A stretch of DNA of 64,000 nucleotides from a virus. Its lineage: Duplodnaviria > Caudoviricetes. Of this stretch, positions 1-64,000 are shown piece by piece. How positions within the stretch are numbered: position 1 is the first letter of the stretch; every line of letters begins with the position of its first letter. The stretch spans positions 1 to 64,000 of IMG/VR virus record IMGVR_UViG_3300037400_002732; one strand, given 5' to 3'. Both the position numbers and the translations under genes were made by a program. The notes beneath the pieces are model-generated. The model was not told the origin of the DNA. It saw only the letters and a list, made by a program, of their open reading frames with translations, and made no database searches.

Positions 1-59
1 CTACATTAAAATAAGCCTCAAAACGTATAAACTACGTTCGACGTAAACACGAGTAAACC

Positions 60-860
60 ATGGGATTTTACGACACAGTAGACTTCATCGACGCATTCGC
101 CAAGGGCGGCTGTTTCATCTTCGAAGGAGAAGAAGGAGACGCACCTACTCCGCCGGATACGGATAAAGAAAATCCTCAAGATCCGCCAGAGAACGAAGCC
201 GCTACCGATACGCCTCCTACGGAAGACAATAACTCCGACGGCCAGACTCCTACGCCGCCGGACGACAACAGTCCCAAGCAAGCGGAACCTCCGCAGCAAA
301 CACCAACTGACTTGAAGCAGAACACCGCCGACACGGTGAACAGTGACGACCAGTCCAAGGGAACAACGTTCGTAAATGCCGATACCATCGCCCAGCAGTT
401 CATCAAGAGCGGAGCACTCAAGAAGACGGTGCAGTACGCAATCGGCAAGCTTACCGGACGAGGCCCAAGCGCGACGCAGCCACAAGTCAAGACGGAAAGC
501 GTGTCTATGCCAAAGATCACCCTAAGCATGATCCAGCCGTACATCAAGGCGGCAGTCGAAAAGTTCTGTCAAATGAGCACGTTCCGTACCAACGTAGCGG
601 AAATGGCCAAGGCCATCATGGAACTCACAAAGAGTCTGGGCGTAAGCCACGTCGAGAAGGAAAAGGCGAAGGCGGCAAAGGCCCAGCAGATTGCCGACAA
701 GAAGAAAGAGGAATCCAAGCCGTCTGAAGGCGGAGCCCCAGCCGAAACAGCAGCTCCAGCGGAGCAAGGCGGTGGGCCCAGTGAAGGCGATGCACCTACC
801 GATACGCCGCCACCAAGCGAAGGTGGCGAAGAATCCGCACCGAAACCACCACAGAATTAA
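60..860 (+). CDS. Acidic Pro/Glu-rich hypothetical protein, possibly an internal head protein
   Basis: 266-aa ORF with ATAAACT at 27-33 upstream and a terminator at 863-886; low-complexity termini. Confidence 0.75.
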   Translation: MGFYDTVDFIDAFAKGGCFIFEGEEGDAPTPPDTDKENPQDPPENEAATDTPPTEDNNSDGQTPTPPDDNSPKQAEPPQQTPTDLKQNTADTVNSDDQSKGTTFVNADTIAQQFIKSGALKKTVQYAIGKLTGRGPSATQPQVKTESVSMPKITLSMIQPYIKAAVEKFCQMSTFRTNVAEMAKAIMELTKSLGVSHVEKEKAKAAKAQQIADKKKEESKPSEGGAPAETAAPAEQGGGPSEGDAPTDTPPPSEGGEESAPKPPQN

Positions 861-862
861 CT

Positions 863-886
863 AAAAGCCGCTGAAAAGCGGCTTTT
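863..886. terminator. Rho-independent bidirectional terminator
   Basis: AAAAGCCGC-TGAAAA-GCGGCTTTT; identical 23-bp copy at 1658-1680. Confidence 0.85.
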
Positions 887-889
887 CTA

Positions 890-918
890 TTGGCAAGTCG
901 TGCAATAATTATTATATT
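890..918 (+). promoter_or_regulatory. Sigma70-type (early) promoter
   Basis: TTGGCA-N17-TATATT, 6 nt before the ATG at 925. Confidence 0.65.
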
Positions 919-924
919 CATAGC

Positions 925-1650
925 ATGACTAAAAAGATAACATACATAGCTGACATCGACCAAGATGTCGATGACCTGATTGCAGCACGTTACTTGCGCG
1001 ACAAGGGTGTCCTTGGATGCGTAGTGCTCGATCCCAAGCCGACTTCGGAAGTCGGCCTTCACAGAGTAGAAATGCTCAAGAACCTTGGTATCGAAGTCCG
1101 AGACACAATCCCGGAAGATACCGACACAATTTTCAACGGCGGTGCGCTGACCATCGTCGCCGATTTCGTCAAGACCCACAAGATTTCCAATCTCGTGATG
1201 AACGGCGGTTTCGTCGGCGCGAACATCGTGCCTATCAGCAAGGTATTGCCCAAGTTCGCCGGAAAGAGCGAAATCCGTACCTTCAACTTCAACTGCGACG
1301 TAGACGCTACCGTCAGCGTCCTCGAAAGCAGCAACATCAACCGAATCTTCCTTATCGGCAAGAACGTCTGCCACAACGAGCGCAACGCCGCCAACGGCAT
1401 CTGGCGTAGCCTCAAGGGAATGATTGTAGACGAGTACGGAGTGAAGCCGTCCAAGCTTATGCACGACCTTCTGGCTTGCCACGAAGGGTTGTCCATCCTC
1501 AAGCTCCACGACGAGCCGCTGGAATGCGAGTACCGCATGGTATATCCCTACCATACCGGCCTTTGCGGAAATATGACCAAGTGGGGAAGCCGCGACAACG
1601 CGTTCGGAAAGTTCAATCGCGTCTGGGCGGCGGTTGACTGGGTCGTCTAA
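925..1650 (+). CDS. Inosine/uridine-preferring nucleoside hydrolase family protein
   Basis: N-terminal DIDQDVDD (DxDxxxDD Ca-binding motif), MNGGF, FNFNCDVDA, HDLLA. Confidence 0.8.
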   Translation: MTKKITYIADIDQDVDDLIAARYLRDKGVLGCVVLDPKPTSEVGLHRVEMLKNLGIEVRDTIPEDTDTIFNGGALTIVADFVKTHKISNLVMNGGFVGANIVPISKVLPKFAGKSEIRTFNFNCDVDATVSVLESSNINRIFLIGKNVCHNERNAANGIWRSLKGMIVDEYGVKPSKLMHDLLACHEGLSILKLHDEPLECEYRMVYPYHTGLCGNMTKWGSRDNAFGKFNRVWAAVDWVV

Positions 1651-1657
1651 AAAATCA

Positions 1658-1680
1658 AAAAGCCGCTGAAAAGCGGCTTT
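1658..1680. terminator. Bidirectional terminator between convergent genes
   Basis: AAAAGCCGCTGAAAAGCGGCTTT, same as 863-885. Confidence 0.85.
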
Positions 1681-1683
1681 CTT

Positions 1684-2262
1684 TTATTTGGATGCTCGTC
1701 CTTCGCACACGGCGTTAGATGATGGTTCGGACGGTTCATATTTTCGCTTGAGGTTCCAATATTGAGTGAGCAATCGGTTATAGCAACCTTGAAGCGTACT
1801 TAACGCATCTATAACAGAAGACTCTCGTGCATTGGCACGTTTAACCTCTTCCTTAAGTTCCGCGTCGGCATACGGAAACTTATTCACGATACTGCTCATA
1901 TCGCGAAGCTTGTTATTTGGGTTGATCTTGTATATTTCCAATTCAAGCCCCTCGATCTGTTCGAGGTACTTCATCGCCTTGTCTTTGTAGAATTCAGCAA
2001 TATCGCCCTTTTCCTTCAACAGCTGGAAATGTTCTTGTGCACGTTTAGCATCTTCCGCCTCCGGAATGACATGCAGACCGAACTTGTACAGCGCATCGGT
2101 AATTTCTTGAGAGCCTTCTGCCTTGTCATAGCCCCAATACCAATTCAGCATACGCTTAACAACTCGTTCAACCTCGGTATCACTGAAGGACAGTTTAAGG
2201 AAGCGATGTTCCTCTTGTTCTTTCGCGGTAAGTTCGCCAACAGATTCAATATCCTTTTCCAT
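1684..2262 (-). CDS. Hypothetical protein (coiled-coil-like)
   Basis: 192-aa ORF immediately downstream of 2266-3168. Confidence 0.7.
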   Translation of the reverse strand: MEKDIESVGELTAKEQEEHRFLKLSFSDTEVERVVKRMLNWYWGYDKAEGSQEITDALYKFGLHVIPEAEDAKRAQEHFQLLKEKGDIAEFYKDKAMKYLEQIEGLELEIYKINPNNKLRDMSSIVNKFPYADAELKEEVKRANARESSVIDALSTLQGCYNRLLTQYWNLKRKYEPSEPSSNAVCEGRASK

Positions 2263-2265
2263 ATT

Positions 2266-3168
2266 TTATTCCTTTCTAGCTTCGAGGCCAATGGCCAGAC
2301 GGATCGTTTCCTTGAGTTCAGACAACTGTTCACTTGACTTTCTATGTTCGGCAGCGACGGCAAGCCATTCATCGACCGTAGCCAGCTCGGCATTGCACAG
2401 TCGGTTCTTAATCAGACCGCACATTTCCTTCGATTTCTCTACATCGTACGGCTGGAGTCTGATATTATTGAGGAGGTCGCATTCGGTAAGCTCCGGCAAC
2501 GGATCACGGCCTTCGGTTACATTGAACCACTTGTGCAGTTTTGAACACTTGATGACATACGACGAGTCTTCCAAACAAACTACACGGAAAGCGTAATACT
2601 CTATATAGCCATCGGACGCCTCTTGACGCACTTGACGCTTGAATATCATTCCATCGAAAAGTTCAATGACTCGTTTGATCATTTGTTCGTGCTTAAGCCT
2701 ATTGAAATTTGGCCAGTACCATTCGAACGATGGCTCTTTGCGGCACTTGTTCGCAATACTTTCAATCGCGGTCGAGTAGTCTGTCAGAGAGTCAATCGAC
2801 TTGTTCACTACAGCCATGATAGGCCCCGGCTTGTGGTACACCTTGGCAGTTCCGTCAATGATACTGTCTCGGAACTCCTTGACTGTGTAACCGCCGCTCT
2901 TCCATTCCACAAGCGTAGGAATGAAATTCTGGTAAGTCGGGCACGGAATGAACCACTGTCCACTGAGTTCGACGCTCTTCTTGGTCTCTTGTCTGTATTT
3001 TCCTCTAGGATGGATGATCCAGCTGTCGCACCATTTCAGATATGCACCAGGCTGTTCCAGCTCGGCGAAGAAAGCATCGATCACTTCGTCGGATTTGCTT
3101 TTCATCTTGGCGATTTTCTTCTGGATTTCAGCGGCTTGCCGTTCCAATTCTTCCAATGATTCGCTCAT
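2266..3168 (-). CDS. Hypothetical protein
   Basis: 300-aa ORF with AAGGAG SD and a sigma70 promoter at 3189-3217. Confidence 0.8.
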   Translation of the reverse strand: MSESLEELERQAAEIQKKIAKMKSKSDEVIDAFFAELEQPGAYLKWCDSWIIHPRGKYRQETKKSVELSGQWFIPCPTYQNFIPTLVEWKSGGYTVKEFRDSIIDGTAKVYHKPGPIMAVVNKSIDSLTDYSTAIESIANKCRKEPSFEWYWPNFNRLKHEQMIKRVIELFDGMIFKRQVRQEASDGYIEYYAFRVVCLEDSSYVIKCSKLHKWFNVTEGRDPLPELTECDLLNNIRLQPYDVEKSKEMCGLIKNRLCNAELATVDEWLAVAAEHRKSSEQLSELKETIRLAIGLEARKE

Positions 3169-3188
3169 ACATACTCCTTAATGAAATA

Positions 3189-3217
3189 AATATAGCAAAT
3201 TAGCGACTTTCATTCAA
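3189..3217 (-). promoter_or_regulatory. Sigma70-type promoter
   Basis: TTGAAT-N17-TATATT on the minus strand. Confidence 0.75.
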
Positions 3218-3228
3218 CAAATATAAAG

Positions 3229-3252
3229 AAAAGCCGCTACGAGGCGGCTTTT
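3229..3252. terminator. Rho-independent terminator
   Basis: AAAAGCCGC...GCGGCTTTT hairpin. Confidence 0.75.
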
Positions 3253-3282
3253 TATAGTTTCGTAGCGGATTATAGGCACGTA

Positions 3283-3621
3283 TTATTCGAAAATCTGCAT
3301 GTCGTCAAGCAATCTGATGATTTCCTTGATCTGCAATTTGTCGTTGGTATAGCCGCCTTCATCGAATTCTCGAATCGGGCGTATCGGACGTTGTTCAAAA
3401 CCTTCGACCGCGCTAGGTTCGCCCCACTGGAGGTCATATCCATCCGAGGTGCGAGTACCCTTGACACCAAGTACGTTGCACATCGTGGCCCAGTTCAGAT
3501 TCAGCTTGACAAGTTCCTTATCGAATTCAATCAATTTCGGATCGTCCTCGCCGTCGAACTCGAACATCCACCAGAAACATCCGTTGATGCTGTCTGAAAT
3601 CATGCACTGTTTCATACACAC
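3283..3621 (-). CDS. Hypothetical protein
   Basis: ~112-aa ORF abutting the HD gene; start uncertain. Confidence 0.6.
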   Translation of the reverse strand: MCMKQCMISDSINGCFWWMFEFDGEDDPKLIEFDKELVKLNLNWATMCNVLGVKGTRTSDGYDLQWGEPSAVEGFEQRPIRPIREFDEGGYTNDKLQIKEIIRLLDDMQIFE

Positions 3622-4176
3622 CTACATATAAAGGTCTGCGTAGGTTTCAGACTCCATTTCTTCTGGAGTCATCGACTCTTCCATCTTCAGCAAACGGTTA
3701 TCTAGTAACCAGTACTCGTTCACGTAGCGGTCTTGCCTTAGTGAATCCTTCTCAGTGACGCAAGTAAGACGGCTCAAGTCCATGTTGTCCTTCAAGTCCA
3801 TCAGCTTTACCTTGGTCGCAAGGAGATTTTCGCCGATGCGGTTGATGTAAACATCGCGTCCGTCGGACTTGCCGCGAGTTAGTAATTCAACGGTCTTCCA
3901 AACGGCGACCGGGAAGAATAGCGACAAGTCGGAAACGGTGAAACCGCCGTCTTCGACAACGTCATGCATGTAGGCCACTGCTGTAAGAATGTCGTCGTTG
4001 TACTTTTCTGCTGTAAACTGGGCCACCCTAGTAGGATGATAGATGTAGGCTTGGCTACCCTTGTCCAGCTGTCCGGCGTGAGCGAATTCGGCGAATGCCT
4101 TAGCTCGTTCCACCATACCGAGGTTCTTAGTCTGAATATCCTTCAAAAAACCCTTAATTTCTTCGCGTGATCTCAT
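3622..4176 (-). CDS. HD-domain protein, Mesh1/SpoT-type (p)ppGpp hydrolase-like (small alarmone hydrolase)
   Basis: AHAGQLDK..YIYHP..VA, MHDVVED, VKLMDLKDN motifs of the RelA/SpoT HD domain; no synthetase domain. Confidence 0.8.
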   Translation of the reverse strand: MRSREEIKGFLKDIQTKNLGMVERAKAFAEFAHAGQLDKGSQAYIYHPTRVAQFTAEKYNDDILTAVAYMHDVVEDGGFTVSDLSLFFPVAVWKTVELLTRGKSDGRDVYINRIGENLLATKVKLMDLKDNMDLSRLTCVTEKDSLRQDRYVNEYWLLDNRLLKMEESMTPEEMESETYADLYM

Positions 4177-4258
4177 TCGTTATCCTCATACGCAAAAGTT
4201 TCGGCTTCGGGCCAGCATTCACTAGCCTTACTGTCAAAATTATATCATTTTGCTGAAG

Positions 4259-4287
4259 AATATACTAATTTATAATTTGCAATTCAA
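4259..4287 (-). promoter_or_regulatory. Sigma70-type promoter overlapping a 16-bp operator-like element
   Basis: TTGAAT-N17-TATATT; AATTTGCAATTCAAAT at 4274-4289. Confidence 0.65.
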
Positions 4288-4301
4288 ATCAGGGACTACC
4301 C

Positions 4302-4796
4302 ATGGTTTTCGAAGGGAATTTTAAGGATGAACTTACATCTCAGCTAATAGCGGCCATCTCGTTCGCGCTAGAAGCAGACGCCGACGTGGAAATCGACGAG
4401 GATTCAATAGTCCGCAAGGTCATCAAGACCACTACGCACAAGTTCCACGGCCAGTTTGCTGCCAACGATCTGTTCGGTGAATTCTACGGAAACTATTCGG
4501 AAAAGGACGGCGTAAATACGCTGTCGCAGATGATGTTCAAGTTCGGCGGTTCCGACACCGAGTCCATCGTCAAGTGCGTCAGCAACCAGACATTATTGTC
4601 CGGAATCGGCAACGCATACGCCATATTCAACAAGAGGAAGGAAGCCCAGCCGAAAATCTATCCGGCCCTCGTGAAGCTTCTCGACAAGATTGAGAAGATG
4701 GCCCCAGACACTAAACCGATCACCGAAGAAATCAAGTCGATGTTCGGCACAGACATCGAACTAGTGGATACTATCCCAGCAGAAAAGGAAGGTTAA
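4302..4796 (+). CDS. Hypothetical protein
   Basis: 164-aa ORF with phage-like codon usage. Confidence 0.7.
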   Translation: MVFEGNFKDELTSQLIAAISFALEADADVEIDEDSIVRKVIKTTTHKFHGQFAANDLFGEFYGNYSEKDGVNTLSQMMFKFGGSDTESIVKCVSNQTLLSGIGNAYAIFNKRKEAQPKIYPALVKLLDKIEKMAPDTKPITEEIKSMFGTDIELVDTIPAEKEG

Positions 4797-4798
4797 AC

Positions 4799-5392
4799 AT
4801 GCAGTTGGACAAGTATATCTCCGACATCAAGGACGGAATCGAAAAGCTGAACAAGTGGCCGTCCAAAATGCTAACCGAACGCTCGATCGAGATCAACTAC
4901 ACCGATAGCAACATCCGATTGTCCGGACGAATCATCATCGCGTTCAGCGTTCCGAACGGCCATGTGAACGTCCGCGTGTCGTTCTACAACTACAACTGCG
5001 TGAGAAAGGAATCCATCGTAATGCGCGAGCTATCCGTTGACGCCGTAGTGAAGCAAGTCGAAAGCTTCGTCGATGCCAAGAAGGACAGCTTGATCGCCGA
5101 CAATACCACGGCAAGCGACAACCGTTCAAAGATAGCGTCCATGATGGCCGCGAACGGCTACGCGGTGGATTGCGACTCAAAGTACTTCGCCGTCTACAAG
5201 GGCAAGGGCGTGAAGGTCACGTTCAAGTTCACCGACTCTGCGGCATTTACCGTCATCGTGACCAAGATTCGCAAGAAGTACAGCGAGAAGGACATCATGT
5301 TCAATACCGAATTTCCGGAATCTGGGTTCGATTCGCTGAAAACGAAGCTCGAAACGGCAATAGAATCAATCAAGAACAAGCTGGTTGCCTAA
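4799..5392 (+). CDS. Hypothetical protein
   Basis: 197-aa ORF starting 2 nt after the previous stop. Confidence 0.7.
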   Translation: MQLDKYISDIKDGIEKLNKWPSKMLTERSIEINYTDSNIRLSGRIIIAFSVPNGHVNVRVSFYNYNCVRKESIVMRELSVDAVVKQVESFVDAKKDSLIADNTTASDNRSKIASMMAANGYAVDCDSKYFAVYKGKGVKVTFKFTDSAAFTVIVTKIRKKYSEKDIMFNTEFPESGFDSLKTKLETAIESIKNKLVA

Positions 5393-5398
5393 TCACCA

Positions 5399-5427
5399 TT
5401 GCTTTGTAAACGGATTTTTTCTATATT
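5399..5427 (+). promoter_or_regulatory. Sigma70-type promoter
   Basis: TTGCTT-N17-TATATT. Confidence 0.7.
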
Positions 5428-5449
5428 GTCGGCCAAAAAGGAGAAAACA

Positions 5450-5719
5450 ATGAAAAAAATCATACTCATCATGGCCGTTCTTGCGGCGGCAGCGTTCGCC
5501 GACGTCAAACTGGACTTCATCATTTCGGTGAACAAAATGGGCTGTTCGTTGAAGGAATGGGTCGAAAACGACTATGCGCACGGACAGAAGTGGAAGTACT
5601 TCGGACAGTTCGCATGCGCCGAAGAAATCCATACGCCGCCTCGTCTTGTCGGTCTGAAGCTGCAGTACTTTGCCCAGAACCTCAAGGGCGAATACATCTA
5701 CACCTACGGCCTAGACTAA
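5450..5719 (+). CDS. Small exported protein with a Sec signal peptide
   Basis: AGGAG SD; MKKIILIMAVLAAAAFA|D signal peptide; two Cys in the mature part. Confidence 0.75.
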   Translation: MKKIILIMAVLAAAAFADVKLDFIISVNKMGCSLKEWVENDYAHGQKWKYFGQFACAEEIHTPPRLVGLKLQYFAQNLKGEYIYTYGLD

Positions 5720-5983
5720 CGTGTCCTTCTCGTCCTTGCAACAGTCGTAATGACGTTCAAGTGCATTGAGAAGCGTAACGGTGTCACCCCAAATACATGT
5801 AGCCGAGCGAGCTTCCCACTTAGGGACTAGCTCGCCTTCTTTTATCTCATACGAATGGGGAACTTGATCCTTGAATACGTGATCAATCTCGACCACGTCC
5901 AGCAGCTTCTTAGCATCCTCGTTGAGCTGACGTGCGGTGTCAAGCATGCGCTTGATGGTTTCATTCCATTTAGTTCTTGTCAT
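5711..5983 (-). CDS. Hypothetical protein
   Basis: 90-aa ORF, last gene of a tightly packed minus-strand operon. Confidence 0.6.
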   Translation of the reverse strand: MTRTKWNETIKRMLDTARQLNEDAKKLLDVVEIDHVFKDQVPHSYEIKEGELVPKWEARSATCIWGDTVTLLNALERHYDCCKDEKDTLV

Positions 5984-5987
5984 CAGA

Positions 5988-6176
5988 CTAATCCTTCTGG
6001 TTCAACCAAGCCATCACTTTCTTGTCACGCAGAATGCTGACAAGGAACAGCAAAACCCCAAGGTTTCCGATAGCGACGTAGTCCATGCCGCCAATAAAGT
6101 ACAGCACGAAATTGACCACGCACCACACAACAAATACGATATTGACAAACCTGTCTTTTCTTGGTGTTCTAGCCAT
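5988..6176 (-). CDS. Small membrane protein (2 TM)
   Basis: 62 aa, two hydrophobic helices, GGAGG SD. Confidence 0.65.
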   Translation of the reverse strand: MARTPRKDRFVNIVFVVWCVVNFVLYFIGGMDYVAIGNLGVLLFLVSILRDKKVMAWLNQKD

Positions 6177-6185
6177 GATAGCCTC

Positions 6186-6533
6186 CTAATAATGGAAGAA
6201 CATCTGAAACAGAAGCGGATGGGCGGCCACTTTCCTGGCAAACGACTCCATCACGGCACGGTTGACGTTTTCCCAGTTCCCAGTGTCGATAATCCAGTCG
6301 CCCTCATGGAAGAACATTTCGTTGAACAAGTCGCTGAACTCCATTCCATTAAGGAACGATCCTTGGTGCTTTTCGTCGATCTCGCGAAGCGACTTGAGAA
6401 CGCCCTTGGCCCTCTTGCGGACTTTGAAAGCGTCAACAATGCTTATAATAAAAGAGATAATGACGCAAAGTATCACGAATCCGAAAAATACGCCAAATCC
6501 GATAAGAAACCACGAAGAGTTATCCGGCATCAT
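6186..6533 (-). CDS. Membrane-anchored hypothetical protein
   Basis: N-terminal TM helix; GAGG SD. Confidence 0.65.
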   Translation of the reverse strand: MMPDNSSWFLIGFGVFFGFVILCVIISFIISIVDAFKVRKRAKGVLKSLREIDEKHQGSFLNGMEFSDLFNEMFFHEGDWIIDTGNWENVNRAVMESFARKVAAHPLLFQMFFHY

Positions 6534-6987
6534 TTGTTACCTCTACTTTTTGAATAAGGTTGGCGGCCTCATACGCGGCCCCATGTTGTGCGTACTGTGC
6601 AAGTACGCCACGAAGTATCTTGCGGAGCTTGCTCCGCATTACAAGTTCCTTTTGTTTGTCTTCTTCAGTAATCTGTCTCTGGCCAGACGTTACTTGTTCA
6701 TCATTCAGCAAGTCATGCCAAGACTTCGAACAAAGTGTATCTACGTTACTGATGACGACACCCAGATTCTTAAAGAACGGCTTGTCTGCTCCACCGAGCA
6801 AAAGGTTCAGATACGTAATGCAATCATCGAACGTACTGAACTTCAACAACGTAACATGCTCGTTGTGGCATGCTTGCCTTACTGAGTGTTCATCAAATTC
6901 GCCCATCGTATCGATGAACATTATGATTCGTTCTTCGTCGAACCAGTGATAAATCTTTTTCCAGTCTAATTGAGTAGCCATATTCAT
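6520..6987 (-). CDS. Hypothetical protein
   Basis: ~155-aa ORF overlapping its neighbours in operon fashion. Confidence 0.65.
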   Translation of the reverse strand: MNMATQLDWKKIYHWFDEERIIMFIDTMGEFDEHSVRQACHNEHVTLLKFSTFDDCITYLNLLLGGADKPFFKNLGVVISNVDTLCSKSWHDLLNDEQVTSGQRQITEEDKQKELVMRSKLRKILRGVLAQYAQHGAAYEAANLIQKVEVTNDAG

Positions 6988-7202
6988 CCTTGGTCAGCAT
7001 CAAATGTTCGTATGACGTCGGACGAAATTTCTTCGCCGTCGAGAATCAGTATAACCCTGCGATTCAGCACGGATCGCATACCGAACAGAGCATTAAACGT
7101 CTTCTCATACACATCTTTGACTTCTATTCGAAGGTTATTTTTCAAGTATTCCTTGATTTCTTGTCTAAGTTGAGGGCTATTCAGATTATTTTGGTTATCC
7201 AT
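6984..7202 (-). CDS. Hypothetical protein
   Basis: Probable start MDNQNN at 7202 overlapping the upstream stop. Confidence 0.55.
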   Translation of the reverse strand: MDNQNNLNSPQLRQEIKEYLKNNLRIEVKDVYEKTFNALFGMRSVLNRRVILILDGEEISSDVIRTFDADQG

Positions 7203-7614
7203 TTGACACTTCCTTGCCAATTTCTGGCGGAACCATCACCCATTTTCCGTGACGTCTATCTTTATTCCACTTCCATTTGATGACATAGCCCTTCTTTCTG
7301 AGTCGAGCCATGTTCCAGTCATGGATTTTTGTTCGAATATTGATGATTTTCGTGTAAAGTACTCGTTTTTCGATCGGATTTCCGACAAAAATCCACCGAA
7401 ACACCCATGAAACTGGGTGCATACGACGTTCAGTACGCCAATATTCACGACGCCACTCGATAAATCTAAGCGACGCAAGTGACTTTGCGTCGTCTTCCGT
7501 CATCAACGAACGACCATGGCCATAAATTTCTGCGGCGCAGTCACCATAACCGCAGCCACCTGGGCCACATTCGCTTGAAGCGTAAAAACAACAGTAATCA
7601 CATACGGACGCCAT
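7195..7614 (-). CDS. Hypothetical protein with a Cys-rich N-terminus
   Basis: 139 aa; CDYCC..EC..GC..DC; promoter at 7621-7649. Confidence 0.65.
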   Translation of the reverse strand: MASVCDYCCFYASSECGPGGCGYGDCAAEIYGHGRSLMTEDDAKSLASLRFIEWRREYWRTERRMHPVSWVFRWIFVGNPIEKRVLYTKIINIRTKIHDWNMARLRKKGYVIKWKWNKDRRHGKWVMVPPEIGKEVSNG

Positions 7615-7620
7615 GCCGTC

Positions 7621-7649
7621 AATATAGCAATAACGCGAATAGCCGTCAA
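7621..7649 (-). promoter_or_regulatory. Sigma70-type promoter
   Basis: TTGACG-N17-TATATT with extended -10 TG. Confidence 0.8.
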
Positions 7650-7651
7650 TG

Positions 7652-7676
7652 AAAAAGCCTCTCTTTCGAGAGGCTT
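7652..7676 (-). terminator. Terminator of the nrd operon
   Basis: AAGCCTCTC-GAAA-GAGAGGCTT followed by a T-run on the minus strand. Confidence 0.8.
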
Positions 7677-7679
7677 GAG

Positions 7680-8186
7680 TTATTTCATCATGGACTGTAT
7701 CGTCGCCTTGTCCAGAAGCCGCTGGTTGGAACTGCCTCGGAATCGCAAGGAAAGGTCTCTCTGAGCTTGAATGAACGGCCCATCGACAAGTACATCAACT
7801 TGGTTCAAAATACGGTCTGTAACGCCTTCTACCCACTTTCTCTGGCAGAAGAGCAAGTCACGGTCGAGTACATAGCCAGTGTACATCCAAAGCGTCTTGG
7901 TAGGGCACTTTTTCTTGAACTTCTCGATGAAGTCAACCAAGCAGATCTGATTCTCTTCTTCGAACGGATCGCCACCAAGAATGCTTAGACCAGCTATGTA
8001 GGATTTTTTACACGATTCGATAATTTCATTCTCTTCGATAGGAGTAAATACGGAACCGTAGTTAAAATCCCACGTTTCCTCGTTGAAACAGCCACGACAA
8101 TGGTTACGGCAACCAGACACAAACAGAGATACCCGGCAGCCTTCACCATCAACAATGCTCATTGGATCTATTTTTCCGTAATACAT
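7680..8186 (-). CDS. nrdG: Anaerobic ribonucleotide reductase activating protein (radical SAM)
   Basis: DGEGCRVSLFVSGCRNHCRGCFN (CxxxCxxC), GGDPF, DVLVDGPF, FRGSSNQR. Confidence 0.95.
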   Translation of the reverse strand: MYYGKIDPMSIVDGEGCRVSLFVSGCRNHCRGCFNEETWDFNYGSVFTPIEENEIIESCKKSYIAGLSILGGDPFEEENQICLVDFIEKFKKKCPTKTLWMYTGYVLDRDLLFCQRKWVEGVTDRILNQVDVLVDGPFIQAQRDLSLRFRGSSNQRLLDKATIQSMMK

Positions 8187-9259
8187 ATTCCATGATTCCG
8201 TTTATGATTTCTGAATGAGGCAATATAGTCTTTGCCGTACGTTTTGGCAACATAATTTTCATATTCAGAACAATCAACAATGATTTTAACTTGATTCTGA
8301 ATCATGCACTGATGTTTTGCCTCATATAATCCGTCTAATCGGTGATTGTATGGGTTAATCATCTGCTTATTTGAGTCTTTGTCCTTGAAGAACTGTCGTC
8401 CCTTCAACTCAATAAGTTGACCATCGACACAGAAATCAGGATTATACCAATGAGTCTTACCGTCATATTCATACGTGAACCGAATGTCTGGCTGGTATTC
8501 AAAGGTAATCTTATGATCGGTTAGCCAGATAAGATACGCCACCTCATAAGAGCTATCAAAGTTCATGCCATTGTATGTGTATTTGTGATGTGCTTTGTCA
8601 CTGACTTGTTTACACTGCATAGGAGTAGATACGCCATAACGCTGTAAAGAAGTTTCTTGAGCTTGCTCACGATTGTTATACGTATGGGTTCCATACCGTT
8701 GAATCTTAGTCTCGTTAGACTTTTGGCCAATGTATTCATAATACGCTTCCACGGAACCATACTTGTCAATCAATGTTTCAAAGCACTTATCGCGATTATT
8801 GTATGTAGCAGAACCATGTCGGCGTAATCTAGTTTCAGAGCACTTTTGACGAAAGTCAACCATGTGCGACGGATGTTCAACACCATAGCGAGCCTTCATA
8901 GTCGCCTCACGAGCGTCCTTAGTAAGCTTACACATTTCAGATGCGCTACCATACTTCTCCGCAATAGCTTGATTGCATTTCGTTTGGCGTACTTCTAAAT
9001 AGTTATCACCATACCGTTCCTTCATGGTCTTATCATAATTCATTGCATAAGATTCGGTTTTATGTGCCTTACTTAACGCGCATTTATGGCACACAAAAGG
9101 ATATGAAATTTTATCCAAATTCTTTACTGACAATGAACCGCATTCAGAGCATACAAAGCTAAATTTCGCTCGTCTATATGCCGTACGTGGTTTCAACTCG
9201 TTAGCTTGGTTTAAATCATCAGCTGACGAAAGATGTGCGCATATATTTGTTTTATCCAT
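8168..9259 (-). CDS. Free-standing putative homing endonuclease: Zn-ribbon, (K/R)YG repeats and C-terminal PD-(D/E)XK nuclease
   Basis: CSEC..CHKC; about 7 repeats like TMKARYGVEHP; FDSSYE..YNPDF..LIELKG; start placed at MDKTN just after the structured leader. Confidence 0.75.
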   Translation of the reverse strand: MDKTNICAHLSSADDLNQANELKPRTAYRRAKFSFVCSECGSLSVKNLDKISYPFVCHKCALSKAHKTESYAMNYDKTMKERYGDNYLEVRQTKCNQAIAEKYGSASEMCKLTKDAREATMKARYGVEHPSHMVDFRQKCSETRLRRHGSATYNNRDKCFETLIDKYGSVEAYYEYIGQKSNETKIQRYGTHTYNNREQAQETSLQRYGVSTPMQCKQVSDKAHHKYTYNGMNFDSSYEVAYLIWLTDHKITFEYQPDIRFTYEYDGKTHWYNPDFCVDGQLIELKGRQFFKDKDSNKQMINPYNHRLDGLYEAKHQCMIQNQVKIIVDCSEYENYVAKTYGKDYIASFRNHKRNHGICITEK

Positions 9260-9264
9260 AAGAA

Positions 9265-9374
9265 ATGACCCGTAGCGGACTAATTTGGCGTTCATTCCAC
9301 TACGGGCCATGTAATAAACATCACCACAGTACATTGAAGAACGCCAATTATCCAATGTTCTGCTTTAAGTTTAT
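9265..9374 (-). ncRNA. Kissing-loop 5' leader A with ATAAACT promoter
   Basis: P1 9327-9362 and P2 9265-9310; loops UUGGCGUUC / GAACGCCAA are complementary. Confidence 0.7.
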
Positions 9375-9381
9375 ATGATCG

Positions 9382-11886
9382 CTAAATATTGTGGCGATCT
9401 TTCAATTCGGCGAGCTTGCCATCGCCCCAAGCACGTAAAATTGACTTGCGTGGCGCACCAGTCAAATATCCAGTAATGCGACGTACGCGGACGAATTTAT
9501 TTTCATCAGTGCAATGGCATTTCGGACATTCATTGTCGATTATTCCGTGGAACCCACATTCCAAACAGTCGTCTGAATCCATGGTCACCGTGAAGTAACC
9601 CAGATCACCATCATACATGGTATCAATGACCGCCTTAACCGCGTCCACATTCTTACTCAAATCTCCATTCATCTTATAATAGAAGATGTGTCCAGCATTC
9701 GACAACGCATGGAATGGAGCTTCAGTCTTGATCTTGTTTTCAAGCGTCGTATCCAACGAAAAATCCATCATGTGGGAATTTGTATAATACCCCTTACCAA
9801 AGATACGATACAAGTCTACATCAGCGAGTTTCTTTTCGTTCTGGAACTTATGCTTGTCAATATTCGCGAATCGACCAGCAACCGCTTCTGCCGGAGTAGC
9901 AAAGCAAGACCAGTTCAGATGAGTTTCCTTCTGACATTCGTCACAGAAGTCGCGAATATGCTTTACAATAGACACAGCAAGGTCATGAACATCAGCATCG
10001 ACGCCGTAAGTCTTGCTAGTAAGCAATGTAATAGTTTCGGCGATACCAATGTAGCCGATACTTAGTGTAGACTGCTTCATTACTTCACCAATCTTGTCAG
10101 TAATCGCATGAGGCTTGTCGTCGGACGTCAAATACAGTCCTTGTTGCATCGTAAACGGATACTTTTCATAGGTCTTTTCAGCAATCAGCTTGAAACGGTC
10201 AATCAAGCTACCCTTCGCATCTTCGAGCATGACGTCAAGCTTTTCGAAGAACAGTTTCACACGAGCGTCTTGCGTAGATTCCTCGATATGCGCTTCAATG
10301 GCAAGACGTGGTAAATTAATCGTATGGAACGCCAAGTTGCCACGTCCAGTAGTCTGCTGGGTGCCATTAACGTTGCCAATAACACGGGTACGACAGCCCA
10401 TTGTACTAATAGTCGTATTTTCGATAAGCTTGCGCAGTTGCAGCTGTTTACCATCATAGCTGACTACTTCCCAGAAATCGGTCGGTGTCACTTGGTATTC
10501 ATATACAGTGTATTGAGTTTTGTCAATACGGTCAAGAGCTACCGTATCATTCGTTCCGCGAACCTTGAATACAATCGTTCCAGAAGCATCAATCGTCTTC
10601 ACGTTATACTTGACGTAAGGCAGATTAAACTTCGAATCTACCTTTACAAAGTTCGGATAAAATCGACGTGCAAGACAATGGATTGCGTCGATATACAAGT
10701 CAAAGTTAGGATCGGTTTCGAGCTTAGTGTAACCCTTCATAAGCTTGAAAATCAATATCGGGAAAATCGCCGTAAGTCCATCACCCATACCTTCGTACTG
10801 GGCTCTTATCAAATTCTTGCTAGCCATACGACCGCAGTTAGACGTATCGAGGCCGAAATTTAGTGACGAGAACGGAACTTGGTTACCTGATCGAGACTGT
10901 AACGAGTTAAGATTATGTACAAGAGCTTCCATCGCTTGGTGCGTATCGTCATCAGTAGTATCAATAGCTTCATCAACACAGTCTTGTGGGAACATTGCAT
11001 ACAACGAAGCCACCGGAAGATTCATTGAAACACCTCGGTCTCTTAGTAATTCGATCAAGCGTTTCTTGACTGTCTTGAAACGTCCAGTAAATTCGCTGTA
11101 CTGTGGATCGCCAGTTTTCTTAGCGTAGCTATTAAGTTCCTTGGCCAGATTCTTTAGAAATGAACGATCCACGAAAGGAGCCATTTCAAAATCGAAATTG
11201 TCGCAAGCAATGCCACCAAACTGCTGATTCGACTGCAACTGAAGAATGACGGCAGTCAACGCGGTCGCCGATTGTATTGACTGGGCCGGACGCTGAAAGC
11301 CAGTACCAGAGTCAAAGCCACTCTTTAGCAACTTTCCTACCGGAGCAAACAAACAGTTAAATGTAAGATCGTACTGGTTCAAGTCATGGATATGCATGTA
11401 ACCGTTTGTGTGTTCTTCCGCATACTTACGGTTGACAACATCCAACAAGTTAAACATCTTGTTGACTTCGCTGGCAATCTTACCATACATGCCAGCCGGA
11501 GTTCCGCCAGATTCATTGGCATTGTCTCGAAGAATGTTAGAACTCGGCAAGTCAGCTTGCTTAATCTCGCGAATAATACGCATCACTTCGGACTTGATCA
11601 TTCTGATGCGGGTACGTTCACGACGGTATTCCTCGAATGCGACAGCAGTGTCCACGTACTGGTTATCCTTCAATACCGCATAGATGGTATCTTGGATAGT
11701 TTCGACCGGAACGGTCTTCTTGCCTAGTAATTCCAAGCTTGCAATTACCTTGGCCACCAAGTCATCCAGCGTTTCATCACAATACTGCTCGTGGGATTCC
11801 TTGAACGCCGCCTCGATGGCGTCGTAAATATGTTTTGGTTCAAACTTACGCTTTCGCGTATCACGTTTCTCAACTTTAAGAATCAT
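9382..11886 (-). CDS. nrdD: Anaerobic (class III) ribonucleoside-triphosphate reductase
   Basis: N-terminal ATP cone, HIHDL, QVPFSSLNFG, MGCRT, YYTNS, CLECG..CPKC, RRITGYL glycyl-radical motif. Confidence 0.97.
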   Translation of the reverse strand: MILKVEKRDTRKRKFEPKHIYDAIEAAFKESHEQYCDETLDDLVAKVIASLELLGKKTVPVETIQDTIYAVLKDNQYVDTAVAFEEYRRERTRIRMIKSEVMRIIREIKQADLPSSNILRDNANESGGTPAGMYGKIASEVNKMFNLLDVVNRKYAEEHTNGYMHIHDLNQYDLTFNCLFAPVGKLLKSGFDSGTGFQRPAQSIQSATALTAVILQLQSNQQFGGIACDNFDFEMAPFVDRSFLKNLAKELNSYAKKTGDPQYSEFTGRFKTVKKRLIELLRDRGVSMNLPVASLYAMFPQDCVDEAIDTTDDDTHQAMEALVHNLNSLQSRSGNQVPFSSLNFGLDTSNCGRMASKNLIRAQYEGMGDGLTAIFPILIFKLMKGYTKLETDPNFDLYIDAIHCLARRFYPNFVKVDSKFNLPYVKYNVKTIDASGTIVFKVRGTNDTVALDRIDKTQYTVYEYQVTPTDFWEVVSYDGKQLQLRKLIENTTISTMGCRTRVIGNVNGTQQTTGRGNLAFHTINLPRLAIEAHIEESTQDARVKLFFEKLDVMLEDAKGSLIDRFKLIAEKTYEKYPFTMQQGLYLTSDDKPHAITDKIGEVMKQSTLSIGYIGIAETITLLTSKTYGVDADVHDLAVSIVKHIRDFCDECQKETHLNWSCFATPAEAVAGRFANIDKHKFQNEKKLADVDLYRIFGKGYYTNSHMMDFSLDTTLENKIKTEAPFHALSNAGHIFYYKMNGDLSKNVDAVKAVIDTMYDGDLGYFTVTMDSDDCLECGFHGIIDNECPKCHCTDENKFVRVRRITGYLTGAPRKSILRAWGDGKLAELKDRHNI

Positions 11887-12014
11887 ACATTCCTCAAGAG
11901 TGTTTAAACATTTCCTCTAACCGCCCATCGCGGTATGGATAAGAAATTAGTTCGTTCGGTAGTCGTTCGTTTATCGGTTTCGGCTCCCAACTTTTCTGGC
12001 CAAAAAACAACAAT

Positions 12015-12062
12015 ATACCATATATTGTTGATAAGGTGTTGACATCTTCCAATATATGGTAT
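12015..12062. promoter_or_regulatory. Tandem NrdR-box-like operators upstream of nrdD
   Basis: ATACCATATATTGTTG (12015-12030) and TTCCAATATATGGTAT (12047-12062), 32 bp apart, resembling acaCwAtATaTwGtgt. Confidence 0.65.
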
Positions 12063-12101
12063 AAGTTGGCGAAATTGAGCGAATTTCGCTAATGTTATTT
12101 T

Positions 12102-13670
12102 TTATTTACTTTTGCCAGCGTGTTCTGCAGCCACGATATGACCGTCGGCACGAGCCACCATGGAAGCATTCTTGATGCTCTCGATGCGCTTGTTGACCGC
12201 CGTCTTGAAGTCGTCGATCGTGTAGCCTTCCTTGTACAAGTCCACCAAGTCGCTGATAATGCCAGCGATGTGCGCATGCGTGAAGGTCGATTTAATCATC
12301 ACGTTAACGGTCTTCTTGAACTCTTCGTTGGTTTCCGACATCCATTCGGGCTTCTCGGCACCGATGCACTTGTAACGCTGAGTGATAACGTCGATGACAC
12401 GTTCGAACGAGTCCGGATTCTTGACGAGGATAACTTCGTCGATACGACCGTTTCTCGTCTTGATAGTCGAGTTGATCTTCTGCGGGTCGTTGATGGTCAT
12501 GATGATAATGCCAGAGAACTTGCTAGAGTTCGTCTCGTCGATGCACGTAATGAACGTGGTCGTCAAGGTGTCCTTCTTACTGAAGTCGTTGCCGTCGATA
12601 TCATCGAACACAAAGATACTGCCAGGGAACATGTTCAAGATACGGAACACGCTGCGGATCTTTCCAGTATCGTTGAGCGAGTCTGCAGAAATCCAGAACA
12701 CCGGAACGTCAGTAAACTGCATCATCAACTTGTGAATAGACACGGTCTTACCGGTGCCTGGGTCACCTTGGATAATGTAGCCGCGACGACGCTTCGACTT
12801 AAGAACTGCGCGGCATGTGCGCTGGATGTCGTCGAGGTCGATGTTATGAATATCGAAGTTGATATTCTTACGAGGCTCAGTATGGAAGTGGCCACCGTCA
12901 ATCTTGATCAAGTTGGACTTGATGTCGATGGACGAAATGTAGTTGGCGTAGATGATGTGGACAACGTCGTCGAGAACATCAGTAGTTTCTTCGCCGTCGG
13001 AAGTGTCTTGCAGCCCAAACAAGTCGGCATTGTACACGCCGAGATTGATGTAGCTATATCCAGCTTCTTGGCTGACGTTGTTTTCCTTATTCTTCTGGTT
13101 GAAGTAATTGACTTCGATGCCTACGTTCACCTTGCGATACTTGGCAAGGAGGTAGACCGTAATCATAGAGCCACTGGAAGCTCCGCCAGCGTTAGGCGGC
13201 GTATGCGTCTTGATAATCTGGAGGCCGTACTTTTTCTGCATTTCCGGCTTCATTTCGATCAGTGCGCGGCAGATGTCGCATGTCGAGTCCATCTGTTCCG
13301 TGTGGATAGCTTGTCCGTTCTTGTAACCCATGAACTTCGCGAGCTCGTCGTAGTCTGTATGCACTTCATACTTCTGCGATACGAACAAGTTGTTAGCAAT
13401 CATGCTTGCCTTACCAAGATTCAATGCGGTTTCAGCAAGCTCCGCGTAATCCTTAAGGGGGCCCTTGGCGTTTTCCTTGACAACCTCGATCACGCTTTGC
13501 GCAAGGTTAGAGCCAACATTGATCAATTTCTTTCCAGTGTCTCCGGAAAGCTTATTCTTGAGATACCTAAGCTTTTCCTTGCCGTTCTTTCCTACCCAAA
13601 GGTCACTGTCAATTTCGATATTGAGAAGCATGCTTCCCAAATCGTCGAGTAAATTAGAACCGATTCCCAT
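12102..13670 (-). CDS. AAA+ ATPase with an uncharacterised N-terminal domain
   Basis: Walker A GDPGTGKT, Walker B FVFDDID, MTIN sensor, RNGRID Arg finger. Confidence 0.85.
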   Translation of the reverse strand: MGIGSNLLDDLGSMLLNIEIDSDLWVGKNGKEKLRYLKNKLSGDTGKKLINVGSNLAQSVIEVVKENAKGPLKDYAELAETALNLGKASMIANNLFVSQKYEVHTDYDELAKFMGYKNGQAIHTEQMDSTCDICRALIEMKPEMQKKYGLQIIKTHTPPNAGGASSGSMITVYLLAKYRKVNVGIEVNYFNQKNKENNVSQEAGYSYINLGVYNADLFGLQDTSDGEETTDVLDDVVHIIYANYISSIDIKSNLIKIDGGHFHTEPRKNINFDIHNIDLDDIQRTCRAVLKSKRRRGYIIQGDPGTGKTVSIHKLMMQFTDVPVFWISADSLNDTGKIRSVFRILNMFPGSIFVFDDIDGNDFSKKDTLTTTFITCIDETNSSKFSGIIIMTINDPQKINSTIKTRNGRIDEVILVKNPDSFERVIDVITQRYKCIGAEKPEWMSETNEEFKKTVNVMIKSTFTHAHIAGIISDLVDLYKEGYTIDDFKTAVNKRIESIKNASMVARADGHIVAAEHAGKSK

Positions 13671-13933
13671 TAGTTCTCCTTTATGCTAGTTCCCGGAAGC
13701 GCCGGAAAGCGCCATGACACGATGTCGTAAACATCGTAGTGAATGCAAAAGTCCTTGTTTTTCGGGTCGTAATCAAATAAGTCATTTTCCTCATCATATA
13801 CAAGATCAACCTTCTTTATTGTTCCATCGAACATCTTGAATTCAACAGGAACTCTCCACGACTTGTCCCATTCAAGCTCATGGTCAAATGGGCCGCATTC
13901 CTTAAAATCCGAATGCCATTCGGTATCAATCAT
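13670..13933 (-). CDS. Hypothetical protein
   Basis: GGAGG SD before MIDTEW; stop overlaps the AAA start. Confidence 0.65.
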   Translation of the reverse strand: MIDTEWHSDFKECGPFDHELEWDKSWRVPVEFKMFDGTIKKVDLVYDEENDLFDYDPKNKDFCIHYDVYDIVSWRFPALPGTSIKEN

Positions 13934-14026
13934 GTTATTCCTCCGTATCCAGGTGACTTTCAGCCCATTCGGTACCACACAGGATGTCAATGGCATAATA
14001 CATGCCCATATTACATCCTTTTTTCA

Positions 14027-14200
14027 TTACTGCTCACCCGGCATGTTGTCTTCTGAAGGTATGCCATCGTCGAACGACACCGTCACCGAAGATTTTGATC
14101 CGCCGTATTTCCATGTGCGGATGAAGATTCTGAGCAAATTAACCGCGAAGGCTGAGAAGAGCACTATTTTCAGCCACTTAATGACATTTTTGTGAGACAT
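14027..14200 (-). CDS. Small membrane protein (57 aa, below the ORF-track cutoff)
   Basis: MSHKNVIKWLKIVLFSAFAVNLLRIFIRTWKYGG...; follows the promoter at 14254-14282. Confidence 0.5.
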   Translation of the reverse strand: MSHKNVIKWLKIVLFSAFAVNLLRIFIRTWKYGGSKSSVTVSFDDGIPSEDNMPGEQ

Positions 14201-14253
14201 CGTATTACAACCCTTATCAGATGTGTTACACTCTTAAATTTTTATTACAATCC

Positions 14254-14282
14254 AATATAGCAATTCAGCGCAAATACGGCAA
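14254..14282 (-). promoter_or_regulatory. Sigma70-type promoter
   Basis: TTGCCG-N17-TATATT. Confidence 0.65.
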
Positions 14283-15011
14283 TAATCTTGCATTCATTTC
14301 AGATATGCGGGCCGGACGGAACGAATCATCGCCAGTAAACGACACCAATTTGCCAGTAGAAACCCCAAGAGAATGTATCATTCCCCTATGGCCGCCCAGA
14401 TGGACTATGTGTTCGGCAGCACCCATATACTCGCGAAGCAAGCACAGTGGGGCTCTCAAATAGACGCAGACCTTGTCGGCGACCTCGTGTACGCGGCATA
14501 TCAGTTCCTTGATGGACGGTTCCGCATCAACGTCATATCTATATGACGGACAGAAGCAAGCAATCCTTACGGCCTTGCTGCCAAACGCCTTGATACGGTC
14601 GATTACCCAGTCGAACTCGAATTTCATGGTCGATTCGAATTCACCTACTATTACGGTAGGGAATTTCTCGTCCCTAGCCGCCATACGGATAGGGTCTACT
14701 GGATAAGATTCGATACTCGAAGACTTGGGTACGTCTGGATGCTTGAAATAGCCGAGGAATATGGCCCTATCGTACGGCTTGTCGAGATATTTCGAGTAAT
14801 TATCGAACCAGTCGTGGAAAATGAATACGTTTTTCTTACCGTTTGCATACCTTACAAGGCCGTCGCCAAACTGGGACACCGACAATTCGGCGGATATTCC
14901 CGGTGCAGCGAACTTGACCTCGTGACCAATCGAGCGGGCCACGGAGCAAGCAAGGCTGTCAAACTTGGATTCACCCTCGAAAGTCCCCAAGTCTCTAGGA
15001 AACACTATCAT
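14265..15011 (-). CDS. Hypothetical protein, possibly glycosyltransferase-related
   Basis: 248-aa ORF coupled by an ATGA overlap to the GT2 gene. Confidence 0.6.
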   Translation of the reverse strand: MIVFPRDLGTFEGESKFDSLACSVARSIGHEVKFAAPGISAELSVSQFGDGLVRYANGKKNVFIFHDWFDNYSKYLDKPYDRAIFLGYFKHPDVPKSSSIESYPVDPIRMAARDEKFPTVIVGEFESTMKFEFDWVIDRIKAFGSKAVRIACFCPSYRYDVDAEPSIKELICRVHEVADKVCVYLRAPLCLLREYMGAAEHIVHLGGHRGMIHSLGVSTGKLVSFTGDDSFRPARISEMNARLLPYLR

Positions 15012-16066
15012 TTTGCCTCTATTTCGGCGAGTCGTTTCGCCTTTTCGACAAAAGCGTCAATCTCCGCTTTCTGATCTGGAGACAAATCTGGAATGGAATA
15101 AAACACTTCGTTGACGAAAGTTGGAATGTAGGCTGGCCCATCTTCCAGCAGAACGGCGTCGAGTATCTTGGTGAAGCTCATTTCGGTTTCGTAGTCCAAG
15201 TCATAGATCGTCGTGTCGATAGTCAGCATGGTCTGCTTAGTACAAGCCCAGCTTAGGCGAACATTTAGTCTACGCTGCTTCTCGTACTTTTCCATTAGTG
15301 ACGACAGTGTCACCTTTCCGGCGATATAACTTTCCAGATCGTCAGCCGTCATGCGACGAATGCATGCGCACAGCTTGCGGTTGGTAGTATAGACGCTAGA
15401 TTTCTGGTATGCCTCTGTATTCACTTGAGGATGGAACAAGTGATACACATGTCCTTCGGTGCGCTTGAGAACGCCGACGAGTCGCTTTATCTTGTATGTA
15501 AACGCATCGTCCTCTGCGCCCCACTCATAGAACTCTTCATCAAACCCATTGACTCGTTCCCAAGTGGATTTCAAGTACATGTTGCACAATCCGGTCTGTC
15601 TCTGGATATGTACACCGTGGAAACAGAACTCGGAATTGATCTGGATTCCACCTAGAAATGAGCGAGTCTGCCCTTCACTGAGATAGTCAACCTCATTGAA
15701 CGGATATACGATTCCGACTTCCGGCGTCTTTAGTAATTCGAGACCAGCTTCGATAGACTTTGCAGCAACGTCGTCGATGTATGCGTCGGCATCCATCATA
15801 ACTATAGTGTCCGTCGTCGCGGATGCTATTGCCATGTTGAGCAATTTAGTCTTGTGGAAACGGCTTCCTTCGGCCACTTCGATACGTCTTACACGCTCAT
15901 TGTAATTGTTTAATTTATCCGAAATAGACGACGAACCTTGTTCCGCGATAATGATTTCCGCGTCAGAAAACAAGGATAGACAACGGTCTAGAACCGCATA
16001 TAAATTGCGTCTACGGAACGAATTCTTGCCATCCATATAGGCAATAATTATCGAAAAATTCGGCAT
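15008..16066 (-). CDS. Glycosyltransferase (GT-A fold, GT2/GT7-like)
   Basis: FSIIIAY, DAD metal motif, GFDEEFYEWGAEDD, HLFH. Confidence 0.9.
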   Translation of the reverse strand: MPNFSIIIAYMDGKNSFRRRNLYAVLDRCLSLFSDAEIIIAEQGSSSISDKLNNYNERVRRIEVAEGSRFHKTKLLNMAIASATTDTIVMMDADAYIDDVAAKSIEAGLELLKTPEVGIVYPFNEVDYLSEGQTRSFLGGIQINSEFCFHGVHIQRQTGLCNMYLKSTWERVNGFDEEFYEWGAEDDAFTYKIKRLVGVLKRTEGHVYHLFHPQVNTEAYQKSSVYTTNRKLCACIRRMTADDLESYIAGKVTLSSLMEKYEKQRRLNVRLSWACTKQTMLTIDTTIYDLDYETEMSFTKILDAVLLEDGPAYIPTFVNEVFYSIPDLSPDQKAEIDAFVEKAKRLAEIEAK

Positions 16067-16080
16067 TCGCGCCTCGATAG

Positions 16081-16087
16081 ATAAACT
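16081..16087 (+). promoter_or_regulatory. Phage late-promoter motif ATAAACT (representative copy)
   Basis: One of at least 20 copies found just upstream of genes. Confidence 0.75.
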
Positions 16088-16128
16088 GCAAAAAGAAATA
16101 TAACAAAAATAATTTCAAAAGGAGTAAA

Positions 16129-17787
16129 ATGCCGTTTAATGGAATTACAAACCTTCGCGACGCGAAGGAGACCGTCAAGCTTAAACCCGAACAGCTTGCG
16201 GAAATAAAAAAGTGCGCTCAAGACCCGTTGTACTTCATGAATAACTACATGTACATCAATACGAAGGACAACGGAATGCAGCTTTTCAAGACTTGGCCTT
16301 TCCAAGAGGCAGCTGTCAAGCGTTTTCTGAAGTACCGTTTTAACATCAACAAATGGAGCCGTCAGGTCGGTAAGTCAACCATCGTCCGTGGGTTCATATT
16401 GTGGTACGCAATGTTTCACGGTGATCAGCTCATTGCTATGCTTGCGAATAAGTTGGCGTTGGCCAAGGAACAGCTTCAACTTCTTCGTGACTCATACATC
16501 GCTCTTCCGTTCTGGTTGCAGCCCGGTGTAAAATTGTGGAACAAGATGAGCATCCAGTTCTCCAACAATACACGTATCATGGCCGCGCCGAGTACAGTGG
16601 ACGGTATTCGTGGTTTCTCGCCGAACCTATTGTACTTGGACGAATTCGCGTTCCTTCGTGCTGGCCTTGCCGAAGAGTTCTGGACATCTAACTTCCCGTC
16701 AATTTCTTCTGGTAAAAAGACCCGCGTCATCATCACTTCGACGCCAAACGGCATGAACCTATTCTACAATCTATGGGAAGGTGCTGTTGACGAAAATACT
16801 GCATCATTCCATGACTTGATGTCAAAATTCGTCAAGTCAACCGTGAAATGGAATGAAGTTCCTGGTCGTGATATTCAATGGGGTATTGACGAAATGGCCC
16901 GTATCGGCGAACAGCGTTTCCGCCAAGAATACGAGTGTGAATTTGTCGGTTCTGCAGTCACATTGATTGACTATAAGATGCTCCAGAAACTCAAGGCTAC
17001 TCCACCGCTTCCTATGGCATGCGTTCCGAACGGCTACCAGATGAGAATGTTCCAGAAGCCATTGCCTCTACAAAAGCTTGAGGTGAACGGATGGGTCTAT
17101 ATCGCGGCAATAGATACTGGTTACGGTATTCGTAAGGACTACCACGTTCTGCACATCCTACTGGCAAAGAGCAATATCGAGCTTGAAGAAGTATTCGTGA
17201 TGTCATCGAACGAGGTGACAATCGAAGACTTCTGTGCACGATCCTACATCGTTCTGTGCGGCTATCACCAGCCAGCACTGACCATCGAATATAACGGCCC
17301 AGGATCTCGTACTTACAGTATCATGTTCAACGACCTACAGTACGAACACTTGGTCAACTATGACAACAAGCTTCGCGGCATGTGGGCGACGGACGGTATC
17401 AAGCAATCCGCAGTCATGCTTCTGAAGCTCTATGTCGAACGCTACTACGTCAAACTCAAGGACGAGGCTACAATTCAAGAACTCATGTCGTTCACCACGA
17501 CAACGCCTAACGGACGTAAATGGGGCGCAACGGACGGCAACCATGACGACAACGTAACCTCATTGTACTGGTGTATCTACTATGCCGCATACCCGCAGTT
17601 CGAAGGAACCCAGAAGGAAATCAATTTCTTGCAAGGCATCGAGCTTGCGTTCACGGCAATCGGCGACATGGGCCAAGAGACCAACAAGGCGTTGGAATTC
17701 GTCAAGGACACCATCGCGCAGAAGGAACAAAATGCTCTGGGCCGCTTGATGCAACAGCAACAAGACGAAGCGGAAGTGATAAACTAG
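16129..17787 (+). CDS. terL: Terminase large subunit (T4 gp17-like)
   Basis: DPLYF, WPFQ, SRQVGKST Walker A, LYLDEFAF Walker B, TSTPNG, FRQEYECEF, nuclease IDTG..HDD. Confidence 0.95.
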   Translation: MPFNGITNLRDAKETVKLKPEQLAEIKKCAQDPLYFMNNYMYINTKDNGMQLFKTWPFQEAAVKRFLKYRFNINKWSRQVGKSTIVRGFILWYAMFHGDQLIAMLANKLALAKEQLQLLRDSYIALPFWLQPGVKLWNKMSIQFSNNTRIMAAPSTVDGIRGFSPNLLYLDEFAFLRAGLAEEFWTSNFPSISSGKKTRVIITSTPNGMNLFYNLWEGAVDENTASFHDLMSKFVKSTVKWNEVPGRDIQWGIDEMARIGEQRFRQEYECEFVGSAVTLIDYKMLQKLKATPPLPMACVPNGYQMRMFQKPLPLQKLEVNGWVYIAAIDTGYGIRKDYHVLHILLAKSNIELEEVFVMSSNEVTIEDFCARSYIVLCGYHQPALTIEYNGPGSRTYSIMFNDLQYEHLVNYDNKLRGMWATDGIKQSAVMLLKLYVERYYVKLKDEATIQELMSFTTTTPNGRKWGATDGNHDDNVTSLYWCIYYAAYPQFEGTQKEINFLQGIELAFTAIGDMGQETNKALEFVKDTIAQKEQNALGRLMQQQQDEAEVIN

Positions 17788-17813
17788 GTACAAAACACTT
17801 GGTATTAAAGCCT

Positions 17814-18653
17814 ATGAACGACTTCGACGATCTTGAAAAACTCAGAAAACTCTCCCGCCCTATCGAACTTCAGGCGGACGCCGAACCAGATGACGACACA
17901 GAGGAAGAAGACCTCGGCGCAGTCGTGAACGACGACGCCATGACAGACCAGCCCTACAACCCAGAAGGCAATGTAAACGTCTACGTTGTCAACGGTGGCG
18001 GAAGTTCTGGTACGCCTAGCAAGAAAAAGCCAAGCAAGCCAGCCATATTCGAGCAAGAGCCGGGTGAAGATTCAGCCGACAGCAATGCAGAAACCGCAAT
18101 GGAATGCGGCCTCGGCCTCAAGATGGGCGGTCTCAAGCTCGGCAAGTCTCTCCGCAACAGCATGGAATGCTGCATGGACATGTGCGACCCCAACTGTGCG
18201 ATAAAATTCAACGTTGGCGACTACGTCAAGCCCACTTGCTGTGAAACCCCAGTCATCCTAGTCGTCAAATGCACGGACGGCTCCAACATCCTCACGGCCA
18301 AGCCTACCGAAGATGCAGCCCAGTGCAGCGAAACTGGATGCTGGCCGGAATTCTCGTTCGAGCAAGACGAGATCGAGCCGATGTCCGAAGTAACCCTCGA
18401 AGACATCTTCAACGTCATGAAGTTCAACGACTCTCCCAAGACGGAAGCTTTCAACGGCGGAGATTACGACGAGACCCCTATGAAGGACGCACAGAAAGGT
18501 GTCCTAAACAACCAGCGTGACAAGAAGGCAGCTACGTTCGACGATATCAACGAATTCATGGAAGACGTATTCGGCCCAGTGCCAGACTATACCGTGAAGG
18601 AAAAGATTTCGCCAGACCAGCCGGAAGAACAGACTAGAAAATTTAATTGGTAG
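17814..18653 (+). CDS. Acidic Cys-containing hypothetical late protein
   Basis: ATAAACT at 17779-17785, then ATG at 17814. Confidence 0.7.
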   Translation: MNDFDDLEKLRKLSRPIELQADAEPDDDTEEEDLGAVVNDDAMTDQPYNPEGNVNVYVVNGGGSSGTPSKKKPSKPAIFEQEPGEDSADSNAETAMECGLGLKMGGLKLGKSLRNSMECCMDMCDPNCAIKFNVGDYVKPTCCETPVILVVKCTDGSNILTAKPTEDAAQCSETGCWPEFSFEQDEIEPMSEVTLEDIFNVMKFNDSPKTEAFNGGDYDETPMKDAQKGVLNNQRDKKAATFDDINEFMEDVFGPVPDYTVKEKISPDQPEEQTRKFNW

Positions 18654-18658
18654 CTAAT

Positions 18659-18763
18659 ATAAACTCATATTATATAAGTTCGTGGTGGTTCTTGTATAAT
18701 GCGTGGTAATTTTTAAATGCCAGTTGGATGCTAACCACCACTTTAAGCGTCTAACTGGCATTT
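18659..18763 (+). ncRNA. Kissing-loop 5' leader B with ATAAACT promoter
   Basis: P1 18668-18701 and P2 18715-18763; loops GUGGUGGUU / AACCACCAC are complementary. Confidence 0.7.
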
Positions 18764-18771
18764 GCTATTGT

Positions 18772-20154
18772 ATGGAACAGCAGTGCGGACGAAAGATAGG
18801 CTTACTGCCGACTAAGGCTCAGATACGGACGATGTACCGTATGTGTGCAGTCGCTCGTCACGCATATAACTGGAAGCTCGCTGTCCAGAATCAAGCCTAC
18901 GAGGAAGCCAAGAAGAACACACCAGAAGGTGAAAAGCCAAAGTGTAAGCTCGGTACTCCTATTGACTGGCATAAGGAATGGTGCATCCACAAGAAGCTCC
19001 CAGAAAACAAGTGGATGACAGAAGTATCCAAGTTCTGCGGCCAAGAGGCCCTAATCGACCTCGGTTCCGCATGGAAGCGGTTCTTCAAGGGTCTAGCCAA
19101 GCATCCACGGTTCCATAAGTACGGCGTAGACGAATCGTTCCGGTGTTCTGGCGGAGTATTCATTGGTCGTGATTTCGTTCAGTTGCCTACGCTCGGCAGA
19201 GTAAGACTAGCCGAGAAGGATTACATCAAGATACCGGACGGTGTGGTGAAGACTCCGATTGCGATGGCTACAGTATCAGTAGACCCTACTGGTCACTGGT
19301 CGATATCGTTCGCCTACCATGTCGATGTAGAACCACTTTATTCGCCCAATACCGAAATTACTTCCGATGACATCGAAGGCATCGACCTCGGTGTGAAGGA
19401 TTCTGGAATCACTTCTAGTGGAATAGTATATTCCAATCCGAAGGCATACCGACGCTATATAGCTCGTATCAAGAGATTGCAGAAGGCAATATCTAGGAAA
19501 CGCAAGAAGTCAAAGAACCGCAAGAAGGCTAGTAAGCGGTTAGCCAAGACTTGGCACAAGGTCACCTGTATCAGAGTGAACCATGCTCACCAGATGACTT
19601 CCGACCTAACTTACAAGTTGAAGCCAAAGATGATTGTGATGGAGACACTTCGACCAGGTAATATGACGAAGAACCACAATCTTGCATCCAGTATCCTAGA
19701 TGCCAATTTCGGTAGAATCAAGGAATTTCTTAAATACAAGTGCCAATGGCTTGGTATCAATCTCATCTTTGCTCCGCAGTTCTATGCAAGCAGTCGATAC
19801 TGCTCGCACTGTGGATGCTACCATAATGACAATTTAACTCTCGCTGACCGTGAATGGACATGCCCGGTATGCGGCTGTCATCATGACCGTGACGCCAATG
19901 CGGCGGTCAACCTCAAATTCTATGGTCAGTGGTTGGCTGGACTCGTCCAGACCGACGAAAATGTTGCGGCGCGATTAGCCGTAGGCGGATGTTCCGCCGA
20001 TGCTTGCCCTTCTGTATATCAGAAGGAAGGTATGACTTTTGTCAACCCCAGAGACCGGAGGTTACAGTTCTTCCTAACGGATGAATCGTGCCGGACTATG
20101 AAGCAAGAACTCAATACATATTATAAACCATACAATAGTATAAACTATGGTTAA
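18772..20154 (+). CDS. tnpB: TnpB RNA-guided RuvC nuclease (IS200/IS605 or IS607 type), no tnpA
   Basis: HTH_OrfB-like N-terminus (ARHAYNW), GIDLGVK RuvC-I, VMETL RuvC-II, CSHCG..CPVCG Zn finger, DRDANAAVNL RuvC-III. Confidence 0.92.
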   Translation: MEQQCGRKIGLLPTKAQIRTMYRMCAVARHAYNWKLAVQNQAYEEAKKNTPEGEKPKCKLGTPIDWHKEWCIHKKLPENKWMTEVSKFCGQEALIDLGSAWKRFFKGLAKHPRFHKYGVDESFRCSGGVFIGRDFVQLPTLGRVRLAEKDYIKIPDGVVKTPIAMATVSVDPTGHWSISFAYHVDVEPLYSPNTEITSDDIEGIDLGVKDSGITSSGIVYSNPKAYRRYIARIKRLQKAISRKRKKSKNRKKASKRLAKTWHKVTCIRVNHAHQMTSDLTYKLKPKMIVMETLRPGNMTKNHNLASSILDANFGRIKEFLKYKCQWLGINLIFAPQFYASSRYCSHCGCYHNDNLTLADREWTCPVCGCHHDRDANAAVNLKFYGQWLAGLVQTDENVAARLAVGGCSADACPSVYQKEGMTFVNPRDRRLQFFLTDESCRTMKQELNTYYKPYNSINYG

Positions 20155-20186
20155 CGCAAATATATTGAGAAATCGGAGCCCTATAA

Positions 20187-20516
20187 ATGAAGCCAAAGCT
20201 TTTCTTTGATAGCGGTTGCCCAGTCTGCTCCGAATACAAGAGGCTTGTCAAGAACAAGCTCGGCGATTCGGTCGAGTACGTACCCATCGAGGCGTACAAG
20301 AGCGACTTCGAATACAATGACGCCAACGGAAAGAAGTACGTAGGTTCAAAGGCTGTCGAGAAGTTGTCGGAAGACTTTCCGGCAATCAAGGACTACGTTT
20401 GGATCCTTCCGGAAAAACTGAAAGTTACTGGACTGAAGGTTGCATACAAGGTAGGCAGCGTCGTCCGCAAGACTATCGCCACGGTGCATCACGGTTGCAA
20501 CTGCGGCAAGCACTAG
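20187..20516 (+). CDS. Thioredoxin/glutaredoxin-fold protein (DCC-like)
   Basis: LFFDSGCPVC motif. Confidence 0.7.
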   Translation: MKPKLFFDSGCPVCSEYKRLVKNKLGDSVEYVPIEAYKSDFEYNDANGKKYVGSKAVEKLSEDFPAIKDYVWILPEKLKVTGLKVAYKVGSVVRKTIATVHHGCNCGKH

Positions 20517-20541
20517 AATTGACCTCCTATGTTAATACAAC

Positions 20542-20566
20542 AAAGCCAGTCGAAAGACTGGCTTTT
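20542..20566. terminator. Bidirectional terminator
   Basis: AAAGCCAGTC-GAAA-GACTGGCTTTT. Confidence 0.85.
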
Positions 20567-20569
20567 CCG

Positions 20570-21112
20570 TTATTTGTCGTTGGCGTCCGTCGAGTACATT
20601 TCCCGGAACTTGTCTATGGTCAAATCGGTATCGACTTGCCGTTCGGCACTCTGTCTGAGAATGTCATCGATACGGTGCAACAAGTCATCCTTGCATTCGG
20701 ACAATACCGCATAGGCCAAGTCATTGTAGTTGGTATTGATCAAGTCCATTTCGTGACGGTGCCGCCTCATGAAATAGCTTACATAAGGGCCGATGTTAAT
20801 CACGAGACGGTCTGGACGTTCACCGACAGATTGGTTGAACACTACTGGCTTGATGTCGTTTGCCGTGCCGAAATAGATTCGTAGCAATGCGCCAGCCACA
20901 AGCAAGGTCAGTCCCTTCGGAACCATCGTCACGTTGCTACGTTCGGCGAGAACCTTGCCGAGACGGCCTTCACGATATTCATTCTCGATTCGATTCCATA
21001 TTCGCTCTCCCATCGTCGCCGTCGGGATCTGCTTGTACAGATCGAGGATGGCTTCGCATAGTGACTTATCGTCACCGCAAAGCTCGTTAATCATGTTGAC
21101 CATCGTTACCAT
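20570..21112 (-). CDS. Hypothetical late protein
   Basis: 180 aa; ATAAACT at 21139-21145 (minus). Confidence 0.7.
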   Translation of the reverse strand: MVTMVNMINELCGDDKSLCEAILDLYKQIPTATMGERIWNRIENEYREGRLGKVLAERSNVTMVPKGLTLLVAGALLRIYFGTANDIKPVVFNQSVGERPDRLVINIGPYVSYFMRRHRHEMDLINTNYNDLAYAVLSECKDDLLHRIDDILRQSAERQVDTDLTIDKFREMYSTDANDK

Positions 21113-21127
21113 AAGCTGTCCAGTGAA

Positions 21128-21514
21128 TTACACTAGTGAGTTTATCAGCTGCAGCGTGTCTTCGCCGTCGTGCATGAGAATGATTGGCATCCTCTCATAC
21201 AAGTTCGGTAGTGAGCCAAGCGTATTGTAGTCAAACCACTCTTGAGCCATTTCCTCCGGATCGTCGTCTGGGTCGCAGTCCTTGGCGAACATCTTTGCCA
21301 AGCATTGAATGCAGAGGTCGGCGTCGTACACCGCGACAAGAACGTTGCATGGCTTCGGTCGTTTCTTCGACTTGCGGAACCTACGGACATACATGCCTAC
21401 GATGGCATCGTCCATGTCGTCTATGAAATAAACGGTCTGGTTCTTGGAAGCCGCAACCTTCTTCTCGATATCGGCCTTTGTGGCCTTGATGTACTTCGGT
21501 GGTTTTCTCAACAT
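21128..21514 (-). CDS. Hypothetical phage protein
   Basis: 128 aa; DDAIVG..AVYD..EWFDYNTLG resembles a common phage family. Confidence 0.7.
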   Translation of the reverse strand: MLRKPPKYIKATKADIEKKVAASKNQTVYFIDDMDDAIVGMYVRRFRKSKKRPKPCNVLVAVYDADLCIQCLAKMFAKDCDPDDDPEEMAQEWFDYNTLGSLPNLYERMPIILMHDGEDTLQLINSLV

Positions 21515-21517
21515 AGT

Positions 21518-22390
21518 CTACCCGATGGCTATCTTGGTTCCGCTGACCGGAGCCAAGTATTTTAACGTCACATGGAGCTGGCCCAGTTCAAACTTGCAGT
21601 CGATGTCGCCACGATCCACGGGTCTGTCGATGCGGTAGAGAACTGTGTGCGTTCCGAGTAGAAAGTTAGGAATATTTATCTGCGCTTGCCACTTGTTTTC
21701 TTCTTTTTTACGTTTACCGCCCTTTTTCGTGCCCTTCGGAGCAGACTGCTTCGCTTCGGCGGACATCATCGATACACGAGGTTCGCGCTTGAACGTGACG
21801 GCAACCTCGTTGTTCTGCGTAAGAACAAGGTCGATATCTTCCTTGGGTATGCCAGGAAGATCAACGAAAAGATGGAACTCGGTATCGGTCATCACGATTT
21901 CAGACGGCGGCTCCGGCAACAATCCTTGCATCGGAGGCGGTTGCTGAGGCTGATTGTTGATAGGAATCGGCATGCCTTGCGGCGGCTGTTGCGGAGGCGG
22001 CTGCTGCATATAAGGCTGTTGAGGCGGCGATGGCGGCGCGTAGTTCGGAGCCATCTGTCCATAAGCAGCTGGTTGCATGGGAGTCCCCGGCGGAAGCTGC
22101 TGTGTCTGTACACCTACACCTCGTCCACGCGGCGGTGCCGAGCTCGGAGGAAGGCCCACGCGACGGTTGAAAGCATCGCTGTTCCTTGCTACTTCATTCG
22201 CCATTTCATCAATGATTCTCGGATTGATCGGAGTTCCACTACCGTCGCTCAATCCGTTGCTGATTACAGATGTATAGTCTGGTTGACCAGTAAAAATAAG
22301 AGTATCGCTCATATCTGACCTTGCTTTAATGTATTCGACATCCACCTTGTGGCCACGAAATAATCCGCTTATAAAGTTCAATAATCCCAT
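21518..22390 (-). CDS. Hsp20/alpha-crystallin domain protein with a Pro/Gln-rich linker
   Basis: FHLFVDLPGIPKEDIDL..IDCKFELGQLHVTL. Confidence 0.75.
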   Translation of the reverse strand: MGLLNFISGLFRGHKVDVEYIKARSDMSDTLIFTGQPDYTSVISNGLSDGSGTPINPRIIDEMANEVARNSDAFNRRVGLPPSSAPPRGRGVGVQTQQLPPGTPMQPAAYGQMAPNYAPPSPPQQPYMQQPPPQQPPQGMPIPINNQPQQPPPMQGLLPEPPSEIVMTDTEFHLFVDLPGIPKEDIDLVLTQNNEVAVTFKREPRVSMMSAEAKQSAPKGTKKGGKRKKEENKWQAQINIPNFLLGTHTVLYRIDRPVDRGDIDCKFELGQLHVTLKYLAPVSGTKIAIG

Positions 22391-23202
22391 TATTCACCAC
22401 AGGCCGTCCTTAGCTCTGCGACTTCCTTAAGCCCTCTCAGTTTAGCAATGGCCTTGGCTCGGATTCTCCTTACCATTTCCTTGCTGATCCGTCGTTCGGC
22501 GGATATTTCGCTGACAGTGTACTCGGAACCGTCAAGAGCATACAATCTTCGTAGTAAATTATTCTCTTCTGCGCTCAAGTTGTCTTCCATCACTTCGCGG
22601 AGCTTGTCCTTGAGGAAGTTTTCGCCATGTTCGGCATCGGTCTGAAGGTCGGACGCTATCGTGTCGCCTACTGTCGTGTGGGTGGCCGAATGGTCGTTAT
22701 TTTCACCTACCATGGCGGAGAACGACGTAGTTTCCCTCAATGCGTTCTCTGCCAGTACGCCATACTTGATTCCGTCCACGCGGCTTCCCTTCTTCTTGGC
22801 CGATAGGACTCGATTTCGCTGCATGACCGGAACACGGACAAGGTCACTCGTATTAAGCATCATCTGCATGTGGCGGCGAACCTCGAACACTGCAAACGAG
22901 CCGAACTTGACCCCAGTTCGGTGATCGAATTTCTCGAAAGCCTCCAGCAAGCCGAGCTTGCCTTCCGAATAGAAATCGTTGATTGGCAATCCGTTCTGTC
23001 GCTTGTAGGCTTTTGCCAACGCCAGTACGAATCTGAGGTTAGACTGTATTATCGCTACCTTGATTTCTTGTTTGCGCTTGAAATCGTGCGATGCTTCGTA
23101 TTCTTCGAATAGTTTTTTCTCAGCTTCGCGGCCAAGAATCTTGTACTTTTTCGTCTCCTCAGTGAGCAGACTTGTGCTGCGATCTTCTACGTACGTTTTC
23201 AC
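22390..23202 (-). CDS. Sigma70-family RNA polymerase sigma factor
   Basis: Region 2 (SNLRFVLALAKAY, EGKLGLLEAFEKFD..G.KF), VRVP, region 4 HTH (SKEMVRRIRAKAIAKLR). Confidence 0.9.
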   Translation of the reverse strand: MKTYVEDRSTSLLTEETKKYKILGREAEKKLFEEYEASHDFKRKQEIKVAIIQSNLRFVLALAKAYKRQNGLPINDFYSEGKLGLLEAFEKFDHRTGVKFGSFAVFEVRRHMQMMLNTSDLVRVPVMQRNRVLSAKKKGSRVDGIKYGVLAENALRETTSFSAMVGENNDHSATHTTVGDTIASDLQTDAEHGENFLKDKLREVMEDNLSAEENNLLRRLYALDGSEYTVSEISAERRISKEMVRRIRAKAIAKLRGLKEVAELRTACGE

Positions 23203-23229
23203 TAATATTCTCGTGAAAAGCTAATAATA

Positions 23230-23261
23230 AATATATATAAATATAATTTGAATTGCAAATT
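23230..23261 (-). promoter_or_regulatory. Sigma70-type promoter of the sigma gene, with the 16-bp element
   Basis: TTGCAA-N17-TATATT (23230-23258); ATTTGAATTGCAAATT at 23246-23261. Confidence 0.7.
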
Positions 23262-23290
23262 TTTATGACCAATGAATAAACTGCAAAACG

Positions 23291-23617
23291 ATGACATCGC
23301 AACTAGATATACATGATCGGCTCGTGCTGAACTTGGGCCAGGAAGAATTCCGAAAGGCCGCCGTGGAGGCCGTCAGCAAGCTAACCACCATCAAGAAAAT
23401 TGACGGAAACAACCGTCGCGTATATGCCGATTTCTCTGTAACAATCAGTTCAAGCATGGACAGAAGGGACTTCGACGTATATCGTAACCGAACTAGCGTA
23501 TTGGTGCTGTCCGTAAGAAAGGACAAGGTAATCAGTATAAGTTATGAATATGTATTTATCGAAGACCACCTCAAATCACTATTGAAGGAAATTAATGGCA
23601 AAGGAACAAGGAATTGA
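23291..23617 (+). CDS. Hypothetical protein
   Basis: 108 aa; ATAAACT 8 nt before the ATG. Confidence 0.6.
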   Translation: MTSQLDIHDRLVLNLGQEEFRKAAVEAVSKLTTIKKIDGNNRRVYADFSVTISSSMDRRDFDVYRNRTSVLVLSVRKDKVISISYEYVFIEDHLKSLLKEINGKGTRN

Positions 23618-23816
23618 GATTGAGGGAGTAGTTACCGAAGAACGTGGTAGCGGCTTCTTCACGGTCGCCCTAGCTAATGGGCACCAAGTCCTCGCTCGTC
23701 TTCGCGGTAAGATGGAGAAGAAGGACAAGATAAAAGTAAACACCGACGACAAGGTTATCGTCGAACTTTCACCATACGACCTTGATCGCGGTCGTATCAT
23801 ATACCGCTACAAATAA
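23595..23816 (+). CDS. infA: Translation initiation factor IF-1
   Basis: MAKEQGIEIEGVVTE..F.V.L.NGH..LA...GKM..DKV.VELSPYDLDRGRIIYRYK. Confidence 0.95.
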   Translation: MAKEQGIEIEGVVTEERGSGFFTVALANGHQVLARLRGKMEKKDKIKVNTDDKVIVELSPYDLDRGRIIYRYK

Positions 23817-23886
23817 CATTATATTTACAAACGAAAAAAGCCGCACCGGTAGCCCGGTACGGCGTTGCTTTCATTTTTAGGGGTTC

Positions 23887-24516
23887 TTAAGCCTTCTTGG
23901 CCTTGGCCTTAGTTGCCTTGACCAATTCCTTGCGAGCTGCCTTGAGTTCGCGGAGCTTGGTCTTCCACTTGTTCAGGCGTTCATCCTTCATGATCGGCTT
24001 CTTGAGCTGCTTCAAGAGGGTAGAACGGCGACCGATCTGGCCTTCAAGCTTAGCAATGGCTTCCTCGGTACGTTCGAGAGTAGTCTTGCGCGGCTTCTTG
24101 ACCTTTTCCGGCTTGGTGACAGCCACGAGCTCGACTTCTTCAATCGGCTTCGGAGCGACTTCGACCGTCTTGCAATTTTCAAACGGTGCGACTTCTTCTG
24201 TCGAAGGTGCGGCTGGCGTTTCTGCTGGCGTTTCAGCTGGTGTTTCAGATGGGGTTTCCACTGGAACGGCATCATTCACCACGGAAACGGTAATATCCGT
24301 CTCAACGGTAGGCGTAGGCGCATCTTCCACGATAGTCGTCGGCTTTTCGCACGGCGTATCTTCGGAAGACGTTTCGGCTACGAGAGGCACGTCTCGCGCA
24401 CTTTCCCACGGATTTTCGGCCACTCCAGTCCTACGTGCCTTGCGCCATACGGCGACCCACACGACGATGAATACTAGGACAGCCACTCCCAAGACGGTTG
24501 CAACAGTTGGTGTCAT
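23887..24516 (-). CDS. Membrane-anchored protein with an acidic linker and basic C-terminal helix
   Basis: N-terminal TM helix; ETPA repeats; AGGAG SD. Confidence 0.75.
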   Translation of the reverse strand: MTPTVATVLGVAVLVFIVVWVAVWRKARRTGVAENPWESARDVPLVAETSSEDTPCEKPTTIVEDAPTPTVETDITVSVVNDAVPVETPSETPAETPAETPAAPSTEEVAPFENCKTVEVAPKPIEEVELVAVTKPEKVKKPRKTTLERTEEAIAKLEGQIGRRSTLLKQLKKPIMKDERLNKWKTKLRELKAARKELVKATKAKAKKA

Positions 24517-24555
24517 ATTTGACTCCTTTTAATGTTAACGATAACTGATGTTAAA

Positions 24556-25317
24556 TTACATTATTTCATTTTCAAGCAGAACTGAAGCAATTCGTTTAAT
24601 TACATTAGCCTTGTCGGCCTTATATTCGCTTGCCCATACGGAAATTACTGTGTAGCCCATTCCTCGAAGCACGTCCAAACGTTCTTTGTCATGTTCCCAG
24701 ATGTCCTTGGCGGTTATATTATGGTGAATAATATCGGTTGCTTGATATTTAGCTGGATTAGCATGCCAGAAATCGCCGTCATACTCAATAATGTACTTAC
24801 CAAAGGTGAAGTCCGGAAATATCCACTTGTCGCCATAAGGAATTGTTTTCATTGACTCAAGTTTACTCGCCGATTCGCCCAAGGATTGACGTAAGTCTTC
24901 GCCAAACTGTAATTGTTCCTTAGAAAAATTAGGCGATACATGTTGATTCCATACTATTGCGCCACTTTTCCACGTCTGCTTAAACCGTTCTGCACGAAGT
25001 TTTCGCTGTTCGGGATCTTTAAATTGCTCATGCGCGTTTTTACTCTGTAACGCTTTAAATTCATCCGAACGAGTCAGACCAGTCATGCCAGATATGACTT
25101 TAGCACGATATGAATCATCCTCCCACAATTTCTTAGAAGCATCTGCAGTAGCCAATTTAATCTTATCTACGGTTTCTTTTGAATGTTTACGACCGAAAAA
25201 CGGATTATTAGCCCCAGTTCGATCGCGGTGCGCGTTGCAATAGCCAGATTTATTTTTGTCACTTATACGGCAACCACACTTCAAGCAATGCTTATTCAAT
25301 TTATGTCCACTAGCCAT
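24556..25317 (-). CDS. Putative homing endonuclease: NUMOD3 DNA-binding motif plus Vsr/DUF559-like nuclease
   Basis: CLKCG..YCNAH; NPFFGRKHSKET (NUMOD3); FPDF..IIEYDGDFWH..D..R...GYTVISVWASE. Confidence 0.8.
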   Translation of the reverse strand: MASGHKLNKHCLKCGCRISDKNKSGYCNAHRDRTGANNPFFGRKHSKETVDKIKLATADASKKLWEDDSYRAKVISGMTGLTRSDEFKALQSKNAHEQFKDPEQRKLRAERFKQTWKSGAIVWNQHVSPNFSKEQLQFGEDLRQSLGESASKLESMKTIPYGDKWIFPDFTFGKYIIEYDGDFWHANPAKYQATDIIHHNITAKDIWEHDKERLDVLRGMGYTVISVWASEYKADKANVIKRIASVLLENEIM

Positions 25318-25323
25318 AAAAAA

Positions 25324-25425
25324 ATCCTACCGGAACTAGCCCTTCCGATAGGATACAACACGCCTAAGCGTGTTTAAACTTAACTACATATCAGCAAGGG
25401 CTAGTTGCTTTTAATAGAAGTTTAT
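25324..25425 (-). ncRNA. Kissing-loop 5' leader C with ATAAACT promoter
   Basis: P1 loop ACUAGCCCU (25397-25405); P2 25324-25354 with loop AGGGCUAGU; extra hairpin at 25357-25374. Confidence 0.65.
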
Positions 25426-25441
25426 ATGATGTCGAGTTGAC

Positions 25442-26578
25442 CTACGACGCCTTGAAGTTGTATTCCGGCTTGATGGTGGTATTGATGTCGCACATATCAC
25501 CGATGTTCGCGATAATCTCGTCCATAGGCTTATAAGCCATCGGAGATTCATCAATCGTACTGCGGCATACCGATGTTGAATAAATTCCTTCCATGGACGC
25601 TCTGAAATCATCCATAGACAGCTGAGCCTTAGCAGCACCGCGACTCAATATACGGCCAGCCCCATGAGGCCCGGAATAATTCGTAGCCGAGTTACCTTTT
25701 CCAGTAACCAGCAACGATCCGTCGCGCATATTCATCGGTATAATCGCACGTTCGCCAGACTGCAGCGAAATCGCACCCTTTCGAATTATGCGATTATCAA
25801 CATCGACGTAGTTATGCTTCGTAGTAAATTCTTCCAAAACATATCTACGCTTGATTCCCATGCCATCCAAAATGACGTTCAACATGGCCTTACGGTTCCA
25901 GTCGGCAAACTCGTTGCAGATATTCATGTCATTCAAGTAATCTTCAACGTCTTGCCCCTCAAGCCACGCAAGGTTTGACGGAAACTGCGTGTCATCGCCG
26001 GTTTCCTTACGATGTTTCAAATACCGTTGTACTGCGCGAGCTTGGTGGAACCTACATACAGCATCACCAAGATGACGTGAGCCAGAGTGAATCACAATGC
26101 ATGAATTGCCGTCCGGATCCACTTCGACAGAAATGAAATGATTACCCGACCCAAGCGACCCAACGCTCAATAGAAGCTTCGATCGATCTACATCGGCTAT
26201 CAACCCACTCAAATCGACATTCTTAGCGAACTTATGCAAGGTTTTCCTATGGCCCATGCCGCACGGAATTTCTTGGCGAATAAGCTTGTCCAGACGCGAA
26301 TAGTCGAAATGGTAATCGCTCGACACCTTACACACCAAGACGCCGCAACACACATCGACGCCAACCAAGTTGGGGACAATCGTGTCCTTAATGGTCTGTG
26401 TATATCCCACACACGCACCATGGCCGTAATGGCAGTCCGGCATGATAGCTATCTTGCATCCTTCCATGCACGGCACGGAAAGCAACTGGACGATCTGCCC
26501 ATAGCAATCGCTATCCAGATTTTCATAACCGCCGACATACACGTCAGCATTGGCAAACTTGCCTTCTACAGTGATCAT
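25442..26578 (-). CDS. rtcB: RNA 3'-phosphate/5'-OH ligase RtcB
   Basis: MPDCHYG, GVDVCCG, GSLGSGNHF, HSGSR, HNY, RKGA, HGAGR, DESPMAYK. Confidence 0.95.
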   Translation of the reverse strand: MITVEGKFANADVYVGGYENLDSDCYGQIVQLLSVPCMEGCKIAIMPDCHYGHGACVGYTQTIKDTIVPNLVGVDVCCGVLVCKVSSDYHFDYSRLDKLIRQEIPCGMGHRKTLHKFAKNVDLSGLIADVDRSKLLLSVGSLGSGNHFISVEVDPDGNSCIVIHSGSRHLGDAVCRFHQARAVQRYLKHRKETGDDTQFPSNLAWLEGQDVEDYLNDMNICNEFADWNRKAMLNVILDGMGIKRRYVLEEFTTKHNYVDVDNRIIRKGAISLQSGERAIIPMNMRDGSLLVTGKGNSATNYSGPHGAGRILSRGAAKAQLSMDDFRASMEGIYSTSVCRSTIDESPMAYKPMDEIIANIGDMCDINTTIKPEYNFKAS

Positions 26579-26618
26579 ATTTTTATCCTTGTTAGCTGAT
26601 TATATAAACTATGTTATT

Positions 26619-26876
26619 ATGGCAAAAAGAAAGAACTCAACAACCGAAACCAATTTCGACATCAATCCGGCAGAAGCTACCGAAATGGTCGAAAATTGGG
26701 CACAGTCAGCTAAACCGGAAACAACGCCCGTAGAACCTACGGTCGTGTCAGAACCAGTCAAGGCTGCAGAACCAGCCCCAGCTCCAAAGCGTAGAATCCG
26801 CATACGCAAAAAGGCGACGAAAAAGCTTTCCGCCGCCATCATCTGCAAGGATCCGACTATTCAGAGATTTATTTAG
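26619..26876 (+). CDS. Small hypothetical late protein
   Basis: ATAAACT at 26604-26610, ATG at 26619. Confidence 0.6.
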   Translation: MAKRKNSTTETNFDINPAEATEMVENWAQSAKPETTPVEPTVVSEPVKAAEPAPAPKRRIRIRKKATKKLSAAIICKDPTIQRFI

Positions 26877-27463
26877 CCATTCTGAAATACTTGTGGCATT
26901 TCATCAGGCTCTTCTGAGTCGTCCGCTGGTTGTTGCGGCACGTCAAAGAGTGAGAAGGATTCGATTTGCGTAAAGTTCATTGGAAGCGGCTGAAGCACTT
27001 CCTTGCCTTCGTCGTTGGGCTCGGTATGCTTAAGGAACATAGCATTCCAGCGAGAGTCCCCATCGAGTTCTTGCTTTTCGAGAGTAAGATTCGCTTCAAG
27101 GAACTTTTCGATACGCTTTTCTTTGGTCACAACATCTTTGACTTTCTTCTTTTTGATAGCGACCTTAATTGTCTTGAACTGGACTGGGATGATTTCGCCC
27201 TGGATGTCCATGTCAAGGCAGATATGATATTCGCCAAGGTCAAACACGCGCATCGTATTGGGGTCGTCATCCACGTTGCGGATAACTGAAATGTTAGATA
27301 CCGGATCGGTAGCCTTACCCCAAGAAACGAGTTCGGATAGTAAGTCGTTGATTTCAACGGAATCCGAGCACTTTACGTTGACTCGCTTGAATATTAAGCC
27401 GTTCTTGACTTCGGTCGAATGTTTGGTCACTATGCCAGTGAGAGCAAAACTGAGATTAGACAT
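26873..27463 (-). CDS. Hypothetical protein
   Basis: 196 aa; GAGG SD; sigma70 promoter at 27489-27517. Confidence 0.75.
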   Translation of the reverse strand: MSNLSFALTGIVTKHSTEVKNGLIFKRVNVKCSDSVEINDLLSELVSWGKATDPVSNISVIRNVDDDPNTMRVFDLGEYHICLDMDIQGEIIPVQFKTIKVAIKKKKVKDVVTKEKRIEKFLEANLTLEKQELDGDSRWNAMFLKHTEPNDEGKEVLQPLPMNFTQIESFSLFDVPQQPADDSEEPDEMPQVFQNG

Positions 27464-27488
27464 GATATACCTCTTGCAATTTCAGTAA

Positions 27489-27517
27489 AATATAGCAAAG
27501 AAAAGATAAACTTGCAA
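27489..27517. promoter_or_regulatory. Overlapping divergent promoters
   Basis: Minus strand TTGCAA-N17-TATATT; plus strand ATAAACT at 27506-27512, almost entirely inside the spacer. Confidence 0.7.
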
Positions 27518-27535
27518 GTACGAGGAATTTTCGAT

Positions 27536-28045
27536 ATGCCAGCACTTGTAGACACCCTACTTAAATCCGATTCAAAAATCTTCAATGAAGGCGTAAGGGA
27601 CATGTTCAATGCCCTTTTTGAAGAAATTTCGCCATCCAAGGCCAACTCACGCGACGCTATTGACATTCTGCAGCAGCGCGTAGGGGAGAACGTAAACCGT
27701 ACCGACGACGGTTCCCACATCGTAGGTCTCGCAGCACAAGCTGGCATGGGCGACGGAGATCCGCTTAACGGAGAGCTTGACCAGCTCATCAACGAAGTCA
27801 ACGCAGACGAGGCTCACAACGTCGATTTGCCGCCGCTTCCTACCGAAGCCGAAGTACCAGACTTGCCACAGCCTAATCCGCAGCCAGCCGAGGAACCGAC
27901 ACAGACAGCAGATTCTGAAATTTCGTTCGAGGACGCACAGACAGACATTTCTGATACGCCTCCGCCAGACGACATGGAACTTCCCATCGACTTCGGAGAC
28001 GACGGTGGAGAAGAAGCCCCAACCGAAGATACTCCCCCAGCATAA
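27536..28045 (+). CDS. Acidic hypothetical late protein
   Basis: Start MPALVD after ATAAACT; terminator at 28048-28071. Confidence 0.7.
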   Translation: MPALVDTLLKSDSKIFNEGVRDMFNALFEEISPSKANSRDAIDILQQRVGENVNRTDDGSHIVGLAAQAGMGDGDPLNGELDQLINEVNADEAHNVDLPPLPTEAEVPDLPQPNPQPAEEPTQTADSEISFEDAQTDISDTPPPDDMELPIDFGDDGGEEAPTEDTPPA

Positions 28046-28099
28046 CGAAAAGGCGACCGCAAGGCCGCCTTATTTCATGATAGCAATGCATCTGCCCAG

Positions 28100-29194
28100 C
28101 TACACCTGGACATGGTACTTCGCATGTTTCGCCTTTTCCTTTCGCTTTTCCGCCTTGACGATTGCCCTTACTTCATCTTCCTGTTCCTTTTCACGGTTAT
28201 GGATGCGCTTCATGAGGGCCTTACGGACATCCTTGTTGTATTCAAGTTTCTTGGGCGGAACGTTACCTTCCTTGATGAACTTCTCGACATTGCCGATGAC
28301 CTTGGACACCTTTACTTCTTCGTCGTTCATCACGTTCAAGGCGTTAATACGTGCGGTGGTATTCTCACGAGCCGTCTTGACTGACTGGTCGATCCTATCC
28401 CATACACCGTACAAGCTGTCATAGTGACTCGTAATGTAACTGTTCAAGCCAGCTGGAGACATCGGCGACTGCTGTACAACGCCTTCCGGAATCATACGGC
28501 TTGCCTTCCACGATTTACCTTCAACATAGACTGGGATGATTTTCAAACGTCCGTCTGCATTAACTTGAACTAGCGTCATGTGCTCTGCATTAGCGGCCCA
28601 GTTGATGCACTTGCGCTTGGTAACACCATGGTCTGAATATGCCAAGCTTACGGTTTCGTTGCACTGGAACACTACTCCCCAGTAGTATTCCTTGGTATCG
28701 ATAGGCTGCAAGTCAGTAAGCTTCATCGTGTACATGTAACCGTTACGACGGCCACCGACTTCCTCGGTCTTGGAGTTCGTATCGACTTTCCAGAATGTAT
28801 TGATATTCGGAAGGCCGTGATACACTTGGGTTTCGCAAATGGTTCTCGCATCAAGTTCGGACTGCATCAAGTCAATGTACCAGATGCCGTCCGGCTCCTC
28901 TTGAGGATCCGACGTATGATAGAACAGGTTAAGCGTACCGTTGACGAAGTTGATCCAGTCCTCGTCTTCGTTCTGGAAGTCATACTTACCAAACCACTCG
29001 GCATACTTCTTCTGCGCGACAGTAGGAAGCTCGACGACGCGAACTTGCTTGTCGAAATCGTGCGGGTTGAAACCATCGTCTCGACATTTGTTCATAATCC
29101 AAAAGTCAAGAATGATGTCCTTGTGCGTGTCCCAGTTGATTCCGGCGTTGATATAGTTGATCAAACGAATGCCAGCAAGTTTCTTAGCTTTCAT
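28100..29194 (-). CDS. Hypothetical late protein
   Basis: 364 aa; GAGG SD; ATAAACT at 29214-29220 (minus). Confidence 0.8.
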   Translation of the reverse strand: MKAKKLAGIRLINYINAGINWDTHKDIILDFWIMNKCRDDGFNPHDFDKQVRVVELPTVAQKKYAEWFGKYDFQNEDEDWINFVNGTLNLFYHTSDPQEEPDGIWYIDLMQSELDARTICETQVYHGLPNINTFWKVDTNSKTEEVGGRRNGYMYTMKLTDLQPIDTKEYYWGVVFQCNETVSLAYSDHGVTKRKCINWAANAEHMTLVQVNADGRLKIIPVYVEGKSWKASRMIPEGVVQQSPMSPAGLNSYITSHYDSLYGVWDRIDQSVKTARENTTARINALNVMNDEEVKVSKVIGNVEKFIKEGNVPPKKLEYNKDVRKALMKRIHNREKEQEDEVRAIVKAEKRKEKAKHAKYHVQV

Positions 29195-29279
29195 AGCAAC
29201 CTCTTACAGCATCAGTTTATCCGTTTCCAGTTTTGAAAAACTGATAAACTATGACTAAAGTTCATAACAAGGTGCCTAC

Positions 29280-30170
29280 ATGTACGAACTGTTTGATCTA
29301 CCTAACGAAAAGGAACTCGCCGAAATCATGCTTGAAGGCGCAAAGAAAGCTAAGAGCGAGACCAGTGTCATTGACACGAAGAACATTTTCCCATTCTGGA
29401 CGCCGCCTGGTTCAGCAAAGAAGAACGTAACCACGCCGGACAAGACTGGTGCTGTACAGCCGAAGAAGGCTGACTTCAAGGCTATCGACACGGCAACTGC
29501 ATGGAAGGAATTCCTCGGCAAGATTAAGACCGACGGAACGAAGCCAGCAAAGACGATTGACGGTTTCGGTACGGTCGTTGTCAATACCCACGCAGCAGTG
29601 CCCAAGCCGGACGATCTCGTCGGCGCAGTCAAGGCTCTCAAGACCACCAAGGTTACTGGTCTCGAAGGCAAGACGAAGGTCACTACCGAAGAACTTGGCG
29701 TATTCAAGGATCTCGTCAAGTCCAACGCAGCTTCTCCGAACAAGGACAAGCTCGTAGGAATCGTGAAGCCGAAGACTGAACTCGGCAAGATTGCAAAGAA
29801 GCCGAAGTTCGACGTCGATGCAAGTGCCGAAGTAGTGGTCAATGACAAGATTCCGGAAATCAAGGATGTTGCGAACAAGATGTCTCCAGACAAGACTGGC
29901 GCAGTCAAGGTGAAACCGGGCATTGACCTCAAGGGTATCAAGTCCATCAAGGACGCAGTGAAGCCGGAGCTCTATGACGACATGACTGAACCGCAAGTCG
30001 TTGTTGTGAAGAATGGACAGACTGCCCCCAAGCCGGAAAAGCTGTTCAATCATTACGGCGGCGCACCCAAGGTCACCGTCCAAGGCGGCGTAGAACCGAA
30101 GGGCAAGCACACCATGACTCCGGACAAGACTGGCGTTGTAAAGTCCAAGGGACTCGTAACGGCTAAGTAG
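29280..30170 (+). CDS. Lys-rich repetitive protein, possibly an internal head or core protein
   Basis: Three (T/S)PDKTG(A/V)V repeats; ATAAACT at 29244-29250. Confidence 0.7.
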   Translation: MYELFDLPNEKELAEIMLEGAKKAKSETSVIDTKNIFPFWTPPGSAKKNVTTPDKTGAVQPKKADFKAIDTATAWKEFLGKIKTDGTKPAKTIDGFGTVVVNTHAAVPKPDDLVGAVKALKTTKVTGLEGKTKVTTEELGVFKDLVKSNAASPNKDKLVGIVKPKTELGKIAKKPKFDVDASAEVVVNDKIPEIKDVANKMSPDKTGAVKVKPGIDLKGIKSIKDAVKPELYDDMTEPQVVVVKNGQTAPKPEKLFNHYGGAPKVTVQGGVEPKGKHTMTPDKTGVVKSKGLVTAK

Positions 30171-30171
30171 C

Positions 30172-30861
30172 ATGGCGAACACACCAGAACCATACTACGA
30201 CGAATATGCTCGTAGGCTAATGAGAAACCCGGTGCCAGTGCATCAGGGCTTTCTCCGCCTACGCATATCTGAACTCCCAGTGAACTACGAGGAGCGTCGT
30301 ACGTCTGTTACTGAACCGTACACAACGGATGCCCAAGAAACCGTAAACGCGAACATCCGAGACTGGGTATGCCCAGGATTGACATGTGCGCTGGCCAAGG
30401 AAGGTCACTACAAGTTCGTGACCAACATTCCTACGCAAGAAGACAACCAATACGACGACACCATTACCGTCAACATGCTTGTCGATAACCACTACGAGAA
30501 CTACTGGGCACTCAACCGCTACATGGAAGTTGTCATGAGCGGCCAGACCGACGCCGATCCAGTGAGGGACATCAGGCATAGAGTCTACGGAATCGACCAT
30601 CGGTACAGAAACCGATTGACTTACATCCAGTGGATCGACATGCACTTCGCCGACGACGTAGCCCAAGAGTACATGGTAGTCCGTCTCGAACGCTGTCGAT
30701 TTACAGCTCTGAGTCCGTTGACGCTTAAACCCGGCAATATCGAACCGATTTCATTCAACTTGAGCATCAAGTATGAAATCCGTCGAATCATCCGCATGCC
30801 CGACCCTAACGCATTGATGAATGCAATCTGCATAGCTGAAGGTGCTGACTCCTATTACTAG
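30172..30861 (+). CDS. Tail tube terminator-like protein (T4 gp3-like)
   Basis: PGL..YDDTITVNMLVDNHYENYWAL..YM pattern of the tube-fold gp3 family. Confidence 0.55.
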   Translation: MANTPEPYYDEYARRLMRNPVPVHQGFLRLRISELPVNYEERRTSVTEPYTTDAQETVNANIRDWVCPGLTCALAKEGHYKFVTNIPTQEDNQYDDTITVNMLVDNHYENYWALNRYMEVVMSGQTDADPVRDIRHRVYGIDHRYRNRLTYIQWIDMHFADDVAQEYMVVRLERCRFTALSPLTLKPGNIEPISFNLSIKYEIRRIIRMPDPNALMNAICIAEGADSYY

Positions 30862-30870
30862 AGGTGACCT

Positions 30871-31878
30871 ATGGCGAAGAAAGAACAGAAAAGAAACTAC
30901 CAGAACGGAACCGCTTCGGGCATCGATTCTCCTACCAGCGTAGCAAATCCAATGCTCGCGCACTACATGGAGAAATTCTACTATTCTGCTCGCGGCCACT
31001 TGGTCAACAAGTACCACGTCGGTTTCTGGGGCGACTATGTCGATGAAGCCTTGCGCATCATGGACAGAAACGCCTATGCGGACAAGTACAACATAACCGA
31101 CATTAAAACGTTCAAGAACACTGGCGACTTGTTCTACAAGGAAGCTTTTAACGACTGGGCTACCTTGTTCTACGATCCCCAGACTCGCGTTCTGAACATG
31201 TACTGGGCGGCCAAATCGGTAAAGATAGGCGAGAGTAAGGCCAAGATGCAAGACACGGCTGGAATCGACACCACAAAGGGAATGAAGTACCCTTTGATCC
31301 GTGGCGACCAAGGCCCCCAGCAGTTGACCATTACGATCGTTGACGACCCTTACATGATGTGGTATCAGTTCTTTAACGCCCTATACAATGCGCAGTACAG
31401 TCCGCTCGTACTGAAGGCTCGCAGCACTTGGCACAAGATAAATGTCGGCATTGACCTTTATTGCGAAGGAACGACGTACGCACGAAGCAAGAACGGTGAC
31501 TTGGCTACGGACAAGACGCCATTCATTACCGACTTAACTCTTGCACACATGTACGAATACAATTCCGCCGTACTGATCGGTGCCCCTACAATGGACATGG
31601 GCTTCGAAAAGCGCGACCCATACACATTCACAGTGACGTTCAAATATCCTAACGCCTTCCAAGGTTCTTTCAAGCAACGTCTTCGCTACCTTCGTGACAA
31701 CACTTGCGACGGCACCGACGTTCAAGCAGTCGATAAGAAGAACATGCAGCTTCGCCGAAGATTCTTCGAGGACGACTACGGTACTCTCAAGAAACTTGGA
31801 GATACTTACGAAACGTTCCATGAGAATGAATACTACAAGGAGTATGGACAGCGTTACTTCGCTACCAAGAATTCATAA
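30871..31878 (+). CDS. Tail-tube-fold baseplate protein (gp54-like)
   Basis: LTITIVDDPYMMWYQFF..FTVTFKY tube-fold pattern and context. Confidence 0.5.
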   Translation: MAKKEQKRNYQNGTASGIDSPTSVANPMLAHYMEKFYYSARGHLVNKYHVGFWGDYVDEALRIMDRNAYADKYNITDIKTFKNTGDLFYKEAFNDWATLFYDPQTRVLNMYWAAKSVKIGESKAKMQDTAGIDTTKGMKYPLIRGDQGPQQLTITIVDDPYMMWYQFFNALYNAQYSPLVLKARSTWHKINVGIDLYCEGTTYARSKNGDLATDKTPFITDLTLAHMYEYNSAVLIGAPTMDMGFEKRDPYTFTVTFKYPNAFQGSFKQRLRYLRDNTCDGTDVQAVDKKNMQLRRRFFEDDYGTLKKLGDTYETFHENEYYKEYGQRYFATKNS

Positions 31879-31881
31879 CAG

Positions 31882-31906
31882 AAAAGGCCAGTTATCTGGC
31901 CTTTTT
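31882..31906. terminator. Bidirectional terminator
   Basis: AAAAGGCCAG-TTAT-CTGGCCTTTTT. Confidence 0.85.
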
Positions 31907-31913
31907 CATATTC

Positions 31914-32231
31914 TCATTTATGGATGTGTCTCGGTGTTCTATAAGACCATTCAATATTGTTCTCACGCCGATAATACCGATAATGGTCAACTTGATCTTG
32001 GGCCTTTTCGGCCAGCAACTTATCGGCGAACGATCTTAAAATATACAATTTCTTGTCCACTGTCAACAGATATTTCTCTCCATAGAAACGACGGCAGCAT
32101 TCCAGAGAATCCGATATATCATATTCGACATGGTGGCAATCGCATGTACAAACTCCGCCGCCGTATTCCTGTTCGAATACGTCGTATGCATAAAACTCTT
32201 CTCGGTCGAAATACATGATGTCTTTAGCCAT
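31914..32231 (-). CDS. Hypothetical protein
   Basis: 105-aa ORF at the end of an operon. Confidence 0.6.
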   Translation of the reverse strand: MAKDIMYFDREEFYAYDVFEQEYGGGVCTCDCHHVEYDISDSLECCRRFYGEKYLLTVDKKLYILRSFADKLLAEKAQDQVDHYRYYRRENNIEWSYRTPRHIHK

Positions 32232-32239
32232 AGCGATTC

Positions 32240-33280
32240 CTATTTAATCATGGTTACTACACGCTGGTTGATGTCCAGCATCTTGTTCTTGCCGTAGAAC
32301 TTGATCATGTTGGCGTAAGTATTGTACAGCTTCGCGTTCGTCCTAGTCAACGGAAGCTCAGATATAAAGTTGTTGTAGATTGTAGACAAGTGTGTTGCGG
32401 ACAACTTAAACGCCTCATCGCCGATCACGTTGACTCCCCAGAATTCATCGACGAGCGGCGTATAGAAAATTCCGTCACCAGCAGTCGATATCGCCGTTGG
32501 AATCTTGACTGGTTCCACGTCCATCTTCACTCGATCGAACATTCCGCAGATGTAATCCATGTAGGAATCAATGCGGTTATCCATGACCACTAGGTTATCG
32601 GTGAAGCCCTTGTCCATGATAATCTTCTTGCACACCTTTCCGGTCACGTTGGTAACATCGATGCCTTCTGCAGCAAGCAAGTCATTACAAATAGTCTCGA
32701 ACGAGTCCTTCGGCTTGAAGAACGTTTCGGTATATTCCTTATCAAGCTTGTCAAACGAATACTCGTAGCTGTAGCCGATCATCGTCAGCTTGGAAACGTT
32801 GATGCCTCTCCATCGAGTAGTACTCAGGGCCTTTCCGAAGGTCTCAACAAACTTCTTGGGCATTCCGTTCTTCATCGCGGTAATGAGCTTCGACGGAGTA
32901 TTGCCCTTGTCGATGTACAATTTCACTATAGAGTCTTTCTTGAACGATTCGCACACTTCCTTCCACTCTTCCTCGTCTTCGAACGAGTGCTTATTCAGCG
33001 GAAACGTGATTACGCCGTTCTTCGTATTCTTGAGACTGACCTTGTCGTAAGGGATGAATATGTGGCGAGGATTATGATATTTCTCGAATTCGAACTTGAT
33101 CGGCGATATAGCCTCGATCATTTCGACCGTATCGGCATTGACCATGTCGCGATAGGTGTCAAGTGGCTCGCCCAGCTTTGCCGTGGCCAAAAAATGCACG
33201 GTCTCGCCGTTGATCTTGCGGCGAACGGCCTCGATAACTGAGTCCAAGCTATAACCGATTATGTAAGTTTCAGTGCTCAT
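32240..33280 (-). CDS. Divergent UDP-galactopyranose mutase (Glf)-like protein with a degenerate FAD motif
   Basis: Colinear resemblance to Glf: FPLNKHSF, STTRWRG, PKDSFETICNDLL, IDSYMDYICGMFD, NAKLYNTY; GxGxxG replaced by GYSLDS. Confidence 0.55.
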   Translation of the reverse strand: MSTETYIIGYSLDSVIEAVRRKINGETVHFLATAKLGEPLDTYRDMVNADTVEMIEAISPIKFEFEKYHNPRHIFIPYDKVSLKNTKNGVITFPLNKHSFEDEEEWKEVCESFKKDSIVKLYIDKGNTPSKLITAMKNGMPKKFVETFGKALSTTRWRGINVSKLTMIGYSYEYSFDKLDKEYTETFFKPKDSFETICNDLLAAEGIDVTNVTGKVCKKIIMDKGFTDNLVVMDNRIDSYMDYICGMFDRVKMDVEPVKIPTAISTAGDGIFYTPLVDEFWGVNVIGDEAFKLSATHLSTIYNNFISELPLTRTNAKLYNTYANMIKFYGKNKMLDINQRVVTMIK

Positions 33281-33705
33281 GCAACCTTACCGTCATTCTG
33301 AATGAAAGGCAGCACATACTGTTCCAGCCACTTTGGGCCGGGAAACTCAAATACGATGTCCAGAATGCGGCACTTCTCGTCCGCAAAGACGACCGCCGGA
33401 AGCTTGTTCATACCAAGGTCGGTATAGATCAAGTTCTTTCGCGGTTCCGGTTCAAGCACTGTACGGACGCAGCGAACTGGGTCTTCAAATAGATTGTACT
33501 TGTTGAACCAAGAGAACATGTCGCTAAAGCTCTGCTTGCAAGTAGGACACAGCTTTTCCTCGTCGTAAAATAGGAATACCCACATTACAACTCGCTGACG
33601 TTTTTTCACGTCCGCGTACGCTTCTTGACCGTATTCAAGGAGACGCTGACTTAGGGGCTTGTACTCACCGCTGATAAAAACACCGTCGCTACAGCAGACA
33701 GACAT
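33277..33705 (-). CDS. Thioredoxin-like protein
   Basis: FLFY..LCPTC..LPAVVF. Confidence 0.7.
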   Translation of the reverse strand: MSVCCSDGVFISGEYKPLSQRLLEYGQEAYADVKKRQRVVMWVFLFYDEEKLCPTCKQSFSDMFSWFNKYNLFEDPVRCVRTVLEPEPRKNLIYTDLGMNKLPAVVFADEKCRILDIVFEFPGPKWLEQYVLPFIQNDGKVA

Positions 33706-33744
33706 AGCGTTGCCTTTCGAAGTTAATTGATAAATTATATTGTT

Positions 33745-34287
33745 TCAGAGTTTTATTACCGTCTTGGAGTCGAACAGCTTGCCAGTGTTCTTCTCGTTGA
33801 CTATGAACCAGTTCACATTGTGCTGGCGACACCATTCGGACGCGGCTTCCCATTTAGCCAAGTTCACCATGACATCCATGACTTTTTGGTCATAGCTAGC
33901 CTTTCGCTTATTATAACGCTCATAGGCCGCTGCCGACGAACCACTCTTTGGAGGCTGAGGAACTTTAGGCGCAACCGCGTACGAAGTCGGTTTTACCTCG
34001 ATAAGCCATCTGACTACACGAGTAGCACCTTCTGGAAGGATTTCCAGATAAATGTCCGGATGATAGATGGAAACTCGGTTATACCTCGGCGACATGTAGG
34101 GAATCTCGAACACTTTAGGCTCATAGGCCCAAAACGTGATTCTCGGATTGAGGTCGCACACCATGAAGAATTTCTGTTCCCATTTCGACTTGTAATACGG
34201 TGGCGGAAGATTGGGCATGTATTTCTCTGGGTGTATCAGAGTGTACTTGCCCTTATGACAGTCGGTATAGTAATTATGCTTCGCCAT
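33745..34287 (-). CDS. Head completion nuclease (T4 gp4-like, TnsA fold)
   Basis: YKSKWEQKF..CD.NP..W..E..IPY.SP..Y.PD..IEVKP..N.AKWEAA. Confidence 0.85.
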   Translation of the reverse strand: MAKHNYYTDCHKGKYTLIHPEKYMPNLPPPYYKSKWEQKFFMVCDLNPRITFWAYEPKVFEIPYMSPRYNRVSIYHPDIYLEILPEGATRVVRWLIEVKPTSYAVAPKVPQPPKSGSSAAAYERYNKRKASYDQKVMDVMVNLAKWEAASEWCRQHNVNWFIVNEKNTGKLFDSKTVIKL

Positions 34288-34295
34288 ACATCCTC

Positions 34296-44409: not shown

Positions 44410-45833
44410 TTAGTTTCCTCGGCCTTCTCCTTTTCAGGGTTAGCCTTTTTCTTTTTGTTTTCCTTTGCCTTCTTGGCTTCAGCCTTCATCGCTTCCTCTT
44501 CGGCCTTCTGCTTTTCAAGTTCTTCCTTGAGGTGAGCAGCGTATGCGTCAGAAAGCGTACGGCCAAGCATTGCATGGAAGAATCCGCCAAGAATCTGTTC
44601 GGAACCGATAGTCTTCTGGTTCAACAGTTCGCGCTGCTTCTTGTAGGCTTCGTCCCAGTTAACGCAAATGCGCCAACGTTCGATCAAGTTTAGCAAAGTT
44701 TCCGGAGGATCGTTCGGGCTAAATGTGAGGCCAGAAGCGACACAGATATGGTTGGCTGCGGTGTAGCCAGCATCCTTGACGCCAGCTATGGTGACGGCAC
44801 CTTCAGCAATGGCGAGAATGTTGTCCGTATCGGCATTGGCGAGTTCATACGGATCGTCTTGGATATTTTCCGGGACAGTGGTAATGACAAAGTCATAGCC
44901 AACGTCGCGTTCGATAGCCATGTTGCCAGCGAAGTTGTTGAAGTCAACTTGAGCACTAGCCCAGTGCTGGATCGTAGTCACTTCCGGTTCCTTGCCGTCC
45001 GGAGTCTGCTGCATCTTTTCATACAACGGCTTCGCAAGTTCGCCGACGGAGCAAATCGTAATCTTGTATTCCTTGGAAACTTCGAACACGCCCTTCTTGT
45101 AAAGGATGAAGTTTTGCACGTTCTTCGGAATGGTCGTGCCCTTGATCAAAATCTTGGGACGGCGGATGCTCGTCGAATAGCGGCTTGCGCGTTCATTCAC
45201 GCGGTAAAGAGGGTACATCGTGTTGTTCACGAATGTATTGATTACCACCACATCCTTGTCTTCCGGAATTAGGTTCACCTTCTTGAGCGTAACCATCATG
45301 CTTGTGTTCGGCACGACAATTTCGTCGGCAATGATCATGGCATCTTCGACCATGCGAACGGTGAACATGTTCACTTGACGGCCAGCCGGAGCATGCCACA
45401 CGAATTCATCCAAGGCATAGATGACGCGGAGCTTCAAGTTACGCATGATCTGACGCTGCTTGGCTTCGGCTTCAAGTGATTCTTCGGTAGCGTCTGCTGG
45501 AATTTCCATAGGGCCGCCGCACACTTGGTTTTCAAGTTCTTGGATCTTGTCGCCGATGGTGTGAATGAACTTGGCGTTGATGACGTTGTCGATCCAGAGT
45601 ACATTGTACTTGGTCAAGTCCGGTTCCTCGCGCAAGAAACCAGTACTGTTCATCGTCGTCACGGACACGTCAGCAAACGTGCTGTAAGCGTTCTTGAAAT
45701 ACTCCATGGCAGTCGCGCCACGCAACGGAGATAGGCGAGAATTGCCGTCCGACACAAAAAGAATATGGAACTCCAGCTGCTTTTTCTGGAATGTTGCCTT
45801 GATGCCTTCGTCAATCTGTTTTTGGAAATCCAT
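44406..45833 (-). CDS. Hypothetical protein with weak GT-B glycosyltransferase similarity
   Basis: RVIYALDEFVW..ADEIVVPN..VVINTF resembles GT4-like N-domains. Confidence 0.5.
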   Translation of the reverse strand: MDFQKQIDEGIKATFQKKQLEFHILFVSDGNSRLSPLRGATAMEYFKNAYSTFADVSVTTMNSTGFLREEPDLTKYNVLWIDNVINAKFIHTIGDKIQELENQVCGGPMEIPADATEESLEAEAKQRQIMRNLKLRVIYALDEFVWHAPAGRQVNMFTVRMVEDAMIIADEIVVPNTSMMVTLKKVNLIPEDKDVVVINTFVNNTMYPLYRVNERASRYSTSIRRPKILIKGTTIPKNVQNFILYKKGVFEVSKEYKITICSVGELAKPLYEKMQQTPDGKEPEVTTIQHWASAQVDFNNFAGNMAIERDVGYDFVITTVPENIQDDPYELANADTDNILAIAEGAVTIAGVKDAGYTAANHICVASGLTFSPNDPPETLLNLIERWRICVNWDEAYKKQRELLNQKTIGSEQILGGFFHAMLGRTLSDAYAAHLKEELEKQKAEEEAMKAEAKKAKENKKKKANPEKEKAEETK

Positions 45834-45870
45834 GAGAAATCCTTAATGAATGTTCACTTTTAAACGTAAA

Positions 45871-46980
45871 TTACTTTATTTTCGAGTTGTATTCTTTGAT
45901 GTAATTCAAAGTCACAGTTCTCGCGTCTTCACCGGAAGCAAGTTCCGGCAAAATTTCTGGGTGCTTGTCAAGATACATGGCCGCCATTCCCAGTGCGTCA
46001 GTGGTCAAGAGCTGTCTTGCCTCTTCCTCGGTCTTAGGCGCATCAGTATCTTCGGTCTCGGTAGGATCTTCGCCAACCGTCACCGTCTCGATATAAATCG
46101 GATGCAGCGACACAAGCTGGCCCTTCAGCTTGGCGGCCTCGTCATAGCTACGCCCATTGTCGGTAAAATACTTGACAATCTTGTTTGACAAATCACCAAC
46201 CGTATCAAGCTCGGTGTCCTTGACTTCGATAAATTCCGGAGAAATATTGTTCTCAACAAACTCGACAGTCTCAGTATCGGTGTCAAAGATATGGTAGCCA
46301 GCCTTGACGCCAACATGGCCGAAACTCATCTGGTAAGGAGTACCCACATAGTAAATTGAGTTGGTGCCGTCGCTGATTTCGGACTTACAATGGTAGTGTC
46401 CGCTAAAGGTCACCTTGGCCGCATTGAGGAAGTGCTTGGGATCGATACCAGCCTTCGATACGGTCTTGGCCTCCATCTGTGCGCCAATCATGTCAAAATG
46501 GCCCACGATTACATTCTGCTCGTTATTGCCACGTCCAGTCTTGATGAGCCAGTTCGTGACGTTCTGAATCTTGCTTTCTTGAATCCACGGAACAAAGAAC
46601 CACTTCTTGCCGCCGATCTTTTCCATGCCTACGCTTTCGATATAGACGGTCACGTTGGGCAAGTTCTCGAAGTATCGGATCTGGCAAATCTCGGAGCTGT
46701 TGTCGAACAGCATGTCATGGTTTCCTGCGATTACACGGCAGTTAAACTTTGCCAGACGGTCACGGAACATCATGTAGGCGTAGTGAAGAACTTCGCATGA
46801 AATTGCCGCACGGACTTCGAAGATATCGCCAAGGAATACCAAGTCGGTAATGCCCCTAGACTCGAAATCTTGAATCATCGATTCAATCAAGTCATGCTGG
46901 CCCTTAGTGACAGCATGGGTGATGCCGGACTTAGTGCTAGTAAATCCAAGGTGCAAGTCGCCTATAATTCCAATTTTCAT
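45871..46980 (-). CDS. Mre11/SbcD-like recombination nuclease (T4 gp47-like)
   Basis: GDLH, LGDIF, GNHD, GHF, SGHYH metallophosphoesterase motifs. Confidence 0.9.
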   Translation of the reverse strand: MKIGIIGDLHLGFTSTKSGITHAVTKGQHDLIESMIQDFESRGITDLVFLGDIFEVRAAISCEVLHYAYMMFRDRLAKFNCRVIAGNHDMLFDNSSEICQIRYFENLPNVTVYIESVGMEKIGGKKWFFVPWIQESKIQNVTNWLIKTGRGNNEQNVIVGHFDMIGAQMEAKTVSKAGIDPKHFLNAAKVTFSGHYHCKSEISDGTNSIYYVGTPYQMSFGHVGVKAGYHIFDTDTETVEFVENNISPEFIEVKDTELDTVGDLSNKIVKYFTDNGRSYDEAAKLKGQLVSLHPIYIETVTVGEDPTETEDTDAPKTEEEARQLLTTDALGMAAMYLDKHPEILPELASGEDARTVTLNYIKEYNSKIK

Positions 46981-47684
46981 TATTCTTCCTTATGTTCTAT
47001 CTGCTTCGTTTCGTCCATGCCGATGCGGCGCAGCTTCTCGCGCTCTTCCACCTCGGCCTTTACCGTATCGACAATGTCGGCTTCGTTCTGCTTAGTCCAA
47101 GCGGCAATAATCTTATTGGCTTGATCTGGGCTGAAATCGAATTCTTGCTCGTTCGCGTCGAGTTCACCAGACTGGATCTTCTTAGCGATGTCGAGGTCAT
47201 TCTCTTGACGGAATTCCTTCGTCATCTTATTCAAGTCGGCAAGAGACTTGGTCATGGTAGAGATCATGCTGGCGACAGCCGCCCACATCTTGTCATTCGT
47301 ATCAGCTTGGCACTTGAGCTGGCTGTACATATCATTTAGTAAATCTCGACCCATGTCATAAAGTTCATGTGCCTCTGCACGTATCCTAGCACGGTCTTTT
47401 CGAAGAACGTCGTCGGTAATGTCCTCGGCATCGATGAAATCAATGCCGGACTGCTTTACTTTCACCAGCTTCGCTTGAGCAGTCAACGCCTTGGTACGAT
47501 TGATCAAATCTTGAGACTGCGTCAGAGCGTCTTGTGTGGAACCGATCGGCAAATTAAGAGCTTGCTCAAGCTCGCCGAATACATTTTCGTCACGCTTCGA
47601 CTGCTTCGGCTTGTCGAAATTCAGCAAGTCATCGATAGCGTCGTCGTGCTCATCATCAATAAAATTTGTAGTAGAGTCTGCCAT
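46980..47684 (-). CDS. Helical protein, possible terminase small subunit (gp16-like)
   Basis: Helical-hairpin pattern RAEAHELYDMGRDLL..KMWAAVASMISTMTKSLADL. Confidence 0.4.
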   Translation of the reverse strand: MADSTTNFIDDEHDDAIDDLLNFDKPKQSKRDENVFGELEQALNLPIGSTQDALTQSQDLINRTKALTAQAKLVKVKQSGIDFIDAEDITDDVLRKDRARIRAEAHELYDMGRDLLNDMYSQLKCQADTNDKMWAAVASMISTMTKSLADLNKMTKEFRQENDLDIAKKIQSGELDANEQEFDFSPDQANKIIAAWTKQNEADIVDTVKAEVEEREKLRRIGMDETKQIEHKEE

Positions 47685-47704
47685 ATACGTAAAATTACCT
47701 TAGA

Positions 47705-48229
47705 TTACACATTGGTAACCATGATGCCATGATCCTTGCAATACTGGGCTGCCTTTACCAACGTACCCACCCTCATCGAATAACTCGCTATATTATCGCG
47801 GCACTGTTTCAAAAACTCGACATAGAGTGCTTGCTTGTTCATGTTCTGCTTCAACTCCGCTATGTTCAGTCTGACACGTTCACCGTCCTTAAAGTCGTTG
47901 GGCGAATCCCAGCCGCCATCAACCATGATTTCGGTCTCCTTGGCGTTAGTCGTCCATCCTATGTGGCTAGTTTTGAGGTCTTCCAACACTTCCCTTCGGC
48001 GTACGTTGTAAGCGGTAGTCAAACGTTCCAACTTGCACGATTCTTGGAAAATAAGAGCGTTGATCTGGGCAGCAGCCTCGCCCATGTTATAGGCGGCATT
48101 ATTGATCATCTTCTCAAAGTCGGGAGTTCCGTCTTCCTTCGTACTATCCAAATAAAAGGACATGAAGTCACGAATTTGCTTGATCTTTGGATTCGTTATT
48201 TCTTTCGCCAGCTTATCGTCTTTAATCAT
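47705..48229 (-). CDS. UvsY-like recombination mediator
   Basis: Size, helical pattern (KETEIMVDG..YVEFLKQCRDNI) and proximity to the gp47-like gene. Confidence 0.45.
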   Translation of the reverse strand: MIKDDKLAKEITNPKIKQIRDFMSFYLDSTKEDGTPDFEKMINNAAYNMGEAAAQINALIFQESCKLERLTTAYNVRRREVLEDLKTSHIGWTTNAKETEIMVDGGWDSPNDFKDGERVRLNIAELKQNMNKQALYVEFLKQCRDNIASYSMRVGTLVKAAQYCKDHGIMVTNV

Positions 48230-48251
48230 ACAGTTACCCCGATTCGACGAA

Positions 48252-48280
48252 AATATAGTTTAGAACGGTTTGAATTTCAA
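48252..48280 (-). promoter_or_regulatory. Sigma70-type promoter
   Basis: TTGAAA-N17-TATATT. Confidence 0.7.
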
Positions 48281-48287
48281 ATACGAG

Positions 48288-48313
48288 AAAACGGCTCCAA
48301 AATGGAGCCGTTT
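48288..48313 (-). terminator. Terminator after the tail tube gene
   Basis: AAACGGCTCCA-TTT-TGGAGCCGTTTT on the minus strand. Confidence 0.75.
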
Positions 48314-48336
48314 CCAATTTTTTACCCTTCTGAGGC

Positions 48337-49053
48337 TTAGATGACCTTATATCCAGGTGGGATGAACAGGTTGAATCTGTCGTAACGGAACTTGACAGAG
48401 AACGTGCCGAGCTTGGCAGTTTCATAGTCAAGGCCGAACTGAGAAGCGTCAACTTGCTTCGGCCACGCATTGACGAGCAACACGGACAGAGTCACGTTAC
48501 CGTACATCCAGTCGTACAATTCCAAGCGGATAGAGGCGTTACGCATCAATCCGGCGTAGGTATTGTTGTGGTTTTCTTGCTGACCGAGGCCAAGATAAAT
48601 CTTGTTATTACCTTCGTTAGCGGTACGGTCGGACTCATGGATAGCGTCGTTCGTACCAGTATTGGAAAGAATACCTTGGTTAAAGCAAGTCTGGTTCCAA
48701 GCCAGCATCATTTCGTAGGCCCTCATGTCTTCGAGGAGCAAGCACTTGATGTCCATTTCACCGGCAAGGCCGTCTTGCTGGACAGCAAACCACTTTTCGA
48801 AGCCCATGTAGTTAATCTTGGCGTCCTTGGTCTTGACGGCTGGGATTTTCGCTCCGCCTTGCACATGCAAAGCGAACTCGTCGTCACCGCCTTCAGTACC
48901 GAAGTGGACACCGTTGGTGCATTTCACGCCGACAAGCCTAAAGATGTCGGACGGAATCACCAAACGCCAACGGGTGCTACGTTGAGGATCAACAAGGTGG
49001 TCAATCGCACTGGCGTAGAACACCTTCTTCTTTTGTTCTTCACTAAGAGCCAT
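48337..49053 (-). CDS. Tail tube protein (gp19-like)
   Basis: Follows the sheath; KIPAVK..INYMG..LLEDMRAYEMMLAW..NAWP..FSVKFRYD. Confidence 0.8.
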   Translation of the reverse strand: MALSEEQKKKVFYASAIDHLVDPQRSTRWRLVIPSDIFRLVGVKCTNGVHFGTEGGDDEFALHVQGGAKIPAVKTKDAKINYMGFEKWFAVQQDGLAGEMDIKCLLLEDMRAYEMMLAWNQTCFNQGILSNTGTNDAIHESDRTANEGNNKIYLGLGQQENHNNTYAGLMRNASIRLELYDWMYGNVTLSVLLVNAWPKQVDASQFGLDYETAKLGTFSVKFRYDRFNLFIPPGYKVI

Positions 49054-49067
49054 AAGTTAACCTCCTC

Positions 49068-52000
49068 TTATTCCTGTTCGAGCAACTCGGTTTTAATGGT
49101 CTTACCGTTCTTCGTAGATTCGACAGAGGTACGAAGAATGATCCAGCGAGTAGACTTCGGCGGCAAGAGCTTGAGATCGACGAACAAGAAGTTCTGTTCA
49201 ATCGTGTCCGGAGTATTGTTGGAATCATTACAGATTACCTTGCCATCAATCAAACCAGGAGGATTCTGACGCTTGATGTTGTTCAGCTTTTCCTGGAGGT
49301 CTGACGTGATCTGAGCACGTAAAACAGTGGTATTGAGCTTAAATACCTTGTGGTCGAGATACTTGTAGAAGATCTTGTGAATACCAGCAACCAACATCGT
49401 AACGTGGACTTGGTTAAAGGCCGTATCTTCCATCTGGAGAGTCCAGTCACCCCAAATGCGGATGCCGTCCTTGTTCACGCGAGTCGCGTTGACATGGATG
49501 TCAGAAAGCTTAGCATGGTCACAGTTCTTGTCTTCAGAGTTGTATGTACGAGTGAAGCGTTCCTTGGTTCCCCAGGCAGCCGGAACGTATGCTTCGTCAC
49601 CAGAAGGCGGAATCCACCAGATGCCACCTTGACGGTTAGCAGTGATGATAGCAGCCAACTGCACGGACTTCATAACGTCAACTTGGCTCTGCGTATAGAT
49701 GGAGTCGGTGAACACGCCACGACCGTCGTAGATAAAGCCCCAACGACCGAGAGACAGCTGTCCAGCACTAATCATCTTCTTCACAGCCTTATGGATATCC
49801 GGTTCATACACACCGTCGAACAAGCAGAAGCAGTCCTTACGAGATTCGCACACGTTGATCATGGCTTGCATGACTTGAGTATTCAAGGTTTCATACTTAC
49901 GAGTAAACGGACTGTTGATATCGACACCAGCAGCAACGAGCATATCAACGTCGGATGCGTCCTTGTTCACGAACAAGTTCCACACCGTCGAGAGAGTGCT
50001 TCCGCTGTTGTTGTTCTGAGGATCGTAAGTCCACACAGCGTCGTTCACGATAGCAGGGTCTTCGTCGTTGTAGGCGATGGCGGTGTAGCTACCATTGAGC
50101 ATACCGTTCTGAATTGTCTGGGACAAGTCATAGGAGTTGTTCTCAAGGAAGTAGTCAAGCACACCAGAATCGTTGATGACGAATTCCAGACCGCTGTTTT
50201 CAAGTTCGTATTCGGCAGCTTCGACAATGCTCAGCTGGCGACCGTTGTAGTTGTACGGAACCACAGTACCTTCAAATTCGTAGAGCTTGCCGTTGAAGCG
50301 GTAGCGAATCGACATGAACATACGGGCCACGACAATACCGTCGTCAGTCAGAGTAAACACTTGCATCGGGTTGCCGTCAAAGTTGATATCAACGTAACGG
50401 TTCTTTGCAAGGCCGAGAGCCATGAAGCTTGCACCAATTTCAGAATCAGCCAAGACAATCGGAGATTTTTCGATTTCTGCACTAAAGACGCTAGTATTTG
50501 CATCGATAAAATCAAGGTCAGATGAAATCACGCCGTTAGGCAAATTACTGTCACCAACTGTAGCTATACCTTGGTCAACTTTGCTGACATACAACGAGTA
50601 GCTGGATACGAAAATCAAGTCAGCGTAATCGTAGGTAGTCGTCGTAGTCACATTCGGCGTTACGGACGTATCAGTCGTCGTCTCGCTAAGGCTAGTCGGA
50701 ACCGCATACACCGTCGCATTGGTTGTAGTCAAATTCAGCAACTGATATACAGCAGTAGAAGCAACCGTTACATTTGCCGGATAGCTATCGCTGGTATCTA
50801 CCGTAATTTCACCAGACATCGGATTAATTGCAGTGATTTTATACGTCTGCTTCGTGTATGCCGAAGTAGCCTGTAATGCTATGTCAACCGAAGTAGCACC
50901 GCGCACAATCGCAACAATATCACCGATAGAGTAATCATACGCCGCGCTTGGATCAACCATAATCTTGCCGTTAACCATAATCTTGCCTTCGTTATGGTTA
51001 ATGTCGTTCAATACAGCAACACGGCTATATGCCTTAATGCGCTGAATAGCGTTTGCAACTTCGTTCGCAACGTAATTCCAATTATTTGCAGAATCGCTTG
51101 CGGTGGCAGTAACATCAGCAAGTTCAATCGTATCGGACTGGCAGAACTCATTGACATTAACAGACGTTAATTGATACGTTCCATTAGCCAATTCGACATT
51201 ACCAACAATTTCATTGCCAGACACACCAGTTACTTGTACTGGTTTGGTTTCACTACCAGAAATACTGATGCTAAGTATATCTCCAGGGACAATATAAGAA
51301 TCAGCAGAATTGATACCGGTTCCGTTGATAGTGATCTTGTTACTAGAAACAACACCCGTAATCGAACTCTGAGAAGCAGCCGATGCAGCAGTCTGTTCGA
51401 ACGGCACTTTATTTGCGACCAAACGAACATAGAACTCAGAGCCAGACTTATCGCGGAATGTAATCATAGCACCGTTGCGAACCACAGAATTCGGCTTAGT
51501 AGGATTACCCTTACCAAAGCGAAGCGCAGCTACATTCTTAACGCTATTACCAGCAACCGCAGTTTTGATATTCAAATAATCGAATCCATCTGCAATCGCA
51601 TTTTCAGCGTCATTGAACATGATTACGTCTGGCACATTAGGATCCGGATATTCTTTTTTATCCACAAGAATCGTAACCACATTGTCAACAACATCATCGA
51701 CCGTTGCCAGTACACTCACTGCGGACGTTCCAGAATTACCATAGATATTTTCTTTCTTGTCAGTTTTAGGTATGAACACCGTGTCACCGCTGGTAAACAA
51801 CGGCTTAGATGACAACGTACACTCAAACTTCCTATATCCTTCGGGTGCACCAGCCGGAGTTTGAATCCTAACCACGTCATAACGGTCATAAGCACGGTTA
51901 GCGTAGCTCGGATCGCGGTTCATGATAGCGAACATCACCATGTCAGTGCAATGCTTGTTGTCGAACAAACGAGAAGCCTTACTGTCAGCGAAAGTTTCGC

Positions 52001-52547
52001 TGGCATCAACGCCGAACTGAACGTTGTTGCCCATTTCAATCGTTTCGGCAATGTTGTTGATCTTACGTGTAACACCAAATTCGGCAGCACCGTCAGTCTT
52101 GAAACGAGTAGCAGCGAAGTGCTTCACGTTGAGAGACGTGGACGGAAGGCATTCACCAGTCTTTCTGTCAATGGCCGTATAAGTGTCGTACAAAGCTGCA
52201 TTCTTGTCGAACGCCACCACGAAGGCATCCGTTTTCAAGTCGCGCTTATAAGCGTCGGTGCGGCTGATTTCTTCGCCGTACGGGCGAACAAACTCGACCT
52301 CACCACCAGCGGTCAGCACTGCATTAGCAGCGTACATACCCTGGTTGTATTTGTAGCTCTGGTAGCCGTAACCCAGCTTGACACCAAGTTCGCCAGTATT
52401 AGACACCGGGATGATCTTGTTCAATTCACCCTTGGATGCGTAACCAACGATACCAGCGACAGTGTTCGGATTCTGAACCACCGTATAGGCGGAGTTATCC
52501 TTTAGCTGAATTCTCGTGCCTGGAGCATAACCCATTTTTGTTCCCAT
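49068..52547 (-). CDS. Tail sheath protein (gp18-like) with large internal insertions
   Basis: APGTRI..GIVGYASKG N-terminus; ESRKDCF, WWIPPSG, IWGDWT, VICNDSNNTP..IEQN C-terminus. Confidence 0.9.
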   Translation of the reverse strand: MGTKMGYAPGTRIQLKDNSAYTVVQNPNTVAGIVGYASKGELNKIIPVSNTGELGVKLGYGYQSYKYNQGMYAANAVLTAGGEVEFVRPYGEEISRTDAYKRDLKTDAFVVAFDKNAALYDTYTAIDRKTGECLPSTSLNVKHFAATRFKTDGAAEFGVTRKINNIAETIEMGNNVQFGVDASETFADSKASRLFDNKHCTDMVMFAIMNRDPSYANRAYDRYDVVRIQTPAGAPEGYRKFECTLSSKPLFTSGDTVFIPKTDKKENIYGNSGTSAVSVLATVDDVVDNVVTILVDKKEYPDPNVPDVIMFNDAENAIADGFDYLNIKTAVAGNSVKNVAALRFGKGNPTKPNSVVRNGAMITFRDKSGSEFYVRLVANKVPFEQTAASAASQSSITGVVSSNKITINGTGINSADSYIVPGDILSISISGSETKPVQVTGVSGNEIVGNVELANGTYQLTSVNVNEFCQSDTIELADVTATASDSANNWNYVANEVANAIQRIKAYSRVAVLNDINHNEGKIMVNGKIMVDPSAAYDYSIGDIVAIVRGATSVDIALQATSAYTKQTYKITAINPMSGEITVDTSDSYPANVTVASTAVYQLLNLTTTNATVYAVPTSLSETTTDTSVTPNVTTTTTYDYADLIFVSSYSLYVSKVDQGIATVGDSNLPNGVISSDLDFIDANTSVFSAEIEKSPIVLADSEIGASFMALGLAKNRYVDINFDGNPMQVFTLTDDGIVVARMFMSIRYRFNGKLYEFEGTVVPYNYNGRQLSIVEAAEYELENSGLEFVINDSGVLDYFLENNSYDLSQTIQNGMLNGSYTAIAYNDEDPAIVNDAVWTYDPQNNNSGSTLSTVWNLFVNKDASDVDMLVAAGVDINSPFTRKYETLNTQVMQAMINVCESRKDCFCLFDGVYEPDIHKAVKKMISAGQLSLGRWGFIYDGRGVFTDSIYTQSQVDVMKSVQLAAIITANRQGGIWWIPPSGDEAYVPAAWGTKERFTRTYNSEDKNCDHAKLSDIHVNATRVNKDGIRIWGDWTLQMEDTAFNQVHVTMLVAGIHKIFYKYLDHKVFKLNTTVLRAQITSDLQEKLNNIKRQNPPGLIDGKVICNDSNNTPDTIEQNFLFVDLKLLPPKSTRWIILRTSVESTKNGKTIKTELLEQE

Positions 52548-52654
52548 AGATTGATCCTCATGGTACGTTCATTTTGATTCAAGTTTATGCCATGGTCACG
52601 ATTTTTTCTCCGACACGGTTCCGATAAACTGCAAACAGCGGAATTTGAGGCATT

Positions 52655-53554
52655 ATGACACATATCGCTGGCGTAATTAACTACAAACTCAACGAGTTGA
52701 AGGACAAGAGACCCGAAGAAAGGGCCCTTATTGAAGCTATCCAGTCTGAAATCAACAAGAAAGTACAGATCATTTCGCCGGAAACAAGGAAATCGCTCTT
52801 GCAGTTCCCAATCCAGTTCACGCAGCGCATACGAACGTCCGCCCGCGATTGGACGACGCAGCTGCATAAGTGGGCAGATTACCAGTTGCCGGAACTGCTC
52901 ATGATCGACCCAATCTACCTTACTACCGAAAATTCCGACAACGACTGCGTACTCAAGTGCTTGGTCAAGGCCGCCCTCGGCATCACCATGACAAACATGG
53001 TCAACTACGAGCTTATCGAAGAGCTGTTCCAGAAGGACATGAACTACGCCGCAATGACCGTCCCCGGCGATCCGGAATCTACCGAAGCCGGAAACGCATG
53101 GTACGAAACCGACATCGAGAACAAGAGCGTAATTGAATACCTATATGACTTCGCCGTTGGTGAAGGCGACTTTAGAGGAAAGCCGAAAGACCACAAGATT
53201 CTAGCCATGTTCGACAAGTACGCCGATATAGCCCTACGAATTCCGGACGAAGACGAGCTGAGGGCCGACTACGATGAAGACGCCGATCCGAAGGAAGACC
53301 AGAAAGCCGTCGTTCAAGCCGAACAAGAGCGCGAGCATTCCATGGCCACCAATCCGAGCGATGTTCCGCTGGCCACTGACGACAAAGAAGGCGACCAGAC
53401 AGCAACTATGGACGAGGTCAACGGAGAAGGCGAAGCCACCGTGGACGAAAATGGACAAATAGCCCCGCCGGGTCACGGCGAGGCTAATGAAGGCGAAGAC
53501 AAGCTGTCCAAGGTTCTAGGAGTTCTGCTGAAGCTCAGTGACAGTCTCGGCTAA
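52655..53554 (+). CDS. Hypothetical late protein
   Basis: 299 aa; ATAAACT at 52624-52630; GAGG SD. Confidence 0.75.
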   Translation: MTHIAGVINYKLNELKDKRPEERALIEAIQSEINKKVQIISPETRKSLLQFPIQFTQRIRTSARDWTTQLHKWADYQLPELLMIDPIYLTTENSDNDCVLKCLVKAALGITMTNMVNYELIEELFQKDMNYAAMTVPGDPESTEAGNAWYETDIENKSVIEYLYDFAVGEGDFRGKPKDHKILAMFDKYADIALRIPDEDELRADYDEDADPKEDQKAVVQAEQEREHSMATNPSDVPLATDDKEGDQTATMDEVNGEGEATVDENGQIAPPGHGEANEGEDKLSKVLGVLLKLSDSLG

Positions 53555-53731
53555 CGAATCCGCCATCTTCTTGACTTCATCGCCAAGGCGGATTTCCGGT
53601 TCAACGATAGAATCAATGCCGTCTCGAAGCATCCCAACATTGATACCGCCGTCGATAAACGACACGGCGGTTTTTTCGTCGCATCCGAACGACTTCATGA
53701 CAAGTTCGATATCACTTCTTTCGGCGGCCAT
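53516..53731 (-). CDS. Small hypothetical protein
   Basis: MAAERSD.. overlapping the upstream stop. Confidence 0.5.
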   Translation of the reverse strand: MAAERSDIELVMKSFGCDEKTAVSFIDGGINVGMLRDGIDSIVEPEIRLGDEVKKMADSLAETVTELQQNS

Positions 53732-54143
53732 TCTTCGATCCTTCCGGCAGCTTGCCGTTGACTCGGTATTCATATAGGTCACTTACAAGCTTCTCGTCGA
53801 TTTCCTTGTTGCGGATCATGGAATCGGCTGACGAAGCCGACGTGTCATACACGGTCATGACTTGATCACGAAGCTTGTTCACTGCATTGATTTCGGTAGG
53901 AAATGCGCGAAGGTAGCCAGTGTTCAGCTTCTTGCCGTTGAACGCCTCCATGACCTTTGCGCGAACTTTCGTCGTAAGCCTTGAGAACTCGACCGTATTC
54001 AATACAAGCAACTGCTTGTAGATGGACGGCGTCATTGACAAGGAGTACAGCGCAGCATAGGTATCATGCTCCGCTATGTCCGACATGTCCATCGGCTTGC
54101 CGTCGATACGGTCTTGGATGAATTTCGCATGATCAAACGCCAT
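53712..54143 (-). CDS. Putative clamp loader small subunit (gp62-like)
   Basis: Directly downstream of the gp44-like gene; size fits. Confidence 0.45.
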   Translation of the reverse strand: MAFDHAKFIQDRIDGKPMDMSDIAEHDTYAALYSLSMTPSIYKQLLVLNTVEFSRLTTKVRAKVMEAFNGKKLNTGYLRAFPTEINAVNKLRDQVMTVYDTSASSADSMIRNKEIDEKLVSDLYEYRVNGKLPEGSKNGRRKK

Positions 54144-55176
54144 AAGTCCACCCCGGTGCGTACTTCTTGAGAATCTGCATCACGTTAAGCAAGAAACCCC
54201 ACAAGGCAATTTCTTGGTCAACTTGGTGGTTGGACTGGTACATGGCATTGGCCAGCGTAACACCGAACGGAATGAGCGTTTCCTCCGGCAGACGGTCAAC
54301 CGCATAGTCGCCGAACTGACGATACACGCCTTGGCAGAACGGAATGTTCTTGGAAATGTAGTAACGGAGTTCGCGAGCCTTGCACTGCACAGTCATTTCG
54401 AAGATGGTCTCGATTGTCGTGCTAGGCATTGACGGAATGCAACCGACGATGCTTCCGCCGTTTTCGAGGAACGAACGGTGCATGGACGAGATCATTCTAC
54501 GAATATCTGGGTAGAACTCGTTGACGATGTTAGCAATGAGCTTCTTGTCGAACGTGCCGCCCTTGGCCTCGCATTCACCCTTGGCAATACGGCAAAGACG
54601 GTGGTACACGCGGGTCTTGTATTCCTTAAGTTCAGCCTCGGCCTCTTCTTCGTCATTGATCTTCGCGGAGAAGTCGATGGCATGGCAGCGAGACTGGATT
54701 GCTTGCGGAATACGCCAGAGTTCGTTGCATGTCAAGATAAACCGAAGCGTACTGGAAGTGTCCTCGATTTCGGACTGGAGAACACGATAAAAATCAGCTG
54801 GCTTGTTCGGCTTGTCGGCCTCGTCGATAATGACAAACTTGGGCTGTCCGTCCGGAGAGCTGTACTTTGAATATTCATCGATCATGTCGATGATTTCGGA
54901 GTCGCGCTTTCCGAATAGAAATAGTGACTGGGCCCCAACTATCTGAGGGATGGCCTTCGCAAGCGAAGTCTTTCCAGTACCCGGCGATCCGGAATGTAGG
55001 ATATAGTTGTCGAACGAGTTCATTTCGATAGCGTTCTTGAACAGCTGCTCCACGTTCTTGTGAAGGATAATGCTTTCCAAGTCCGTGCCACGGTACTTTT
55101 CTTCCCAAGGAAGGTTACTGTTGACTAGTGACTGTGCGTCGTTCTTTGCATTCTGTATGTCGTTAATGTTGAACAT
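54133..55176 (-). CDS. Clamp loader AAA+ subunit (T4 gp44/RFC-like)
   Basis: WEEKYR, GSPGTGKTS, IIDEAD, FILTCN, SRC, PDIRR. Confidence 0.93.
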   Translation of the reverse strand: MFNINDIQNAKNDAQSLVNSNLPWEEKYRGTDLESIILHKNVEQLFKNAIEMNSFDNYILHSGSPGTGKTSLAKAIPQIVGAQSLFLFGKRDSEIIDMIDEYSKYSSPDGQPKFVIIDEADKPNKPADFYRVLQSEIEDTSSTLRFILTCNELWRIPQAIQSRCHAIDFSAKINDEEEAEAELKEYKTRVYHRLCRIAKGECEAKGGTFDKKLIANIVNEFYPDIRRMISSMHRSFLENGGSIVGCIPSMPSTTIETIFEMTVQCKARELRYYISKNIPFCQGVYRQFGDYAVDRLPEETLIPFGVTLANAMYQSNHQVDQEIALWGFLLNVMQILKKYAPGWTYGV

Positions 55177-55192
55177 AGATAAACTCTCGTGT

Positions 55193-55510
55193 ATGAATGA
55201 TCGTTTTGTTACTTACCTTTCTTCGAGGGGCACGTTGGCATCACAAGCCGCACTGGCACTTTACGAACAAGTGTGCAGTGACGTGAACGCTCCGCCAGTG
55301 TCGCCGGGGACACCTTGTTGTACTCAGGAACTCGACGAAAACGAGTATTTCGACGAGCCGACACTAGACGACGAAACGCTTGAACGCGTTCACGCTGCAA
55401 AGACTGGTCGCCGCACAGTGCTTGCACCATCAGCTGGACGCACATCGCTCGGCATAATGGGTAACTCGATGCCGGAAAATGTGTGCGCTGACACGTCGGC
55501 TTCAACTTAA
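55193..55510 (+). CDS. Small hypothetical late protein
   Basis: ATAAACT at 55179-55185, 7 nt before the ATG. Confidence 0.6.
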   Translation: MNDRFVTYLSSRGTLASQAALALYEQVCSDVNAPPVSPGTPCCTQELDENEYFDEPTLDDETLERVHAAKTGRRTVLAPSAGRTSLGIMGNSMPENVCADTSAST

Positions 55511-55534
55511 GTTTTCTTACCTTCATAATTTCTC

Positions 55535-58501
55535 CTAGAACATGGCGAGCATGAAATCGCTCTCGTCGTATTCGAGCTGTTCGCCCCAGCCGACTGCCTT
55601 GAACAGACGGCCAAGAACTTGCGCCACGCAGACCTTCCAGTGCTCTTCCCAGTCTGGATGGAATATTTCCAACAAACGACGAGGGCACTCCTCACCGGTG
55701 TAGCAGATGACGCTCACCTTGAACAAATCGTCGGCCTTCTTAATGAATCTGATCTTGGAGCCAGCCGACACTGGTTCGAACGGATATTTCGACAATTCCG
55801 GATCGTGCTGGATCAAGTAGTTCCATACCGTACCAGCCTTGACACGCCAGTCGATCTTCTTGCGTTCTTCGGACGGCATGTGTTCAAGCACTTCAAGTGG
55901 AGGCGGCTCGTTCTTGACACCGCAAGGACATGCGATGTAGTTGTAGTTGCCAGCGGTAACAGAATCGAAGAACTCCTTCTTTATCTGGAGCAATCGGTTA
56001 CGCACCGTGGCCTTGTCCATGGTGTCCATCATGAGGTTCACCATGTCCATCATACGATCCTTACCGAACAAAGCGGTAGAGCTTCGTACAAGTTCCAGAC
56101 CAGTAATTGCGTATTCCGGCTTGACATCAAGAGTTCCCTTGACCCACTTGCCGTCTTCCTTGTGGCCTTGGTCAAGGTAGACGATGTCTTCCATTGACTC
56201 GACCAAGCAGATGTACTTTTTCTTGGCAGTGACAATCGCCTTGAAAATGCACTTCTCTCGCTTGAGGAACAACTCGTTGACCAAGTAGTTCCACTTCTCC
56301 GCATAGCTCAACATGTAATCATCGAGTTTTTCTTCGAGGATATACGCATCGAGGATGCGGCAGAAGTCAGTCAGACGATAGCGGTTGTAGATTATCCTAT
56401 AGTCGCCGCACATGAAGATGCCGTCGGCAAAGGTAATCTGCGCCTTCGTCCAGCCAGTCTTGTCGTCTGGCGTATTCATTTCTGGCCCAGTCCAAGATTC
56501 ACCGCCGTACTTCTTGCACAGACGGTGGAACGCAATCTTGGACTGCTGGACGTGTTCAGTGTCGTACGAATAACGTTCCACGCACTCGTGCGTGTTGCCG
56601 CTCTTCTTGAACACGATGACTTCGGTGCCAGTTCCTTGCTTTTCGTGGAACGGGCCGAAGATGTCGCCGAACTTCACAAAGAAAGAGTCGGTATCACCGT
56701 GGCTCATTCTCTTGTAGTTGACTTCGCCTTCCGCGTCAGTGAACGTGCCGACCAGTTCCGGATCGATCGTTGGCGTGTAACCAAAGATTTCCTTGAACTT
56801 CGGGTCATGTTCGATTTCGTTGTTGATGTATTCGGACAACTGAGCAATCGTGTACTTGATAAGACGCTGGCCGTAAGCGGTAATTGATGCGGCGTTGTCT
56901 ACGTCGTACAGTGCAAAGAATTCAGAACCCATCAAACCATACAGAGAGTTACCAAGAACCTTGTACACTTTCTGCATCATGTCATAGACTGCAGTCAGTT
57001 CCTTGTCGCCAGCTTTCTTGGCTTTCTTCATCAACTTCTTCAAGTCAGAACGACCGTCGAACAGAAGCCTTGTGACTTCCGGAACGACGCCGACCTTGTC
57101 CTTTCTGAAGTAGACTTGGTAACGGCCATTATGATCCCAAGGCGACTTGATAAGATTCTTCTTTTCTTCTTCTGTCAATACATAGTCTATCGGGAACGTA
57201 ACCTTCATTTCCGGCGACGTATTAAACGTCATCATGATAGAAGGATATAGTGATCGATAGTCATACGAAACCAAGTATTCCTTATAACCAGGAACAGAGT
57301 ACACAAACGCGCCAGGGAACACTTCCTTGTGCTGCTGGCGATACGGCGGGAAAATACGATTAGTATGGTGAAGATGGTCAAGCATGAAGCCAGTGAGCAT
57401 CTTCTTTGACTCAAATACGGACGAGAACGGAACGCGAGCGGCGGCTGCGGACGTAACAGCAAGGCGGAACATCTTCGCCTTGTCTTCAATCTTTACAAGA
57501 AGCTTAACGTCTTGGAAGTTATACAACACATAGTCTTCCCAGTGATTCTGCCATGACAGATAGCCATCAGGAAGAGGAGCCTTATGCTCGCCAACAATCT
57601 TTTCACCAATATAATCAAGTTTGTACGAAGACTCTTCAGAGAACGTGTACTTCTTATACAGCTTTAGAAAGTCGATGACTTCCGTGCCGTTAATAACAAG
57701 TTCGTTCTTGTCGTTGACGTAGGCGTGTTTATTCTTACCACGCATACGAGATAGTAAGTCTAGCGAAATACGGTCTCTCGGCAGAAGCTTTTCATTTATC
57801 TGCTTCAGTCGATTGCAAATGTACAAGGTATCGAAGTCGAAGTTCCAACCAGACAATATGTCAACGTCGTTGGAACCAATGCAATAAAGTACTTGAGTAA
57901 TCAGTTCGGCTTCGTCTTTACAGAGGATATACTGCGCGTTGTTTTTGCGTAGAAATTCCTTTCCTTTGTCAGAAATATCCTTGGCGACGCCGTAAACGTA
58001 ATAGTTATTAGTCTTCGAGAAGTAAATTGTAACTACGTTGATCGGATATTTCGCTTCCGTCGGTAGTGAGAAACGACCAGTAGTGGCGTTTTCAATATCG
58101 AGGAACGCAAGGTTAATATCCTTCATGTCCGGATGAATCACACCGGTTTCAGCATAGTGTTTCTGGAGAAAACGACCGCGTGGGTCAATATCAATTTCGG
58201 CAAGATGGTTGTTAGGGCCAGCATTATTCTTCTTGATAGCCTTTTCCAGCTCGTATGCAGATACATTGTTCTGCGGGCGAACTTCAACCTTGTAGACATC
58301 CCTATCCCAGATATCCTTCATGCCGCAAGGCTTTGCTCCATATTCGCCTTGCTTGTCTGTATAGAATTCGTGAACCGACGGAACGGCGTCCATCGTGCCG
58401 TCCGCATACCACACGTACATTCGGTCGCTTTCCGTGTCATGGAAAATCGACCGCCACATGGGTCTTTTCGGTTTCGCTTCTTCTGGTGTTACTTGAGCCA
58501 T
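55535..58501 (-). CDS. Family B DNA polymerase (gp43-like)
   Basis: Exonuclease DIE, GWNFDFD, YNFQDV; polymerase YDYRSLYPS, KVLGNSLYG, HGDTDS, KKKY. Confidence 0.97.
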   Translation of the reverse strand: MAQVTPEEAKPKRPMWRSIFHDTESDRMYVWYADGTMDAVPSVHEFYTDKQGEYGAKPCGMKDIWDRDVYKVEVRPQNNVSAYELEKAIKKNNAGPNNHLAEIDIDPRGRFLQKHYAETGVIHPDMKDINLAFLDIENATTGRFSLPTEAKYPINVVTIYFSKTNNYYVYGVAKDISDKGKEFLRKNNAQYILCKDEAELITQVLYCIGSNDVDILSGWNFDFDTLYICNRLKQINEKLLPRDRISLDLLSRMRGKNKHAYVNDKNELVINGTEVIDFLKLYKKYTFSEESSYKLDYIGEKIVGEHKAPLPDGYLSWQNHWEDYVLYNFQDVKLLVKIEDKAKMFRLAVTSAAAARVPFSSVFESKKMLTGFMLDHLHHTNRIFPPYRQQHKEVFPGAFVYSVPGYKEYLVSYDYRSLYPSIMMTFNTSPEMKVTFPIDYVLTEEEKKNLIKSPWDHNGRYQVYFRKDKVGVVPEVTRLLFDGRSDLKKLMKKAKKAGDKELTAVYDMMQKVYKVLGNSLYGLMGSEFFALYDVDNAASITAYGQRLIKYTIAQLSEYINNEIEHDPKFKEIFGYTPTIDPELVGTFTDAEGEVNYKRMSHGDTDSFFVKFGDIFGPFHEKQGTGTEVIVFKKSGNTHECVERYSYDTEHVQQSKIAFHRLCKKYGGESWTGPEMNTPDDKTGWTKAQITFADGIFMCGDYRIIYNRYRLTDFCRILDAYILEEKLDDYMLSYAEKWNYLVNELFLKREKCIFKAIVTAKKKYICLVESMEDIVYLDQGHKEDGKWVKGTLDVKPEYAITGLELVRSSTALFGKDRMMDMVNLMMDTMDKATVRNRLLQIKKEFFDSVTAGNYNYIACPCGVKNEPPPLEVLEHMPSEERKKIDWRVKAGTVWNYLIQHDPELSKYPFEPVSAGSKIRFIKKADDLFKVSVICYTGEECPRRLLEIFHPDWEEHWKVCVAQVLGRLFKAVGWGEQLEYDESDFMLAMF

Positions 58502-58618
58502 ACAAATACTTTTTAACGGTTAATATGTAGTAATAAACAATTTGAATTGCAAATTAGGGGATATAAGCGAAAAACCAGCCTTTTCCGGCTGGTTCAATAC
58601 GTTTATCACGGTGATGAA

Positions 58619-59143
58619 TTATTGCTGTGCTGCGGCTGGTGCGCCTTCGGTCTTCTGTTCGGGCTTCGGGTCAGTCGCTTTTTGTTCTGGTTTAGGATCG
58701 GCAGCTGTCTGTTCTTGCTTCTGTTCAACGGTGGGTTGGGAGTCCGCATTCGAGGCTTCGCCATTTGTTACCGATGAAACTGGTTGTCCACTGTGCCATC
58801 CACGGAATTTGTTGTTAATCTTGATTGACATGCGCAACGGCTGGCCTTCTTGAATATTGTTAAGTTCAACGTTGACTAAATGCCCACTCAACTTTGACAA
58901 TATAGAGCTTCCTTCGGAACCGCCGATAACATAGCCATCTTCCGCCTTATTGAGTGTGACTGAACATCCGTTAGCAAACTTGATCACCACAGTACCGTCG
59001 TCGGATTCCATAATGGGTTCATCCGCACTTTCCAAGACAGCGTTCGGCCTATAGACAATTCCGCCCATATCGTTCTCGATAGGCTGATTGGACACTCGGT
59101 CGAATTCCTTCATTATAGCATTGTCGTTATATACCGAAAACAT
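58619..59143 (-). CDS. Hypothetical late protein (paralogous N-terminus)
   Basis: ATAAACT at 59173-59179; C-terminal DPKPEQK repeat. Confidence 0.75.
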   Translation of the reverse strand: MFSVYNDNAIMKEFDRVSNQPIENDMGGIVYRPNAVLESADEPIMESDDGTVVIKFANGCSVTLNKAEDGYVIGGSEGSSILSKLSGHLVNVELNNIQEGQPLRMSIKINNKFRGWHSGQPVSSVTNGEASNADSQPTVEQKQEQTAADPKPEQKATDPKPEQKTEGAPAAAQQ

Positions 59144-59248
59144 AAAATACTGTACCAGTTTGGTTTAATCCTAGTTTATAGGTTAAGCATTATGTAGAAA
59201 CACAAAAACCCGCCATCACTGGCGGGTATGTAGTGCAAAGTATATAAG

Positions 59249-59872
59249 TTACTTCGAGGTCTTCGGCTTCAGATAAGAAGAAATCTGGTCAAATCGCTTC
59301 AAGACTTTTTCAGCATCGGCAGCAGTCTTCTTGTCGGTTACCAAGCTGTTGACGCCTTTCTTGAAAAGCTTGATGTTGTCGTCAAGGGCATCTTGCTTCT
59401 TGCAGCTCTCTTCGAACTTCTTTTCCTTGTCAGCATCCTTCTGGTTGCTGGAGGCAGCCGACTTGGCGGCAGAATCGAACGAGCTACCAGAACCAGCCTT
59501 GGGAGCCTTTTCGGACTTCACCTCGGTCGTGGTCTTGACTTCAGTCGTCTTACCATCGTCCTTCTTTTCCTTGGCATCGACATTTTCAACAACCTTACCG
59601 TCGTCCTTCTTCTCGCCAGTCTTTGCCGGAGCAGCCTTGGCGAGCTTAGGATCGGAAGCGGTCTTGGCCTTGCCGACCTTCTTCTTAGTTTCATCGACAC
59701 CTTCGCCAGAGCACCAGCTACCTGTATCGATCTTGTGTCCGTTGAAGTCGAGGATCGACTCTACAACAGGCTTGGGATTGTGGACAAGGCTATACGGTTC
59801 GTCGTCAATAGGTTCTGCAGAAATCCTATCAAATTCAGCCATAATAGCGTCATCTTCATATACATTAAACAT
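59249..59872 (-). CDS. Lys-rich hypothetical late protein (paralogous N-terminus)
   Basis: Start MFNVYEDD after GAGG SD and ATAAACT at 59904-59910. Confidence 0.75.
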   Translation of the reverse strand: MFNVYEDDAIMAEFDRISAEPIDDEPYSLVHNPKPVVESILDFNGHKIDTGSWCSGEGVDETKKKVGKAKTASDPKLAKAAPAKTGEKKDDGKVVENVDAKEKKDDGKTTEVKTTTEVKSEKAPKAGSGSSFDSAAKSAASSNQKDADKEKKFEESCKKQDALDDNIKLFKKGVNSLVTDKKTAADAEKVLKRFDQISSYLKPKTSK

Positions 59873-59981
59873 AAACACCTCATGAGTTGTGTTTTTGCCA
59901 AGTAGTTTATAAGTTGGACAAAAATTTTTATAAAAGTACCGACAATCCGATAAACTCACACATAGCTACAATGGATTTGTT

Positions 59982-60632
59982 ATGCCAGTTCAAAATATTC
60001 AGCCCAAAGACGAAACCGAAACAACTATCGTTACTCCTCCAGCATCCATCGTCGATGAGAAGGTTCCGCCCAACGTCAAACTTCTGGCGGACAGATACGG
60101 CAAGTCAACTAACGAAGTGCAAGTAGAACTTGACAAGAAGATGCGCGACATCAATACGGAACAGTTGAAGAATCCGCCCAGTCTGAACGACGACGAAACT
60201 ACGCCGCAAGCCCAAGTTCGCATCCAAGCCATCAATGAGCTTGACGACGAGTACAAGCGTGGTGAAGGCCCAGAGGAAAGCGACGAAGTTACCTACGATG
60301 AGCTGGCCCAAGATGTCGCAACGGACATAGGACAAGATCCGAACGCAATGGACTTCAACATGTTCGCTCCGTTCGAGCAAGACTCGGCCAATCAAATGTT
60401 CAACGACATCAACACGATCAATAGCGAGTCGCCAGTAAGCGAATCGCCGACCGAAGACACTCTTGACGGACTTGCCGACTTGGCTGAACCGGAAGACGGT
60501 GAAGCGCCCACAAGCGAGCCTAGTGCCGAAGATACGACTGAAGGTACGACTGAAGAAACTCCAGATGCTCCGGAGACACCGAAAGACGATCCGTTCGTCG
60601 ATACTGAAATCCCAGATATCCCAGCACCGTAA
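59982..60632 (+). CDS. Acidic hypothetical late protein
   Basis: ATAAACT at 59950-59956. Confidence 0.75.
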   Translation: MPVQNIQPKDETETTIVTPPASIVDEKVPPNVKLLADRYGKSTNEVQVELDKKMRDINTEQLKNPPSLNDDETTPQAQVRIQAINELDDEYKRGEGPEESDEVTYDELAQDVATDIGQDPNAMDFNMFAPFEQDSANQMFNDINTINSESPVSESPTEDTLDGLADLAEPEDGEAPTSEPSAEDTTEGTTEETPDAPETPKDDPFVDTEIPDIPAP

Positions 60633-60637
60633 TCACT

Positions 60638-61072
60638 ATGTCAGAATACACGCAATACATCAACTTCATCGAGTCTGTATGCAAGACATACAACGTCGAG
60701 CAAGCCATTCCGTTGCTGTGCGACGGATTCACCAAGTTCTATGCTGCAGCGAATCCTCAGTGCGAAGGAATGTTCGGCGACGTAATGAAGAAAGCTGGAA
60801 AGGCAGCCGCCATTGGCGCACTGGCATTCGGCGCGGCCAACGCAGAAGCTGCACCAAAGCACAAGGCAGTAACTCAACCGCATAGCAAGCCAACCACCAT
60901 CGTCACATCCAGTACGCATCACAACCTCTGGAAGAACCAGCAGTACCAAGATAGAACGATGGAAATTTTCAACCAAATGGTTGCCGAGAGGAAAGCTCAA
61001 GGAAAACCAATCAACGAGCAAATCCTATACAGCAAGGCCCAGATGAAGGCGATGGCTGAATTGAACAAATAA
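60638..61072 (+). CDS. Hypothetical protein, possible head ejection protein
   Basis: EGMFG..KAAAIGALAFGAANAEA internal hydrophobic segment. Confidence 0.65.
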   Translation: MSEYTQYINFIESVCKTYNVEQAIPLLCDGFTKFYAAANPQCEGMFGDVMKKAGKAAAIGALAFGAANAEAAPKHKAVTQPHSKPTTIVTSSTHHNLWKNQQYQDRTMEIFNQMVAERKAQGKPINEQILYSKAQMKAMAELNK

Positions 61073-61074
61073 AG

Positions 61075-61098
61075 AAAAGGCGACCGTTAGGCCGCCTT
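61075..61098. terminator. Terminator, near-identical to 28048-28071
   Basis: AAAAGGCGACCGTTAGGCCGCCTT. Confidence 0.7.
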
Positions 61099-61124
61099 CC
61101 CTTTTTTTGGAGGAGAGAAAGAGT

Positions 61125-62417
61125 TTAATTCTCGTGATACGTACACTTACGGAGGAAGATGCCGTTACCGTACGTCATCATCGTACGTCCATTCGTGAAG
61201 TTGTGCTGGAGCAAGAGATCCGGACAACCAGAGTTACGGATCATCATCGTGAGCACGTCAAGCGGAATCTGGATTTCGAAGCCTTCCTTTTCGACGATGC
61301 AATCGCCCACGCTAAGGTTGACATGAATGCGTTCATCTTCAAGCCCTTCGATGCCAATCAGTCCTTGTTCGATAGCATATACGCGAACCTTGCCAGTGGG
61401 GTTGACATAATTCATATCGAAGTAAGTTCCGATAGCGGCAGCGACTGAATCAGCCGTAATCTTGAAGACACGTTCCATACCTTCGTTGTTATAGGTTTCG
61501 AGCTTGGAGTCGCCACAGTCGGCAACGAGTGTAGCAAACATGCCAGTGATGCGAATCTTCTTGAGCTTTGTACTGATGTCGATAACGACATTCAAAGACA
61601 AATCCATGTCAAGCGCATTCACGAGCGGAATCGCCTTGAAAGTGGTGGCTGGGACAGAAATGCTGAAGTCAGACTCGTTATCGAACTTCTTGCCGTTTTC
61701 GCTGTTGTCTGTAACCATGACGGTGTTCTGCATCGCCGTGGCGATAGTGCAGCTTTCATTACCAGTACGGTAAGACACGCGACCGTTCTTACGGTGAATT
61801 TCGACGGTGTCAAACTGGTAAATGCTGTCGATGATGGTGTTGAACGAGATCTGATCCATCGCAAGACGGATATTAAAGTCGTCGTCAGTCACCTTCGGAG
61901 TTTCAAACGGCTTCTGCGGTTCAAAACCGACTTCGAGTTCAAAGCCATTCATGTCTTCGTTGAAGAATCCGCCGAGATACAGCTTGCCTTCGCTGACCCA
62001 AAGGGCCGCACTGGTTTCACGAGTACTCATCAAGTGGCGAACGGCGTTGCAAAGGTCGTAAATGTTAATATACACGGTTTCCGGCAATTCCACGGAAAGC
62101 GGCAGAGCATCAATCTTTACACTAATGCCGCTTTCGGTTTCAATGTGAAGCCAAATCTTGTTGTCCTTCGGATCCACATCCGTATAGAGTCGGGCAACGG
62201 TGTTCTTGTCAAGCAGCGACTGTTCAATGAGGGACAGTCCTTGGCCGAAACGGCCTTGCAGCACAAACAGAGTAATCGGAAGGCTATCGTCGGCAGCAAT
62301 AGCTTCTTCGGTCTCCGGCGCATCTTCGCTCGGAGCCAGATTGTTGTAGTCGTTGAGCATTTCGTGCAATGAGTTGGCACGAATCTTCTGATCTTCGGTA
62401 AGTTGAATTTCAGCCAT
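61125..62417 (-). CDS. Hypothetical protein, possibly a sliding-clamp-like fold
   Basis: 430 aa, acidic, three repeats of a helix/strand pattern; near the polymerase and clamp loader. Confidence 0.4.
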   Translation of the reverse strand: MAEIQLTEDQKIRANSLHEMLNDYNNLAPSEDAPETEEAIAADDSLPITLFVLQGRFGQGLSLIEQSLLDKNTVARLYTDVDPKDNKIWLHIETESGISVKIDALPLSVELPETVYINIYDLCNAVRHLMSTRETSAALWVSEGKLYLGGFFNEDMNGFELEVGFEPQKPFETPKVTDDDFNIRLAMDQISFNTIIDSIYQFDTVEIHRKNGRVSYRTGNESCTIATAMQNTVMVTDNSENGKKFDNESDFSISVPATTFKAIPLVNALDMDLSLNVVIDISTKLKKIRITGMFATLVADCGDSKLETYNNEGMERVFKITADSVAAAIGTYFDMNYVNPTGKVRVYAIEQGLIGIEGLEDERIHVNLSVGDCIVEKEGFEIQIPLDVLTMMIRNSGCPDLLLQHNFTNGRTMMTYGNGIFLRKCTYHEN

Positions 62418-62494
62418 AAGTAGTTCCTTTTGTTTTTAAATTATATTAAAAGGGGACACGATAGACGTGCCCCCTATAAATTCATTTCCGACAG

Positions 62495-63994
62495 CTAGAT
62501 ATTCGTCATCGCACCGATAACTTCATCTTGCTTGTCAACGGCTTGCTGGGAAGGGCCATTATCGGCACCGAACTCAGTTTCGACATCCATTGGTTCACTC
62601 GGCATCGACGTATCAATTCCTTGGGCTTGATCCATCATGTCAGCAAACGAACCATCGTTCATGAAGCTACTTCCGCTAGGTACGTTACCTTGAAGAACAT
62701 CCGGTGCAACCGATTCATCCGACAACGGCTGAGTAGCATCGCCGCCAGTGATCTTGCCTTCGCTCGGCAACTGGCTAAGGCTATCAGTACCAAGTTCAGG
62801 AGCCTTCGGCGTCTCTCCAGCAGTGAATACTTCTGGGAAGAGTTCTTCGAGCTTGTCGTTGAATTCAACTTGAGTAACATCTGCCGAACCAGTATTGTTA
62901 AGATATTCAATGAACTTTTGAACTTGTTCATCGGTCACTTCGGCATTTGCAAGAAGTGCATAGTCCTTAGACTTCAAGAATGCATTCACAATATCCAACG
63001 GCTTTTGTTCCTTGACGCCAGTAGTACCATTATATATTTCGCTACTACTCAATGAAATTCCAGAATTCTTCTTCGAAGCACTTTCTGCCATTTCATTGGA
63101 CGTCATCTTAGCAAGCAAATCAATGGCGGATCCATTCTCGTCATTATTAGTCAACTCAGTCAAAGAGTCACGCAGCTTGTCACCAAAATTACCCGGCACA
63201 TCGCCATCGTTTGAGGCATCCGTACCGTTCACATCACCACCGTTCATGCCAGGGACATTCGTCGGAGGCGGAAGGTCTTCTTGACCAGGCTCCATAGCAA
63301 ATGCGTCAGCACCCGGTGCTTGCTCGCCATCTTCAAGAAGATTAACTGCGTTGCAAAGGTTAAGCAGCTGGCCGAGTTCACTGCCGACAGATTCGTGATA
63401 AATCGAGCTGTCTGTAGCTTGCCAAGAATTGCTTAAATCTTCGGTGCCGTTGCCAAGACCATTGACATATTGCATAGTGTCCAAGTCATTGCCGACATTG
63501 TACTTGTTATTGGATGCAATAAGGTCATCGCAAGTCTTCAAGATAGTGTAGCCGAAGTTCTTGGTGAACTGGGGACTGGTGAGAGCAACCTCGTAGATGT
63601 TGGATAAGCCAGTATCAGCCGTAAGCTTAACCGTGATATTCTCATTTTCGTTCGGATAATACAGTTCGACGAGCATGTCATGGTTACGGCGATTGATAAC
63701 AAACTTACAATGAGTTTCCTTCATATCGATACTGGCAAGATTCATACGCATGCCACGATATGCCGTATTGGTTACCGCCTCGGTAAAGACCTTCTTATAA
63801 AGGTCGCGAGTCGTAATCAAGTTCTTCCCATACGTCAGCGGCTTGTTCATATCGTATTCACGATGATCCCAGTTTTCGCCATCTTGAGGCTTGCTTACTG
63901 GCTTGGGAGTCTGCTTGGTAAGCATCTTGATAACTTTTGTCTTGGAAGGGACAACTGGGCCACTTTCCGTCGAAACATAGACCAATTCCTTCAT
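62495..63994 (-). CDS. Acidic hypothetical protein, probably 5'-truncated by the window edge
   Basis: At least 499 aa; the frame stays open to the end of the window. Confidence 0.7.
   Translation of the reverse strand: MKELVYVSTESGPVVPSKTKVIKMLTKQTPKPVSKPQDGENWDHREYDMNKPLTYGKNLITTRDLYKKVFTEAVTNTAYRGMRMNLASIDMKETHCKFVINRRNHDMLVELYYPNENENITVKLTADTGLSNIYEVALTSPQFTKNFGYTILKTCDDLIASNNKYNVGNDLDTMQYVNGLGNGTEDLSNSWQATDSSIYHESVGSELGQLLNLCNAVNLLEDGEQAPGADAFAMEPGQEDLPPPTNVPGMNGGDVNGTDASNDGDVPGNFGDKLRDSLTELTNNDENGSAIDLLAKMTSNEMAESASKKNSGISLSSSEIYNGTTGVKEQKPLDIVNAFLKSKDYALLANAEVTDEQVQKFIEYLNNTGSADVTQVEFNDKLEELFPEVFTAGETPKAPELGTDSLSQLPSEGKITGGDATQPLSDESVAPDVLQGNVPSGSSFMNDGSFADMMDQAQGIDTSMPSEPMDVETEFGADNGPSQQAVDKQDEVIGAMTNI

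Positions 63995-64000: not shown

Follow-up and report, generated by a model that had tools for sequence, protein, structure and literature searches.

A predicted kissing-hairpin RNA leader shared by unrelated nuclease cassettes of rumen T4-like phages

Three selfish nuclease genes of unrelated classes in the window, which is the whole 64,000-nt stretch of phage DNA analyzed here, are preceded by leaders that belong to a single family of predicted structured RNAs. Two hairpins, P1 and P2, are joined in this family by a covarying 9-bp helix between their loops. This module constitutes the left end of selfish nuclease cassettes of the free-standing kind. Each cassette follows directly on the stop codon of a phage gene, TnpB is accompanied in its cassettes by its guide RNA, and closely related rumen T4-like phages differ in whether they have a given cassette.

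Leaders of the three nuclease genes

The leaders precede a DUF7487 and PD-(D/E)XK nuclease gene (leader 1), a TnpB gene (leader 2) and a Vsr/NUMOD3 endonuclease gene (leader 3) (Table 1). A sequence-only reading had assigned a common layout to the three, and this layout was present in every case at the predicted location: each leader opens with (C/A)ATATAAACT, after which P1, P2, a U-rich spacer and AUG follow in order. The window contains four copies of ATATAAACT compared with an expectation of 0.36, and three of the four are at these leaders. The copy in leader 1 is a putative promoter, an inference drawn from the position of the motif before most late-type genes. Perfect 9-nt complementarity between the P1 and P2 loops, which had been attributed to all three leaders, held for leaders 1 and 2, but not for leader 3 in which the loops are 7 nt long and the supposed match included two closing pairs. 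A perfect 9-mer is expected between a 12-nt and a 13–16-nt loop with a probability of ~1e-4 per leader. The 174.8-kb genome was scanned for successive hairpins with complementary loops, the second of the two being strong, and only these three arrangements were located directly 5′ of a start codon. The leaders of the other genes with ATAAACT are mostly 0–41 nt long. The observation in the window was confirmed to be far beyond chance.

The absence of a Shine-Dalgarno (SD) sequence, also asserted for all three, applied to leaders 1 and 2 but not to leader 3 in which an SD-like AGGA lies within the 3′ arm of P2. The SD duplex energies were −3.2 kcal/mol for leader 1 and −1.5 kcal/mol for leader 2, compared with a genome median of −3.9 kcal/mol. 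The AUG was unpaired in the predicted folds of the window leaders. Leader 3, which attained a model score of just 16.9 bits, is an atypical, aberrant variant.

The sequence-only reading had further maintained that the leaders share no sequence and that structure alone is kept. Neither assertion survived. A covariance model (R1) built solely from five TnpB leaders of related IMG/VR phages matched leader 1 with 40 bits (E = 3e-7), and the leaders have conserved blocks that comprise TATAAACTT, UUU(R)AUGSC...GSCAUUU, the loop frames and UAUGG. The three leaders are homologous and not convergent.

Table 1. Positions of leader elements, nuclease genes and cassettes in the window.
Feature	Position	Strand	Details
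Leader 1, motif ATATAAACT	9376-9368	minus	nrdD stop codon (9382-9384) 5 nt before
Leader 1, P1	9358-9331	minus	arms 9358-9351/9338-9331, 8 bp, 12-nt loop; aligned to models R1/R2
Leader 1, P1 kissing strand UUGGCGUUC	9347-9339	minus	partner of GAACGCCAA
Leader 1, P2	9310-9265	minus	arms 9310-9296/9279-9265, 15 bp (2 G-U), 16-nt loop
Leader 1, P2 kissing strand GAACGCCAA	9293-9285	minus	partner of UUGGCGUUC
Leader 1, spacer UUCUU (5 nt), then AUG	AUG 9259	minus	
DUF7487 and PD-(D/E)XK nuclease gene	8168-9259	minus	between nrdD and nrdG
Leader 2, motif ATATAAACT	18657-18665	plus	upstream stop codon 3 nt before
Leader 2, P1	18669-18700	plus	arms 18669-18678/18691-18700, 10 bp, 12-nt loop
Leader 2, P1 kissing strand GUGGUGGUU	18682-18690	plus	
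Leader 2, P2	18715-18763	plus	arms 18715-18732/18746-18763, 18 bp (2 G-U), 13-nt loop
Leader 2, P2 kissing strand AACCACCAC	18733-18741	plus	partner of GUGGUGGUU
Leader 2, spacer of 8 nt, then AUG	AUG 18772	plus	
TnpB gene	18772-20154	plus	HTH_OrfB, OrfB_IS605 and TNB domains
Second TATAAACT	20139-20146	plus	within TnpB 3′ end, 41 nt before next phage gene ATG (20187)
TnpB cassette	18633-20174	plus	cassette-free allele with 21 nt instead in contigs of four rumen runs
Leader 3, motif ATATAAACT	25427-25419	minus	
Leader 3, P1	25409-25393	minus	only 5 bp, 7-nt loop CUAGCCC
Leader 3, extra hairpin	25374-25357	minus	7 bp, loop UUAG; absent from canonical members
Leader 3, P2	25354-25324	minus	12 bp, 7-nt loop GGGCUAG
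Leader 3, U6-7 after P2, then AUG	AUG 25317	minus	
I-TevI-type zinc finger/NUMOD3/Vsr-like (MTES_1575, DUF559) endonuclease gene	24556-25317	minus	
Vsr/NUMOD3 cassette	24562-25441	minus	cassette-free allele with 20 nt instead in contigs of two rumen runs

The family in related phages and its covarying helices

Searches with R1 and a second model (R2), with the kissing helix left out of the covariance model, yielded 30 instances, spread over 16 of the 30 related phage records that were searched; R2 located 29 places in 16 of the 30. The carriers are a group of rumen T4-like phages. The alignment comprised 30 sequences, 29 of them distinct, and was model-guided; when applied to leaders of types A and B, MAFFT puts a gap within P2 in the wrong place. 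The layout of the family spans ~110 nt: the motif TATAAACTT, P1 as an 8-bp hairpin with a 12-nt loop, a linker of 10–35 nt, P2 as a 15–19-bp hairpin with a 13–16-nt loop, a U-rich spacer of 5–16 nt that usually is without an SD sequence, and UAUG. The motif is 5–14 nt upstream of P1 in nearly all members. The exceptions are L034 in which TATAAACT follows P2, and L033 and L074 in which the motif before P1 is degenerate. Related phages carry the module 5′ of TnpB (several subfamilies) and of several other nuclease types, namely DUF7487/PD-(D/E)XK, DUF559-zinc finger, NUMOD3 and Vsr-type nucleases. Two further instances, both canonical, are 5′ of Vsr/NUMOD3 homologues in L089 and L090. No Vsr homologue was detected among 29 related records, and no module was associated with the PD-(D/E)XK and Vsr relatives recovered from IMG/VR by protein search (L001–L005). 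A pattern scan of metagenomes returned only the same TnpB lineages plus L098 and L100, which are likely chance matches. A DNA search of a phage collection gave no match; the best terminase matches in that collection were <36% identical.

The hairpins P1 and P2 were each predicted independently by RNAalifold. Over the 30 sequences, 97.9% of cells pair and changes on both sides occurred in 34 of 35 pairs. The loop-loop helix, formed by nine nucleotides on the 3′ side of the P1 loop with nine on the 5′ side of the P2 loop, is 99.2% paired in the same sequences and covaries at all nine pairs; the nine are intact in 28 members and eight are retained in the other two. Pairing fell to about 40% when the partners were slid. 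The nucleotide 5′ of the kissing strand may in addition covary with helix pair 7, possibly as a base triple. A lack of loop-loop covariation in homologues, which would have refuted the original proposal, is the opposite of what was observed. The predicted fold is that of a kissing-hairpin (double-pseudoknot) RNA in which physical pairing is inferred from the covariation. The helix has ~20 distinct sequences among the 30 members, differs between all copies within one genome, and includes G-U in only one of 261 cells compared with 14% in the stems. The conserved columns of the 30-sequence alignment are confined to the promoter motif, stem bases, loop frames and UAUG, and an invariant unpaired core of the kind that typifies riboswitches and ribozymes was not found in this alignment. 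This lack of strongly conserved unpaired nucleotides fits a role based on shape and not on catalysis or ligand binding.

G-U exceeded A-C by 103 to 5 in the stems, which indicates that the sense strand folds and agrees with the RNA-level structure deduced previously from sense-strand G-U. In formal terms, G-T wobble on the top strand alone would be allowed also by a DNA-level element, the hairpins of which would, in single-stranded DNA, serve a Y1 transposase as a left end of the IS200/IS605 type or assist homing as a signal for recombination or replication. The ends of IS200/IS605 elements are strand-specific DNA hairpins, most instances of the module are 5′ of TnpB, and the kissing helix is nearly devoid of G-U and hence is complementary on both strands. 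Nevertheless, a G-U content of 14% in stems is typical of RNA, the orientation of the module and its distance to the AUG are constant among members, and the module is also located 5′ of genes other than IS genes, among them those of protein-only homing endonucleases, whose mobility relies on double-strand-break repair. Moreover, a Y1 transposase (PF01797) was not found in the 174.8-kb record and two right-end stretches read by eye revealed no hairpin resembling P1 or P2. A DNA-level role is considered very improbable indeed.

The fold matches no family described in Rfam. Rfam 15 gave zero matches at the gathering threshold over 64 kb, and at permissive E-values returned only miRNA-precursor hairpin noise far below threshold in a search that included ribozymes, riboswitches, IS605-orfB and HEARO. 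A literature search did not find a paper describing the kissing-hairpin leader. With P1, P2 and the loop-loop helix covarying over 30 homologues, the view that the leader is an undescribed class of RNA structure was sustained.

Boundaries and cargo of the cassettes

The boundaries of two cassettes were established from cassette-free alleles in contigs from bovine-rumen sequencing runs. The joint that replaces the TnpB cassette (18632 to 20175) was present in X2, X3, X7, and X17, and that replacing the Vsr/NUMOD3 cassette (24561 to 25442) in X3 and X7. The latter cassette starts directly after the RtcB stop codon. As these alleles are missing the cassettes exactly, the promoter, P1 and P2 comprise the left end inside the mobile unit. 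The edges of the PD-(D/E)XK cassette were not set, positions 8141–9422 being almost uncovered in four runs, and a distant empty site in G004 was too diverged for boundaries to be fixed. Homologues of the DUF7487/PD-(D/E)XK gene occupy the same nrdD-nrdG site in L082 and L076. The 3′ end of this gene overlaps the nrdG start (8186), and there is a sigma-70-like match there (8250–8222). The second TATAAACT is probably an embedded promoter that would restore downstream expression, an interpretation based on analogy with T4 seg and mob genes (PMC2988022).

The TnpB DNA of the window is 89.7% identical to that of L006 from 4 nt before the ATG onward, and the proteins are 93% identical, whereas the leaders are only 42% identical. 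Similarly, the TnpB proteins of L030 and L072 are 97% identical compared with 60% for their leaders. Leaders and ORFs have recombined at the AUG, and cargo has been swapped behind the leader, as is seen in the window and L006. The earlier proposal of a shared left-end module in cargo-swapping cassettes has gained support, both from the exchange of ORFs and from the absence of promoter, P1 and P2 in cassette-free alleles.

Possible roles of the leader and relation to known systems

The leader is proposed to be a cis-acting throttle or insulator of nuclease expression. This function is inferred without expression data, and the chances that it is correct are judged to be about even. The cassette would supply its own late-type promoter, and the rigid P1-kiss-P2 fold would abut an SD-less start and block 30S subunits. 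The same fold would keep ribosomes from the upstream cistron off the nuclease start, and P2 with its U-rich tail may also end part of the transcripts. The toxic nuclease would be made at a trickle only, independently of the invaded operon. The proposal is derived from the placement of the AUG 5–16 nt after P2 in U-rich, SD-less sequence, and from P2 of leader 3 which is terminator-like and holds the AGGA. Homing endonucleases of the T4 family are restrained by leader hairpins, among them seg43(25) in which a very stable hairpin is just upstream of the ribosome binding site (RBS) (PMC2988022). However, the AUG is unpaired in the predicted folds and two of the three window leaders have no SD sequence to sequester. 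The displaced motif of L034, and SD-like elements after P2 in L033 and L090, also argue against a throttle. As the promoter is upstream of both hairpins, the T4 trick in which late transcripts escape the hairpin cannot apply. Furthermore, the hypervariability of the 9-bp helix, its strict Watson-Crick pairing and its divergence between all copies in one genome are left unexplained by a simple throttle, as is the fact that ~30 of ~52 TnpB genes in the same phages manage without the module.

Other candidate roles were rejected. Target sensing was discarded as the loop 9-mers showed no meaningful recurrence near cassette ends, in the guide region or elsewhere, and by eye did not resemble the cassette-free junction sequences. 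An SD sequence brought near by P2, in the manner of T4 genes 25 and 38, was set aside on account of inconsistent purine-rich linker motifs and an effective spacing of ~15 nt. A leader peptide from an AUG in the P2 base was excluded in view of frames and stops that are not conserved.

The U-rich tract that follows P2 in nearly all members raises the possibility of a transcription attenuator in which P2 and the tract constitute a leaky intrinsic terminator that separates the ORF from the promoter of the cassette. Most transcripts would stop as a ~100-nt leader RNA and few would reach the nuclease gene, with the kiss to P1 pre-organizing the large P2 loop and setting termination efficiency. P2 of leader 3 satisfied a terminator consensus scan, and in many members the U-tract has a pairing partner in an A/U-rich stretch 5′ of P2, an arrangement typical of bidirectional terminators. 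The order of promoter, RNA, terminator and toxic gene is also that of type III toxin-antitoxin loci and IS200. In contrast, evident terminators of the phage have 9–11-bp stems and tetraloops, P2 loops are 13–16 nt, the U-tracts often are interrupted (GCUAUUGU, UUCUGUAUCU), and leaders 1 and 2, which have both such loops and such tracts, were not called by the scan. Attenuation is regarded as unlikely without being dismissed.

The position of P1 at 0–9 nt from the expected late transcript start, with spacers from TATAAACT of just 5–9 nt in most members, is instead what would be anticipated if the compact fold shielded the mRNA 5′ end from RNase E or J. In a variant of this idea the fold is an RNase III-type site, and cleavage of the coaxial P2 and kissing helices would switch on translation by exposing the start region. 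The ompA 5′ hairpin and the RNase III sites of lambda N and T7 are precedents, and the absence of a conserved unpaired core is consistent with such a shape-based role. This explanation is held to be quite improbable: spacers reach 14 nt in several members, there are no transcript-end data, and low expression, not stabilization, is what would be expected for a selfish nuclease.

The diversity of the kissing helix invites a different interpretation in which the variable 6–7-nt core is a specificity code, either orthogonal for each cassette or used for contacts in trans, as dimers or between a leader RNA and the same cassette type in a co-infecting genome. Plasmid antisense and pseudoknot copy control (CopA/CopT, IncI-alpha repZ) and phi29 pRNA are models for such a code. 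The ~20 strictly Watson-Crick helices, their divergence within genomes, and leaders far more diverged than ORFs in the pairs L030/L072 and window/L006 accord with it. Conversely, intramolecular pairing is kinetically favored and sterically possible, neither an antisense promoter nor a free-standing hairpin gene was seen, and copies within a genome are expected to differ by chance when helix types are many. Only a slim prospect is accorded to this code. The broader conjecture that the loop-loop helix is a programmable address, with its own 9-bp code for each cassette lineage and a leader that acts copy-specifically, is viewed as speculative and rather unlikely. If true, the address might, for example, give rise to RNA dimers, or detect or titrate cassettes of its own type in the genome of a co-infecting phage; the leader would be a portable RNA controller for any protein- or RNA-guided selfish nuclease, and a new class of mobile-element RNA regulator beyond another repressive hairpin.

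The throttle or insulator remains the favored reading. The closest parallels to the leader are T4-family leaders (I-TevI, I-TevII, I-TevIII, segB, Aeh1 mobE) in which a late promoter and a very stable hairpin are 5′ of a selfish nuclease ORF, the cassettes lie between conserved genes such as nrd genes, and promoters of downstream host genes are embedded in the nuclease ORF (PMC2988022). As in seg43(25) of Aeromonas phage 25, the hairpin abuts the start region and does not cover the start (PMC2988022). Unlike those leaders, two hairpins here are locked by a covarying 9-bp loop-loop helix, an SD sequence that could be sequestered is mostly lacking, the promoter is upstream of the whole structure and not inside the hairpin so that there is no early/late switch by truncation, and one homologous module is common to unrelated nuclease classes including RNA-guided TnpB.

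Transposons provide a second comparison. The IS200 left end has a terminator hairpin and an RBS-occluding hairpin, IS10 and IS50 employ fold-back inhibition, and TnpB belongs to the IS200/IS605 superfamily. These left-end RNA structures likewise insulate a transposon gene against transcription and translation from outside, but the gene protected is tnpA, loop-loop pairing is absent, and homing endonucleases do not share the structures. In IStrons a group I intron is at the left end of IS200/605 tnpB elements, and omega-RNA is at the 3′ end. The leader similarly is a structured RNA in a TnpB element besides the guide RNA, but is only ~110 nt with no conserved core; the right-end boundary is at 20174/20175. 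The kissing loop of the cobalamin riboswitch and the IncI-alpha/IncB repZ/repA activator pseudoknot are regulatory contacts near start sites in which translation is set by the pairing of a hairpin loop with another loop or a segment adjacent to the start codon, and specificity in these plasmids evolves via loop sequences. In the phage leaders, by contrast, a ligand-binding core, leader peptide and antisense RNA gene were not found, and the helix is longer (9 bp) and joins two simple hairpins. In phi29-family pRNA, two loops of one phage RNA also are kept complementary through covariation despite sequence drift, but the pairing is intermolecular, builds a ring on the packaging motor and does not involve an mRNA leader.

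The leader constitutes a new, well-supported structured RNA family with three helices, all covarying, one of which is a pseudoknotted loop-loop helix. Being small and modular, and apparently not dependent on sequence except for pairing, it is a tractable model for kissing-loop control of expression and a possible part for tuning the expression of toxic genes. The strictly Watson-Crick, hypervariable 9-bp helix raises a testable question on specificity. Phage RNA-guided TnpB genes are packaged, and by inference controlled, like classical free-standing homing endonucleases with a shared, exchangeable module, and the alleles with and without cassettes are evidence at the population level for homing-element behavior of TnpB cassettes in lytic phages.

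Nuclease genes and leader architecture

The window spans the initial 64 kb of an IMG/VR record of 174.8 kb (C1; 47.5% G+C) that belongs to a distant member of the T4-like phages. No GenBank phage reaches 36% identity in the terminase, related phages with terminases 53-82% identical are as large as 355 kb, and DNA near-identical to the window is present in many bovine gut and rumen runs. In two related sequences (L048 and L049) the match to the terminase large subunit spans about 2460 nt for 548 amino acids, which suggests that the gene is interrupted by about 800 nt of inserted sequence (intron, intein or endonuclease). Pfam and PHROGs matches confirmed the identities assigned to the three nuclease genes in the sequence-only reading (see table).

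Each of these genes is preceded, in the same order, by (C/A)ATATAAACT, a first hairpin (P1), a long second hairpin (P2), a U-rich spacer and AUG. The complementarity that had been claimed between the P1 and P2 loops is present in all three leaders, and each is far more stably folded than its shuffled controls, with z values of -4.4, -5.3 and -4.6. When the whole genome was scanned for successive hairpins with complementary loops, the second of them strong, the three leaders were the only cases directly 5' of a start codon. A few loop matches of 7-8 nt also were recovered from shuffled genomes and therefore the leader of the Vsr/NUMOD3 gene (leader 3), which has 7-nt loops, is not significant by itself, unlike its genomic context, which is. 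The ATATAAACT motif occurs four times in the window, including three times in the nuclease leaders, and the commoner form, (A/G)AACTGATAAACT, is located 0-41 nt before most late-type genes. An intergenic inverted repeat between nrdD and the next gene shows a 9-10-nt loop-to-loop match (AUAUGGUAUA) with weak hairpins of 5-7 bp, and has neither strong stems nor an ATAAACT motif.

Positions of features in the window, the full record and the leader alignment
Feature	Position	Context
DUF7487 + PD-(D/E)XK nuclease		Between nrdD and nrdG; Pfam, PHROGs
TnpB	Window	Pfam, PHROGs
I-TevI-type zinc finger/NUMOD3/Vsr-like nuclease		Directly after RtcB; Pfam, PHROGs
Replaced nrd region	7985-11683	nrdG 5' part, nuclease cassette, most of nrdD
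Inverted repeat	12006-12078	Intergenic, nrdD to next gene
339-nt stretch	13666-14004	Joint 13665->14005, 5 letters shared
108-aa ORF	13670-13996, minus	In 339-nt stretch
TnpB-free allele	18632 joined to 20175	21 other letters between
TnpB right end	20100-20200	Joint at 20174/20175
Second TATAAACT	20139-20146	Inside tnpB 3' end, 41 nt before next gene
Vsr-free allele	24561 joined to 25442	20 letters between
Vsr ORF start	25309-25317	AUGGCUAGU
Second TnpB of source genome	C1, about 92.8-94.0 kb, minus	Outside window
Extra covariation	Alignment A7, columns 35 and 42/108	A with U-A; C or U with G-C; G with C-G

Covariation of the kissing helix in homologous leaders

TnpB relatives in IMG/VR possess the same leader architecture with loops that differ yet remain complementary. 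A covariance model trained on five TnpB leaders (R1) matched the PD-(D/E)XK leader in the window over its full length with 40 bits, and identified five more sites in related records. As had been advocated in the sequence-only reading, related phages were scanned with a model (R2), built from 11 sequences, which produced matches at 29 places in 16 of 30 records. These places and L006, a related TnpB sequence, were combined in a model-guided alignment of 30 leaders. The nine loop-loop pairs were not encoded in the model. Nevertheless, the kissing helix formed by the two loops has 9/9 pairs in 28 leaders and 8/9 in the other two, with about 20 different helix sequences, changes on both sides at 9/9 pairs and 99.2% of cells paired. 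Pairing falls to about 40% when the partners are slid. Thus, the absence of loop-loop covariation that would have refuted the original proposal was not encountered. P1 and P2 also covary, covariation was tested additionally in the 11-sequence set, and RNAalifold finds both hairpins independently.

G-U outnumbers A-C by 103 to 5 in the stems, and it is therefore the sense strand that folds, in agreement with the RNA-level structure inferred earlier; a role for the leaders at the level of DNA is unlikely. The kissing helix comprises 258 Watson-Crick pairs and one G-U. A further strong covariation, for which the three helices do not account, links helix pair 7 to the loop nucleotide immediately 5' of the kissing strand (MI 1.26, 97% canonical). 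This pattern may reflect a major-groove (deep-groove) base triple, or a pre-kiss or alternative intraloop pair, a reading that is tentative because few independent lineages are represented.

TnpB genes, which fall into at least four subfamilies, lie behind about 21 of the 30 leaders and DUF7487 nucleases behind five (the window gene, L082 and L076-78). The flank-checked DUF7487 leaders, which exclude L077 and L078, are all at the nrdD-nrdG site, where two different kissing sequences occur. The remaining leaders precede a DUF559 plus zinc-finger protein, a NUMOD3 homing endonuclease, a short zinc-finger ORF and two unknown proteins. The related phages carry up to eight TnpB genes each and about 52 in 30 records, and so TnpB is rife in this group. 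The module, namely the promoter-type motif with P1 and P2, is absent from roughly 30 of these genes, including the second TnpB of the source genome. The latter (402 amino acids by first-ATG scan; open frame of 403) has TTATAAACT and a 32-nt leader without the module.

Leader 3 is aberrant, scoring 16.9 bits with R2 and having short loops and one extra hairpin. As two of four distinct contexts fetched from other rumen contigs (L089 and L090) carry a canonical module before homologs of the Vsr/NUMOD3 gene, this nuclease class uses the leader family too. In its minimum-energy fold, leader 3 instead forms a long-range helix, which would release AGGA-U7-AUG, and on this prediction the single copy may work as a switch. 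In this copy only, 7 nt of the P2 loop region recur where the Vsr ORF begins, so that the P1 loop could also pair with its own start-codon region.

Mobility of the cassettes and exchange of leaders and ORFs

Contigs from cattle rumen runs that are 95-99% identical to the window lack the TnpB cassette (three DNA runs and one RNA run) or the Vsr cassette (two runs). The module belongs to the mobile unit. The gene upstream of the cassette site is ten codons longer in the TnpB-free allele, where its terminal TAAATG overlaps the start of the following gene, whereas in the window the cassette gives this gene a different short C-terminus, with the motif 3 nt past the stop followed by the leader, tnpB and the right end at 20174. 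No Y1 transposase is present in the source genome, so the TnpB cassettes resemble homing elements. Along with the second TATAAACT in tnpB, sigma-70-like matches within the 3' ends of the PD-(D/E)XK and Vsr/NUMOD3 ORFs resemble the 'embedded promoter' layout described for the seg and mob genes of T4 (PMC2988022).

At the TnpB right end, ...GA(U/G)UUAUCGG is common to the copies in other phages, which diverge beyond it; in the window, GAGAAAUC is followed across the joint by GG. Given this end, an omega-RNA guide would extend into the beginning of the next gene (20187), and UUUAUG just 5' of it in the cassette-free allele is a candidate TAM. Four TnpB copies (L007, L008, L020 and L022) have an additional 120 nt in common on the left, about 120 nt upstream of TTATAAACT, which starts near TGGGAYGRCAACTGATAAC and holds a sigma-70-like TTGATT-N17-TAGATT. 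Relative to the window copy, the left boundary of the element in this lineage is thus displaced upstream.

Elsewhere, the 339-nt stretch is absent from contigs of three rumen runs and is another small present/absent insertion; its ORF matches nothing in Pfam or PHROGs. In closely related rumen phages the nrd region is replaced by sequence too divergent to align, with loose ends at both borders, which could represent co-conversion around the endonuclease or a different nrd allele there.

At the DNA level, the window TnpB shares 89.7% identity with L006 starting 4 nt upstream of ATG, yet leader identity is 42% and the two leaders differ in subtype; the loop frames of the L006 leader resemble those of the window PD-(D/E)XK leader. 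Similarly, the TnpB proteins of L030 and L072 are 97% identical and their leaders only 60%, with different P1 stems and kissing sequences. These comparisons show exchange of leaders and ORFs.

Relation to T4 leaders and proposed role

In the T4 family, late promoters and RBS-sequestering hairpins keep homing endonucleases in check, and a stable hairpin lies just 5' of the RBS of seg43(25) (PMC2988022). In contrast, the module has a covarying kissing helix, places the promoter upstream of the entire fold, and is common to unrelated nuclease classes, TnpB included. Two features that define the T4 class, hairpin pairing with the SD or start and a late promoter inside the hairpin, were tested for and are lacking. 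Rfam contained nothing similar, and full-text literature searches found no description of the module.

A conserved core of unpaired nucleotides is missing from the 30-leader alignment, and this disfavors a ribozyme or riboswitch and favors a shape-dependent role. P2 ends 5-16 nt from AUG in a U-rich stretch and an SD usually is absent; SDs precede about 44% of long ORFs in the source genome. On these grounds a cis-acting governor of nuclease expression is favored, an inference made without expression data. P2 and the U-rich tail may additionally terminate part of the transcripts, and an attenuator version of the model is a rival, as is a role in transcript stabilization or processing. The hypervariable, strictly Watson-Crick kissing helix is the feature least explained by a simple governor, and an address-coded regulatory role also remains a rival. 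In the favored governor model, the late-type promoter of the cassette would supply transcription and the P1-kiss-P2 block, positioned where the ribosome footprint ends, would reduce initiation and halt ribosomes or read-through expression arriving from the invaded operon.

Follow-up and report, generated by a model that had tools for sequence, protein, structure and literature searches.

A covarying kissing-loop RNA leader ahead of an endonuclease gene between nrdD and nrdG of an uncultured giant phage

The nrdD-nrdG locus and the leader of the endonuclease gene

The stretch of DNA analysed here (the window, 64,000 nt) is the first 64 kb of a viral record of 174.8 kb. Since CheckV rates a record of this length as only about 46% complete, we regard its source as a giant phage. 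On the minus strand nrdD is followed by a gap of 122 nt, by an endonuclease ORF starting with the ATG at 9259, and by nrdG, the start of which is overlapped for 19 nt by the 3′ end of the endonuclease ORF:

9382–11886, minus strand: nrdD, anaerobic ribonucleotide reductase, 834 aa (Pfam NRDD 7e-148, ATP-cone, Gly_radical), stop codon TAG at 9384-9382
8168–9259, minus strand: free-standing endonuclease ORF, 363 aa, with DUF7487 repeats (Pfam DUF7487 3.6e-14; PDDEXK_3 weak) and a C-terminal PD-(D/E)XK-like motif (PDF...ELK)
7680–8186, minus strand: nrdG, activating enzyme, 168 aa (Pfam Fer4_12 2.4e-48)

Residues D307, E316 and K318 (numbered in the 395-aa frame in A1) are invariant among the homologues of the endonuclease ORF, and because of this invariance in the DUF7487/PD-(D/E)XK-like motif its product is described here as a putative PD-(D/E)XK-type endonuclease. 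A PDB sequence search returned no solved relative. Homologues found by protein search are about 52–68% identical to the window protein, and one further copy is near-identical; among phage proteins only remote DUF7487 matches were obtained, in Lak-type megaphages. The near homologues represent 13 loci, and their contigs always carry nrdD, endonuclease and nrdG in this order. Deposited phage genomes yielded no related leader by near-identity search or by distant DNA search. NrdD itself is long (834 aa here, 848–885 aa in relatives), and its match to Pfam NRDD is divided into two stretches, a pattern that points to a clade-specific insertion in its central part.

Upstream of the endonuclease ORF lie a promoter-like box and an RNA leader, which we call leader A:

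9368–9375, minus strand: TATAAACT box, presumed late-type promoter motif, ending 5 nt before P1, invariant in 12 leaders
9327–9362, minus strand: hairpin P1, from strand reading, RNAfold and covariation at 5 of 12 pairs
9339–9347, minus strand: loop-1 kissing strand UUGGCGUUC, directly adjoining the P1 3′ arm, with UAA on its 5′ side
9311–9326, minus strand: U-rich linker from P1 to P2, from strand reading and alignment
9265–9310, minus strand: hairpin P2, about −26 kcal/mol, covariation at 8 of 15 pairs
9285–9293, minus strand: loop-2 kissing strand GAACGCCAA, from complementarity and alignment
9257–9264, minus strand: U-rich spacer UUCUU and start codon AUG, from strand reading and alignment of homologues

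A preliminary description of this DNA had proposed that the minus-strand RNA forms two hairpins with complementary loops just before the AUG, and our reading of the strand agrees in every detail. P1 is formed by CAGAACAUUGGA (9362-9351) and UUCAAUGUACUG (9338-9327), with 11 of 12 positions paired and one A-A mismatch; its loop of 12 nt is UAAUUGGCGUUC (9350-9339). P2 consists of AUGGCCCGUAGUGGA (9310-9296) and UCCGCUACGGGUCAU (9279-9265), which form 15 bp including two G-U pairs and enclose a loop of 16 nt, AUGAACGCCAAAUUAG (9295-9280). The 9-mers UUGGCGUUC and GAACGCCAA in the two loops are exact reverse complements. The AUG (9259-9257) follows P2 after 5 nt and stays outside its stem. The sole SD-like element of leader A, GGGU, lies within the P2 3′ arm and ends at −8.

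The minimum free energy (MFE) calculated by RNAfold for leader A is −44.4 kcal/mol, compared to −28.0 ± 3.4 for shuffled sequences (z −4.79; 0 of 200 shuffles as good), and the MFE structure contains both hairpins. A helix between the RNA of the promoter box and the linker also appears in the MFE of the window sequence, but was rejected because on inspection it is not conserved in L007-L011.

The window contains 8 copies of TATAAACT versus 1.5 expected, and 39 copies of ATAAACT are found in the genome record 12–45 nt before the ATG of ORFs of at least 100 aa, many of them very large. By its likeness to the T4 late promoter TATAAATA the box is probably a late-type promoter, and transcripts would start near P1, which begins 1–13 nt past the box across the leaders. 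The ordinary genes with this box (n = 39) have short leaders that fold with about −3 kcal/mol, versus −44 for leader A. The median strength of their SD sequences is −3.9 kcal/mol; the GGGU of leader A (−3.7) is ordinary in strength, but buried in the P2 3′ arm.

Conservation of the leader structure and the start of translation

The DNA upstream of the endonuclease homologues is strikingly conserved. We aligned 12 distinct leaders of this type (class A), the proteins of which are only about 52–68% identical to the window protein. The TATAAAC box and both loops are invariant in this alignment, including UUGGCGUUC in 12 of 12 leaders, and the stems vary. With the proposed structure 94.7% of the cells are paired, and 13 of the 27 stem pairs have changed on both sides. 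None of 500 shuffles reached that number, and slid controls gave 1–6. A further, model-made alignment (A3) was excluded from these counts, because it mixes antisense and spurious matches. The covariance model of the leader scores 133 bits on the sense strand versus 28 on the antisense strand, and several of the pairs are G-U, workable on the sense strand only. The structure is thus sense-strand specific. Within class A none of the nine loop-loop pairs varies, and for this reason class A alone speaks neither for nor against a kissing helix.

Conservation upstream of the ATG could also reflect an N-terminal extension of the endonuclease, with translation starting at TTG 9355 or at ATG 9310 or 9295. 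The window frame is open from 9355, and the upstream extension of some homologues by gene callers yields a shared peptide, SGMNAKL. However, upstream codons (ATG, TTG or GTG) are in frame in just 4 of 13 homologous leaders and out of frame in the other 9, the frame being lost through single-base length differences in the spacer, and most of the out-of-frame cases have in-frame stops within the leader, 21–42 nt before the main ATG. Moreover, the stem substitutions are compensatory, not synonymous, and the alignment of all homologues, and with it protein conservation, begins at the ATG that corresponds to 9259. As 9 of 13 homologues have the upstream starts in another frame, translation starts at 9259, and the upstream starts that the preliminary description considered probably unused are indeed not used. 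The region is conserved as structure, not as a protein beginning at 9355 or another upstream codon, and we give the coding reading virtually no credence; it is close to excluded. For annotation, this corrects the start codon of the endonuclease family, whose ORFs are often extended into the leader by gene callers. A short uORF from the AUG at the base of P2 was also considered as a coupling device and rejected: this AUG is buried in P2 and in frame in 4 of 13 leaders.

Leader A is confirmed as a genuine, conserved, non-coding RNA leader, and its structure is very well supported.

Loop-loop pairing in further leaders and exchange between nuclease genes

The covariance model comprises P1 and P2 and does not encode loop complementarity. 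It found more leaders with different yet complementary loops, at 18658-18777 of the window, in L011/L012 and in L055. A direct scan for complementary words flanked by stems added the leader of L056/L057 and leader C; it replaced a scan of MFE loops that found no leaders, because RNAfold inserts small spurious helices in the loops. Thus, five leader classes beyond A, two of them in the window, stand in front of TnpB genes and a NUMOD3/Vsr endonuclease:

18658–18774, plus strand: paralogous leader B, before TnpB (18772-20154); TATAAACT, P1 and P2, loops GUGGUGGUU / AACCACCAC
25317–25426, minus strand: paralogous leader C, before a NUMOD3/Vsr-type endonuclease (24556-25317); TATAAACT, short P1, an extra hairpin, P2 followed by U7, loops ACUAGCCCU / AGGGCUAGU
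L011/L012, before another TnpB: class D leader, loops GUAGGAUUU / AAAUCCUAC
L055, before TnpB: leader with loops AUCGCCAUUC / GAAUGGCGAU
L056/L057: leader with loops UGUGAGAGUC / GACUCUCACA

Leader B matches the model (CM R1) with 38 bits and an E value of 1.6e-7, and the gene downstream of it has TnpB Pfam domains.

In each of the six loop classes the cognate loops are complementary over 9–10 nt, and every non-cognate combination reaches at most 4 nt. Because the loop sequences differ between the classes and the cognate complementarity is nevertheless kept, the loop-loop helix (K) is real. The kissing loops of the preliminary description hold on both counts: the stems covary, and the loop-loop pairing is kept with other sequences in five more classes. 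L055 is one of them and compares closely with class A: the flanking loop bases are kept, three positions of the 9-mer differ, and all three are compensated in the partner loop. Shuffling of loop 2 reached the observed loop-loop run in 1–48 of 20000 trials per class (4 of 20000 for the 9-nt match of leader A).

Across the classes the loop-1 kissing strand adjoins the P1 3′ arm and has 0–4 unpaired nt (mostly 2–4) on its 5′ side; the loop-2 kissing strand starts 0–2 nt past the P2 5′ arm and usually leaves 3–5 nt on its 3′ side. From this strand geometry and the linker lengths, P1 and K would have the strand order of an H-type pseudoknot without loop 2, with P2 carried on a long third loop. In the 175-kb genome record, the model and the direct scan place kissing leaders on three nuclease genes only. 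Most matches in an exact loop-pattern scan of bacterial genomes and metagenomes are due to chance (about 8 expected by our own estimate), and only 5 of 20 loci score with the model.

A possible variant leader precedes a distant DUF7487 homologue (44% identity) on a 355-kb viral contig (L020:1368-1486, plus strand). Here a long P1 is combined with a short P2, and the P2 loop, AUGGAACUC, contains the start codon and matches the complement of the P1 loop GAGUUCCA over 8 nt. The model score of this candidate is weak (23.6 bits).

The position of the endonuclease between nrdD and nrdG, as given in the preliminary description, is the same in all near homologues, and in relatives with an empty site (NrdD 67–70% and NrdG 65–73% identical) the endonuclease is missing. 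At these sites nrdD and nrdG are adjacent, and both box and leader are absent from all of them (L081-L086). Since relatives lacking the endonuclease have neither box nor leader, the insertion brought box, leader and ORF together. Leader A is the 5′ UTR in this mobile endonuclease cassette, which is composed of these three parts and sits between nrdD and nrdG. Junctions of the two genes that lack the insertion differ among themselves: the stop codon of nrdD and the ATG of nrdG overlap in L081 and L082 (TAATG, TGATG), and L083-L086 have a canonical terminator hairpin and an SD sequence between the genes (L083-L086:1935-2000).

Leaders are not tied to one gene family. The class A leader also stands in front of TnpB in L018 and L063; its loops are the same there, P2 is nearly so, and P1 has covaried. 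Conversely, the window TnpB (leader B) and the L055 TnpB (leader A2) are 93% identical and have different leaders; the similarity between these loci begins abruptly a few bases before the AUG. The leaders are modular and are exchanged among PD-(D/E)XK, TnpB and NUMOD3/Vsr nuclease families.

Some of these TnpB loci have peculiarities of their own. The TnpB with a class A leader is intact in L063:1906-3153 (minus strand, 415 aa) and split into frames of 136 and 268 aa in L018:1483-2718 (plus strand), where it is either a frameshifted pseudogene or an assembly error. In L011:6934-8170 and L012:4046-5468 a TnpB with a class D kissing leader is located about 2 kb downstream of nrdG, so that two leader-bearing nuclease cassettes are possible within 4 kb. 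The last 32 nt of the window TnpB ORF contain two ATAAAC boxes, TATTATAAACC and TATAAACT (20122-20146, plus strand), 40 nt upstream of the ATG of the next gene (20187). These boxes resemble promoters of the downstream gene that are embedded in the selfish gene, as in the seg and mob cassettes of T4, where downstream-gene promoters lie within the selfish gene. Embedded ATAAAC boxes at the TnpB end are not common to the other TnpB loci, and flanking TATAAACT repeats were rejected as a general feature of TnpB cassettes, being present in this window only.

An element acting at the DNA level also has to be considered, either an IS200/IS605-type transposon end or an operator of the endonuclease. The ends of IS200/IS605 elements have subterminal hairpins, and TnpB genes carry leaders of the same design as leader A. 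An operator has a precedent in I-TevI, which binds to one at its own late promoter (PMC2988022). Such an element is opposed by the sense-strand specificity of both model score and G-U pairing, and by the use of the same loops with two unrelated proteins. Furthermore, the endonuclease cassette has no right end, its ORF running into nrdG, and the ORF listings around the three leaders contain no Y1 transposase gene. We consider an element of this kind extremely improbable and close to excluded.

Possible functions of the leader and related systems

On balance, we lean towards the view that leader A limits the expression of a nuclease that is made from a strong late promoter. The sense RNA folds into P1, near the presumed 5′ end, and the very stable P2 ending 5 nt before the AUG, and the 9-bp helix K ties both together; it would thereby lock P2 into one compact domain. 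P2 buries the sole SD-like element and would fill the landing zone of the ribosome. As a result the output of nuclease would be limited by occlusion of the ribosome site, possibly also by attenuation. The stability of P2 is −26 to −29 kcal/mol in most classes and −17 in leader C. Leader C and the majority of class A leaders have an SD-like element that is covered by P2. These elements, GGGU, AGGU or GAGU, have their last base at about −6 to −9 within the P2 3′ arm; they are weak, and they are absent in L018 and leader B. Were thermal opening of P2 (−26 kcal/mol) needed to expose the SD, next to no translation would be expected. Expression must then use another route, be it a factor, cleavage, or entry at the U-rich spacer that does not depend on an SD.

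Limitation of this kind is known from the homing endonuclease genes of T-even phages, where RBS-sequestering hairpins and late promoters hold expression down, as for I-TevI, I-TevII, I-TevIII, segB and Aeh1 mobE (reviewed in PMC2988022). Leader A resembles these cases in that a selfish endonuclease gene, inserted in genes of nucleotide metabolism, has a stable hairpin shortly before its start codon, and in the combination of this hairpin with a presumed late promoter of the TATAAATA type, the likely purpose being tight limitation of the nuclease. The gene behind it is likewise a putative homing endonuclease gene, a DUF7487/PD-(D/E)XK ORF that is found in 13 loci and absent from the empty sites. 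In T4 the promoter lies inside or after the 5′ arm, and late transcripts escape the hairpin. In contrast, the TATAAACT box lies upstream of both hairpins, 5 nt before P1 here and 1–13 nt before it elsewhere, so late transcripts retain the inhibitory arm and a temporal relief of the T4 type cannot apply. Further differences to the T-even leaders are the second hairpin with its covarying loop-loop helix of 9–10 bp, the start codon outside the stem, the weak SD-like element, which some classes lack, and the swapping of the leader module between unrelated nuclease families.

The classical T4 arrangement is seen elsewhere in the genome, outside the window. At G000:C1:106740-106830 (plus strand) an inverted repeat of 9 nt (GCCUCGGUU ... 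AACCGAGGC) brackets a GATAAACT box, and the GAGG that precedes the ATG of an ORF of 1558 aa is covered by the 3′ arm of the repeat. This phage would thus also use the simpler T4-type design, in which the RBS is sequestered only in read-through transcripts.

Several observations do not fit easily with leaders as expression limiters. The P2 hairpins of the TnpB leaders end 8–17 nt before the AUG, often without an SD-like element, and for this reason occlusion may not be the shared function. A second TnpB of this genome, located outside the window (G000:C1:92883-93992, minus strand, about 402 aa), has an ordinary late-type leader of 32 nt without kissing structure, which means that the device is not obligatory. 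Finally, no base of the class A loops varies, paired or unpaired, although the stems have drifted, and this hints at a constraint on these loops that goes beyond simple pairing.

The main rival of the limiter reading is attenuation: P2 and its U-rich tail would be an intrinsic terminator before the ORF, so that mainly a leader RNA of about 100 nt is made and the nuclease mRNA arises by read-through, while K together with P1 modulates how the terminator folds or makes the short RNA more stable. Each class indeed has a GC-rich P2 of 12–19 bp followed by a U-rich tail. The U fraction of the tails is 0.41–0.78 (most at least 0.5), versus 0.28 ± 0.15 in positions −10 to −1 of ordinary late genes, and the tails are alike across otherwise unrelated classes (CAUUUCUUAU, CAUUUGCUAU). 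A terminator scan accepts the tail CATTTCTTAT, and the plain terminator hairpin at the empty sites L083-L086 indicates that termination between nrdD and nrdG is tolerated. However, the loops of 9–16 nt are mostly longer than usual in efficient terminators. Leader A combines a GC-rich stem with a loop of 16 nt that is engaged in K, and the U-tract of class A is short and interrupted (4–5 U in 8; 5 in leader A). Only leader C has the canonical stem followed by U7. P1 and a covarying loop-loop helix would be superfluous for a plain terminator, and an efficient terminator would also block early read-through from nrdD to nrdG. We regard attenuation as unlikely to be the principal function; it is compatible with limitation by occlusion.

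Both principles are found together at the left end of IS200, where the control region of tnpA consists of a terminator hairpin and a hairpin in the 5′ UTR that occludes the SD, leaving the gene nearly silent. Leader A shares with this region the two successive hairpins between the left boundary of the element and the start codon, and the TnpB genes with leaders B, D and E belong to what we take to be the same IS200/IS605 superfamily. Unlike in IS200, P1 is followed here by UGGUGAUG... and not by a U-tract, the gene encodes a nuclease and not TnpA, and transcription seems to start from a late-type promoter of the phage. We know of no loop-loop pairing described for IS200.

The compact 5′ domain might instead protect the mRNA from 5′-end-dependent decay, or RNase III might cut the stacked helices, free the start region and thereby activate translation. 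RNase III cutting of loop-loop complexes and its activation of phage lambda N translation are established precedents. P1 begins 1–13 nt past the box, which would be near the start expected for a T4-type late transcript, and the helices P1 (12 bp), K (9 bp) and P2 (15 bp) approach the length of an RNase III substrate. On the other hand, stabilisation leaves unexplained why only selfish nuclease genes have the device and highly expressed structural genes have short unstructured leaders. We consider a role in stability or processing improbable.

Another reading takes the loops as an address that is recognised in trans, by a protein or by another RNA such as the terminated leader RNA or another leader copy, so that class identity matters. 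It would account for the invariance of the class A loops, unpaired bases included, in 12 diverged leaders with drifting stems, for the mutual orthogonality of the three leaders of one genome, and for the swapping of leaders between genes, with leader A before TnpB in L018 and L063 and B or A2 on TnpB genes with 93% identity. Yet the unpaired loop bases are not common to the classes, which argues against a shared site for a protein or ligand, and L055 demonstrates that the identity of the pairs can change provided that pairing is kept. Recognition of this kind appears quite improbable. Somewhat speculatively, the loop pairs may form a programmable address code, with an orthogonal leader for each cassette and a helix that is read or competed for in trans; competition could come from the leader of a co-infecting phage or from plentiful terminated leader RNA belonging to the same class. 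We consider this code rather unlikely. If it were true, each nuclease would be switched by the presence of its cognate element, and conflict among mobile elements would underlie the rapid exchange and diversification of leaders.

Loop-loop contacts next to the RBS govern access to the start in guanidine-II (mini-ykkC) and class II cobalamin riboswitches. These have in common with leader A that two hairpins, or a hairpin and an expression-platform hairpin, kiss via their loops. Their loops are short, conserved in sequence and ligand-dependent; here, 9–10 Watson-Crick pairs vary freely and the classes share no unpaired bases. A pseudoknot in the leader of T4 gene 32 nucleates binding of its own protein to an unstructured operator. 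The likeness is that of a 5′-terminal H-type pseudoknot in a phage mRNA leader, which there serves translational control; the leaders described here have no such operator, and a strong second hairpin adjoins the start codon. Comparison of leader A to Rfam 15, which includes guanidine-II, the IS605-orfB motifs and HEARO, gave only mir-1262 (22.8 bits versus a gathering score of 70), and leaders B, C, A2, E and the L063 copy gave nothing relevant at E values up to 1. In the literature available as full text, coverage of which is incomplete so that absence is no proof, we found no account of kissing loops at genes for homing endonucleases or TnpB.

Leader A has the features that define the family, namely a TATAAAC box, P1, a strong P2 near the AUG and cognate loop complementarity of 9–10 nt. 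It is a member of an apparently unpublished modular family of kissing-loop leaders on selfish nuclease genes of phages. Silencing leaders are known from T4; those described here are more elaborate, each forming a two-hairpin domain of about 100 nt with a freely reprogrammable loop-loop lock of 9–10 bp. The leader travels in a cassette that also brings its own late-type promoter box, and it is exchanged among three unrelated nuclease families in uncultured giant phages. The family constitutes a natural set of orthogonal RNA modules and, with its many independent covariation events, a clean test case for a tertiary RNA contact. It also offers a handle on the question of how phages tolerate RNA-guided TnpB nucleases and homing endonucleases.

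What the first reader, a model, noticed from the sequence alone, without database searches (positions are those of the whole stretch)
9265..9374. Leader A: kissing loops ahead of the endonuclease inserted between nrdD and nrdG
On the minus-strand RNA, P1 is CAGAACAUUGGA (9362-9351) paired with UUCAAUGUACUG (9338-9327), 11 of 12 paired, with a loop containing UUGGCGUUC. P2 is AUGGCCCGUAGUGGA (9310-9296) paired with UCCGCUACGGGUCAU (9279-9265), 15 bp with 2 G-U, with a loop containing GAACGCCAA. The AUG follows 5 nt later. The in-frame upstream starts in the ORF track lie inside this structure and are probably not used.
Basis: seen in the sequence. Interest (0 to 1): 0.75.

Follow-up and report, generated by a model that had tools for sequence, protein, structure and literature searches.

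The report
Kissing-loop RNA switch before phage nucleases
In large rumen phages, a folded RNA of about 110 letters sits in front of many unrelated selfish DNA-cutting genes; its two hairpin tips always pair, and it most likely works as an on/off valve that keeps the nuclease scarce, but it matches no Rfam family and no paper I could search.

Summary
Observation confirmed base for base. Leader A is one member of an RNA family with no Rfam match: TATAAAC promoter motif, hairpin P1, linker, long hairpin P2, U-run, AUG. I collected 41 distinct copies with 18 different loop codes. In 25 aligned copies the 9-bp kiss is 100% Watson-Crick, with 7 of 9 positions compensatory. Every copy precedes a selfish nuclease (DUF7487/PD-(D/E)xK, TnpB, NUMOD3/Vsr-like); leader A itself also precedes a tnpB. 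Leader A is 77-98% conserved while the nuclease's synonymous sites are saturated, and upstream AUG frames are not conserved, so it is RNA, not protein. Added by this analysis: P2 plus its U-run resembles a weak intrinsic terminator; all ten leader-bearing alleles checked carry a sigma70-type promoter for nrdG inside the nuclease gene; and the layout mirrors the guanidine-IV riboswitch, where kissing the terminator loop blocks termination. Best model: P2 is the OFF state (termination and start-site occlusion) and the kiss is the escape route. No RNA data were available, so the direction is inferred. This scan has reported the family before in at least 10 genomes.

The parts
9382..11886 (-). nrdD, anaerobic ribonucleotide reductase (upstream host gene)
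   Evidence: Pfam NRDD, ATP-cone, Gly_radical
9368..9375 (-). TATAAACT, phage promoter motif (late-type, inferred), 22-33 nt before the P1 loop 9-mer in nearly all family members
   Evidence: 16 sites vs 7.2 expected in the genome, mostly intergenic and in sense before genes; enriched in most related records; invariant in alignments. Promoter activity not shown.
9327..9362 (-). P1 hairpin; 12-nt loop = 3 unpaired nt + 9-nt kissing strand
   Evidence: 4 compensatory pairs in family A
9339..9347 (-). K1, kissing strand in the P1 loop (UUGGCGUUC)
9311..9326 (-). U-rich linker (8-29 nt in the family, median 14)
9265..9310 (-). P2 hairpin, -26 kcal/mol; 3' arm holds a weak SD-like GGGU; 5' arm starts with a conserved AUG/GUG
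   Evidence: (7 compensatory pairs)
9285..9293 (-). K2, kissing strand in the P2 loop (GAACGCCAA), followed by a 4-nt A/U segment
9260..9265 (-). U-run directly after P2 (UUUCUU); terminator-like tail and spacer to the AUG
   Evidence: score 0.0 here, family median -5, 36% above 0; antisense median -58
8168..9259 (-). 363-aa free-standing endonuclease: Zn-ribbon-like N-terminus, DUF7487 repeats, C-terminal PD-(D/E)xK-type domain; inserted at the nrdD/nrdG junction
   Evidence: Pfam DUF7487 E=3e-14, PDDEXK_3 weak E=1e-3; invariant PDF and ExKG motif; weak TnsA-like fold hits, E about 0.1; empty alleles L002, L003. Nuclease activity not shown.
8222..8250 (-). sigma70-type promoter (TTGCCA-17-TATATT) inside the nuclease 3' end, 35 nt before nrdG
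   Evidence: kept in 10/10 leader-bearing alleles at synonymous positions; absent from the coupled leaderless allele and from empty alleles
7680..8186 (-). nrdG, activase; start overlaps the nuclease 3' end
   Evidence: Pfam Fer4_12
18658..18774 (+). Leader B: same architecture, different 9-nt code, before tnpB (18772-20154)
25315..25426 (-). Leader C: variant with an extra hairpin and a U7 tail, before a NUMOD3/Vsr-like nuclease (24556-25317)

Best explanation
A portable cis-acting attenuator that rations selfish nucleases. Transcription starts just after TATAAAC, at the base of P1, or reads in from nrdD. P1 folds first and displays K1. K2 leaves RNA polymerase before the 3' arm of P2. If P2 zips to its base, the RNA is OFF: P2 plus the U-run acts as a weak intrinsic terminator or pause, and any read-through RNA has its weak SD and ribosome footprint buried. 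If K1 captures K2 first, the rigid P1-kiss-P2 rod stretches the short linker and hinders the bottom pairs of P2, which lets polymerase pass and a ribosome load. A small share of new transcripts therefore makes nuclease. SHOWN by computation: the structure, the kiss, selection on RNA, association only with nucleases, the U-run, the nrdG promoter. INFERRED: promoter activity, termination, and that the kiss opposes rather than locks P2. The broader claim 'cis leader that limits nuclease expression, with P2 as the OFF element' I put at about 0.8; this specific version at about 0.5.
For: U-run begins right after P2 in almost every copy: about 6 U in 10 nt vs 3.1 before ordinary phage AUGs, and only on the sense strand; C-type copies score like the genome's own terminators (+17 to +26 vs +4 to +32). 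All 10 leader-bearing nrdD-nrdG alleles keep an internal sigma70 promoter for nrdG; the leaderless, translationally coupled allele L035 and empty alleles L002/L003 do not, so read-through from nrdD appears blocked. Rod geometry: a straight P1-kiss-P2 needs a median of 3 bottom pairs opened even with a nearly stretched linker. The same layout gives antitermination in the guanidine-IV riboswitch (PMC7736828; PMC11611296). A plain hairpin suffices to repress (allele L045; T4 cases, PMC2988022), so the strictly kept kiss and a dedicated promoter argue for an escape function. The ORFs stay intact under purifying selection, so they must be expressed.
Against: Leader A's own U-run is marginal (score 0.0; median -5; L041 and L106 are poor). 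P2 has a 13-nt loop and 15-20 bp, unlike typical terminators. The nrdG promoter is also explained by translational block plus polarity, and allele L045 with a plain hairpin and no U-run has one too. With a 90-degree bend most copies can hold kiss and full P2 together, and several have slack linkers. No input signal was found: pairing of the promoter sequence with the linker, which could tell late from read-through RNA, is no better than shuffles family-wide.
Confidence: 0.5

Rival explanations
1. Locked translational repressor: P1, kiss and full P2 coexist in a bent fold. The kiss restrains P2 from unwinding and so deepens occlusion of the start site; expression is leakage, or follows a ribosome entering at the conserved AUG/GUG at the base of P2.
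For: Fixed loop geometry (3+9 and 9+4 nt) and a kept closing pair suggest kiss and top of P2 coexist; opening -20..+13 costs 15 kcal/mol vs a median of 7.8 for -15..+13 in ordinary genes; weak SD lies in the P2 3' arm; AUG/GUG at the P2 base in most type-I copies.
Against: P2 at about -25 kcal/mol needs no lock; does not explain the U-run; outcome of the upstream ORF is not conserved.
Confidence: 0.25
2. Sensor RNA: the kiss is gated by a ligand, an ion or a phage/host protein (riboswitch-like), timing nuclease synthesis to a stage of infection.
For: Architecture of the guanidine-IV riboswitch; near-invariant loop residues and extreme conservation in family A; found only in phage contigs, not in other Fibrobacter genomes searched.
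Against: 7 of 9 kiss positions and most stem positions vary across the family; few invariant unpaired bases for a pocket; the downstream genes share no metabolite.
Confidence: 0.1
3. The terminated ~110-nt RNA is itself the product, or leaders pair between molecules (head-to-tail dimers), with the 9-nt code giving element-specific recognition or copy counting.
For: Own promoter plus terminator-like end define a small RNA; codes differ between element families, stay fixed within them and have no G-U; an antiparallel dimer would relieve the linker strain (inference).
Against: Always fixed 0-11 nt before a nuclease AUG and never found alone; the same code serves unrelated nucleases; many homologous nucleases lack it.
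Confidence: 0.09
4. Positive element only: a 5' stabiliser or ribosome-recruiting structure for SD-poor nuclease genes.
For: P1 sits at the predicted 5' end; leader genes have weak SDs in an SD-using phage.
Against: nrdG needs a new promoter downstream; ordinary SD-poor late genes lack the structure.
Confidence: 0.04
5. Not an RNA element: an N-terminal coding extension, or a DNA-level end or binding site.
For: The frame is open from 9355 in this allele; gene callers extend several homologs into it.
Against: Frame not conserved; about 5 G-U pairs per copy and about 10 kcal/mol better folding on the sense strand; IS end hairpins lie separately upstream in the tnpB elements.
Confidence: 0.02

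Closest known systems
Guanidine-IV riboswitch (GGAM-1 / mepA motif; PMC7736828, PMC11611296)
   Same: 5' hairpin whose loop kisses the loop of a downstream hairpin followed by U residues; short linker; the kiss is proposed to stretch the linker and keep the outer terminator pairs from forming (ON switch).
   Different: No Rfam match; the kiss sequence varies freely here (18 codes); few invariant unpaired bases; genes are nucleases, not guanidine exporters; U-run weaker; phage promoter motif attached; no ligand known.
Regulatory hairpins of T-even homing endonuclease genes (I-TevI/II/III, segB, Aeh1 mobE, seg43(25); PMC2988022)
   Same: Structure directly before a selfish nuclease start; late-type promoter; insertion beside nrd genes; a promoter for the downstream host gene embedded in the nuclease ORF.
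   Different: In T4 the late transcript starts inside the hairpin and so escapes it; here the promoter precedes the whole structure. T4 uses single hairpins over a consensus SD, with no kissing loops and no shared family across nuclease types.
IncI-alpha ColIb-P9 repZ pseudoknot switch (PMC4705826)
   Same: Loop GGCG pairing with downstream CGCC (family A has the same UUGGCG/CGCCAA hexamers); a stem hides a weak start site; an upstream start codon is present.
   Different: There the partner lies in the stem next to the SD, a leader peptide must terminate at a fixed place, and an antisense RNA competes. Here the partner is in the loop, the uORF outcome varies, no antisense promoter is conserved, and other codes lack the hexamer.

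Membership tests
Guanidine-IV riboswitch | Two hairpins joined by a loop-loop pseudoknot | tested here: met
Guanidine-IV riboswitch | Second hairpin is a Rho-independent terminator | tested here: inconclusive
   directional U-run; score 0.0 for leader A, median -5, 36% above 0
Guanidine-IV riboswitch | Highly conserved nucleotides around the kiss / family model match | tested here: not met
   7 of 9 kiss positions vary; no Rfam hit at gathering score or E up to 10 other than miRNA noise. I did not verify that a guanidine-IV model is in the library.
Guanidine-IV riboswitch | Upstream of sugE, MATE, PnuC or related guanidine genes | tested here: not met
   all downstream ORFs are nucleases
Guanidine-IV riboswitch | Binds guanidine | not testable with these tools
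   needs probing
T-even homing-endonuclease regulatory hairpins | Late-type promoter just upstream of a free-standing endonuclease gene | tested here: met
   TATAAAC motif; activity inferred
T-even homing-endonuclease regulatory hairpins | Hairpin sequesters a consensus SD | tested here: inconclusive
   only weak GGGU/AGGU (-3.2 kcal/mol) in family A; UAGG(A) in C-type; poorly spaced in most tnpB copies
T-even homing-endonuclease regulatory hairpins | Late transcript lacks the 5' arm and escapes the hairpin | tested here: not met
   promoter motif lies 5' of P1 in all copies; promoter-linker pairing no better than shuffles
ColIb-P9-type rep pseudoknot switch | Leader peptide ending at a fixed place near the main start | tested here: not met
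   fusion, overlap or 3-20 codon ORFs
ColIb-P9-type rep pseudoknot switch | Antisense RNA against the first stem-loop | tested here: inconclusive
   no antisense sigma70 site scoring 10/12 or more in any copy; no RNA data
Known self-cleaving ribozymes and other Rfam families | Match to a covariance model | tested here: not met

The most novel reading that the evidence does not exclude
A mobile class of kissing-loop switches, swapped between unrelated phage nucleases, in which the 9-nt code gates antitermination in response to a signal (ligand, phage protein, or other copies of the same RNA pairing in trans). That would be a riboswitch-like or copy-counting control layer for homing endonucleases and TnpB, with at least 18 natural, potentially orthogonal codes.
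Probability: 0.2. Interest if true: 0.9.

Novelty: new variant of a known kind. Interest (0 to 1): 0.68.

Why it matters
How free-standing phage nucleases and TnpB are expressed enough to spread without harming the phage is worked out only for a few T4 genes. This family gives a second, shared solution that unrelated nucleases swap as a module. If the kiss opposes termination, it is a ligand-free natural counterpart of the guanidine-IV mechanism, whose steric model is still a proposal, and the 18 natural codes with different linkers make that model directly testable. It also corrects gene starts that callers extend into the leader.

Tried and rejected
Rfam at gathering score (window) and E up to 10 (region): nothing real. 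BLASTN against GenBank phages: one chance hit. Paper searches found no description of the family; the supplements of the two motif catalogues (PMC5737381, PMC10690425) are not held, so a listing there cannot be excluded. One search used a mis-registered structure string and is void; one search replaces it. One search crashed before its last rows and timed out (redone). Rejected: P0 helix between promoter sequence and linker as a general switch (mean -1.9 vs -1.7 shuffled), although the MFE shows it in this allele and in C-type copies; nrdD stop read-through (stop-to-leader distance varies); hairpin looping-out to bring a distant SD close (no consistent SD in the linker); co-conversion as the cause of leader conservation (flanking nrdD fourfold sites 23-38% identical); protein-specific autoregulation as the only role (same leader on unrelated proteins). 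Bias note: the pattern fixed part of the loops, so invariance of kiss positions 2-3 may be inflated; the sequence-blind scan and the model searches did not demand particular kiss letters. Fold search of the nuclease gave only weak PD-(D/E)xK-type hits. Direction of leader transfer between tnpB and the DUF7487 gene was not resolved; no tree was built.

Full report
Observation. Every detail is in the sequence. On the minus strand the order is nrdD stop (9382), TATAAACT (9375-9368), P1 (9362-9327), a 16-nt linker, P2 (9310-9265), UUCUU, AUG (9259). Both hairpins are in the minimum-energy fold, z = -5.3. The two loops hold an exact 9-nt complement, with a chance of about 2e-4. Rfam has no match.

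Setting. The window is the first 64 kb of a 175-kb phage record with tail sheath, DNA polymerase and terminase genes. The host is probably Fibrobacter: a close homolog is labelled so, and related contigs are binned in Fibrobacter MAGs. The ORF 9259-8168 has DUF7487 repeats and a C-terminal PD-(D/E)xK-type domain with invariant PDF and ExKG residues. Relatives without it have the nrdD stop overlapping the nrdG start (L002, L003), so it is an insertion that looks like a free-standing homing endonuclease. Activity is inferred.

Family A. Every homolog of 52-68% identity that I could place lies at the same site and carries the same leader. P1 has 4 and P2 has 7 compensatory pairs, 0/500 shuffles; the kiss is invariant. 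P1+P2 are 77-98% identical to the window copy, while fourfold sites are 25-41% identical in the nuclease and 23-38% in the adjacent end of nrdD. That is selection on RNA. The AUG at the base of P2 is kept, but it gives an in-frame fusion, an overlapping stop or a short ORF depending on the allele, so the region is not conserved as protein. More distant homologs at the same site solve the problem differently: L035 has a 15-nt gap and no structure, L045 has one plain hairpin. Leader A also precedes a tnpB gene in L063, L074 and L175.

The wider family. A degenerate pattern that left three kiss positions free on each side gave 13 viral hits, 12 of them with perfect complements. A scan blind to sequence and promoter over 1.55 Mb of related phage DNA found 18 kissing architectures; all had (T/C)ATAAAC 22-33 nt before K1 except one at a contig edge, and none lay elsewhere. 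A covariance model added more. In all, 41 distinct leaders carry 18 codes (two artefact rows removed). In 25 aligned copies the kiss is 225/225 Watson-Crick with no G-U, and 7 of 9 positions are compensatory; one further copy has a terminal C.A mismatch. The geometry is fixed: P1 loop 3+9 nt, P2 loop 9+4 nt. Every downstream ORF is a nuclease: DUF7487, TnpB/Cas12f-like proteins of 367-579 aa, or NUMOD3/Vsr-like. Codes are shuffled among nuclease clades. About 20 nuclease genes in 11 phage records have a leader and about 14 do not. In a search of 101 Fibrobacter genomes and one of 151 genomes of the family, only two MAGs matched; two of the three contigs carry the phage sigma homolog, and the third was not checked. 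Copies fold about 10 kcal/mol better on the sense strand, with about 5 G-U pairs each.

Three clues to function. First, a U-run starts directly after P2: about 6 U in 10 nt against 3.1 before ordinary AUGs, on the sense strand only. The terminator score is 0.0 for leader A, median -5 for the family, +17 to +26 for the C type, and +4 to +32 for the genome's own terminators. Second, a sigma70-type promoter, TTGCCA-17-TATATT, lies inside the nuclease 3' end, 35 nt before nrdG. All ten leader-bearing alleles keep it through fixed codon choices. The coupled allele L035 and the empty alleles lack it; the plain-hairpin allele has a different one. So a structure here cuts nrdG off from nrdD transcription, by termination or by polarity. 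Third, a straight P1-kiss-P2 rod is slightly longer than the linker can span: a median of 3 bottom pairs must open at 180 degrees, 1 at 120, 0 at 90 (crude rod model). The phage uses SD sequences (55% of long genes at -4 kcal/mol or better), whereas leader genes have weak ones, partly inside the P2 3' arm.

Mechanism. P2 is the OFF element: complete, it can terminate or pause at the U-run and it hides the ribosome site. K2 is transcribed before the P2 3' arm, so the ready-made P1 loop can capture it first and hinder the bottom of P2. That is the model proposed for the guanidine-IV riboswitch, where a rigid kissing structure stretches the linker so that the outer terminator pairs do not form (PMC7736828), and where growth of P2 competes sterically with the kiss during transcription (PMC11611296). 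A plain hairpin represses well enough, so a strictly kept kiss plus a dedicated promoter fit an escape route better than a lock. I give this 0.5, a locked translational repressor 0.25, a ligand- or protein-gated sensor 0.1, and a trans-acting or dimerising small RNA 0.09. The sign of the kiss is inferred, not shown; no reads were available.

Known systems. It works like the T-even homing-endonuclease hairpins in purpose (PMC2988022) but fails their defining feature, since the promoter precedes the whole structure. It works like guanidine-IV in layout but fails on conserved sequence and gene context. Family A shares the loop hexamers of the ColIb-P9 repZ switch (PMC4705826) but lacks the fixed leader peptide and a conserved antisense promoter. 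It is a member of none.

Verdict. A real, strongly covarying cis-regulatory RNA family of large rumen phages with no Rfam match and no description in the papers searched; a new variant of kissing-loop leader control. This scan has reported the family before on other DNA (15 notes, at least 10 genomes), mostly read as weak-translation leaders. Interest 0.68.

Noticed in passing
window 8250-8222 (-): sigma70-type promoter for nrdG written into the nuclease's last codons and kept in all ten leader-bearing alleles; it would make deletion of the invader costly.
   Followed up: yes
window 22390-23202 (-): Phage sigma-70-like protein (regions 2 and 4) with 45-72% homologs in related records that also carry leaders; candidate reader of TATAAAC. 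Absent from the 45-kb record G010, whose leader has a sigma70-type promoter as well.
   Followed up: partly
G053 contigs C67 and C29 (L169, L172-L179): Nine leader copies before tnpB genes on two contigs of one Fibrobacter MAG; C67 carries the phage sigma homolog, so it is probably a mis-binned phage.
   Followed up: partly
L094:2742-4481, L101, L103, L106, L142, L169: Clade of 577-579 aa proteins with only the Cas12f1-like TNB domain detected, behind leaders with longer linkers; unusually large TnpB-like nucleases.
   Followed up: no
L083, L101, L103, L106, L172 and others, just upstream of TATAAAC: Many tnpB elements carry a sigma70-type promoter whose -10 box abuts TATAAAC, so both promoters would start near the base of P1; L168:2260 has only the sigma70 one.
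   Followed up: partly
L004, L005, L007 near 3935-4000: Alleles without the nuclease that have a 65-nt nrdD-nrdG gap holding a strong terminator-like hairpin just before the nrdG SD.
   Followed up: no
L031:3409-3459: Extra AT-rich perfect hairpin between the nrdD stop and TATAAAC in one family-A allele.
   Followed up: no
L036:3092-4175 and L063:1483-2718: Leader intact although the downstream nuclease ORF is split by a frameshift (real or assembly error).
   Followed up: no
G000 93953 (-), outside the window: Second tnpB of this genome sits 40 nt behind TATAAACT with no structured leader; a natural leaderless control.
   Followed up: partly
G000 172822-174729: Cluster of eight tRNA genes with a TATAAACT-driven ORF inside it.
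   Followed up: no
L001:2190-2300: A 28%-identical DUF7487 nuclease in an unrelated phage also lies between nrdD and nrdG, with a long stem-loop over its 5' region.
   Followed up: no

What the first reader, a model, noticed from the sequence alone, without database searches (positions are those of the whole stretch)
18659..18774. Leader B: a solo TnpB driven by a phage promoter and kissing-loop leader instead of an IS left end with tnpA
ATAAACT lies at 18659-18665. P1 (18668-18678/18691-18701) has loop UUCGUGGUGGUU. P2 (18715-18732/18746-18763, 18 bp, 2 G-U) has loop AACCACCACUUUA. The AUG is at 18772. No Y1 or serine transposase is nearby. Sharing this regulation with two homing endonucleases suggests TnpB is used here as an RNA-guided homing endonuclease or a domesticated phage nuclease.
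Basis: partly seen in the sequence, partly recalled or inferred. Interest (0 to 1): 0.8.

Follow-up and report, generated by a model that had tools for sequence, protein, structure and literature searches.

The report
Kissing-loop RNA leader before phage TnpB
In a cattle-rumen phage, an RNA-guided nuclease gene (TnpB) that has lost its transposase sits behind a folded RNA leader whose two hairpin loops pair with each other. Matched mutations keep this fold in every relative, and the nuclease's predicted guide matches an insert-free version of the same phage found in other rumen samples.

Summary
P1, P2 and the 9-nt loop-loop helix are real. Across 11 leaders, 33 of 35 pairs covary. The loop-loop helix is 99% paired, all nine of its pairs covary, and it has no G-U pair.

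The element is not an IS200/IS605 left end. This TnpB lineage belongs to IS607. Relatives 59-67% identical carry a serine-recombinase tnpA and have no leader. In tnpA-less copies the leader sits where tnpA would be.

The window's copy (18633-20174) has a truncated left end. It ends on the IS607 GG rule and has an intact RuvC triad and a covarying omega-RNA scaffold.

Rumen metagenome contigs hold the same phage without the insert. The predicted guide (20177-20196) matches that empty allele exactly, next to a GGG motif. A sister phage carries IscB plus HEARO RNA at the same junction.

The same leader architecture precedes a PD-(D/E)XK endonuclease here and two other TnpB lineages elsewhere.

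Most likely the leader is a portable late-promoter cassette that holds nuclease expression down, and TnpB spreads by homing. The leader's mechanism is inferred, not shown.

Earlier notes of this scan report similar kissing-loop leaders before homing endonucleases in other phages. I found no published description.

The parts
18633..20174 (+). Inserted tnpA-less IS607-type TnpB element. It is 1542 nt and replaces 21 nt of the empty allele.
   Evidence: Contigs of DNA runs X2 and X6 and of RNA-library run X21 join 18632 to 20175 with 21 other letters between them; flanks are 98.8-100% identical. Empty junctions are also seen in L019 and L021.
18633..18658 (+). Degenerate remnant of the left end. 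It supplies a new C-terminus and stop codon (18651-18653) to the upstream gene 17814-18653. It holds a 12-mer (18642-18653) that is unique in the record and identical to a right-end subsite of the L005-type elements.
   Evidence: The outer left-end terminus conserved in 9 canonical copies is absent here.
18659..18665 (+). ATAAACT, the phage late-promoter-like motif.
   Evidence: Enrichment and position upstream of ORF starts. It is conserved in the left end of related elements. Promoter activity is inferred.
18668..18701 (+). Hairpin P1: 11 bp here with an 8-bp conserved core, and the 12-nt loop 18679-18690.
   Evidence: all 8 core pairs covary across 11 leaders.
18682..18690 (+). Loop-1 strand of the kissing helix.
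   Evidence: Pairs with 18733-18741. 9 of 9 pairs covary, 99% of cells are paired, and there is no G-U. Duplex energy is -13.7 kcal/mol.
18715..18763 (+). Hairpin P2: 18 bp with the 13-nt loop 18733-18745. The first 9 loop bases form the loop-2 strand of the kissing helix.
   Evidence: 16 of 18 pairs covary. G-U pairs occur on this strand only, which points to RNA. Hairpin energy is -26 kcal/mol.
18764..18774 (+). U-rich 8-nt spacer without a Shine-Dalgarno sequence, followed by the AUG of tnpB.
   Evidence: Anti-SD duplex energy is -1.5 kcal/mol against a genome median of -4.65.
18772..20154 (+). tnpB, 460 aa, with the RuvC triad D205/E291/D374 intact.
   Evidence: Pfam. Residues invariant in alignment A1. 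Aligned to ISDra2 TnpB D191/E278/D361 at E 4.5e-47.
19957..20176 (+). Predicted omega-RNA scaffold. It overlaps the 3' end of tnpB and ends in ...CGG.
   Evidence: Consensus fold of 11 relatives: 45 pairs, 18 of them with compensatory changes. The window replaces the closing helix with its own 7-bp helix, 20109-15/20163-69.
20140..20146 (+). Second ATAAACT, inside a right-end insert found only in the window, 40 nt upstream of the downstream gene's ATG (20187).
   Evidence: In the empty allele the two flanking genes abut with no promoter between them.
20177..20196 (+). Predicted guide-encoding flank, which is also the target sequence in the empty allele.
   Evidence: Relatives diverge exactly after the terminal CGG. 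The run X2 contig is identical over 20175-20600 and places this sequence directly after ...ATGGG.
9257..9374 (-). Leader A: ATAAACT, P1 (8 bp), P2 (15 bp), a 9-nt loop-loop helix and the AUG at 9259. It precedes the DUF7487 + PD-(D/E)XK endonuclease gene (8168-9259) inserted between nrdD and nrdG.
   Evidence: (42 bits, E 2e-8 with the TnpB-only model).
25315..25425 (-). Leader C, a variant. After ATAAACT, an 11-nt segment is complementary to the whole 11-nt loop of an 8-bp hairpin that ends 9 nt before the AUG at 25317. It precedes the I-TevI-ZnF/NUMOD3/Vsr-like endonuclease gene 24556-25317.
   Evidence: The covariance models do not detect it.

Best explanation
18633-20174 is a tnpA-less derivative of an IS607-family element (TnpB plus omega RNA) in a T4-type rumen phage.

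It once entered a GGG site that mimics its own right end, at the junction of two abutting genes. It later lost its outer left end together with 21 nt of flank, so a transposase can no longer move it.

Its tnpB is transcribed from a phage late-type promoter (ATAAACT) through a leader of about 105 nt. The leader folds as RNA into P1 and P2, locked by a 9-bp Watson-Crick loop-loop helix.

The leader is a portable cassette. These phages place it in front of selfish nuclease genes: three TnpB lineages and a PD-(D/E)XK endonuclease.

Most likely function (inferred): it holds nuclease output low. A hairpin of -26 kcal/mol, braced by the kissing helix, ends 5-13 nt before a start codon that has no Shine-Dalgarno sequence. 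Its U-rich tail may also stop a share of transcripts.

The TnpB made late in infection, loaded with omega RNA whose guide is 20177-20196, would cut insert-free genomes of co-infecting phages next to GGG. Recombinational repair would then copy the element in, which is homing.

Shown: the fold, the family, the borders, the empty allele and the guide match. Inferred: promoter activity, the throttling mechanism, cleavage and homing.
For: Fold:
- Searches show covariation of P1, P2 and the kissing helix. The kissing helix was not part of the covariance model that made the alignment.
- G-U pairs occur only on the sense strand.
- One search gives the shuffle control.

Family:
- L010, L011 and L014 carry a MerR-HTH + Resolvase tnpA directly upstream of tnpB and have no leader.
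- Outer left-end homology links the tnpA-bearing and the leader-bearing copies.
- All left flanks end in GGG and all right ends end in CGG. This is the IS607 rule as stated in PMC13565253.

Mobile unit:
- L005, L006, L009 and L015 share 1.64 kb that includes the promoter and leader, in unrelated flanks.

Empty allele and guide match.

Nuclease and guide RNA look intact.

Cassette spread:
- Leader A.
- L031 before a different TnpB.
- L036 and L040 before a third TnpB-like protein.

Precedent: T-even homing endonuclease genes use late promoters, inhibitory hairpins and 5' terminators, and embed promoters for downstream genes (PMC2988022). The ATAAACT at 20140 fits the last point.

No Shine-Dalgarno sequence precedes tnpB, while about 55% of crude gene calls have one.
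Against: - No RNA ends, translation data or cleavage data exist for this element.
- Unlike the T4 cases, the promoter lies upstream of both hairpins, so late transcripts do not escape the structure. P2 sequesters neither a Shine-Dalgarno sequence nor the AUG itself.
- L032 has an exposed Shine-Dalgarno sequence 18 nt after P2.
- L041 is a leader with no nuclease gene behind it.
- The second TnpB of this phage has ATAAACT but no leader. So the leader is neither required for nuclease genes nor restricted to them.
- The window's right end is atypical: it has a 53-nt insert and a shortened terminal motif, so the omega RNA may be impaired.
- The record is only 46% complete, so a tnpA elsewhere in this phage is not excluded.
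Confidence: 0.6

Rival explanations
1. P2 with its U-rich tail is an intrinsic terminator. On this reading the leader is a transcription attenuator, or a small RNA of about 100 nt made from ATAAACT. The kissing helix tunes how many polymerases read on into the nuclease gene. Control would act on transcription rather than translation.
For: - The ten leaders whose tails I read by eye (not tallied by a tool) have at least 5 of 8 U directly after the G+C-rich part of P2. Several have runs of 5-7 U.
- In L041 the structure lies between nrdD and nrdG, with a U-run and then a normal Shine-Dalgarno sequence and AUG 40 nt later.
- T4 mobE and segF carry terminators at their 5' ends (PMC2988022).
- The window's element carries its own promoter for the downstream gene (20140), as expected if transcription often stops upstream.
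Against: - A 13-nt loop and a 15-18-bp stem are atypical for terminators. The consensus scan did not call P2.
- The U tract is weak in the window itself.
- The AUG stays 5-13 nt from P2 in most leaders, which a pure terminator would not need.
- No 3'-end data exist.
Confidence: 0.22
2. The leader mainly sets mRNA fate. One version: P1 at the very 5' end of the late transcript, locked to P2, protects the RNA from 5'-end-dependent decay. Another version: the roughly 35-bp quasi-continuous P1-kiss-P2 stack is an RNase III or RNase E processing site.
For: - P1 starts 8-9 nt after ATAAACT in most leaders (5-13 nt over all), close to where a T4-type late start would fall (the start site itself is inferred).
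- RNase E processing is reported for T4 segB and segG and for Aeh1 mobE (PMC2988022).
Against: - A simple 5' hairpin would be enough for protection.
- This does not explain the strict Watson-Crick 9-bp loop pairing, or why P2 sits next to the AUG.
- No data exist on RNA ends.
Confidence: 0.1
3. The copy in the window is a decaying relic. Its left end is truncated, its right end is altered and TnpB is no longer active. On this reading the leader is only inherited baggage, and the insert/empty polymorphism reflects old lineages rather than homing.
For: - The outer left end and 21 nt of flank are missing.
- The right-end terminal motif is shortened and interrupted by a 53-nt insert.
Against: - The ORF is full length with an invariant catalytic triad, and it is 93% identical to L004.
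- The closing helix of the omega RNA is rebuilt by a different 7-bp pairing.
- All three helices of the leader are intact.
- Flanks of the empty allele are 98.8-100% identical, so the polymorphism is recent.
Confidence: 0.07
4. P1 and P2 are DNA hairpins of an IS200/IS605-type left end, recognised by a Y1 TnpA supplied in trans.
For: Only the general resemblance: a subterminal hairpin upstream of a tnpB gene.
Against: - Complete relatives use a serine recombinase.
- Insertion is after GGG, not after an AT-rich tetranucleotide.
- The hairpins hold G-U pairs, which would be mismatches in DNA.
- The same fold precedes non-IS nuclease genes.
- No Y1 transposase is found in the record.
- The tnpA-bearing copies lack the hairpins.
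Confidence: 0.01

Closest known systems
IS607-family elements (serine-recombinase TnpA + TnpB + right-end omega RNA)
   Same: - The TnpB is homologous, with an intact RuvC triad.
- Relatives carry a MerR-HTH/Resolvase tnpA whose stop codon overlaps the tnpB start.
- The ends terminate in GG and insertion is after GG(G).
- The guide is taken from the right flank.
- The target resembles the right end except at one base (GGG against CGG).
   Different: - The window's copy and at least 8 relatives have no tnpA. A structured leader with its own phage-type promoter stands in its place.
- The window's outer left end is deleted.
- The omega RNA is not the Rfam RAGATH-18 type: no Rfam hit was found.
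Regulatory leaders of T-even homing endonuclease genes (I-TevI/II/III, segB, Aeh1 mobE; seg43 of phage 25), PMC2988022
   Same: - A late promoter lies directly upstream of a selfish nuclease gene.
- A very stable hairpin lies next to the start site.
- A promoter for the displaced downstream gene is embedded in the element.
- The presumed purpose is low, late expression.
   Different: - There are two hairpins joined by a covarying 9-bp loop-loop helix.
- The promoter lies upstream of the whole structure, so late transcripts keep it.
- No Shine-Dalgarno sequence is sequestered.
- The leader serves RNA-guided nucleases as well as protein-only endonucleases.
Kissing-loop leaders of phage homing endonuclease genes noted earlier in this scan (unpublished AI notes, e.g. 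e1-5731239, e1-5511533)
   Same: - Two hairpins whose loops pair through a different matched sequence in nearly every copy.
- They sit in front of nuclease genes of unrelated families.
- They are absent from Rfam.
   Different: - In those notes a loop pairs with the ribosome-binding site, or a promoter sits between the hairpins. Neither holds here.
- Those notes name only protein endonucleases. Here the cargo includes three TnpB lineages, and the leader is embedded in an IS607 derivative.
- I did not test for sequence homology between the families.
TnpB 'restorative homing' in IS605/IS607 (Meers et al. 2023; review PMC13565253)
   Same: The guide equals the flank, a TAM lies on the left of the empty site, and the empty allele is the predicted target.
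   Different: - Here no transposase creates the empty site.
- The target would be a different genome, that of a co-infecting phage. The review lists this only as a category ('non-restorative homing').

Membership tests
IS607 family | TnpB with a RuvC D-E-D triad and a zinc-finger/TNB domain | tested here: met
   Pfam domains. D205/E291/D374 are invariant and align to the ISDra2 catalytic residues.
IS607 family | Serine-recombinase TnpA (MerR-type HTH + Resolvase domain) encoded next to tnpB | tested here: not met
   Absent from the window's copy and from the 175 kb held. Present in relatives L010, L011 and L014. The window's copy is therefore a tnpA-less derivative, not a complete member.
IS607 family | Ends terminate in GG, with insertion at or after GG | tested here: met
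   The right end is ...CGG in all 11 copies. Left flanks are ...GGG in 9 canonical copies. The empty allele is ...ATGGG|AGCCC.
IS607 family | Intact left end with recombinase-binding repeats | tested here: not met
   Homology to L015 starts at ATAAACT. The conserved outer terminus is absent and 21 nt of flank are missing.
TnpB/omega-RNA guided nuclease | Structured RNA scaffold at the 3' end of tnpB, followed by a flank-derived guide | tested here: met
   45-pair consensus, 18 pairs with compensatory change. Sequences diverge exactly after CGG. Expression and loading were not tested.
TnpB/omega-RNA guided nuclease | RNA-guided, TAM-dependent DNA cleavage | not testable with these tools
   Needs a biochemical or plasmid interference assay.
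IS200/IS605 left end | Y1 (HUH) TnpA and subterminal DNA hairpins at both ends, with insertion 3' of an AT-rich tetra- or pentanucleotide | tested here: not met
   No Y1_Tnp in the record. The hairpins need G-U pairs. Insertion is after GGG.
T4-type RBS-sequestering hairpin with embedded late promoter | The hairpin pairs with the Shine-Dalgarno sequence, and the late promoter is placed so that late transcripts lack one arm | tested here: not met
   tnpB has no Shine-Dalgarno sequence. ATAAACT lies 2-13 nt upstream of P1 in all copies. No promoter motif lies between P1 and P2.
Intrinsic terminator | G+C-rich hairpin with a short loop, followed directly by a U tract | tested here: inconclusive
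   A U-rich tail is present after P2 in the leaders read by eye. The loop is 13 nt and the consensus scan does not call it.
Any Rfam family (including RAGATH-18, HEARO, IS605-orfB motifs) | Match to the covariance model at the gathering score | tested here: not met
   No match in the window at gathering score. Nothing relevant in 18500-20400 at E up to 10. As a positive control, HEARO was found in L020.
Kissing-loop leader of phage nuclease genes (unpublished class) | Two hairpins with covarying loop-loop pairing, directly upstream of a selfish nuclease gene | tested here: met

The most novel reading that the evidence does not exclude
Lytic rumen phages host RNA-guided nucleases (TnpB, and IscB at the very same junction) that have given up transposition and live as homing elements. 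They would spread between co-infecting phage genomes by guide-directed cleavage of empty alleles. A previously undescribed, portable kissing-loop RNA cassette would make this tolerable by timing and limiting nuclease synthesis. That cassette would be a general expression governor for selfish nucleases, exchanged between protein-only and RNA-guided ones.
Probability: 0.4. Interest if true: 0.85.

Novelty: new variant of a known kind. Interest (0 to 1): 0.72.

Why it matters
- It offers a natural, population-level case for studying TnpB as a transposase-independent homing nuclease in viruses. The occupied allele, the empty allele, the guide and the candidate TAM are all defined. A recent review lists this mode only as a category.
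- It adds a strongly covarying RNA fold, absent from Rfam, to the known means by which selfish nucleases are kept harmless to their carrier.
- It shows that this fold is modular. It serves at least three TnpB lineages and a restriction-like endonuclease, and it replaces tnpA inside an IS.
- For tool builders, the leader is a compact candidate part for tuning nuclease dose, with a built-in test by compensatory mutation.

Tried and rejected
- Rfam gave nothing for the leader or the omega RNA.
- Megablast of 16000-22000 against GenBank phages found no match.
- Viral-contig searches with the Leader A and Leader C endonucleases found only distant relatives at 28-33% identity (one short 68% stretch). 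They could not serve for covariation.
- A first DNA pattern for P2 was mis-specified by me and found nothing.
- The corrected pattern returned only the known loci plus three chance matches without a hairpin. This sequence type of leader is therefore rare in IMG/VR.
- Pseudoknot-free folding predicts an alternative pairing of the P1 region with the start region in the window. It is not kept in the relatives, so I rejected it as a switch.
- I considered a split ribosome-binding site, with a GGA in the spacer brought to the AUG by P2. I dropped it because the effective spacing would be 12-15 nt and L004 lacks the GGA.
- By eye I saw no complementarity between the kissing loops and the guide or target.
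- RNA-library contigs do not cover 18646-19850. Being contigs, they say nothing about expression of the leader.
- The single genome-contig scan gave only two rumen MAG contigs, both carrying the leader. It gave no host assignment.

Full report
**Observation**

- ATAAACT lies at 18659-65.
- P1 is 18668-78/18691-701 with a 12-nt loop.
- P2 is 18715-32/18746-63 with a 13-nt loop.
- The loops share a perfect 9-nt complement, 18682-90 with 18733-41.
- The AUG is at 18772, 8 nt after P2, and no Shine-Dalgarno sequence precedes it.
- The ORF is a TnpB.

The pattern is not chance. A scan of both strands of the 175-kb virus record for neighbouring hairpins with complementary loops returns two loci, this one and Leader A. 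Six shuffled genomes gave none.

**The fold is selected, and as RNA**

IMG/VR holds relatives of this TnpB.
- Eight of them carry ATAAACT, P1 and P2. Their loop pairs differ in sequence but stay complementary.
- On a MAFFT alignment of 7 leaders, 97.6% of cells pair. The kissing helix is 100% Watson-Crick, and 5 of its 9 pairs changed on both sides.
- A covariance model of P1 and P2 only, built from TnpB leaders, also finds Leader A of this window (42 bits), L004, and two new leaders, L031 and L032.
- On the resulting 11-row alignment, 33 of 35 pairs covary.
- The kissing helix was not in that model. It is nevertheless 99% paired, all 9 of its pairs covary, and it has no G-U.
- P1 and P2 hold many G-U pairs on the sense strand. 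The structure is therefore RNA, not a DNA cruciform.
- Energies are about -6 (P1), -26 (P2) and -14 kcal/mol (kiss duplex).

**What the element is**

Relatives L010, L011 and L014 (59-67% identical in TnpB) have a MerR-HTH + Resolvase serine recombinase upstream of tnpB. This is the IS607 arrangement. They have no kissing leader: after ATAAAC(C/T) come a Shine-Dalgarno sequence, a small ORF and tnpA.

The outer left end of the leader-bearing copies L012 and L013 matches the left end upstream of tnpA in L004, L010 and L011. The leader-bearing copies are therefore tnpA-less derivatives in which the leader occupies the place of tnpA.

L005, L006, L009 and L015 share a 1.64-kb unit that includes about 115 nt of left end, the promoter, the leader, tnpB and the right end. 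Their flanks are unrelated. The leader thus travels inside the mobile unit.

All right ends finish in a shared motif ending in CGG, after which the sequences diverge. All canonical left flanks end in GGG. This fits the published IS607 rule: ends in GG, insertion after GG, G-rich TAM (PMC13565253).

The 3' 220 nt fold into a conserved scaffold with 18 covarying pairs. The catalytic triad is intact.

**The window's copy and its empty allele**

Sister phages L019 and L021 have the upstream gene abutting the DCC1-like gene with no insert.

Contigs from two bovine-gut DNA studies and one RNA library carry this very phage (flanks 98.8-100% identical). They join 18632 to 20175, with 21 other letters in between. 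The insert is therefore 18633-20174.

The right junction obeys the GG rule. The empty target upstream of the junction equals the canonical right-end terminus except for one base (GGG against CGG). That is what a serine recombinase choosing an end-like site would give. It would also let TnpB tell empty alleles from occupied ones.

The predicted guide, 20177-20196, is identical to the empty allele.

On the left, the conserved outer terminus and 21 nt of flank are gone. The upstream protein has a new C-terminus. No recombinase gene occurs in the 175 kb held. Transposition of this copy is thus excluded as far as the data reach, and homing is the remaining way to spread.

The right end of this copy carries a unique 53-nt insert with a second ATAAACT, 40 nt before the downstream gene. 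This parallels the promoters embedded in T4 seg and mob genes (PMC2988022).

**The leader as a cassette**

In this window the same architecture precedes a DUF7487/PD-(D/E)XK endonuclease wedged between nrdD and nrdG. A pseudoknot variant precedes a NUMOD3/Vsr-like endonuclease downstream of rtcB.

In related contigs a broader model finds it in three further settings:
- before a second TnpB lineage (L031);
- before a third, 500-aa TnpB-like protein (L036, L040);
- before an unassigned 285-aa ORF (L032).

It also finds one copy with no nuclease gene, between nrdD and nrdG (L041).

The second TnpB of this phage (31% identical) has ATAAACT but no leader.

**Mechanism**

ATAAACT behaves like a T4-type late promoter core. 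It occurs 55 times in the record, and 80% of copies lie within 50 nt of an ORF start, typically about 25 nt. It has no conserved upstream element. That it is a promoter remains an inference.

P1 begins 8-9 nt after the motif in most copies, near the expected transcript start. The promoter lies upstream of both hairpins. The T4 logic, in which late transcripts escape the inhibitory hairpin, therefore does not apply.

I favour a constitutive throttle. A very stable P2, braced by the kiss, abuts a start codon without a Shine-Dalgarno sequence.

The U-rich tail after every P2 keeps a terminator/attenuator reading alive. RNA stabilisation or processing is a weaker rival. None of these can be decided without RNA-end or reporter data.

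**Novelty**

Four literature searches found no description of such a leader, or of phage TnpB homing with defined alleles.

Earlier AI notes of this scan report kissing-loop leaders before homing endonucleases in at least 23 other phage genomes. They are unchecked by me, and they differ in where the promoter and the ribosome-binding site lie.

New here are the link to RNA-guided nucleases, the replacement of tnpA inside an IS607 derivative, and the matching empty allele.

Noticed in passing
L020:4349-5926 (IMG/VR 3300028832_003333), homologous to the junction 18653/20187 of the window: A sister phage carries a HEARO omega RNA (Rfam RF02033, 132 bits) plus a 428-aa IscB (RRXRR + HNH) at the same gene junction. 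This one junction therefore exists empty, with TnpB, or with IscB.
   Followed up: partly
window 20127-20137 versus 18766-18776: An 11-nt segment of the window-specific right-end insert, predicted to sit in a hairpin of the omega RNA, is the exact complement of the tnpB start region including the AUG. It is not seen in relatives. It may be an inverted micro-duplication or an antisense feedback element.
   Followed up: no
window 18642-18653; L005:4371-4382; L006:4350-4361: A 12-mer that is unique in the 175-kb record lies just left of Leader B. It is identical to a right-end subsite of the L005-type elements and has the same orientation. How it came to the left junction is unexplained.
   Followed up: partly
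L011:1143-2990 and L014:918-2990: A 615-690-aa GIY-YIG/NUMOD homing-endonuclease-like gene is inserted between tnpA and tnpB of otherwise complete IS607-type elements.
   Followed up: no
L004:2100-3000: This is a nested insertion. A tnpA-less element (left end, 84-aa small ORF, leader, tnpB) sits at a TGGG inside the tnpA of another IS607-like element, leaving only the HTH part of that tnpA.
   Followed up: partly
L041 (G007:12974-13091, minus strand): A solo kissing-loop leader lies between an nrdD-like gene and nrdG, with no nuclease gene. P2 is followed by a U run, then a normal Shine-Dalgarno sequence and AUG 40 nt later. In the window the same intergenic place holds Leader A plus its endonuclease.
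   Followed up: no
L019:1086-2401: The terminase large-subunit gene of this sister phage is interrupted by about 1.3 kb that is absent from the window (16726-16740). It is probably an intron, an intein or a homing endonuclease gene.
   Followed up: no
G000:C1:92859-94067 (minus strand; L002:1387-2595): A second TnpB, 402 aa and 31% identical, has ATAAACT about 40 nt before its AUG and no kissing leader. A short G+C-rich hairpin lies further upstream.
   Followed up: partly
L010:2040-2215, L011:330-505, L014:100-270: A small ORF of about 65-85 aa lies between the left-end promoter and tnpA, overlapping the tnpA start in another frame. Its function is unknown. It is retained in L004 upstream of the leader.
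   Followed up: no
window 19849-20112 in RNA-library runs X20 and X21: Metatranscriptome contigs cover only the 3' end of tnpB (the omega-RNA scaffold region). They then continue into right-end sequence unlike the window's, L004-type in X20. This is a weak hint that the omega RNA is the abundant RNA species.
   Followed up: no

Follow-up and report, generated by a model that had tools for sequence, protein, structure and literature searches.

Leader C, which lies ahead of a homing endonuclease gene in the window (the whole 64,000-nucleotide stretch analysed, from a phage genome of 174.8 kb), is, on comparative grounds, a member of a conserved family of cis-acting 5' leader RNAs of about 100 nt that is absent from Rfam. 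Sequence analysis demonstrates how the leader folds, that this fold is conserved and covaries, that the leader has homologues, and that it came in by insertion. As to function, we favour, at a probability of roughly one half, the reading that the leader is repressive in cis, the hairpin P2 hiding the Shine-Dalgarno sequence while being kissed by the hairpin P1, an arrangement which most likely keeps the nuclease scarce. Here we infer that the RNA starts at the ATAAACT heptamer, that AGGA acts as the ribosome-binding site and that the outcome is repression.

Fold and conservation of the leader

The features are collected in Table 1. All the leader parts named in an earlier, sequence-only reading are present on the minus strand, including a perfect 11-nt complement between the two hairpins (AACUAGCCCUU/AAGGGCUAGUU, 25406-25396 / 25344-25334), in which the extension from 7 to 11 nt comes from the A-U closing pairs of both hairpins. 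P1, described there as short and bulged, is indeed short and weak but is not bulged; it can alternatively be read as 4 bp closing a 9-nt loop, ACUAGCCCU. To that description, which otherwise holds, we add the AGGA motif in the 3' arm of P2, where it forms the lower stem with UCCU and has a predicted unpaired probability of 0.00-0.16 in the folding model. The U7 run adjoining P2 begins within the stem, its first U being the stem's final base; it is followed by the AUG of the nuclease at 25317 and may serve as a terminator tail, as a U-rich spacer or in both roles. A pairing of the P1 loop with GGCUAGU in codons 1-3, found in the minimum-energy fold of the window's leader, is conserved in no relative.

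Table 1. Positions of leader C, its parts and the neighbouring features in the window
Feature	Position	Strand	Description
Homing endonuclease gene	24556..25317	-	free-standing; 253 aa
Inserted cassette	24583..25441	-	~860 bp; putative promoter, leader C and the larger part of the nuclease ORF
U7 run	25318..25324	-	adjoins P2
P2 hairpin	25324..25354	-	12 bp, one U.G pair; -16.7 kcal/mol
AGGA, Shine-Dalgarno-like	25325..25328	-	in P2 3' arm, 7 nt before AUG
P2 loop GGGCUAG	25342-25336	-	7 nt
Px, extra hairpin AACACGC-UUAG-GCGUGUU	25357..25374	-	-9.2 kcal/mol
Linker AAGUUUA	25375..25381	-	complementary to promoter heptamer RNA UAAACUU
P1 hairpin AGCAA (CUAGCCC) UUGCU	25393..25409	-	7-nt loop; -1.8 to -2.2 kcal/mol
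P1 loop CUAGCCC	25398..25404	-	5' strand of 7-bp kissing helix; partner 25342-25336
ATAAACT heptamer	25419..25425	-	recurrent promoter-like motif of the phage; putative promoter
rtcB	25442..26578	-	378 aa; upstream gene; Pfam RtcB E 9e-58
Leader A	9265-9374		same genome
Leader B	18659-18774		same genome

The two-hairpin architecture with pairing loops and an extra hairpin between them, already proposed from the single sequence, is borne out by compensatory changes in four helices across 11 homologous copies. Specifically, in the pseudoknot-annotated structure 98.8% of the cells are paired and 22 of the 31 pairs changed on both sides (11 copies), values that none of 500 shuffles reached, and sliding the structure by 1-3 columns lowers the pairing to 21-37%; covariation was also computed on a MAFFT alignment. 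The stem of P1, with 100% of its cells paired in the 11 copies, shows double-sided changes in four of its five pairs, and Px in six of seven. All seven pairs of the kissing helix are formed in 11/11 copies, three of them covarying, and its variable part takes the form of five 4-nt codes (AGCC, CGCA, GGUC, GGUA and GGCA).

The conservation of P2 is differently distributed. In the Paludibacteraceae copies its upper stem is a different helix, while the UCCU/AGGA lower stem is invariant (11/11 copies) and UCCUA/UAGGA is kept in all; the spacing to the AUG is 7-13 nt in every copy. In addition, at least four U residues directly follow P2 in 11/11 copies, with a variable spacer more distally. That the lower stem and the AUG spacing are kept, in contrast to an upper stem that tolerates replacement, supports the proposed sequestration.

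The 11-nt repeat also stands out from chance: dinucleotide shuffling of the 124-nt leader produced distant inverted repeats of 11 nt or longer in 10 of 5000 shuffles (0.2%). Both 9-mers of the loop complement are unique in the genome. When about 410 hairpins of the genome, all having 9 bp or more in the stem, were scanned for a loop-to-upstream complement of at least 9 nt, only leaders A, B and C and one promoter palindrome came up, leader B being detected as its mirror image on the opposite strand. Of two pattern searches, the one for CATATAAACTT..AAAGCA gave mostly chance matches, and the one for Px-P2 gave none.

Homologues of the leader and its insertion after rtcB

Homologues of leader C were found in eight IMG/VR rumen-phage copies and in three copies within one Paludibacteraceae MAG; all of them share the same layout and each lies upstream of a TnpB gene. 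A covariance model (R1), built from nine copies with the window among them and not including the kissing helix, recovers two Paludibacteraceae copies outside the training set (L433 and L435; E 5e-9 and 3e-8), as well as the third copy in the same MAG. The window, itself a training sequence, scores 93 bits (E 2e-24) against R1, a significant score, with P1, Px and P2 in order. No match over leader C was obtained in Rfam, HEARO and the IS605-orfB motifs included, at E values up to 10, and no paper in the literature matched it.

When the 8-kb TnpB locus of a relative was compared with this genome by BLAST, the leader was the sole homology (73% over 115 nt, E 8e-8). Being the only DNA common to the phage and to that TnpB locus, the leader is therefore a portable module. 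The TnpB-linked copies occur in varied genomic contexts with a common left end. The sequence-only reading was silent on this homology to the leader of a TnpB insertion element.

The nuclease gene encodes, in agreement with the NUMOD3/Vsr label given previously, a protein with an N-terminal NUMOD3 / I-TevI-type zinc finger and a probable C-terminal Vsr-like nuclease domain. NUMOD3 of Pfam scores 23.5 bits against a cut-off of 20.4, the I-TevI DNA-binding domain (PDB 1i3j) matches residues 8-54 (E 0.0015), and MTES_1575 (E 2.6e-6) and DUF559 of Pfam fall just under their curated cut-offs. By tblastn the gene is 42% identical to 'putative VSR endonuclease' genes of Aeromonas phages, and across 50 homologues, the closest at 53-57% identity, the catalytic-type columns D169, E178 and H185 are invariant. 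The upstream regions of distant homologues in IMG/VR and metagenomes (L092-L098 and others) are unrelated, leader C being absent from them, and no member of the endonuclease family was found in five related records.

By alignment, leader C and the nuclease gene came in as one piece of about 860 bp, inserted behind rtcB. Its 5' edge is marked by the TAG stop of rtcB (25444-25442), up to which the relatives L005-L010 align. In the close relatives L005, L006, L008 and L010 the cassette is missing, rtcB being followed directly by an intergenic hairpin of about 65 nt and the downstream gene; the homology of the window to these empty-site relatives picks up again at GTTC(T/C)G, and the downstream 209-aa gene retains a TGnTATAAT-like sequence from the ancestral intergenic region. 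Leader C showed no significant similarity to the upstream flank or the empty site, save for one alignment to L005, whose score (32/2000 shuffles) is uncorrected for multiple tests. A megablast search of GenBank phages gave no match. The best reading of these data is that the leader is native to a TnpB insertion element of related rumen phages and of a Paludibacteraceae genome, and that it was joined here to an unrelated Vsr-type homing endonuclease, both having been inserted together after rtcB.

A promoter role for ATAAACT is suggested by its 55 sites in the genome against 27 expected, 39 of them located 18-62 nt upstream of an ATG-started ORF; for one-mismatch variants the share before ORFs is about 0-35%, with one low-count variant at 56%. 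The genome motif scan found no second ATAAACT within leader C. A conserved TTAAACT on the opposite strand was considered as an antisense promoter and rejected, since 2 of its 20 genome sites precede genes compared to 39/55 for ATAAACT.

Proposed repression and its alternatives

On the favoured reading the leader folds into three hairpins, P1, Px and P2, the first and last of which are joined through their 7-nt loops by a 7-bp kissing helix. In the lower stem of P2 the anti-Shine-Dalgarno-like UCCU pairs with the AGGA of the gene, and since this pairing lies 7 nt before the AUG, the putative ribosome-binding site would be buried in a hairpin of -17 kcal/mol, tied down further by the loop-loop contact. 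Little nuclease would then be translated, from RNA initiated at ATAAACT and from rtcB read-through alike.

Some considerations weigh against a simple lock. P2, at -17 kcal/mol, would by itself block initiation, and because of this a pure lock leaves the strict conservation of the kiss with P1 unexplained. The antisense relationship between P1 and the apex of P2, together with a long helix that in promoter-initiated transcripts is isoenergetic with P2 in the energy model, would better fit an opener or switch than a static lock. With its conserved U-tract, P2 could equally be read as an intrinsic terminator, and the copies in a Bacteroidota MAG cast doubt on whether the true host uses AGGA as a Shine-Dalgarno sequence.

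The alternative that survives best, although we hold it only as a tentative possibility, is a kinetic or 5'-end-dependent switch, in which the kiss would seed an extended duplex of the P1 domain with the apex of P2, separating the strands of the P2 lower stem, blocking formation of the terminator hairpin and freeing both AGGA and the AUG. Nascent transcripts, or those from the cassette's own promoter, would be transiently open and allow a few initiations, whereas in read-through RNA the promoter region would pair with the AGUUUA linker and stabilise the P1 domain, so that P2 wins and the gene is off. Comparable cases are the inhibition of IS10 and IS50 read-through transcripts by fold-back structures and the kinetic control of the MS2 maturation gene. 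Late-promoter relief in T-even phages follows a logic of this kind as well (PMC2988022).

Several observations are consistent with such a switch. Both subfamilies, despite their differing stems, have a P1 domain that is almost entirely antisense to the P2 apex, so that an extended, P2-opening duplex would be available to both; its computed energies range from -22 to -26 kcal/mol for the phage copies, with -21.9 for L433. When the RNA is folded only as far as the P2 loop, the long helix has the lowest energy for both 5' ends. In promoter-initiated RNAs the difference (long helix minus P2) is -2.9 to +2.8 kcal/mol (nine copies), that is, nearly isoenergetic, while in read-through RNAs it is +1.3 to +7.2 kcal/mol (nine copies), favouring P2; however, these differences lie within model error, and the nested model leaves out the bonus from kissing, by which the closed form gains. 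The helix between promoter and linker, which could form in read-through transcripts only, is contained in the RNAalifold consensus (AAACU/AGUUU), as is a 2-bp helix with compensatory changes. Nevertheless, shuffled sequences form a promoter-linker duplex of equal strength, and it shows no covariation, because AGUUU is invariant.

Further points count against the switch. The covarying pairs are common to the kissing and the long-helix models and do not discriminate between them, and the likeness of P1 to the P2 apex could also stem from inverted duplication or gene conversion. In the Paludibacteraceae copies four flanking A-U positions break the long helix and still close the hairpins, the broader complementarity between P1 and the P2 apex being kept; a further 5-bp extension is specific to the window. 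The switch-like mechanism first suggested by the sequence-only reading thus stands as plausible, the energy model agreeing with its distinction between late-promoter and read-through transcripts, but it is unproven and the 11-nt extension on which it drew is lost in the bacterial copies.

A more elaborate and rather doubtful proposal is that of a portable self-antisense dosing cassette of promoter and leader, whose P1 would first kiss and then invade P2, so that each transcript could be translated for a short time only and read-through RNAs not at all. The loop codes would prevent cross-reaction between co-resident copies, and the cassette would pass between unrelated selfish nucleases (TnpB and homing endonucleases) as well as between Bacteroidota genomes and their large phages.

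We consider it unlikely that leader C is a transcription attenuator or a stand-alone small RNA. In that case P2 and the U-tract would terminate most transcripts from ATAAACT or rtcB and leave a leader RNA roughly 100 nt long; expression of the nuclease would depend on terminator read-through only, the kiss tuning the efficiency of termination. P2 with U7 ranks fifth among 20 predicted terminator-like sites in 18 kb, the stem-loop being directly followed by the U-tract, and the retention of at least four U after the P2 stem in all copies, next to a variable distal spacer, fits this idea. Termination at P2 need not be polar, because the downstream 209-aa gene has its own TGnTATAAT-like sequence. 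As precedents, the left end of IS200 carries a terminator (PMC4513863) and its 5' UTR is reported to yield small RNAs (PMC5435999). On the other hand, the evident terminators of the region have GC-rich stems and 3-4-nt loops, compared to 5/12 GC pairs and a 7-nt loop in P2, a terminator has no need of the sequence invariance of UCCU/AGGA, and the leaders of the same design (A, B and G002 141746) are without a good U-tract.

An address code acting in trans is improbable. P1, alone or processed, would target the P2 loops of other copies in the cell, the 4-nt codes diversifying to set or avoid cross-talk, in a manner likened to the incompatibility and immunity of ColE1 RNA I/II, R1 CopA/CopT and P4 CI RNA. 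Antisense kissing complexes have 7-nt fully paired loops of the same geometry, which by analogy the 7-nt fully paired loops of leader C would match. Five codes occur among 12 copies, and in one close pair (L419 and L330) 6 of 14 kissing positions differ against 6 of 112 others (Fisher p 4e-4). Other copy pairs, however, show 0/14 kissing differences against 24/112 elsewhere, and taken together the kissing columns do not exceed the remainder of the leader in variability, giving no overall support for diversifying selection on the loops (p 0.55). Moreover, leader C has no second target in this genome, because its 9-mers occur nowhere else there. It is scarcely credible that the repeat arose by chance or is a feature of the DNA, such as a palindrome bound by a protein or the terminal inverted repeats of a miniature element: an 11-bp inverted repeat does bracket a 51-bp segment, but it has no further copies in the genome, G-U pairs are tolerated, four helices show compensatory changes that are strand-specific, and the shuffle test speaks against chance (p 0.002).

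Comparison with known systems

Selfish nucleases need to be expressed, but barely, and what is known of their restraint comes largely from the T-even phages. Within the same genome, leaders A and B resemble leader C in the succession of ATAAACT, P1 and a strong P2 at the AUG, in a loop-loop complement of 9-11 nt and in a promoter-to-AUG distance of 108-116 nt across the three; they were not detected by the R1 search, and only leader C has Px, 7-nt loops, a clear AGGA in P2 and a perfect U-tract.

The homing endonuclease genes of T-even phages (I-TevI, I-TevII, I-TevIII, segB and Aeh1 mobE) carry hairpins that sequester the ribosome-binding site (PMC2988022). In both cases a selfish nuclease sits in a host operon with a late-type promoter just upstream, and a stable hairpin encloses the Shine-Dalgarno sequence some 8 nt ahead of the AUG; in leader C the candidate is the AGGA in the 3' arm of P2, predicted to be unpaired with a probability of at most 0.16. 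In contrast, the late promoter of the T-even genes lies in or next to the hairpin, so that late transcripts are without its 5' arm, whereas every leader C transcript would carry the whole of P2, because ATAAACT lies 65 nt upstream of it. In addition, leader C has a P1 that kisses the P2 loop, and sequence similarity is absent.

The left end of IS200 tnpA combines a terminator with a 5' UTR stem-loop masking the Shine-Dalgarno sequence (PMC4513863). Here too, within the IS200/IS605 world, a structured left-end leader would repress a gene of the element by hiding its Shine-Dalgarno sequence, and leader C has its homologues within a TnpB element's left end. The differences are that the gene presumably controlled is tnpB or a homing endonuclease gene rather than tnpA, that the antisense promoter was not found here and that the kissing P1 is without an IS200 counterpart. 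That this leader is common to the RNA-guided TnpB and to a protein-only homing endonuclease shows that modules controlling expression pass from one class of mobile element to another.

Two small tandem 5'-leader hairpins with interacting loops, thought to control access to the Shine-Dalgarno sequence, are also found in the guanidine-II (mini-ykkC) riboswitch (PMC7544219). Its ACGR tetraloops are conserved and bind the ligand; in leader C a ligand pocket is disfavoured, because the loops vary freely while remaining complementary. If the switch from kiss to duplex were true, leader C would be a natural, ligand-free and programmable RNA device with a 4-nt address, which might help to tune the expression of TnpB-type genome editors.

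Finally, the hairpins of ColE1 RNA I/RNA II and R1 CopA/CopT are complementary over the loops and much of the stems, and in these antisense complexes the 7-nt loops are fully pairable and the kiss can progress to an extended duplex. They are, however, separate RNAs from opposite strands, for which complementarity is automatic, whereas in leader C it needs double mutations, because both hairpins lie in tandem on one RNA.

Parts of leader C and its insertion behind rtcB

The window spans positions 1 to 64,000 of a phage record that measures 174.8 kb, in which the gene 5' of leader C encodes RtcB and the gene 3' of it a 253-aa protein. Specifically, the latter carries a NUMOD3 motif and an I-TevI-type zinc finger in its N-terminal part and a Vsr-like nuclease in its C-terminal part, in agreement with its earlier description as a NUMOD3/Vsr endonuclease. 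The rtcB stop codon (25444-25442) is separated by 124 nt from the ATG at 25317 on the minus strand, and all the elements that the sequence-only reading had listed for the leader were found in this gap, including the extra hairpin, here called Px, between the two hairpins with kissing loops, P1 and P2. P1, reported there as short and bulged, is indeed short and weak, and shows no bulge.

Features of leader C and its surroundings
Feature	Position	Strand	Description
ATAAACT	25425-25419	minus	Read in the sequence
P1	25409-25393	minus	AGCAA/UUGCU around CUAGCCC, alternatively 4 bp around a 9-nt loop; about -2 kcal/mol
Px	25374-25357	minus	7 bp, UUAG loop; -9.2 kcal/mol
P2	25354-25324	minus	12 bp including one U.G pair, 7-nt loop GGGCUAG; -16.7 kcal/mol
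Seven-U run, then AUG	3' of P2	minus	Read in the sequence
11-nt perfect complement	25406-25396 with 25344-25334	minus	Inverted-repeat search
AGGA motif	P2 3' arm, 7 nt 5' of AUG	minus	Absent from the sequence-only reading

In addition, the sequence GGCUAGU, found straight after the AUG (25309-25315, minus strand, nuclease codons 1-3), is a third copy of the P2-loop sequence and complements the P1 loop. In the promoter-initiated RNA this pairing forms part of the fold of lowest energy; it is absent from all relatives, and is therefore probably due to chance or specific to the window. The linker between P1 and Px contains an AUG-UAG start-stop pair (25384-25389, minus strand) in the frame of the nuclease ORF, which showed no conservation among relatives.

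ATAAACT occurs at 55 sites in the genome, compared to 27 expected, and at 39 of them it lies 18-62 nt ahead of an ORF start; for its one-mismatch variants this fraction is mostly below about 35%. The motif is a genuine recurrent signal of this phage, which we consider a putative promoter.

RtcB is 75-77% identical in seven IMG/VR relatives. In L005, L006, L008 and L010 the rtcB gene leads directly into a roughly 65-nt intergenic hairpin, behind which lies the homologue of the 209-aa gene of the window; L007 shows this order with about 30 nt more after the rtcB stop, and L009 and L011 carry a different sequence at this site. Direct alignment showed that the ancestral intergenic sequence restarts at GTTC(T/C)G, within the last nine codons of the nuclease ORF. 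Judging from this resumption and from the relatives lacking the segment, the region from about 25441 to about 24583 is one insertion of about 860 bp, consisting of promoter, leader and nuclease gene, right behind the rtcB stop.

The final nine codons and the stop of the nuclease ORF are encoded by diverged ancestral intergenic sequence (24556-24583, 24517-24575). A TGnTATAAT-like box (TGAAATAAT), located upstream of the 209-aa gene in relatives, persists there and may give the downstream 209-aa gene a promoter of its own. At the same rtcB-downstream site, L009 bears an insert of about 460 bp (4137-4600) and L011 unrelated sequence from 4137 onward, and these differing inserts suggest an insertion hot spot. 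The 9-mer CTAGTTCCG (25331-25339, P2 loop and 3' arm) equals L005:4133-4141, across the rtcB stop and insertion point of the empty site, an identity seen in relatives without the nuclease; a local-alignment test of this likeness was not significant. Since AGTTCCGG is conserved in TnpB-linked copies too, the CTAGTTCCG match may be a coincidence, a microhomology guiding insertion or a homing-site mimic. A further related record, IMGVR_UViG_3300037512_000782, measures 348,092 bp, nearly twice the ~174 kb of this genome, and may be an assembly concatemer.

A leader family linked to TnpB

No leader of the C type was found upstream of the nuclease's distant homologues. A scan for hairpin pairs with complementary loops detected a twin of leader C in the related phage record G002 (IMGVR_UViG_3300037454_000941), which has 4- and 11-bp stems, loops of 9 nt, a 37-nt gap and a U-run ahead of the ATG, and precedes a 423-aa TnpB. 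When the 8-kb TnpB locus of G002 was compared with this genome, the leader was the sole BLAST match (73% identity, 115 nt, E 8e-8), and an IMG/VR search returned nine loci sharing the P2 3' arm, all ahead of the same TnpB. Among phages this element lies in varied genomic contexts with a constant left end, made up of a hairpin, a TTGAC-type box, an ATAAACT or ATAAGCT motif and the leader. This constancy indicates that the C-type leader is native to the TnpB insertion element.

A TnpB protein search in bacterial genomes identified the same design, including CATATATAAACT and an AGUUUA linker, in a Paludibacteraceae MAG. The covariance model of the nine phage copies detected two Paludibacteraceae copies independent of it (E 5e-9 and 3e-8) as well as a third one in that MAG, bringing the family to 12 copies in two subfamilies (phage and Paludibacteraceae). 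The model did not detect leaders A (9265-9374) and B (18659-18774), two further putative kissing-loop nuclease leaders of this genome whose sequences were confirmed, and Rfam gave no match to leader C.

The bacterial TnpB copies (L433:1086-1097, L435 and L443) bear CATATATAAACT, which in this phage behaves as a general gene-start signal; possible explanations are phage-derived contigs, tuning of the element to expression during phage infection, or an RNA role in pairing AGUUUA. In G002, other TnpB genes are preceded by two further kissing leaders (115305, minus; 141746-141842, plus), whose complements are GUGGUUGGC/GCCAACCAC and a 10-nt AACUACCACA pair; these are relatives of leader B with altered loops.

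Covariation of the fold and extent of the complement

Of the dinucleotide shuffles of leader C, 0.2% contained an inverted repeat of 11 nt or more with distant arms, and both complement 9-mers occur only once in the genome. When about 410 strong hairpins across the genome were scanned, a loop with an upstream complement of 9 nt or longer was present only in leaders A, B and C and in a single promoter palindrome. The complement is thus no chance feature. A DNA-level or chance origin is very unlikely.

Two alignments were tested with the pseudoknot written in. In the nine-copy MAFFT alignment 98.6% of positions were paired, with 10 pairs altered on both sides, compared to 21-38% in slid controls. 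The 11-copy alignment, fitted to the nested structure, was 98.8% paired with both-side changes in 22 of 31 pairs, a part of those in P2 being a register shift from the replaced bacterial upper stem; none of 500 shuffles matched it. As the kissing helix lies outside the model, the alignment does not favour it. This helix is paired in all copies, three of its seven pairs covary, and its five codes (AGCC, CGCA, GGUC, GGUA and GGCA) vary at the central four positions only. In addition, four of the five P1 pairs covary and the Px stem has a wholly different code in the window than in the other copies, all of which bears out the proposed kissing-loop fold with an extra hairpin. The P2 lower stem (AUCCUA/UAGGAU) and the U-tract behind it are invariant, and in bacterial copies the upper stem is swapped for a different helix, 2 bp longer.

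The covarying pairs are common to the kiss and to the long helix, the extended P1/P2-apex pairing alternative to P2, and therefore cannot decide between them. The discriminating positions are four A-U pairs by which the 7-nt complement grows to 11 nt. Phage copies keep them unchanged; in Paludibacteraceae copies they are unpairable in the long helix, yet close P1 and P2, with the P2 closing pair flipped from A-U to U-A. Thus, the 11-nt length given in the sequence-only reading is specific to this lineage. A further 5-bp extension exists in the window only. In both subfamilies, however, the P1 domain as a whole is nearly fully antisense to the P2 apex, despite differing stems; the energy of the duplex is -22 to -26 kcal/mol in phage copies, compared to -21.9 kcal/mol in L433. 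Such parallel change points either to selection for an extended duplex, or to inverted duplication or gene conversion as what created and maintained the likeness.

Proposed function and comparison with known systems

We favour, with a probability of about 0.5, the reading of leader C as a cis-repressive leader. P2 would bury the putative ribosome-binding site through SD/anti-SD pairing in the invariant lower stem and the P1 kiss would tie P2 down, so that the nuclease would be made sparingly from any transcript.

A kiss-nucleated refolding switch, with P2 briefly open on nascent or own-promoter transcripts, is plausible but less likely. According to a nested energy model, the RNA folds best into the long helix as long as the 3' arm of P2 has yet to be made; on complete promoter-initiated RNAs (start site assumed) the long helix and P2 differ little (-2.9 to +2.8 kcal/mol), and with promoter-region RNA present P2 has an advantage of 1.3 to 7.2 kcal/mol. 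The RNAalifold consensus pairs AAACU of the promoter motif with the invariant AGUUU linker and adds a 2-bp helix with compensatory changes; the promoter-linker helix showed no covariation and a strength no greater than shuffles. The kissing state, at about -38 to -40 kcal/mol (a rough sum, with a pseudoknot penalty as in published programs), the nested minimum-energy fold (-39.0) and the long helix (-37.7) are predicted to lie too close for these calculations to choose among them. P2 and its U-tract might instead form a terminator, attenuator or small RNA, which we regard as improbable, and a code acting in trans is less likely still.

The cis-repressive reading is in keeping with what is known of the control of T-even homing endonuclease genes (PMC2988022) and of IS200 (PMC4513863). 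Unlike the T-even design, leader C has its putative promoter upstream of the entire hairpin. In the literature searched, no paper was found that connects kissing loops to the leaders of homing endonuclease or TnpB genes. In conclusion, two features are new here: a leader family native to a TnpB element and, as the comparison of loci indicates, transplanted onto a Vsr-type homing endonuclease, and a P1 hairpin that is in essence antisense to the P2 apex.
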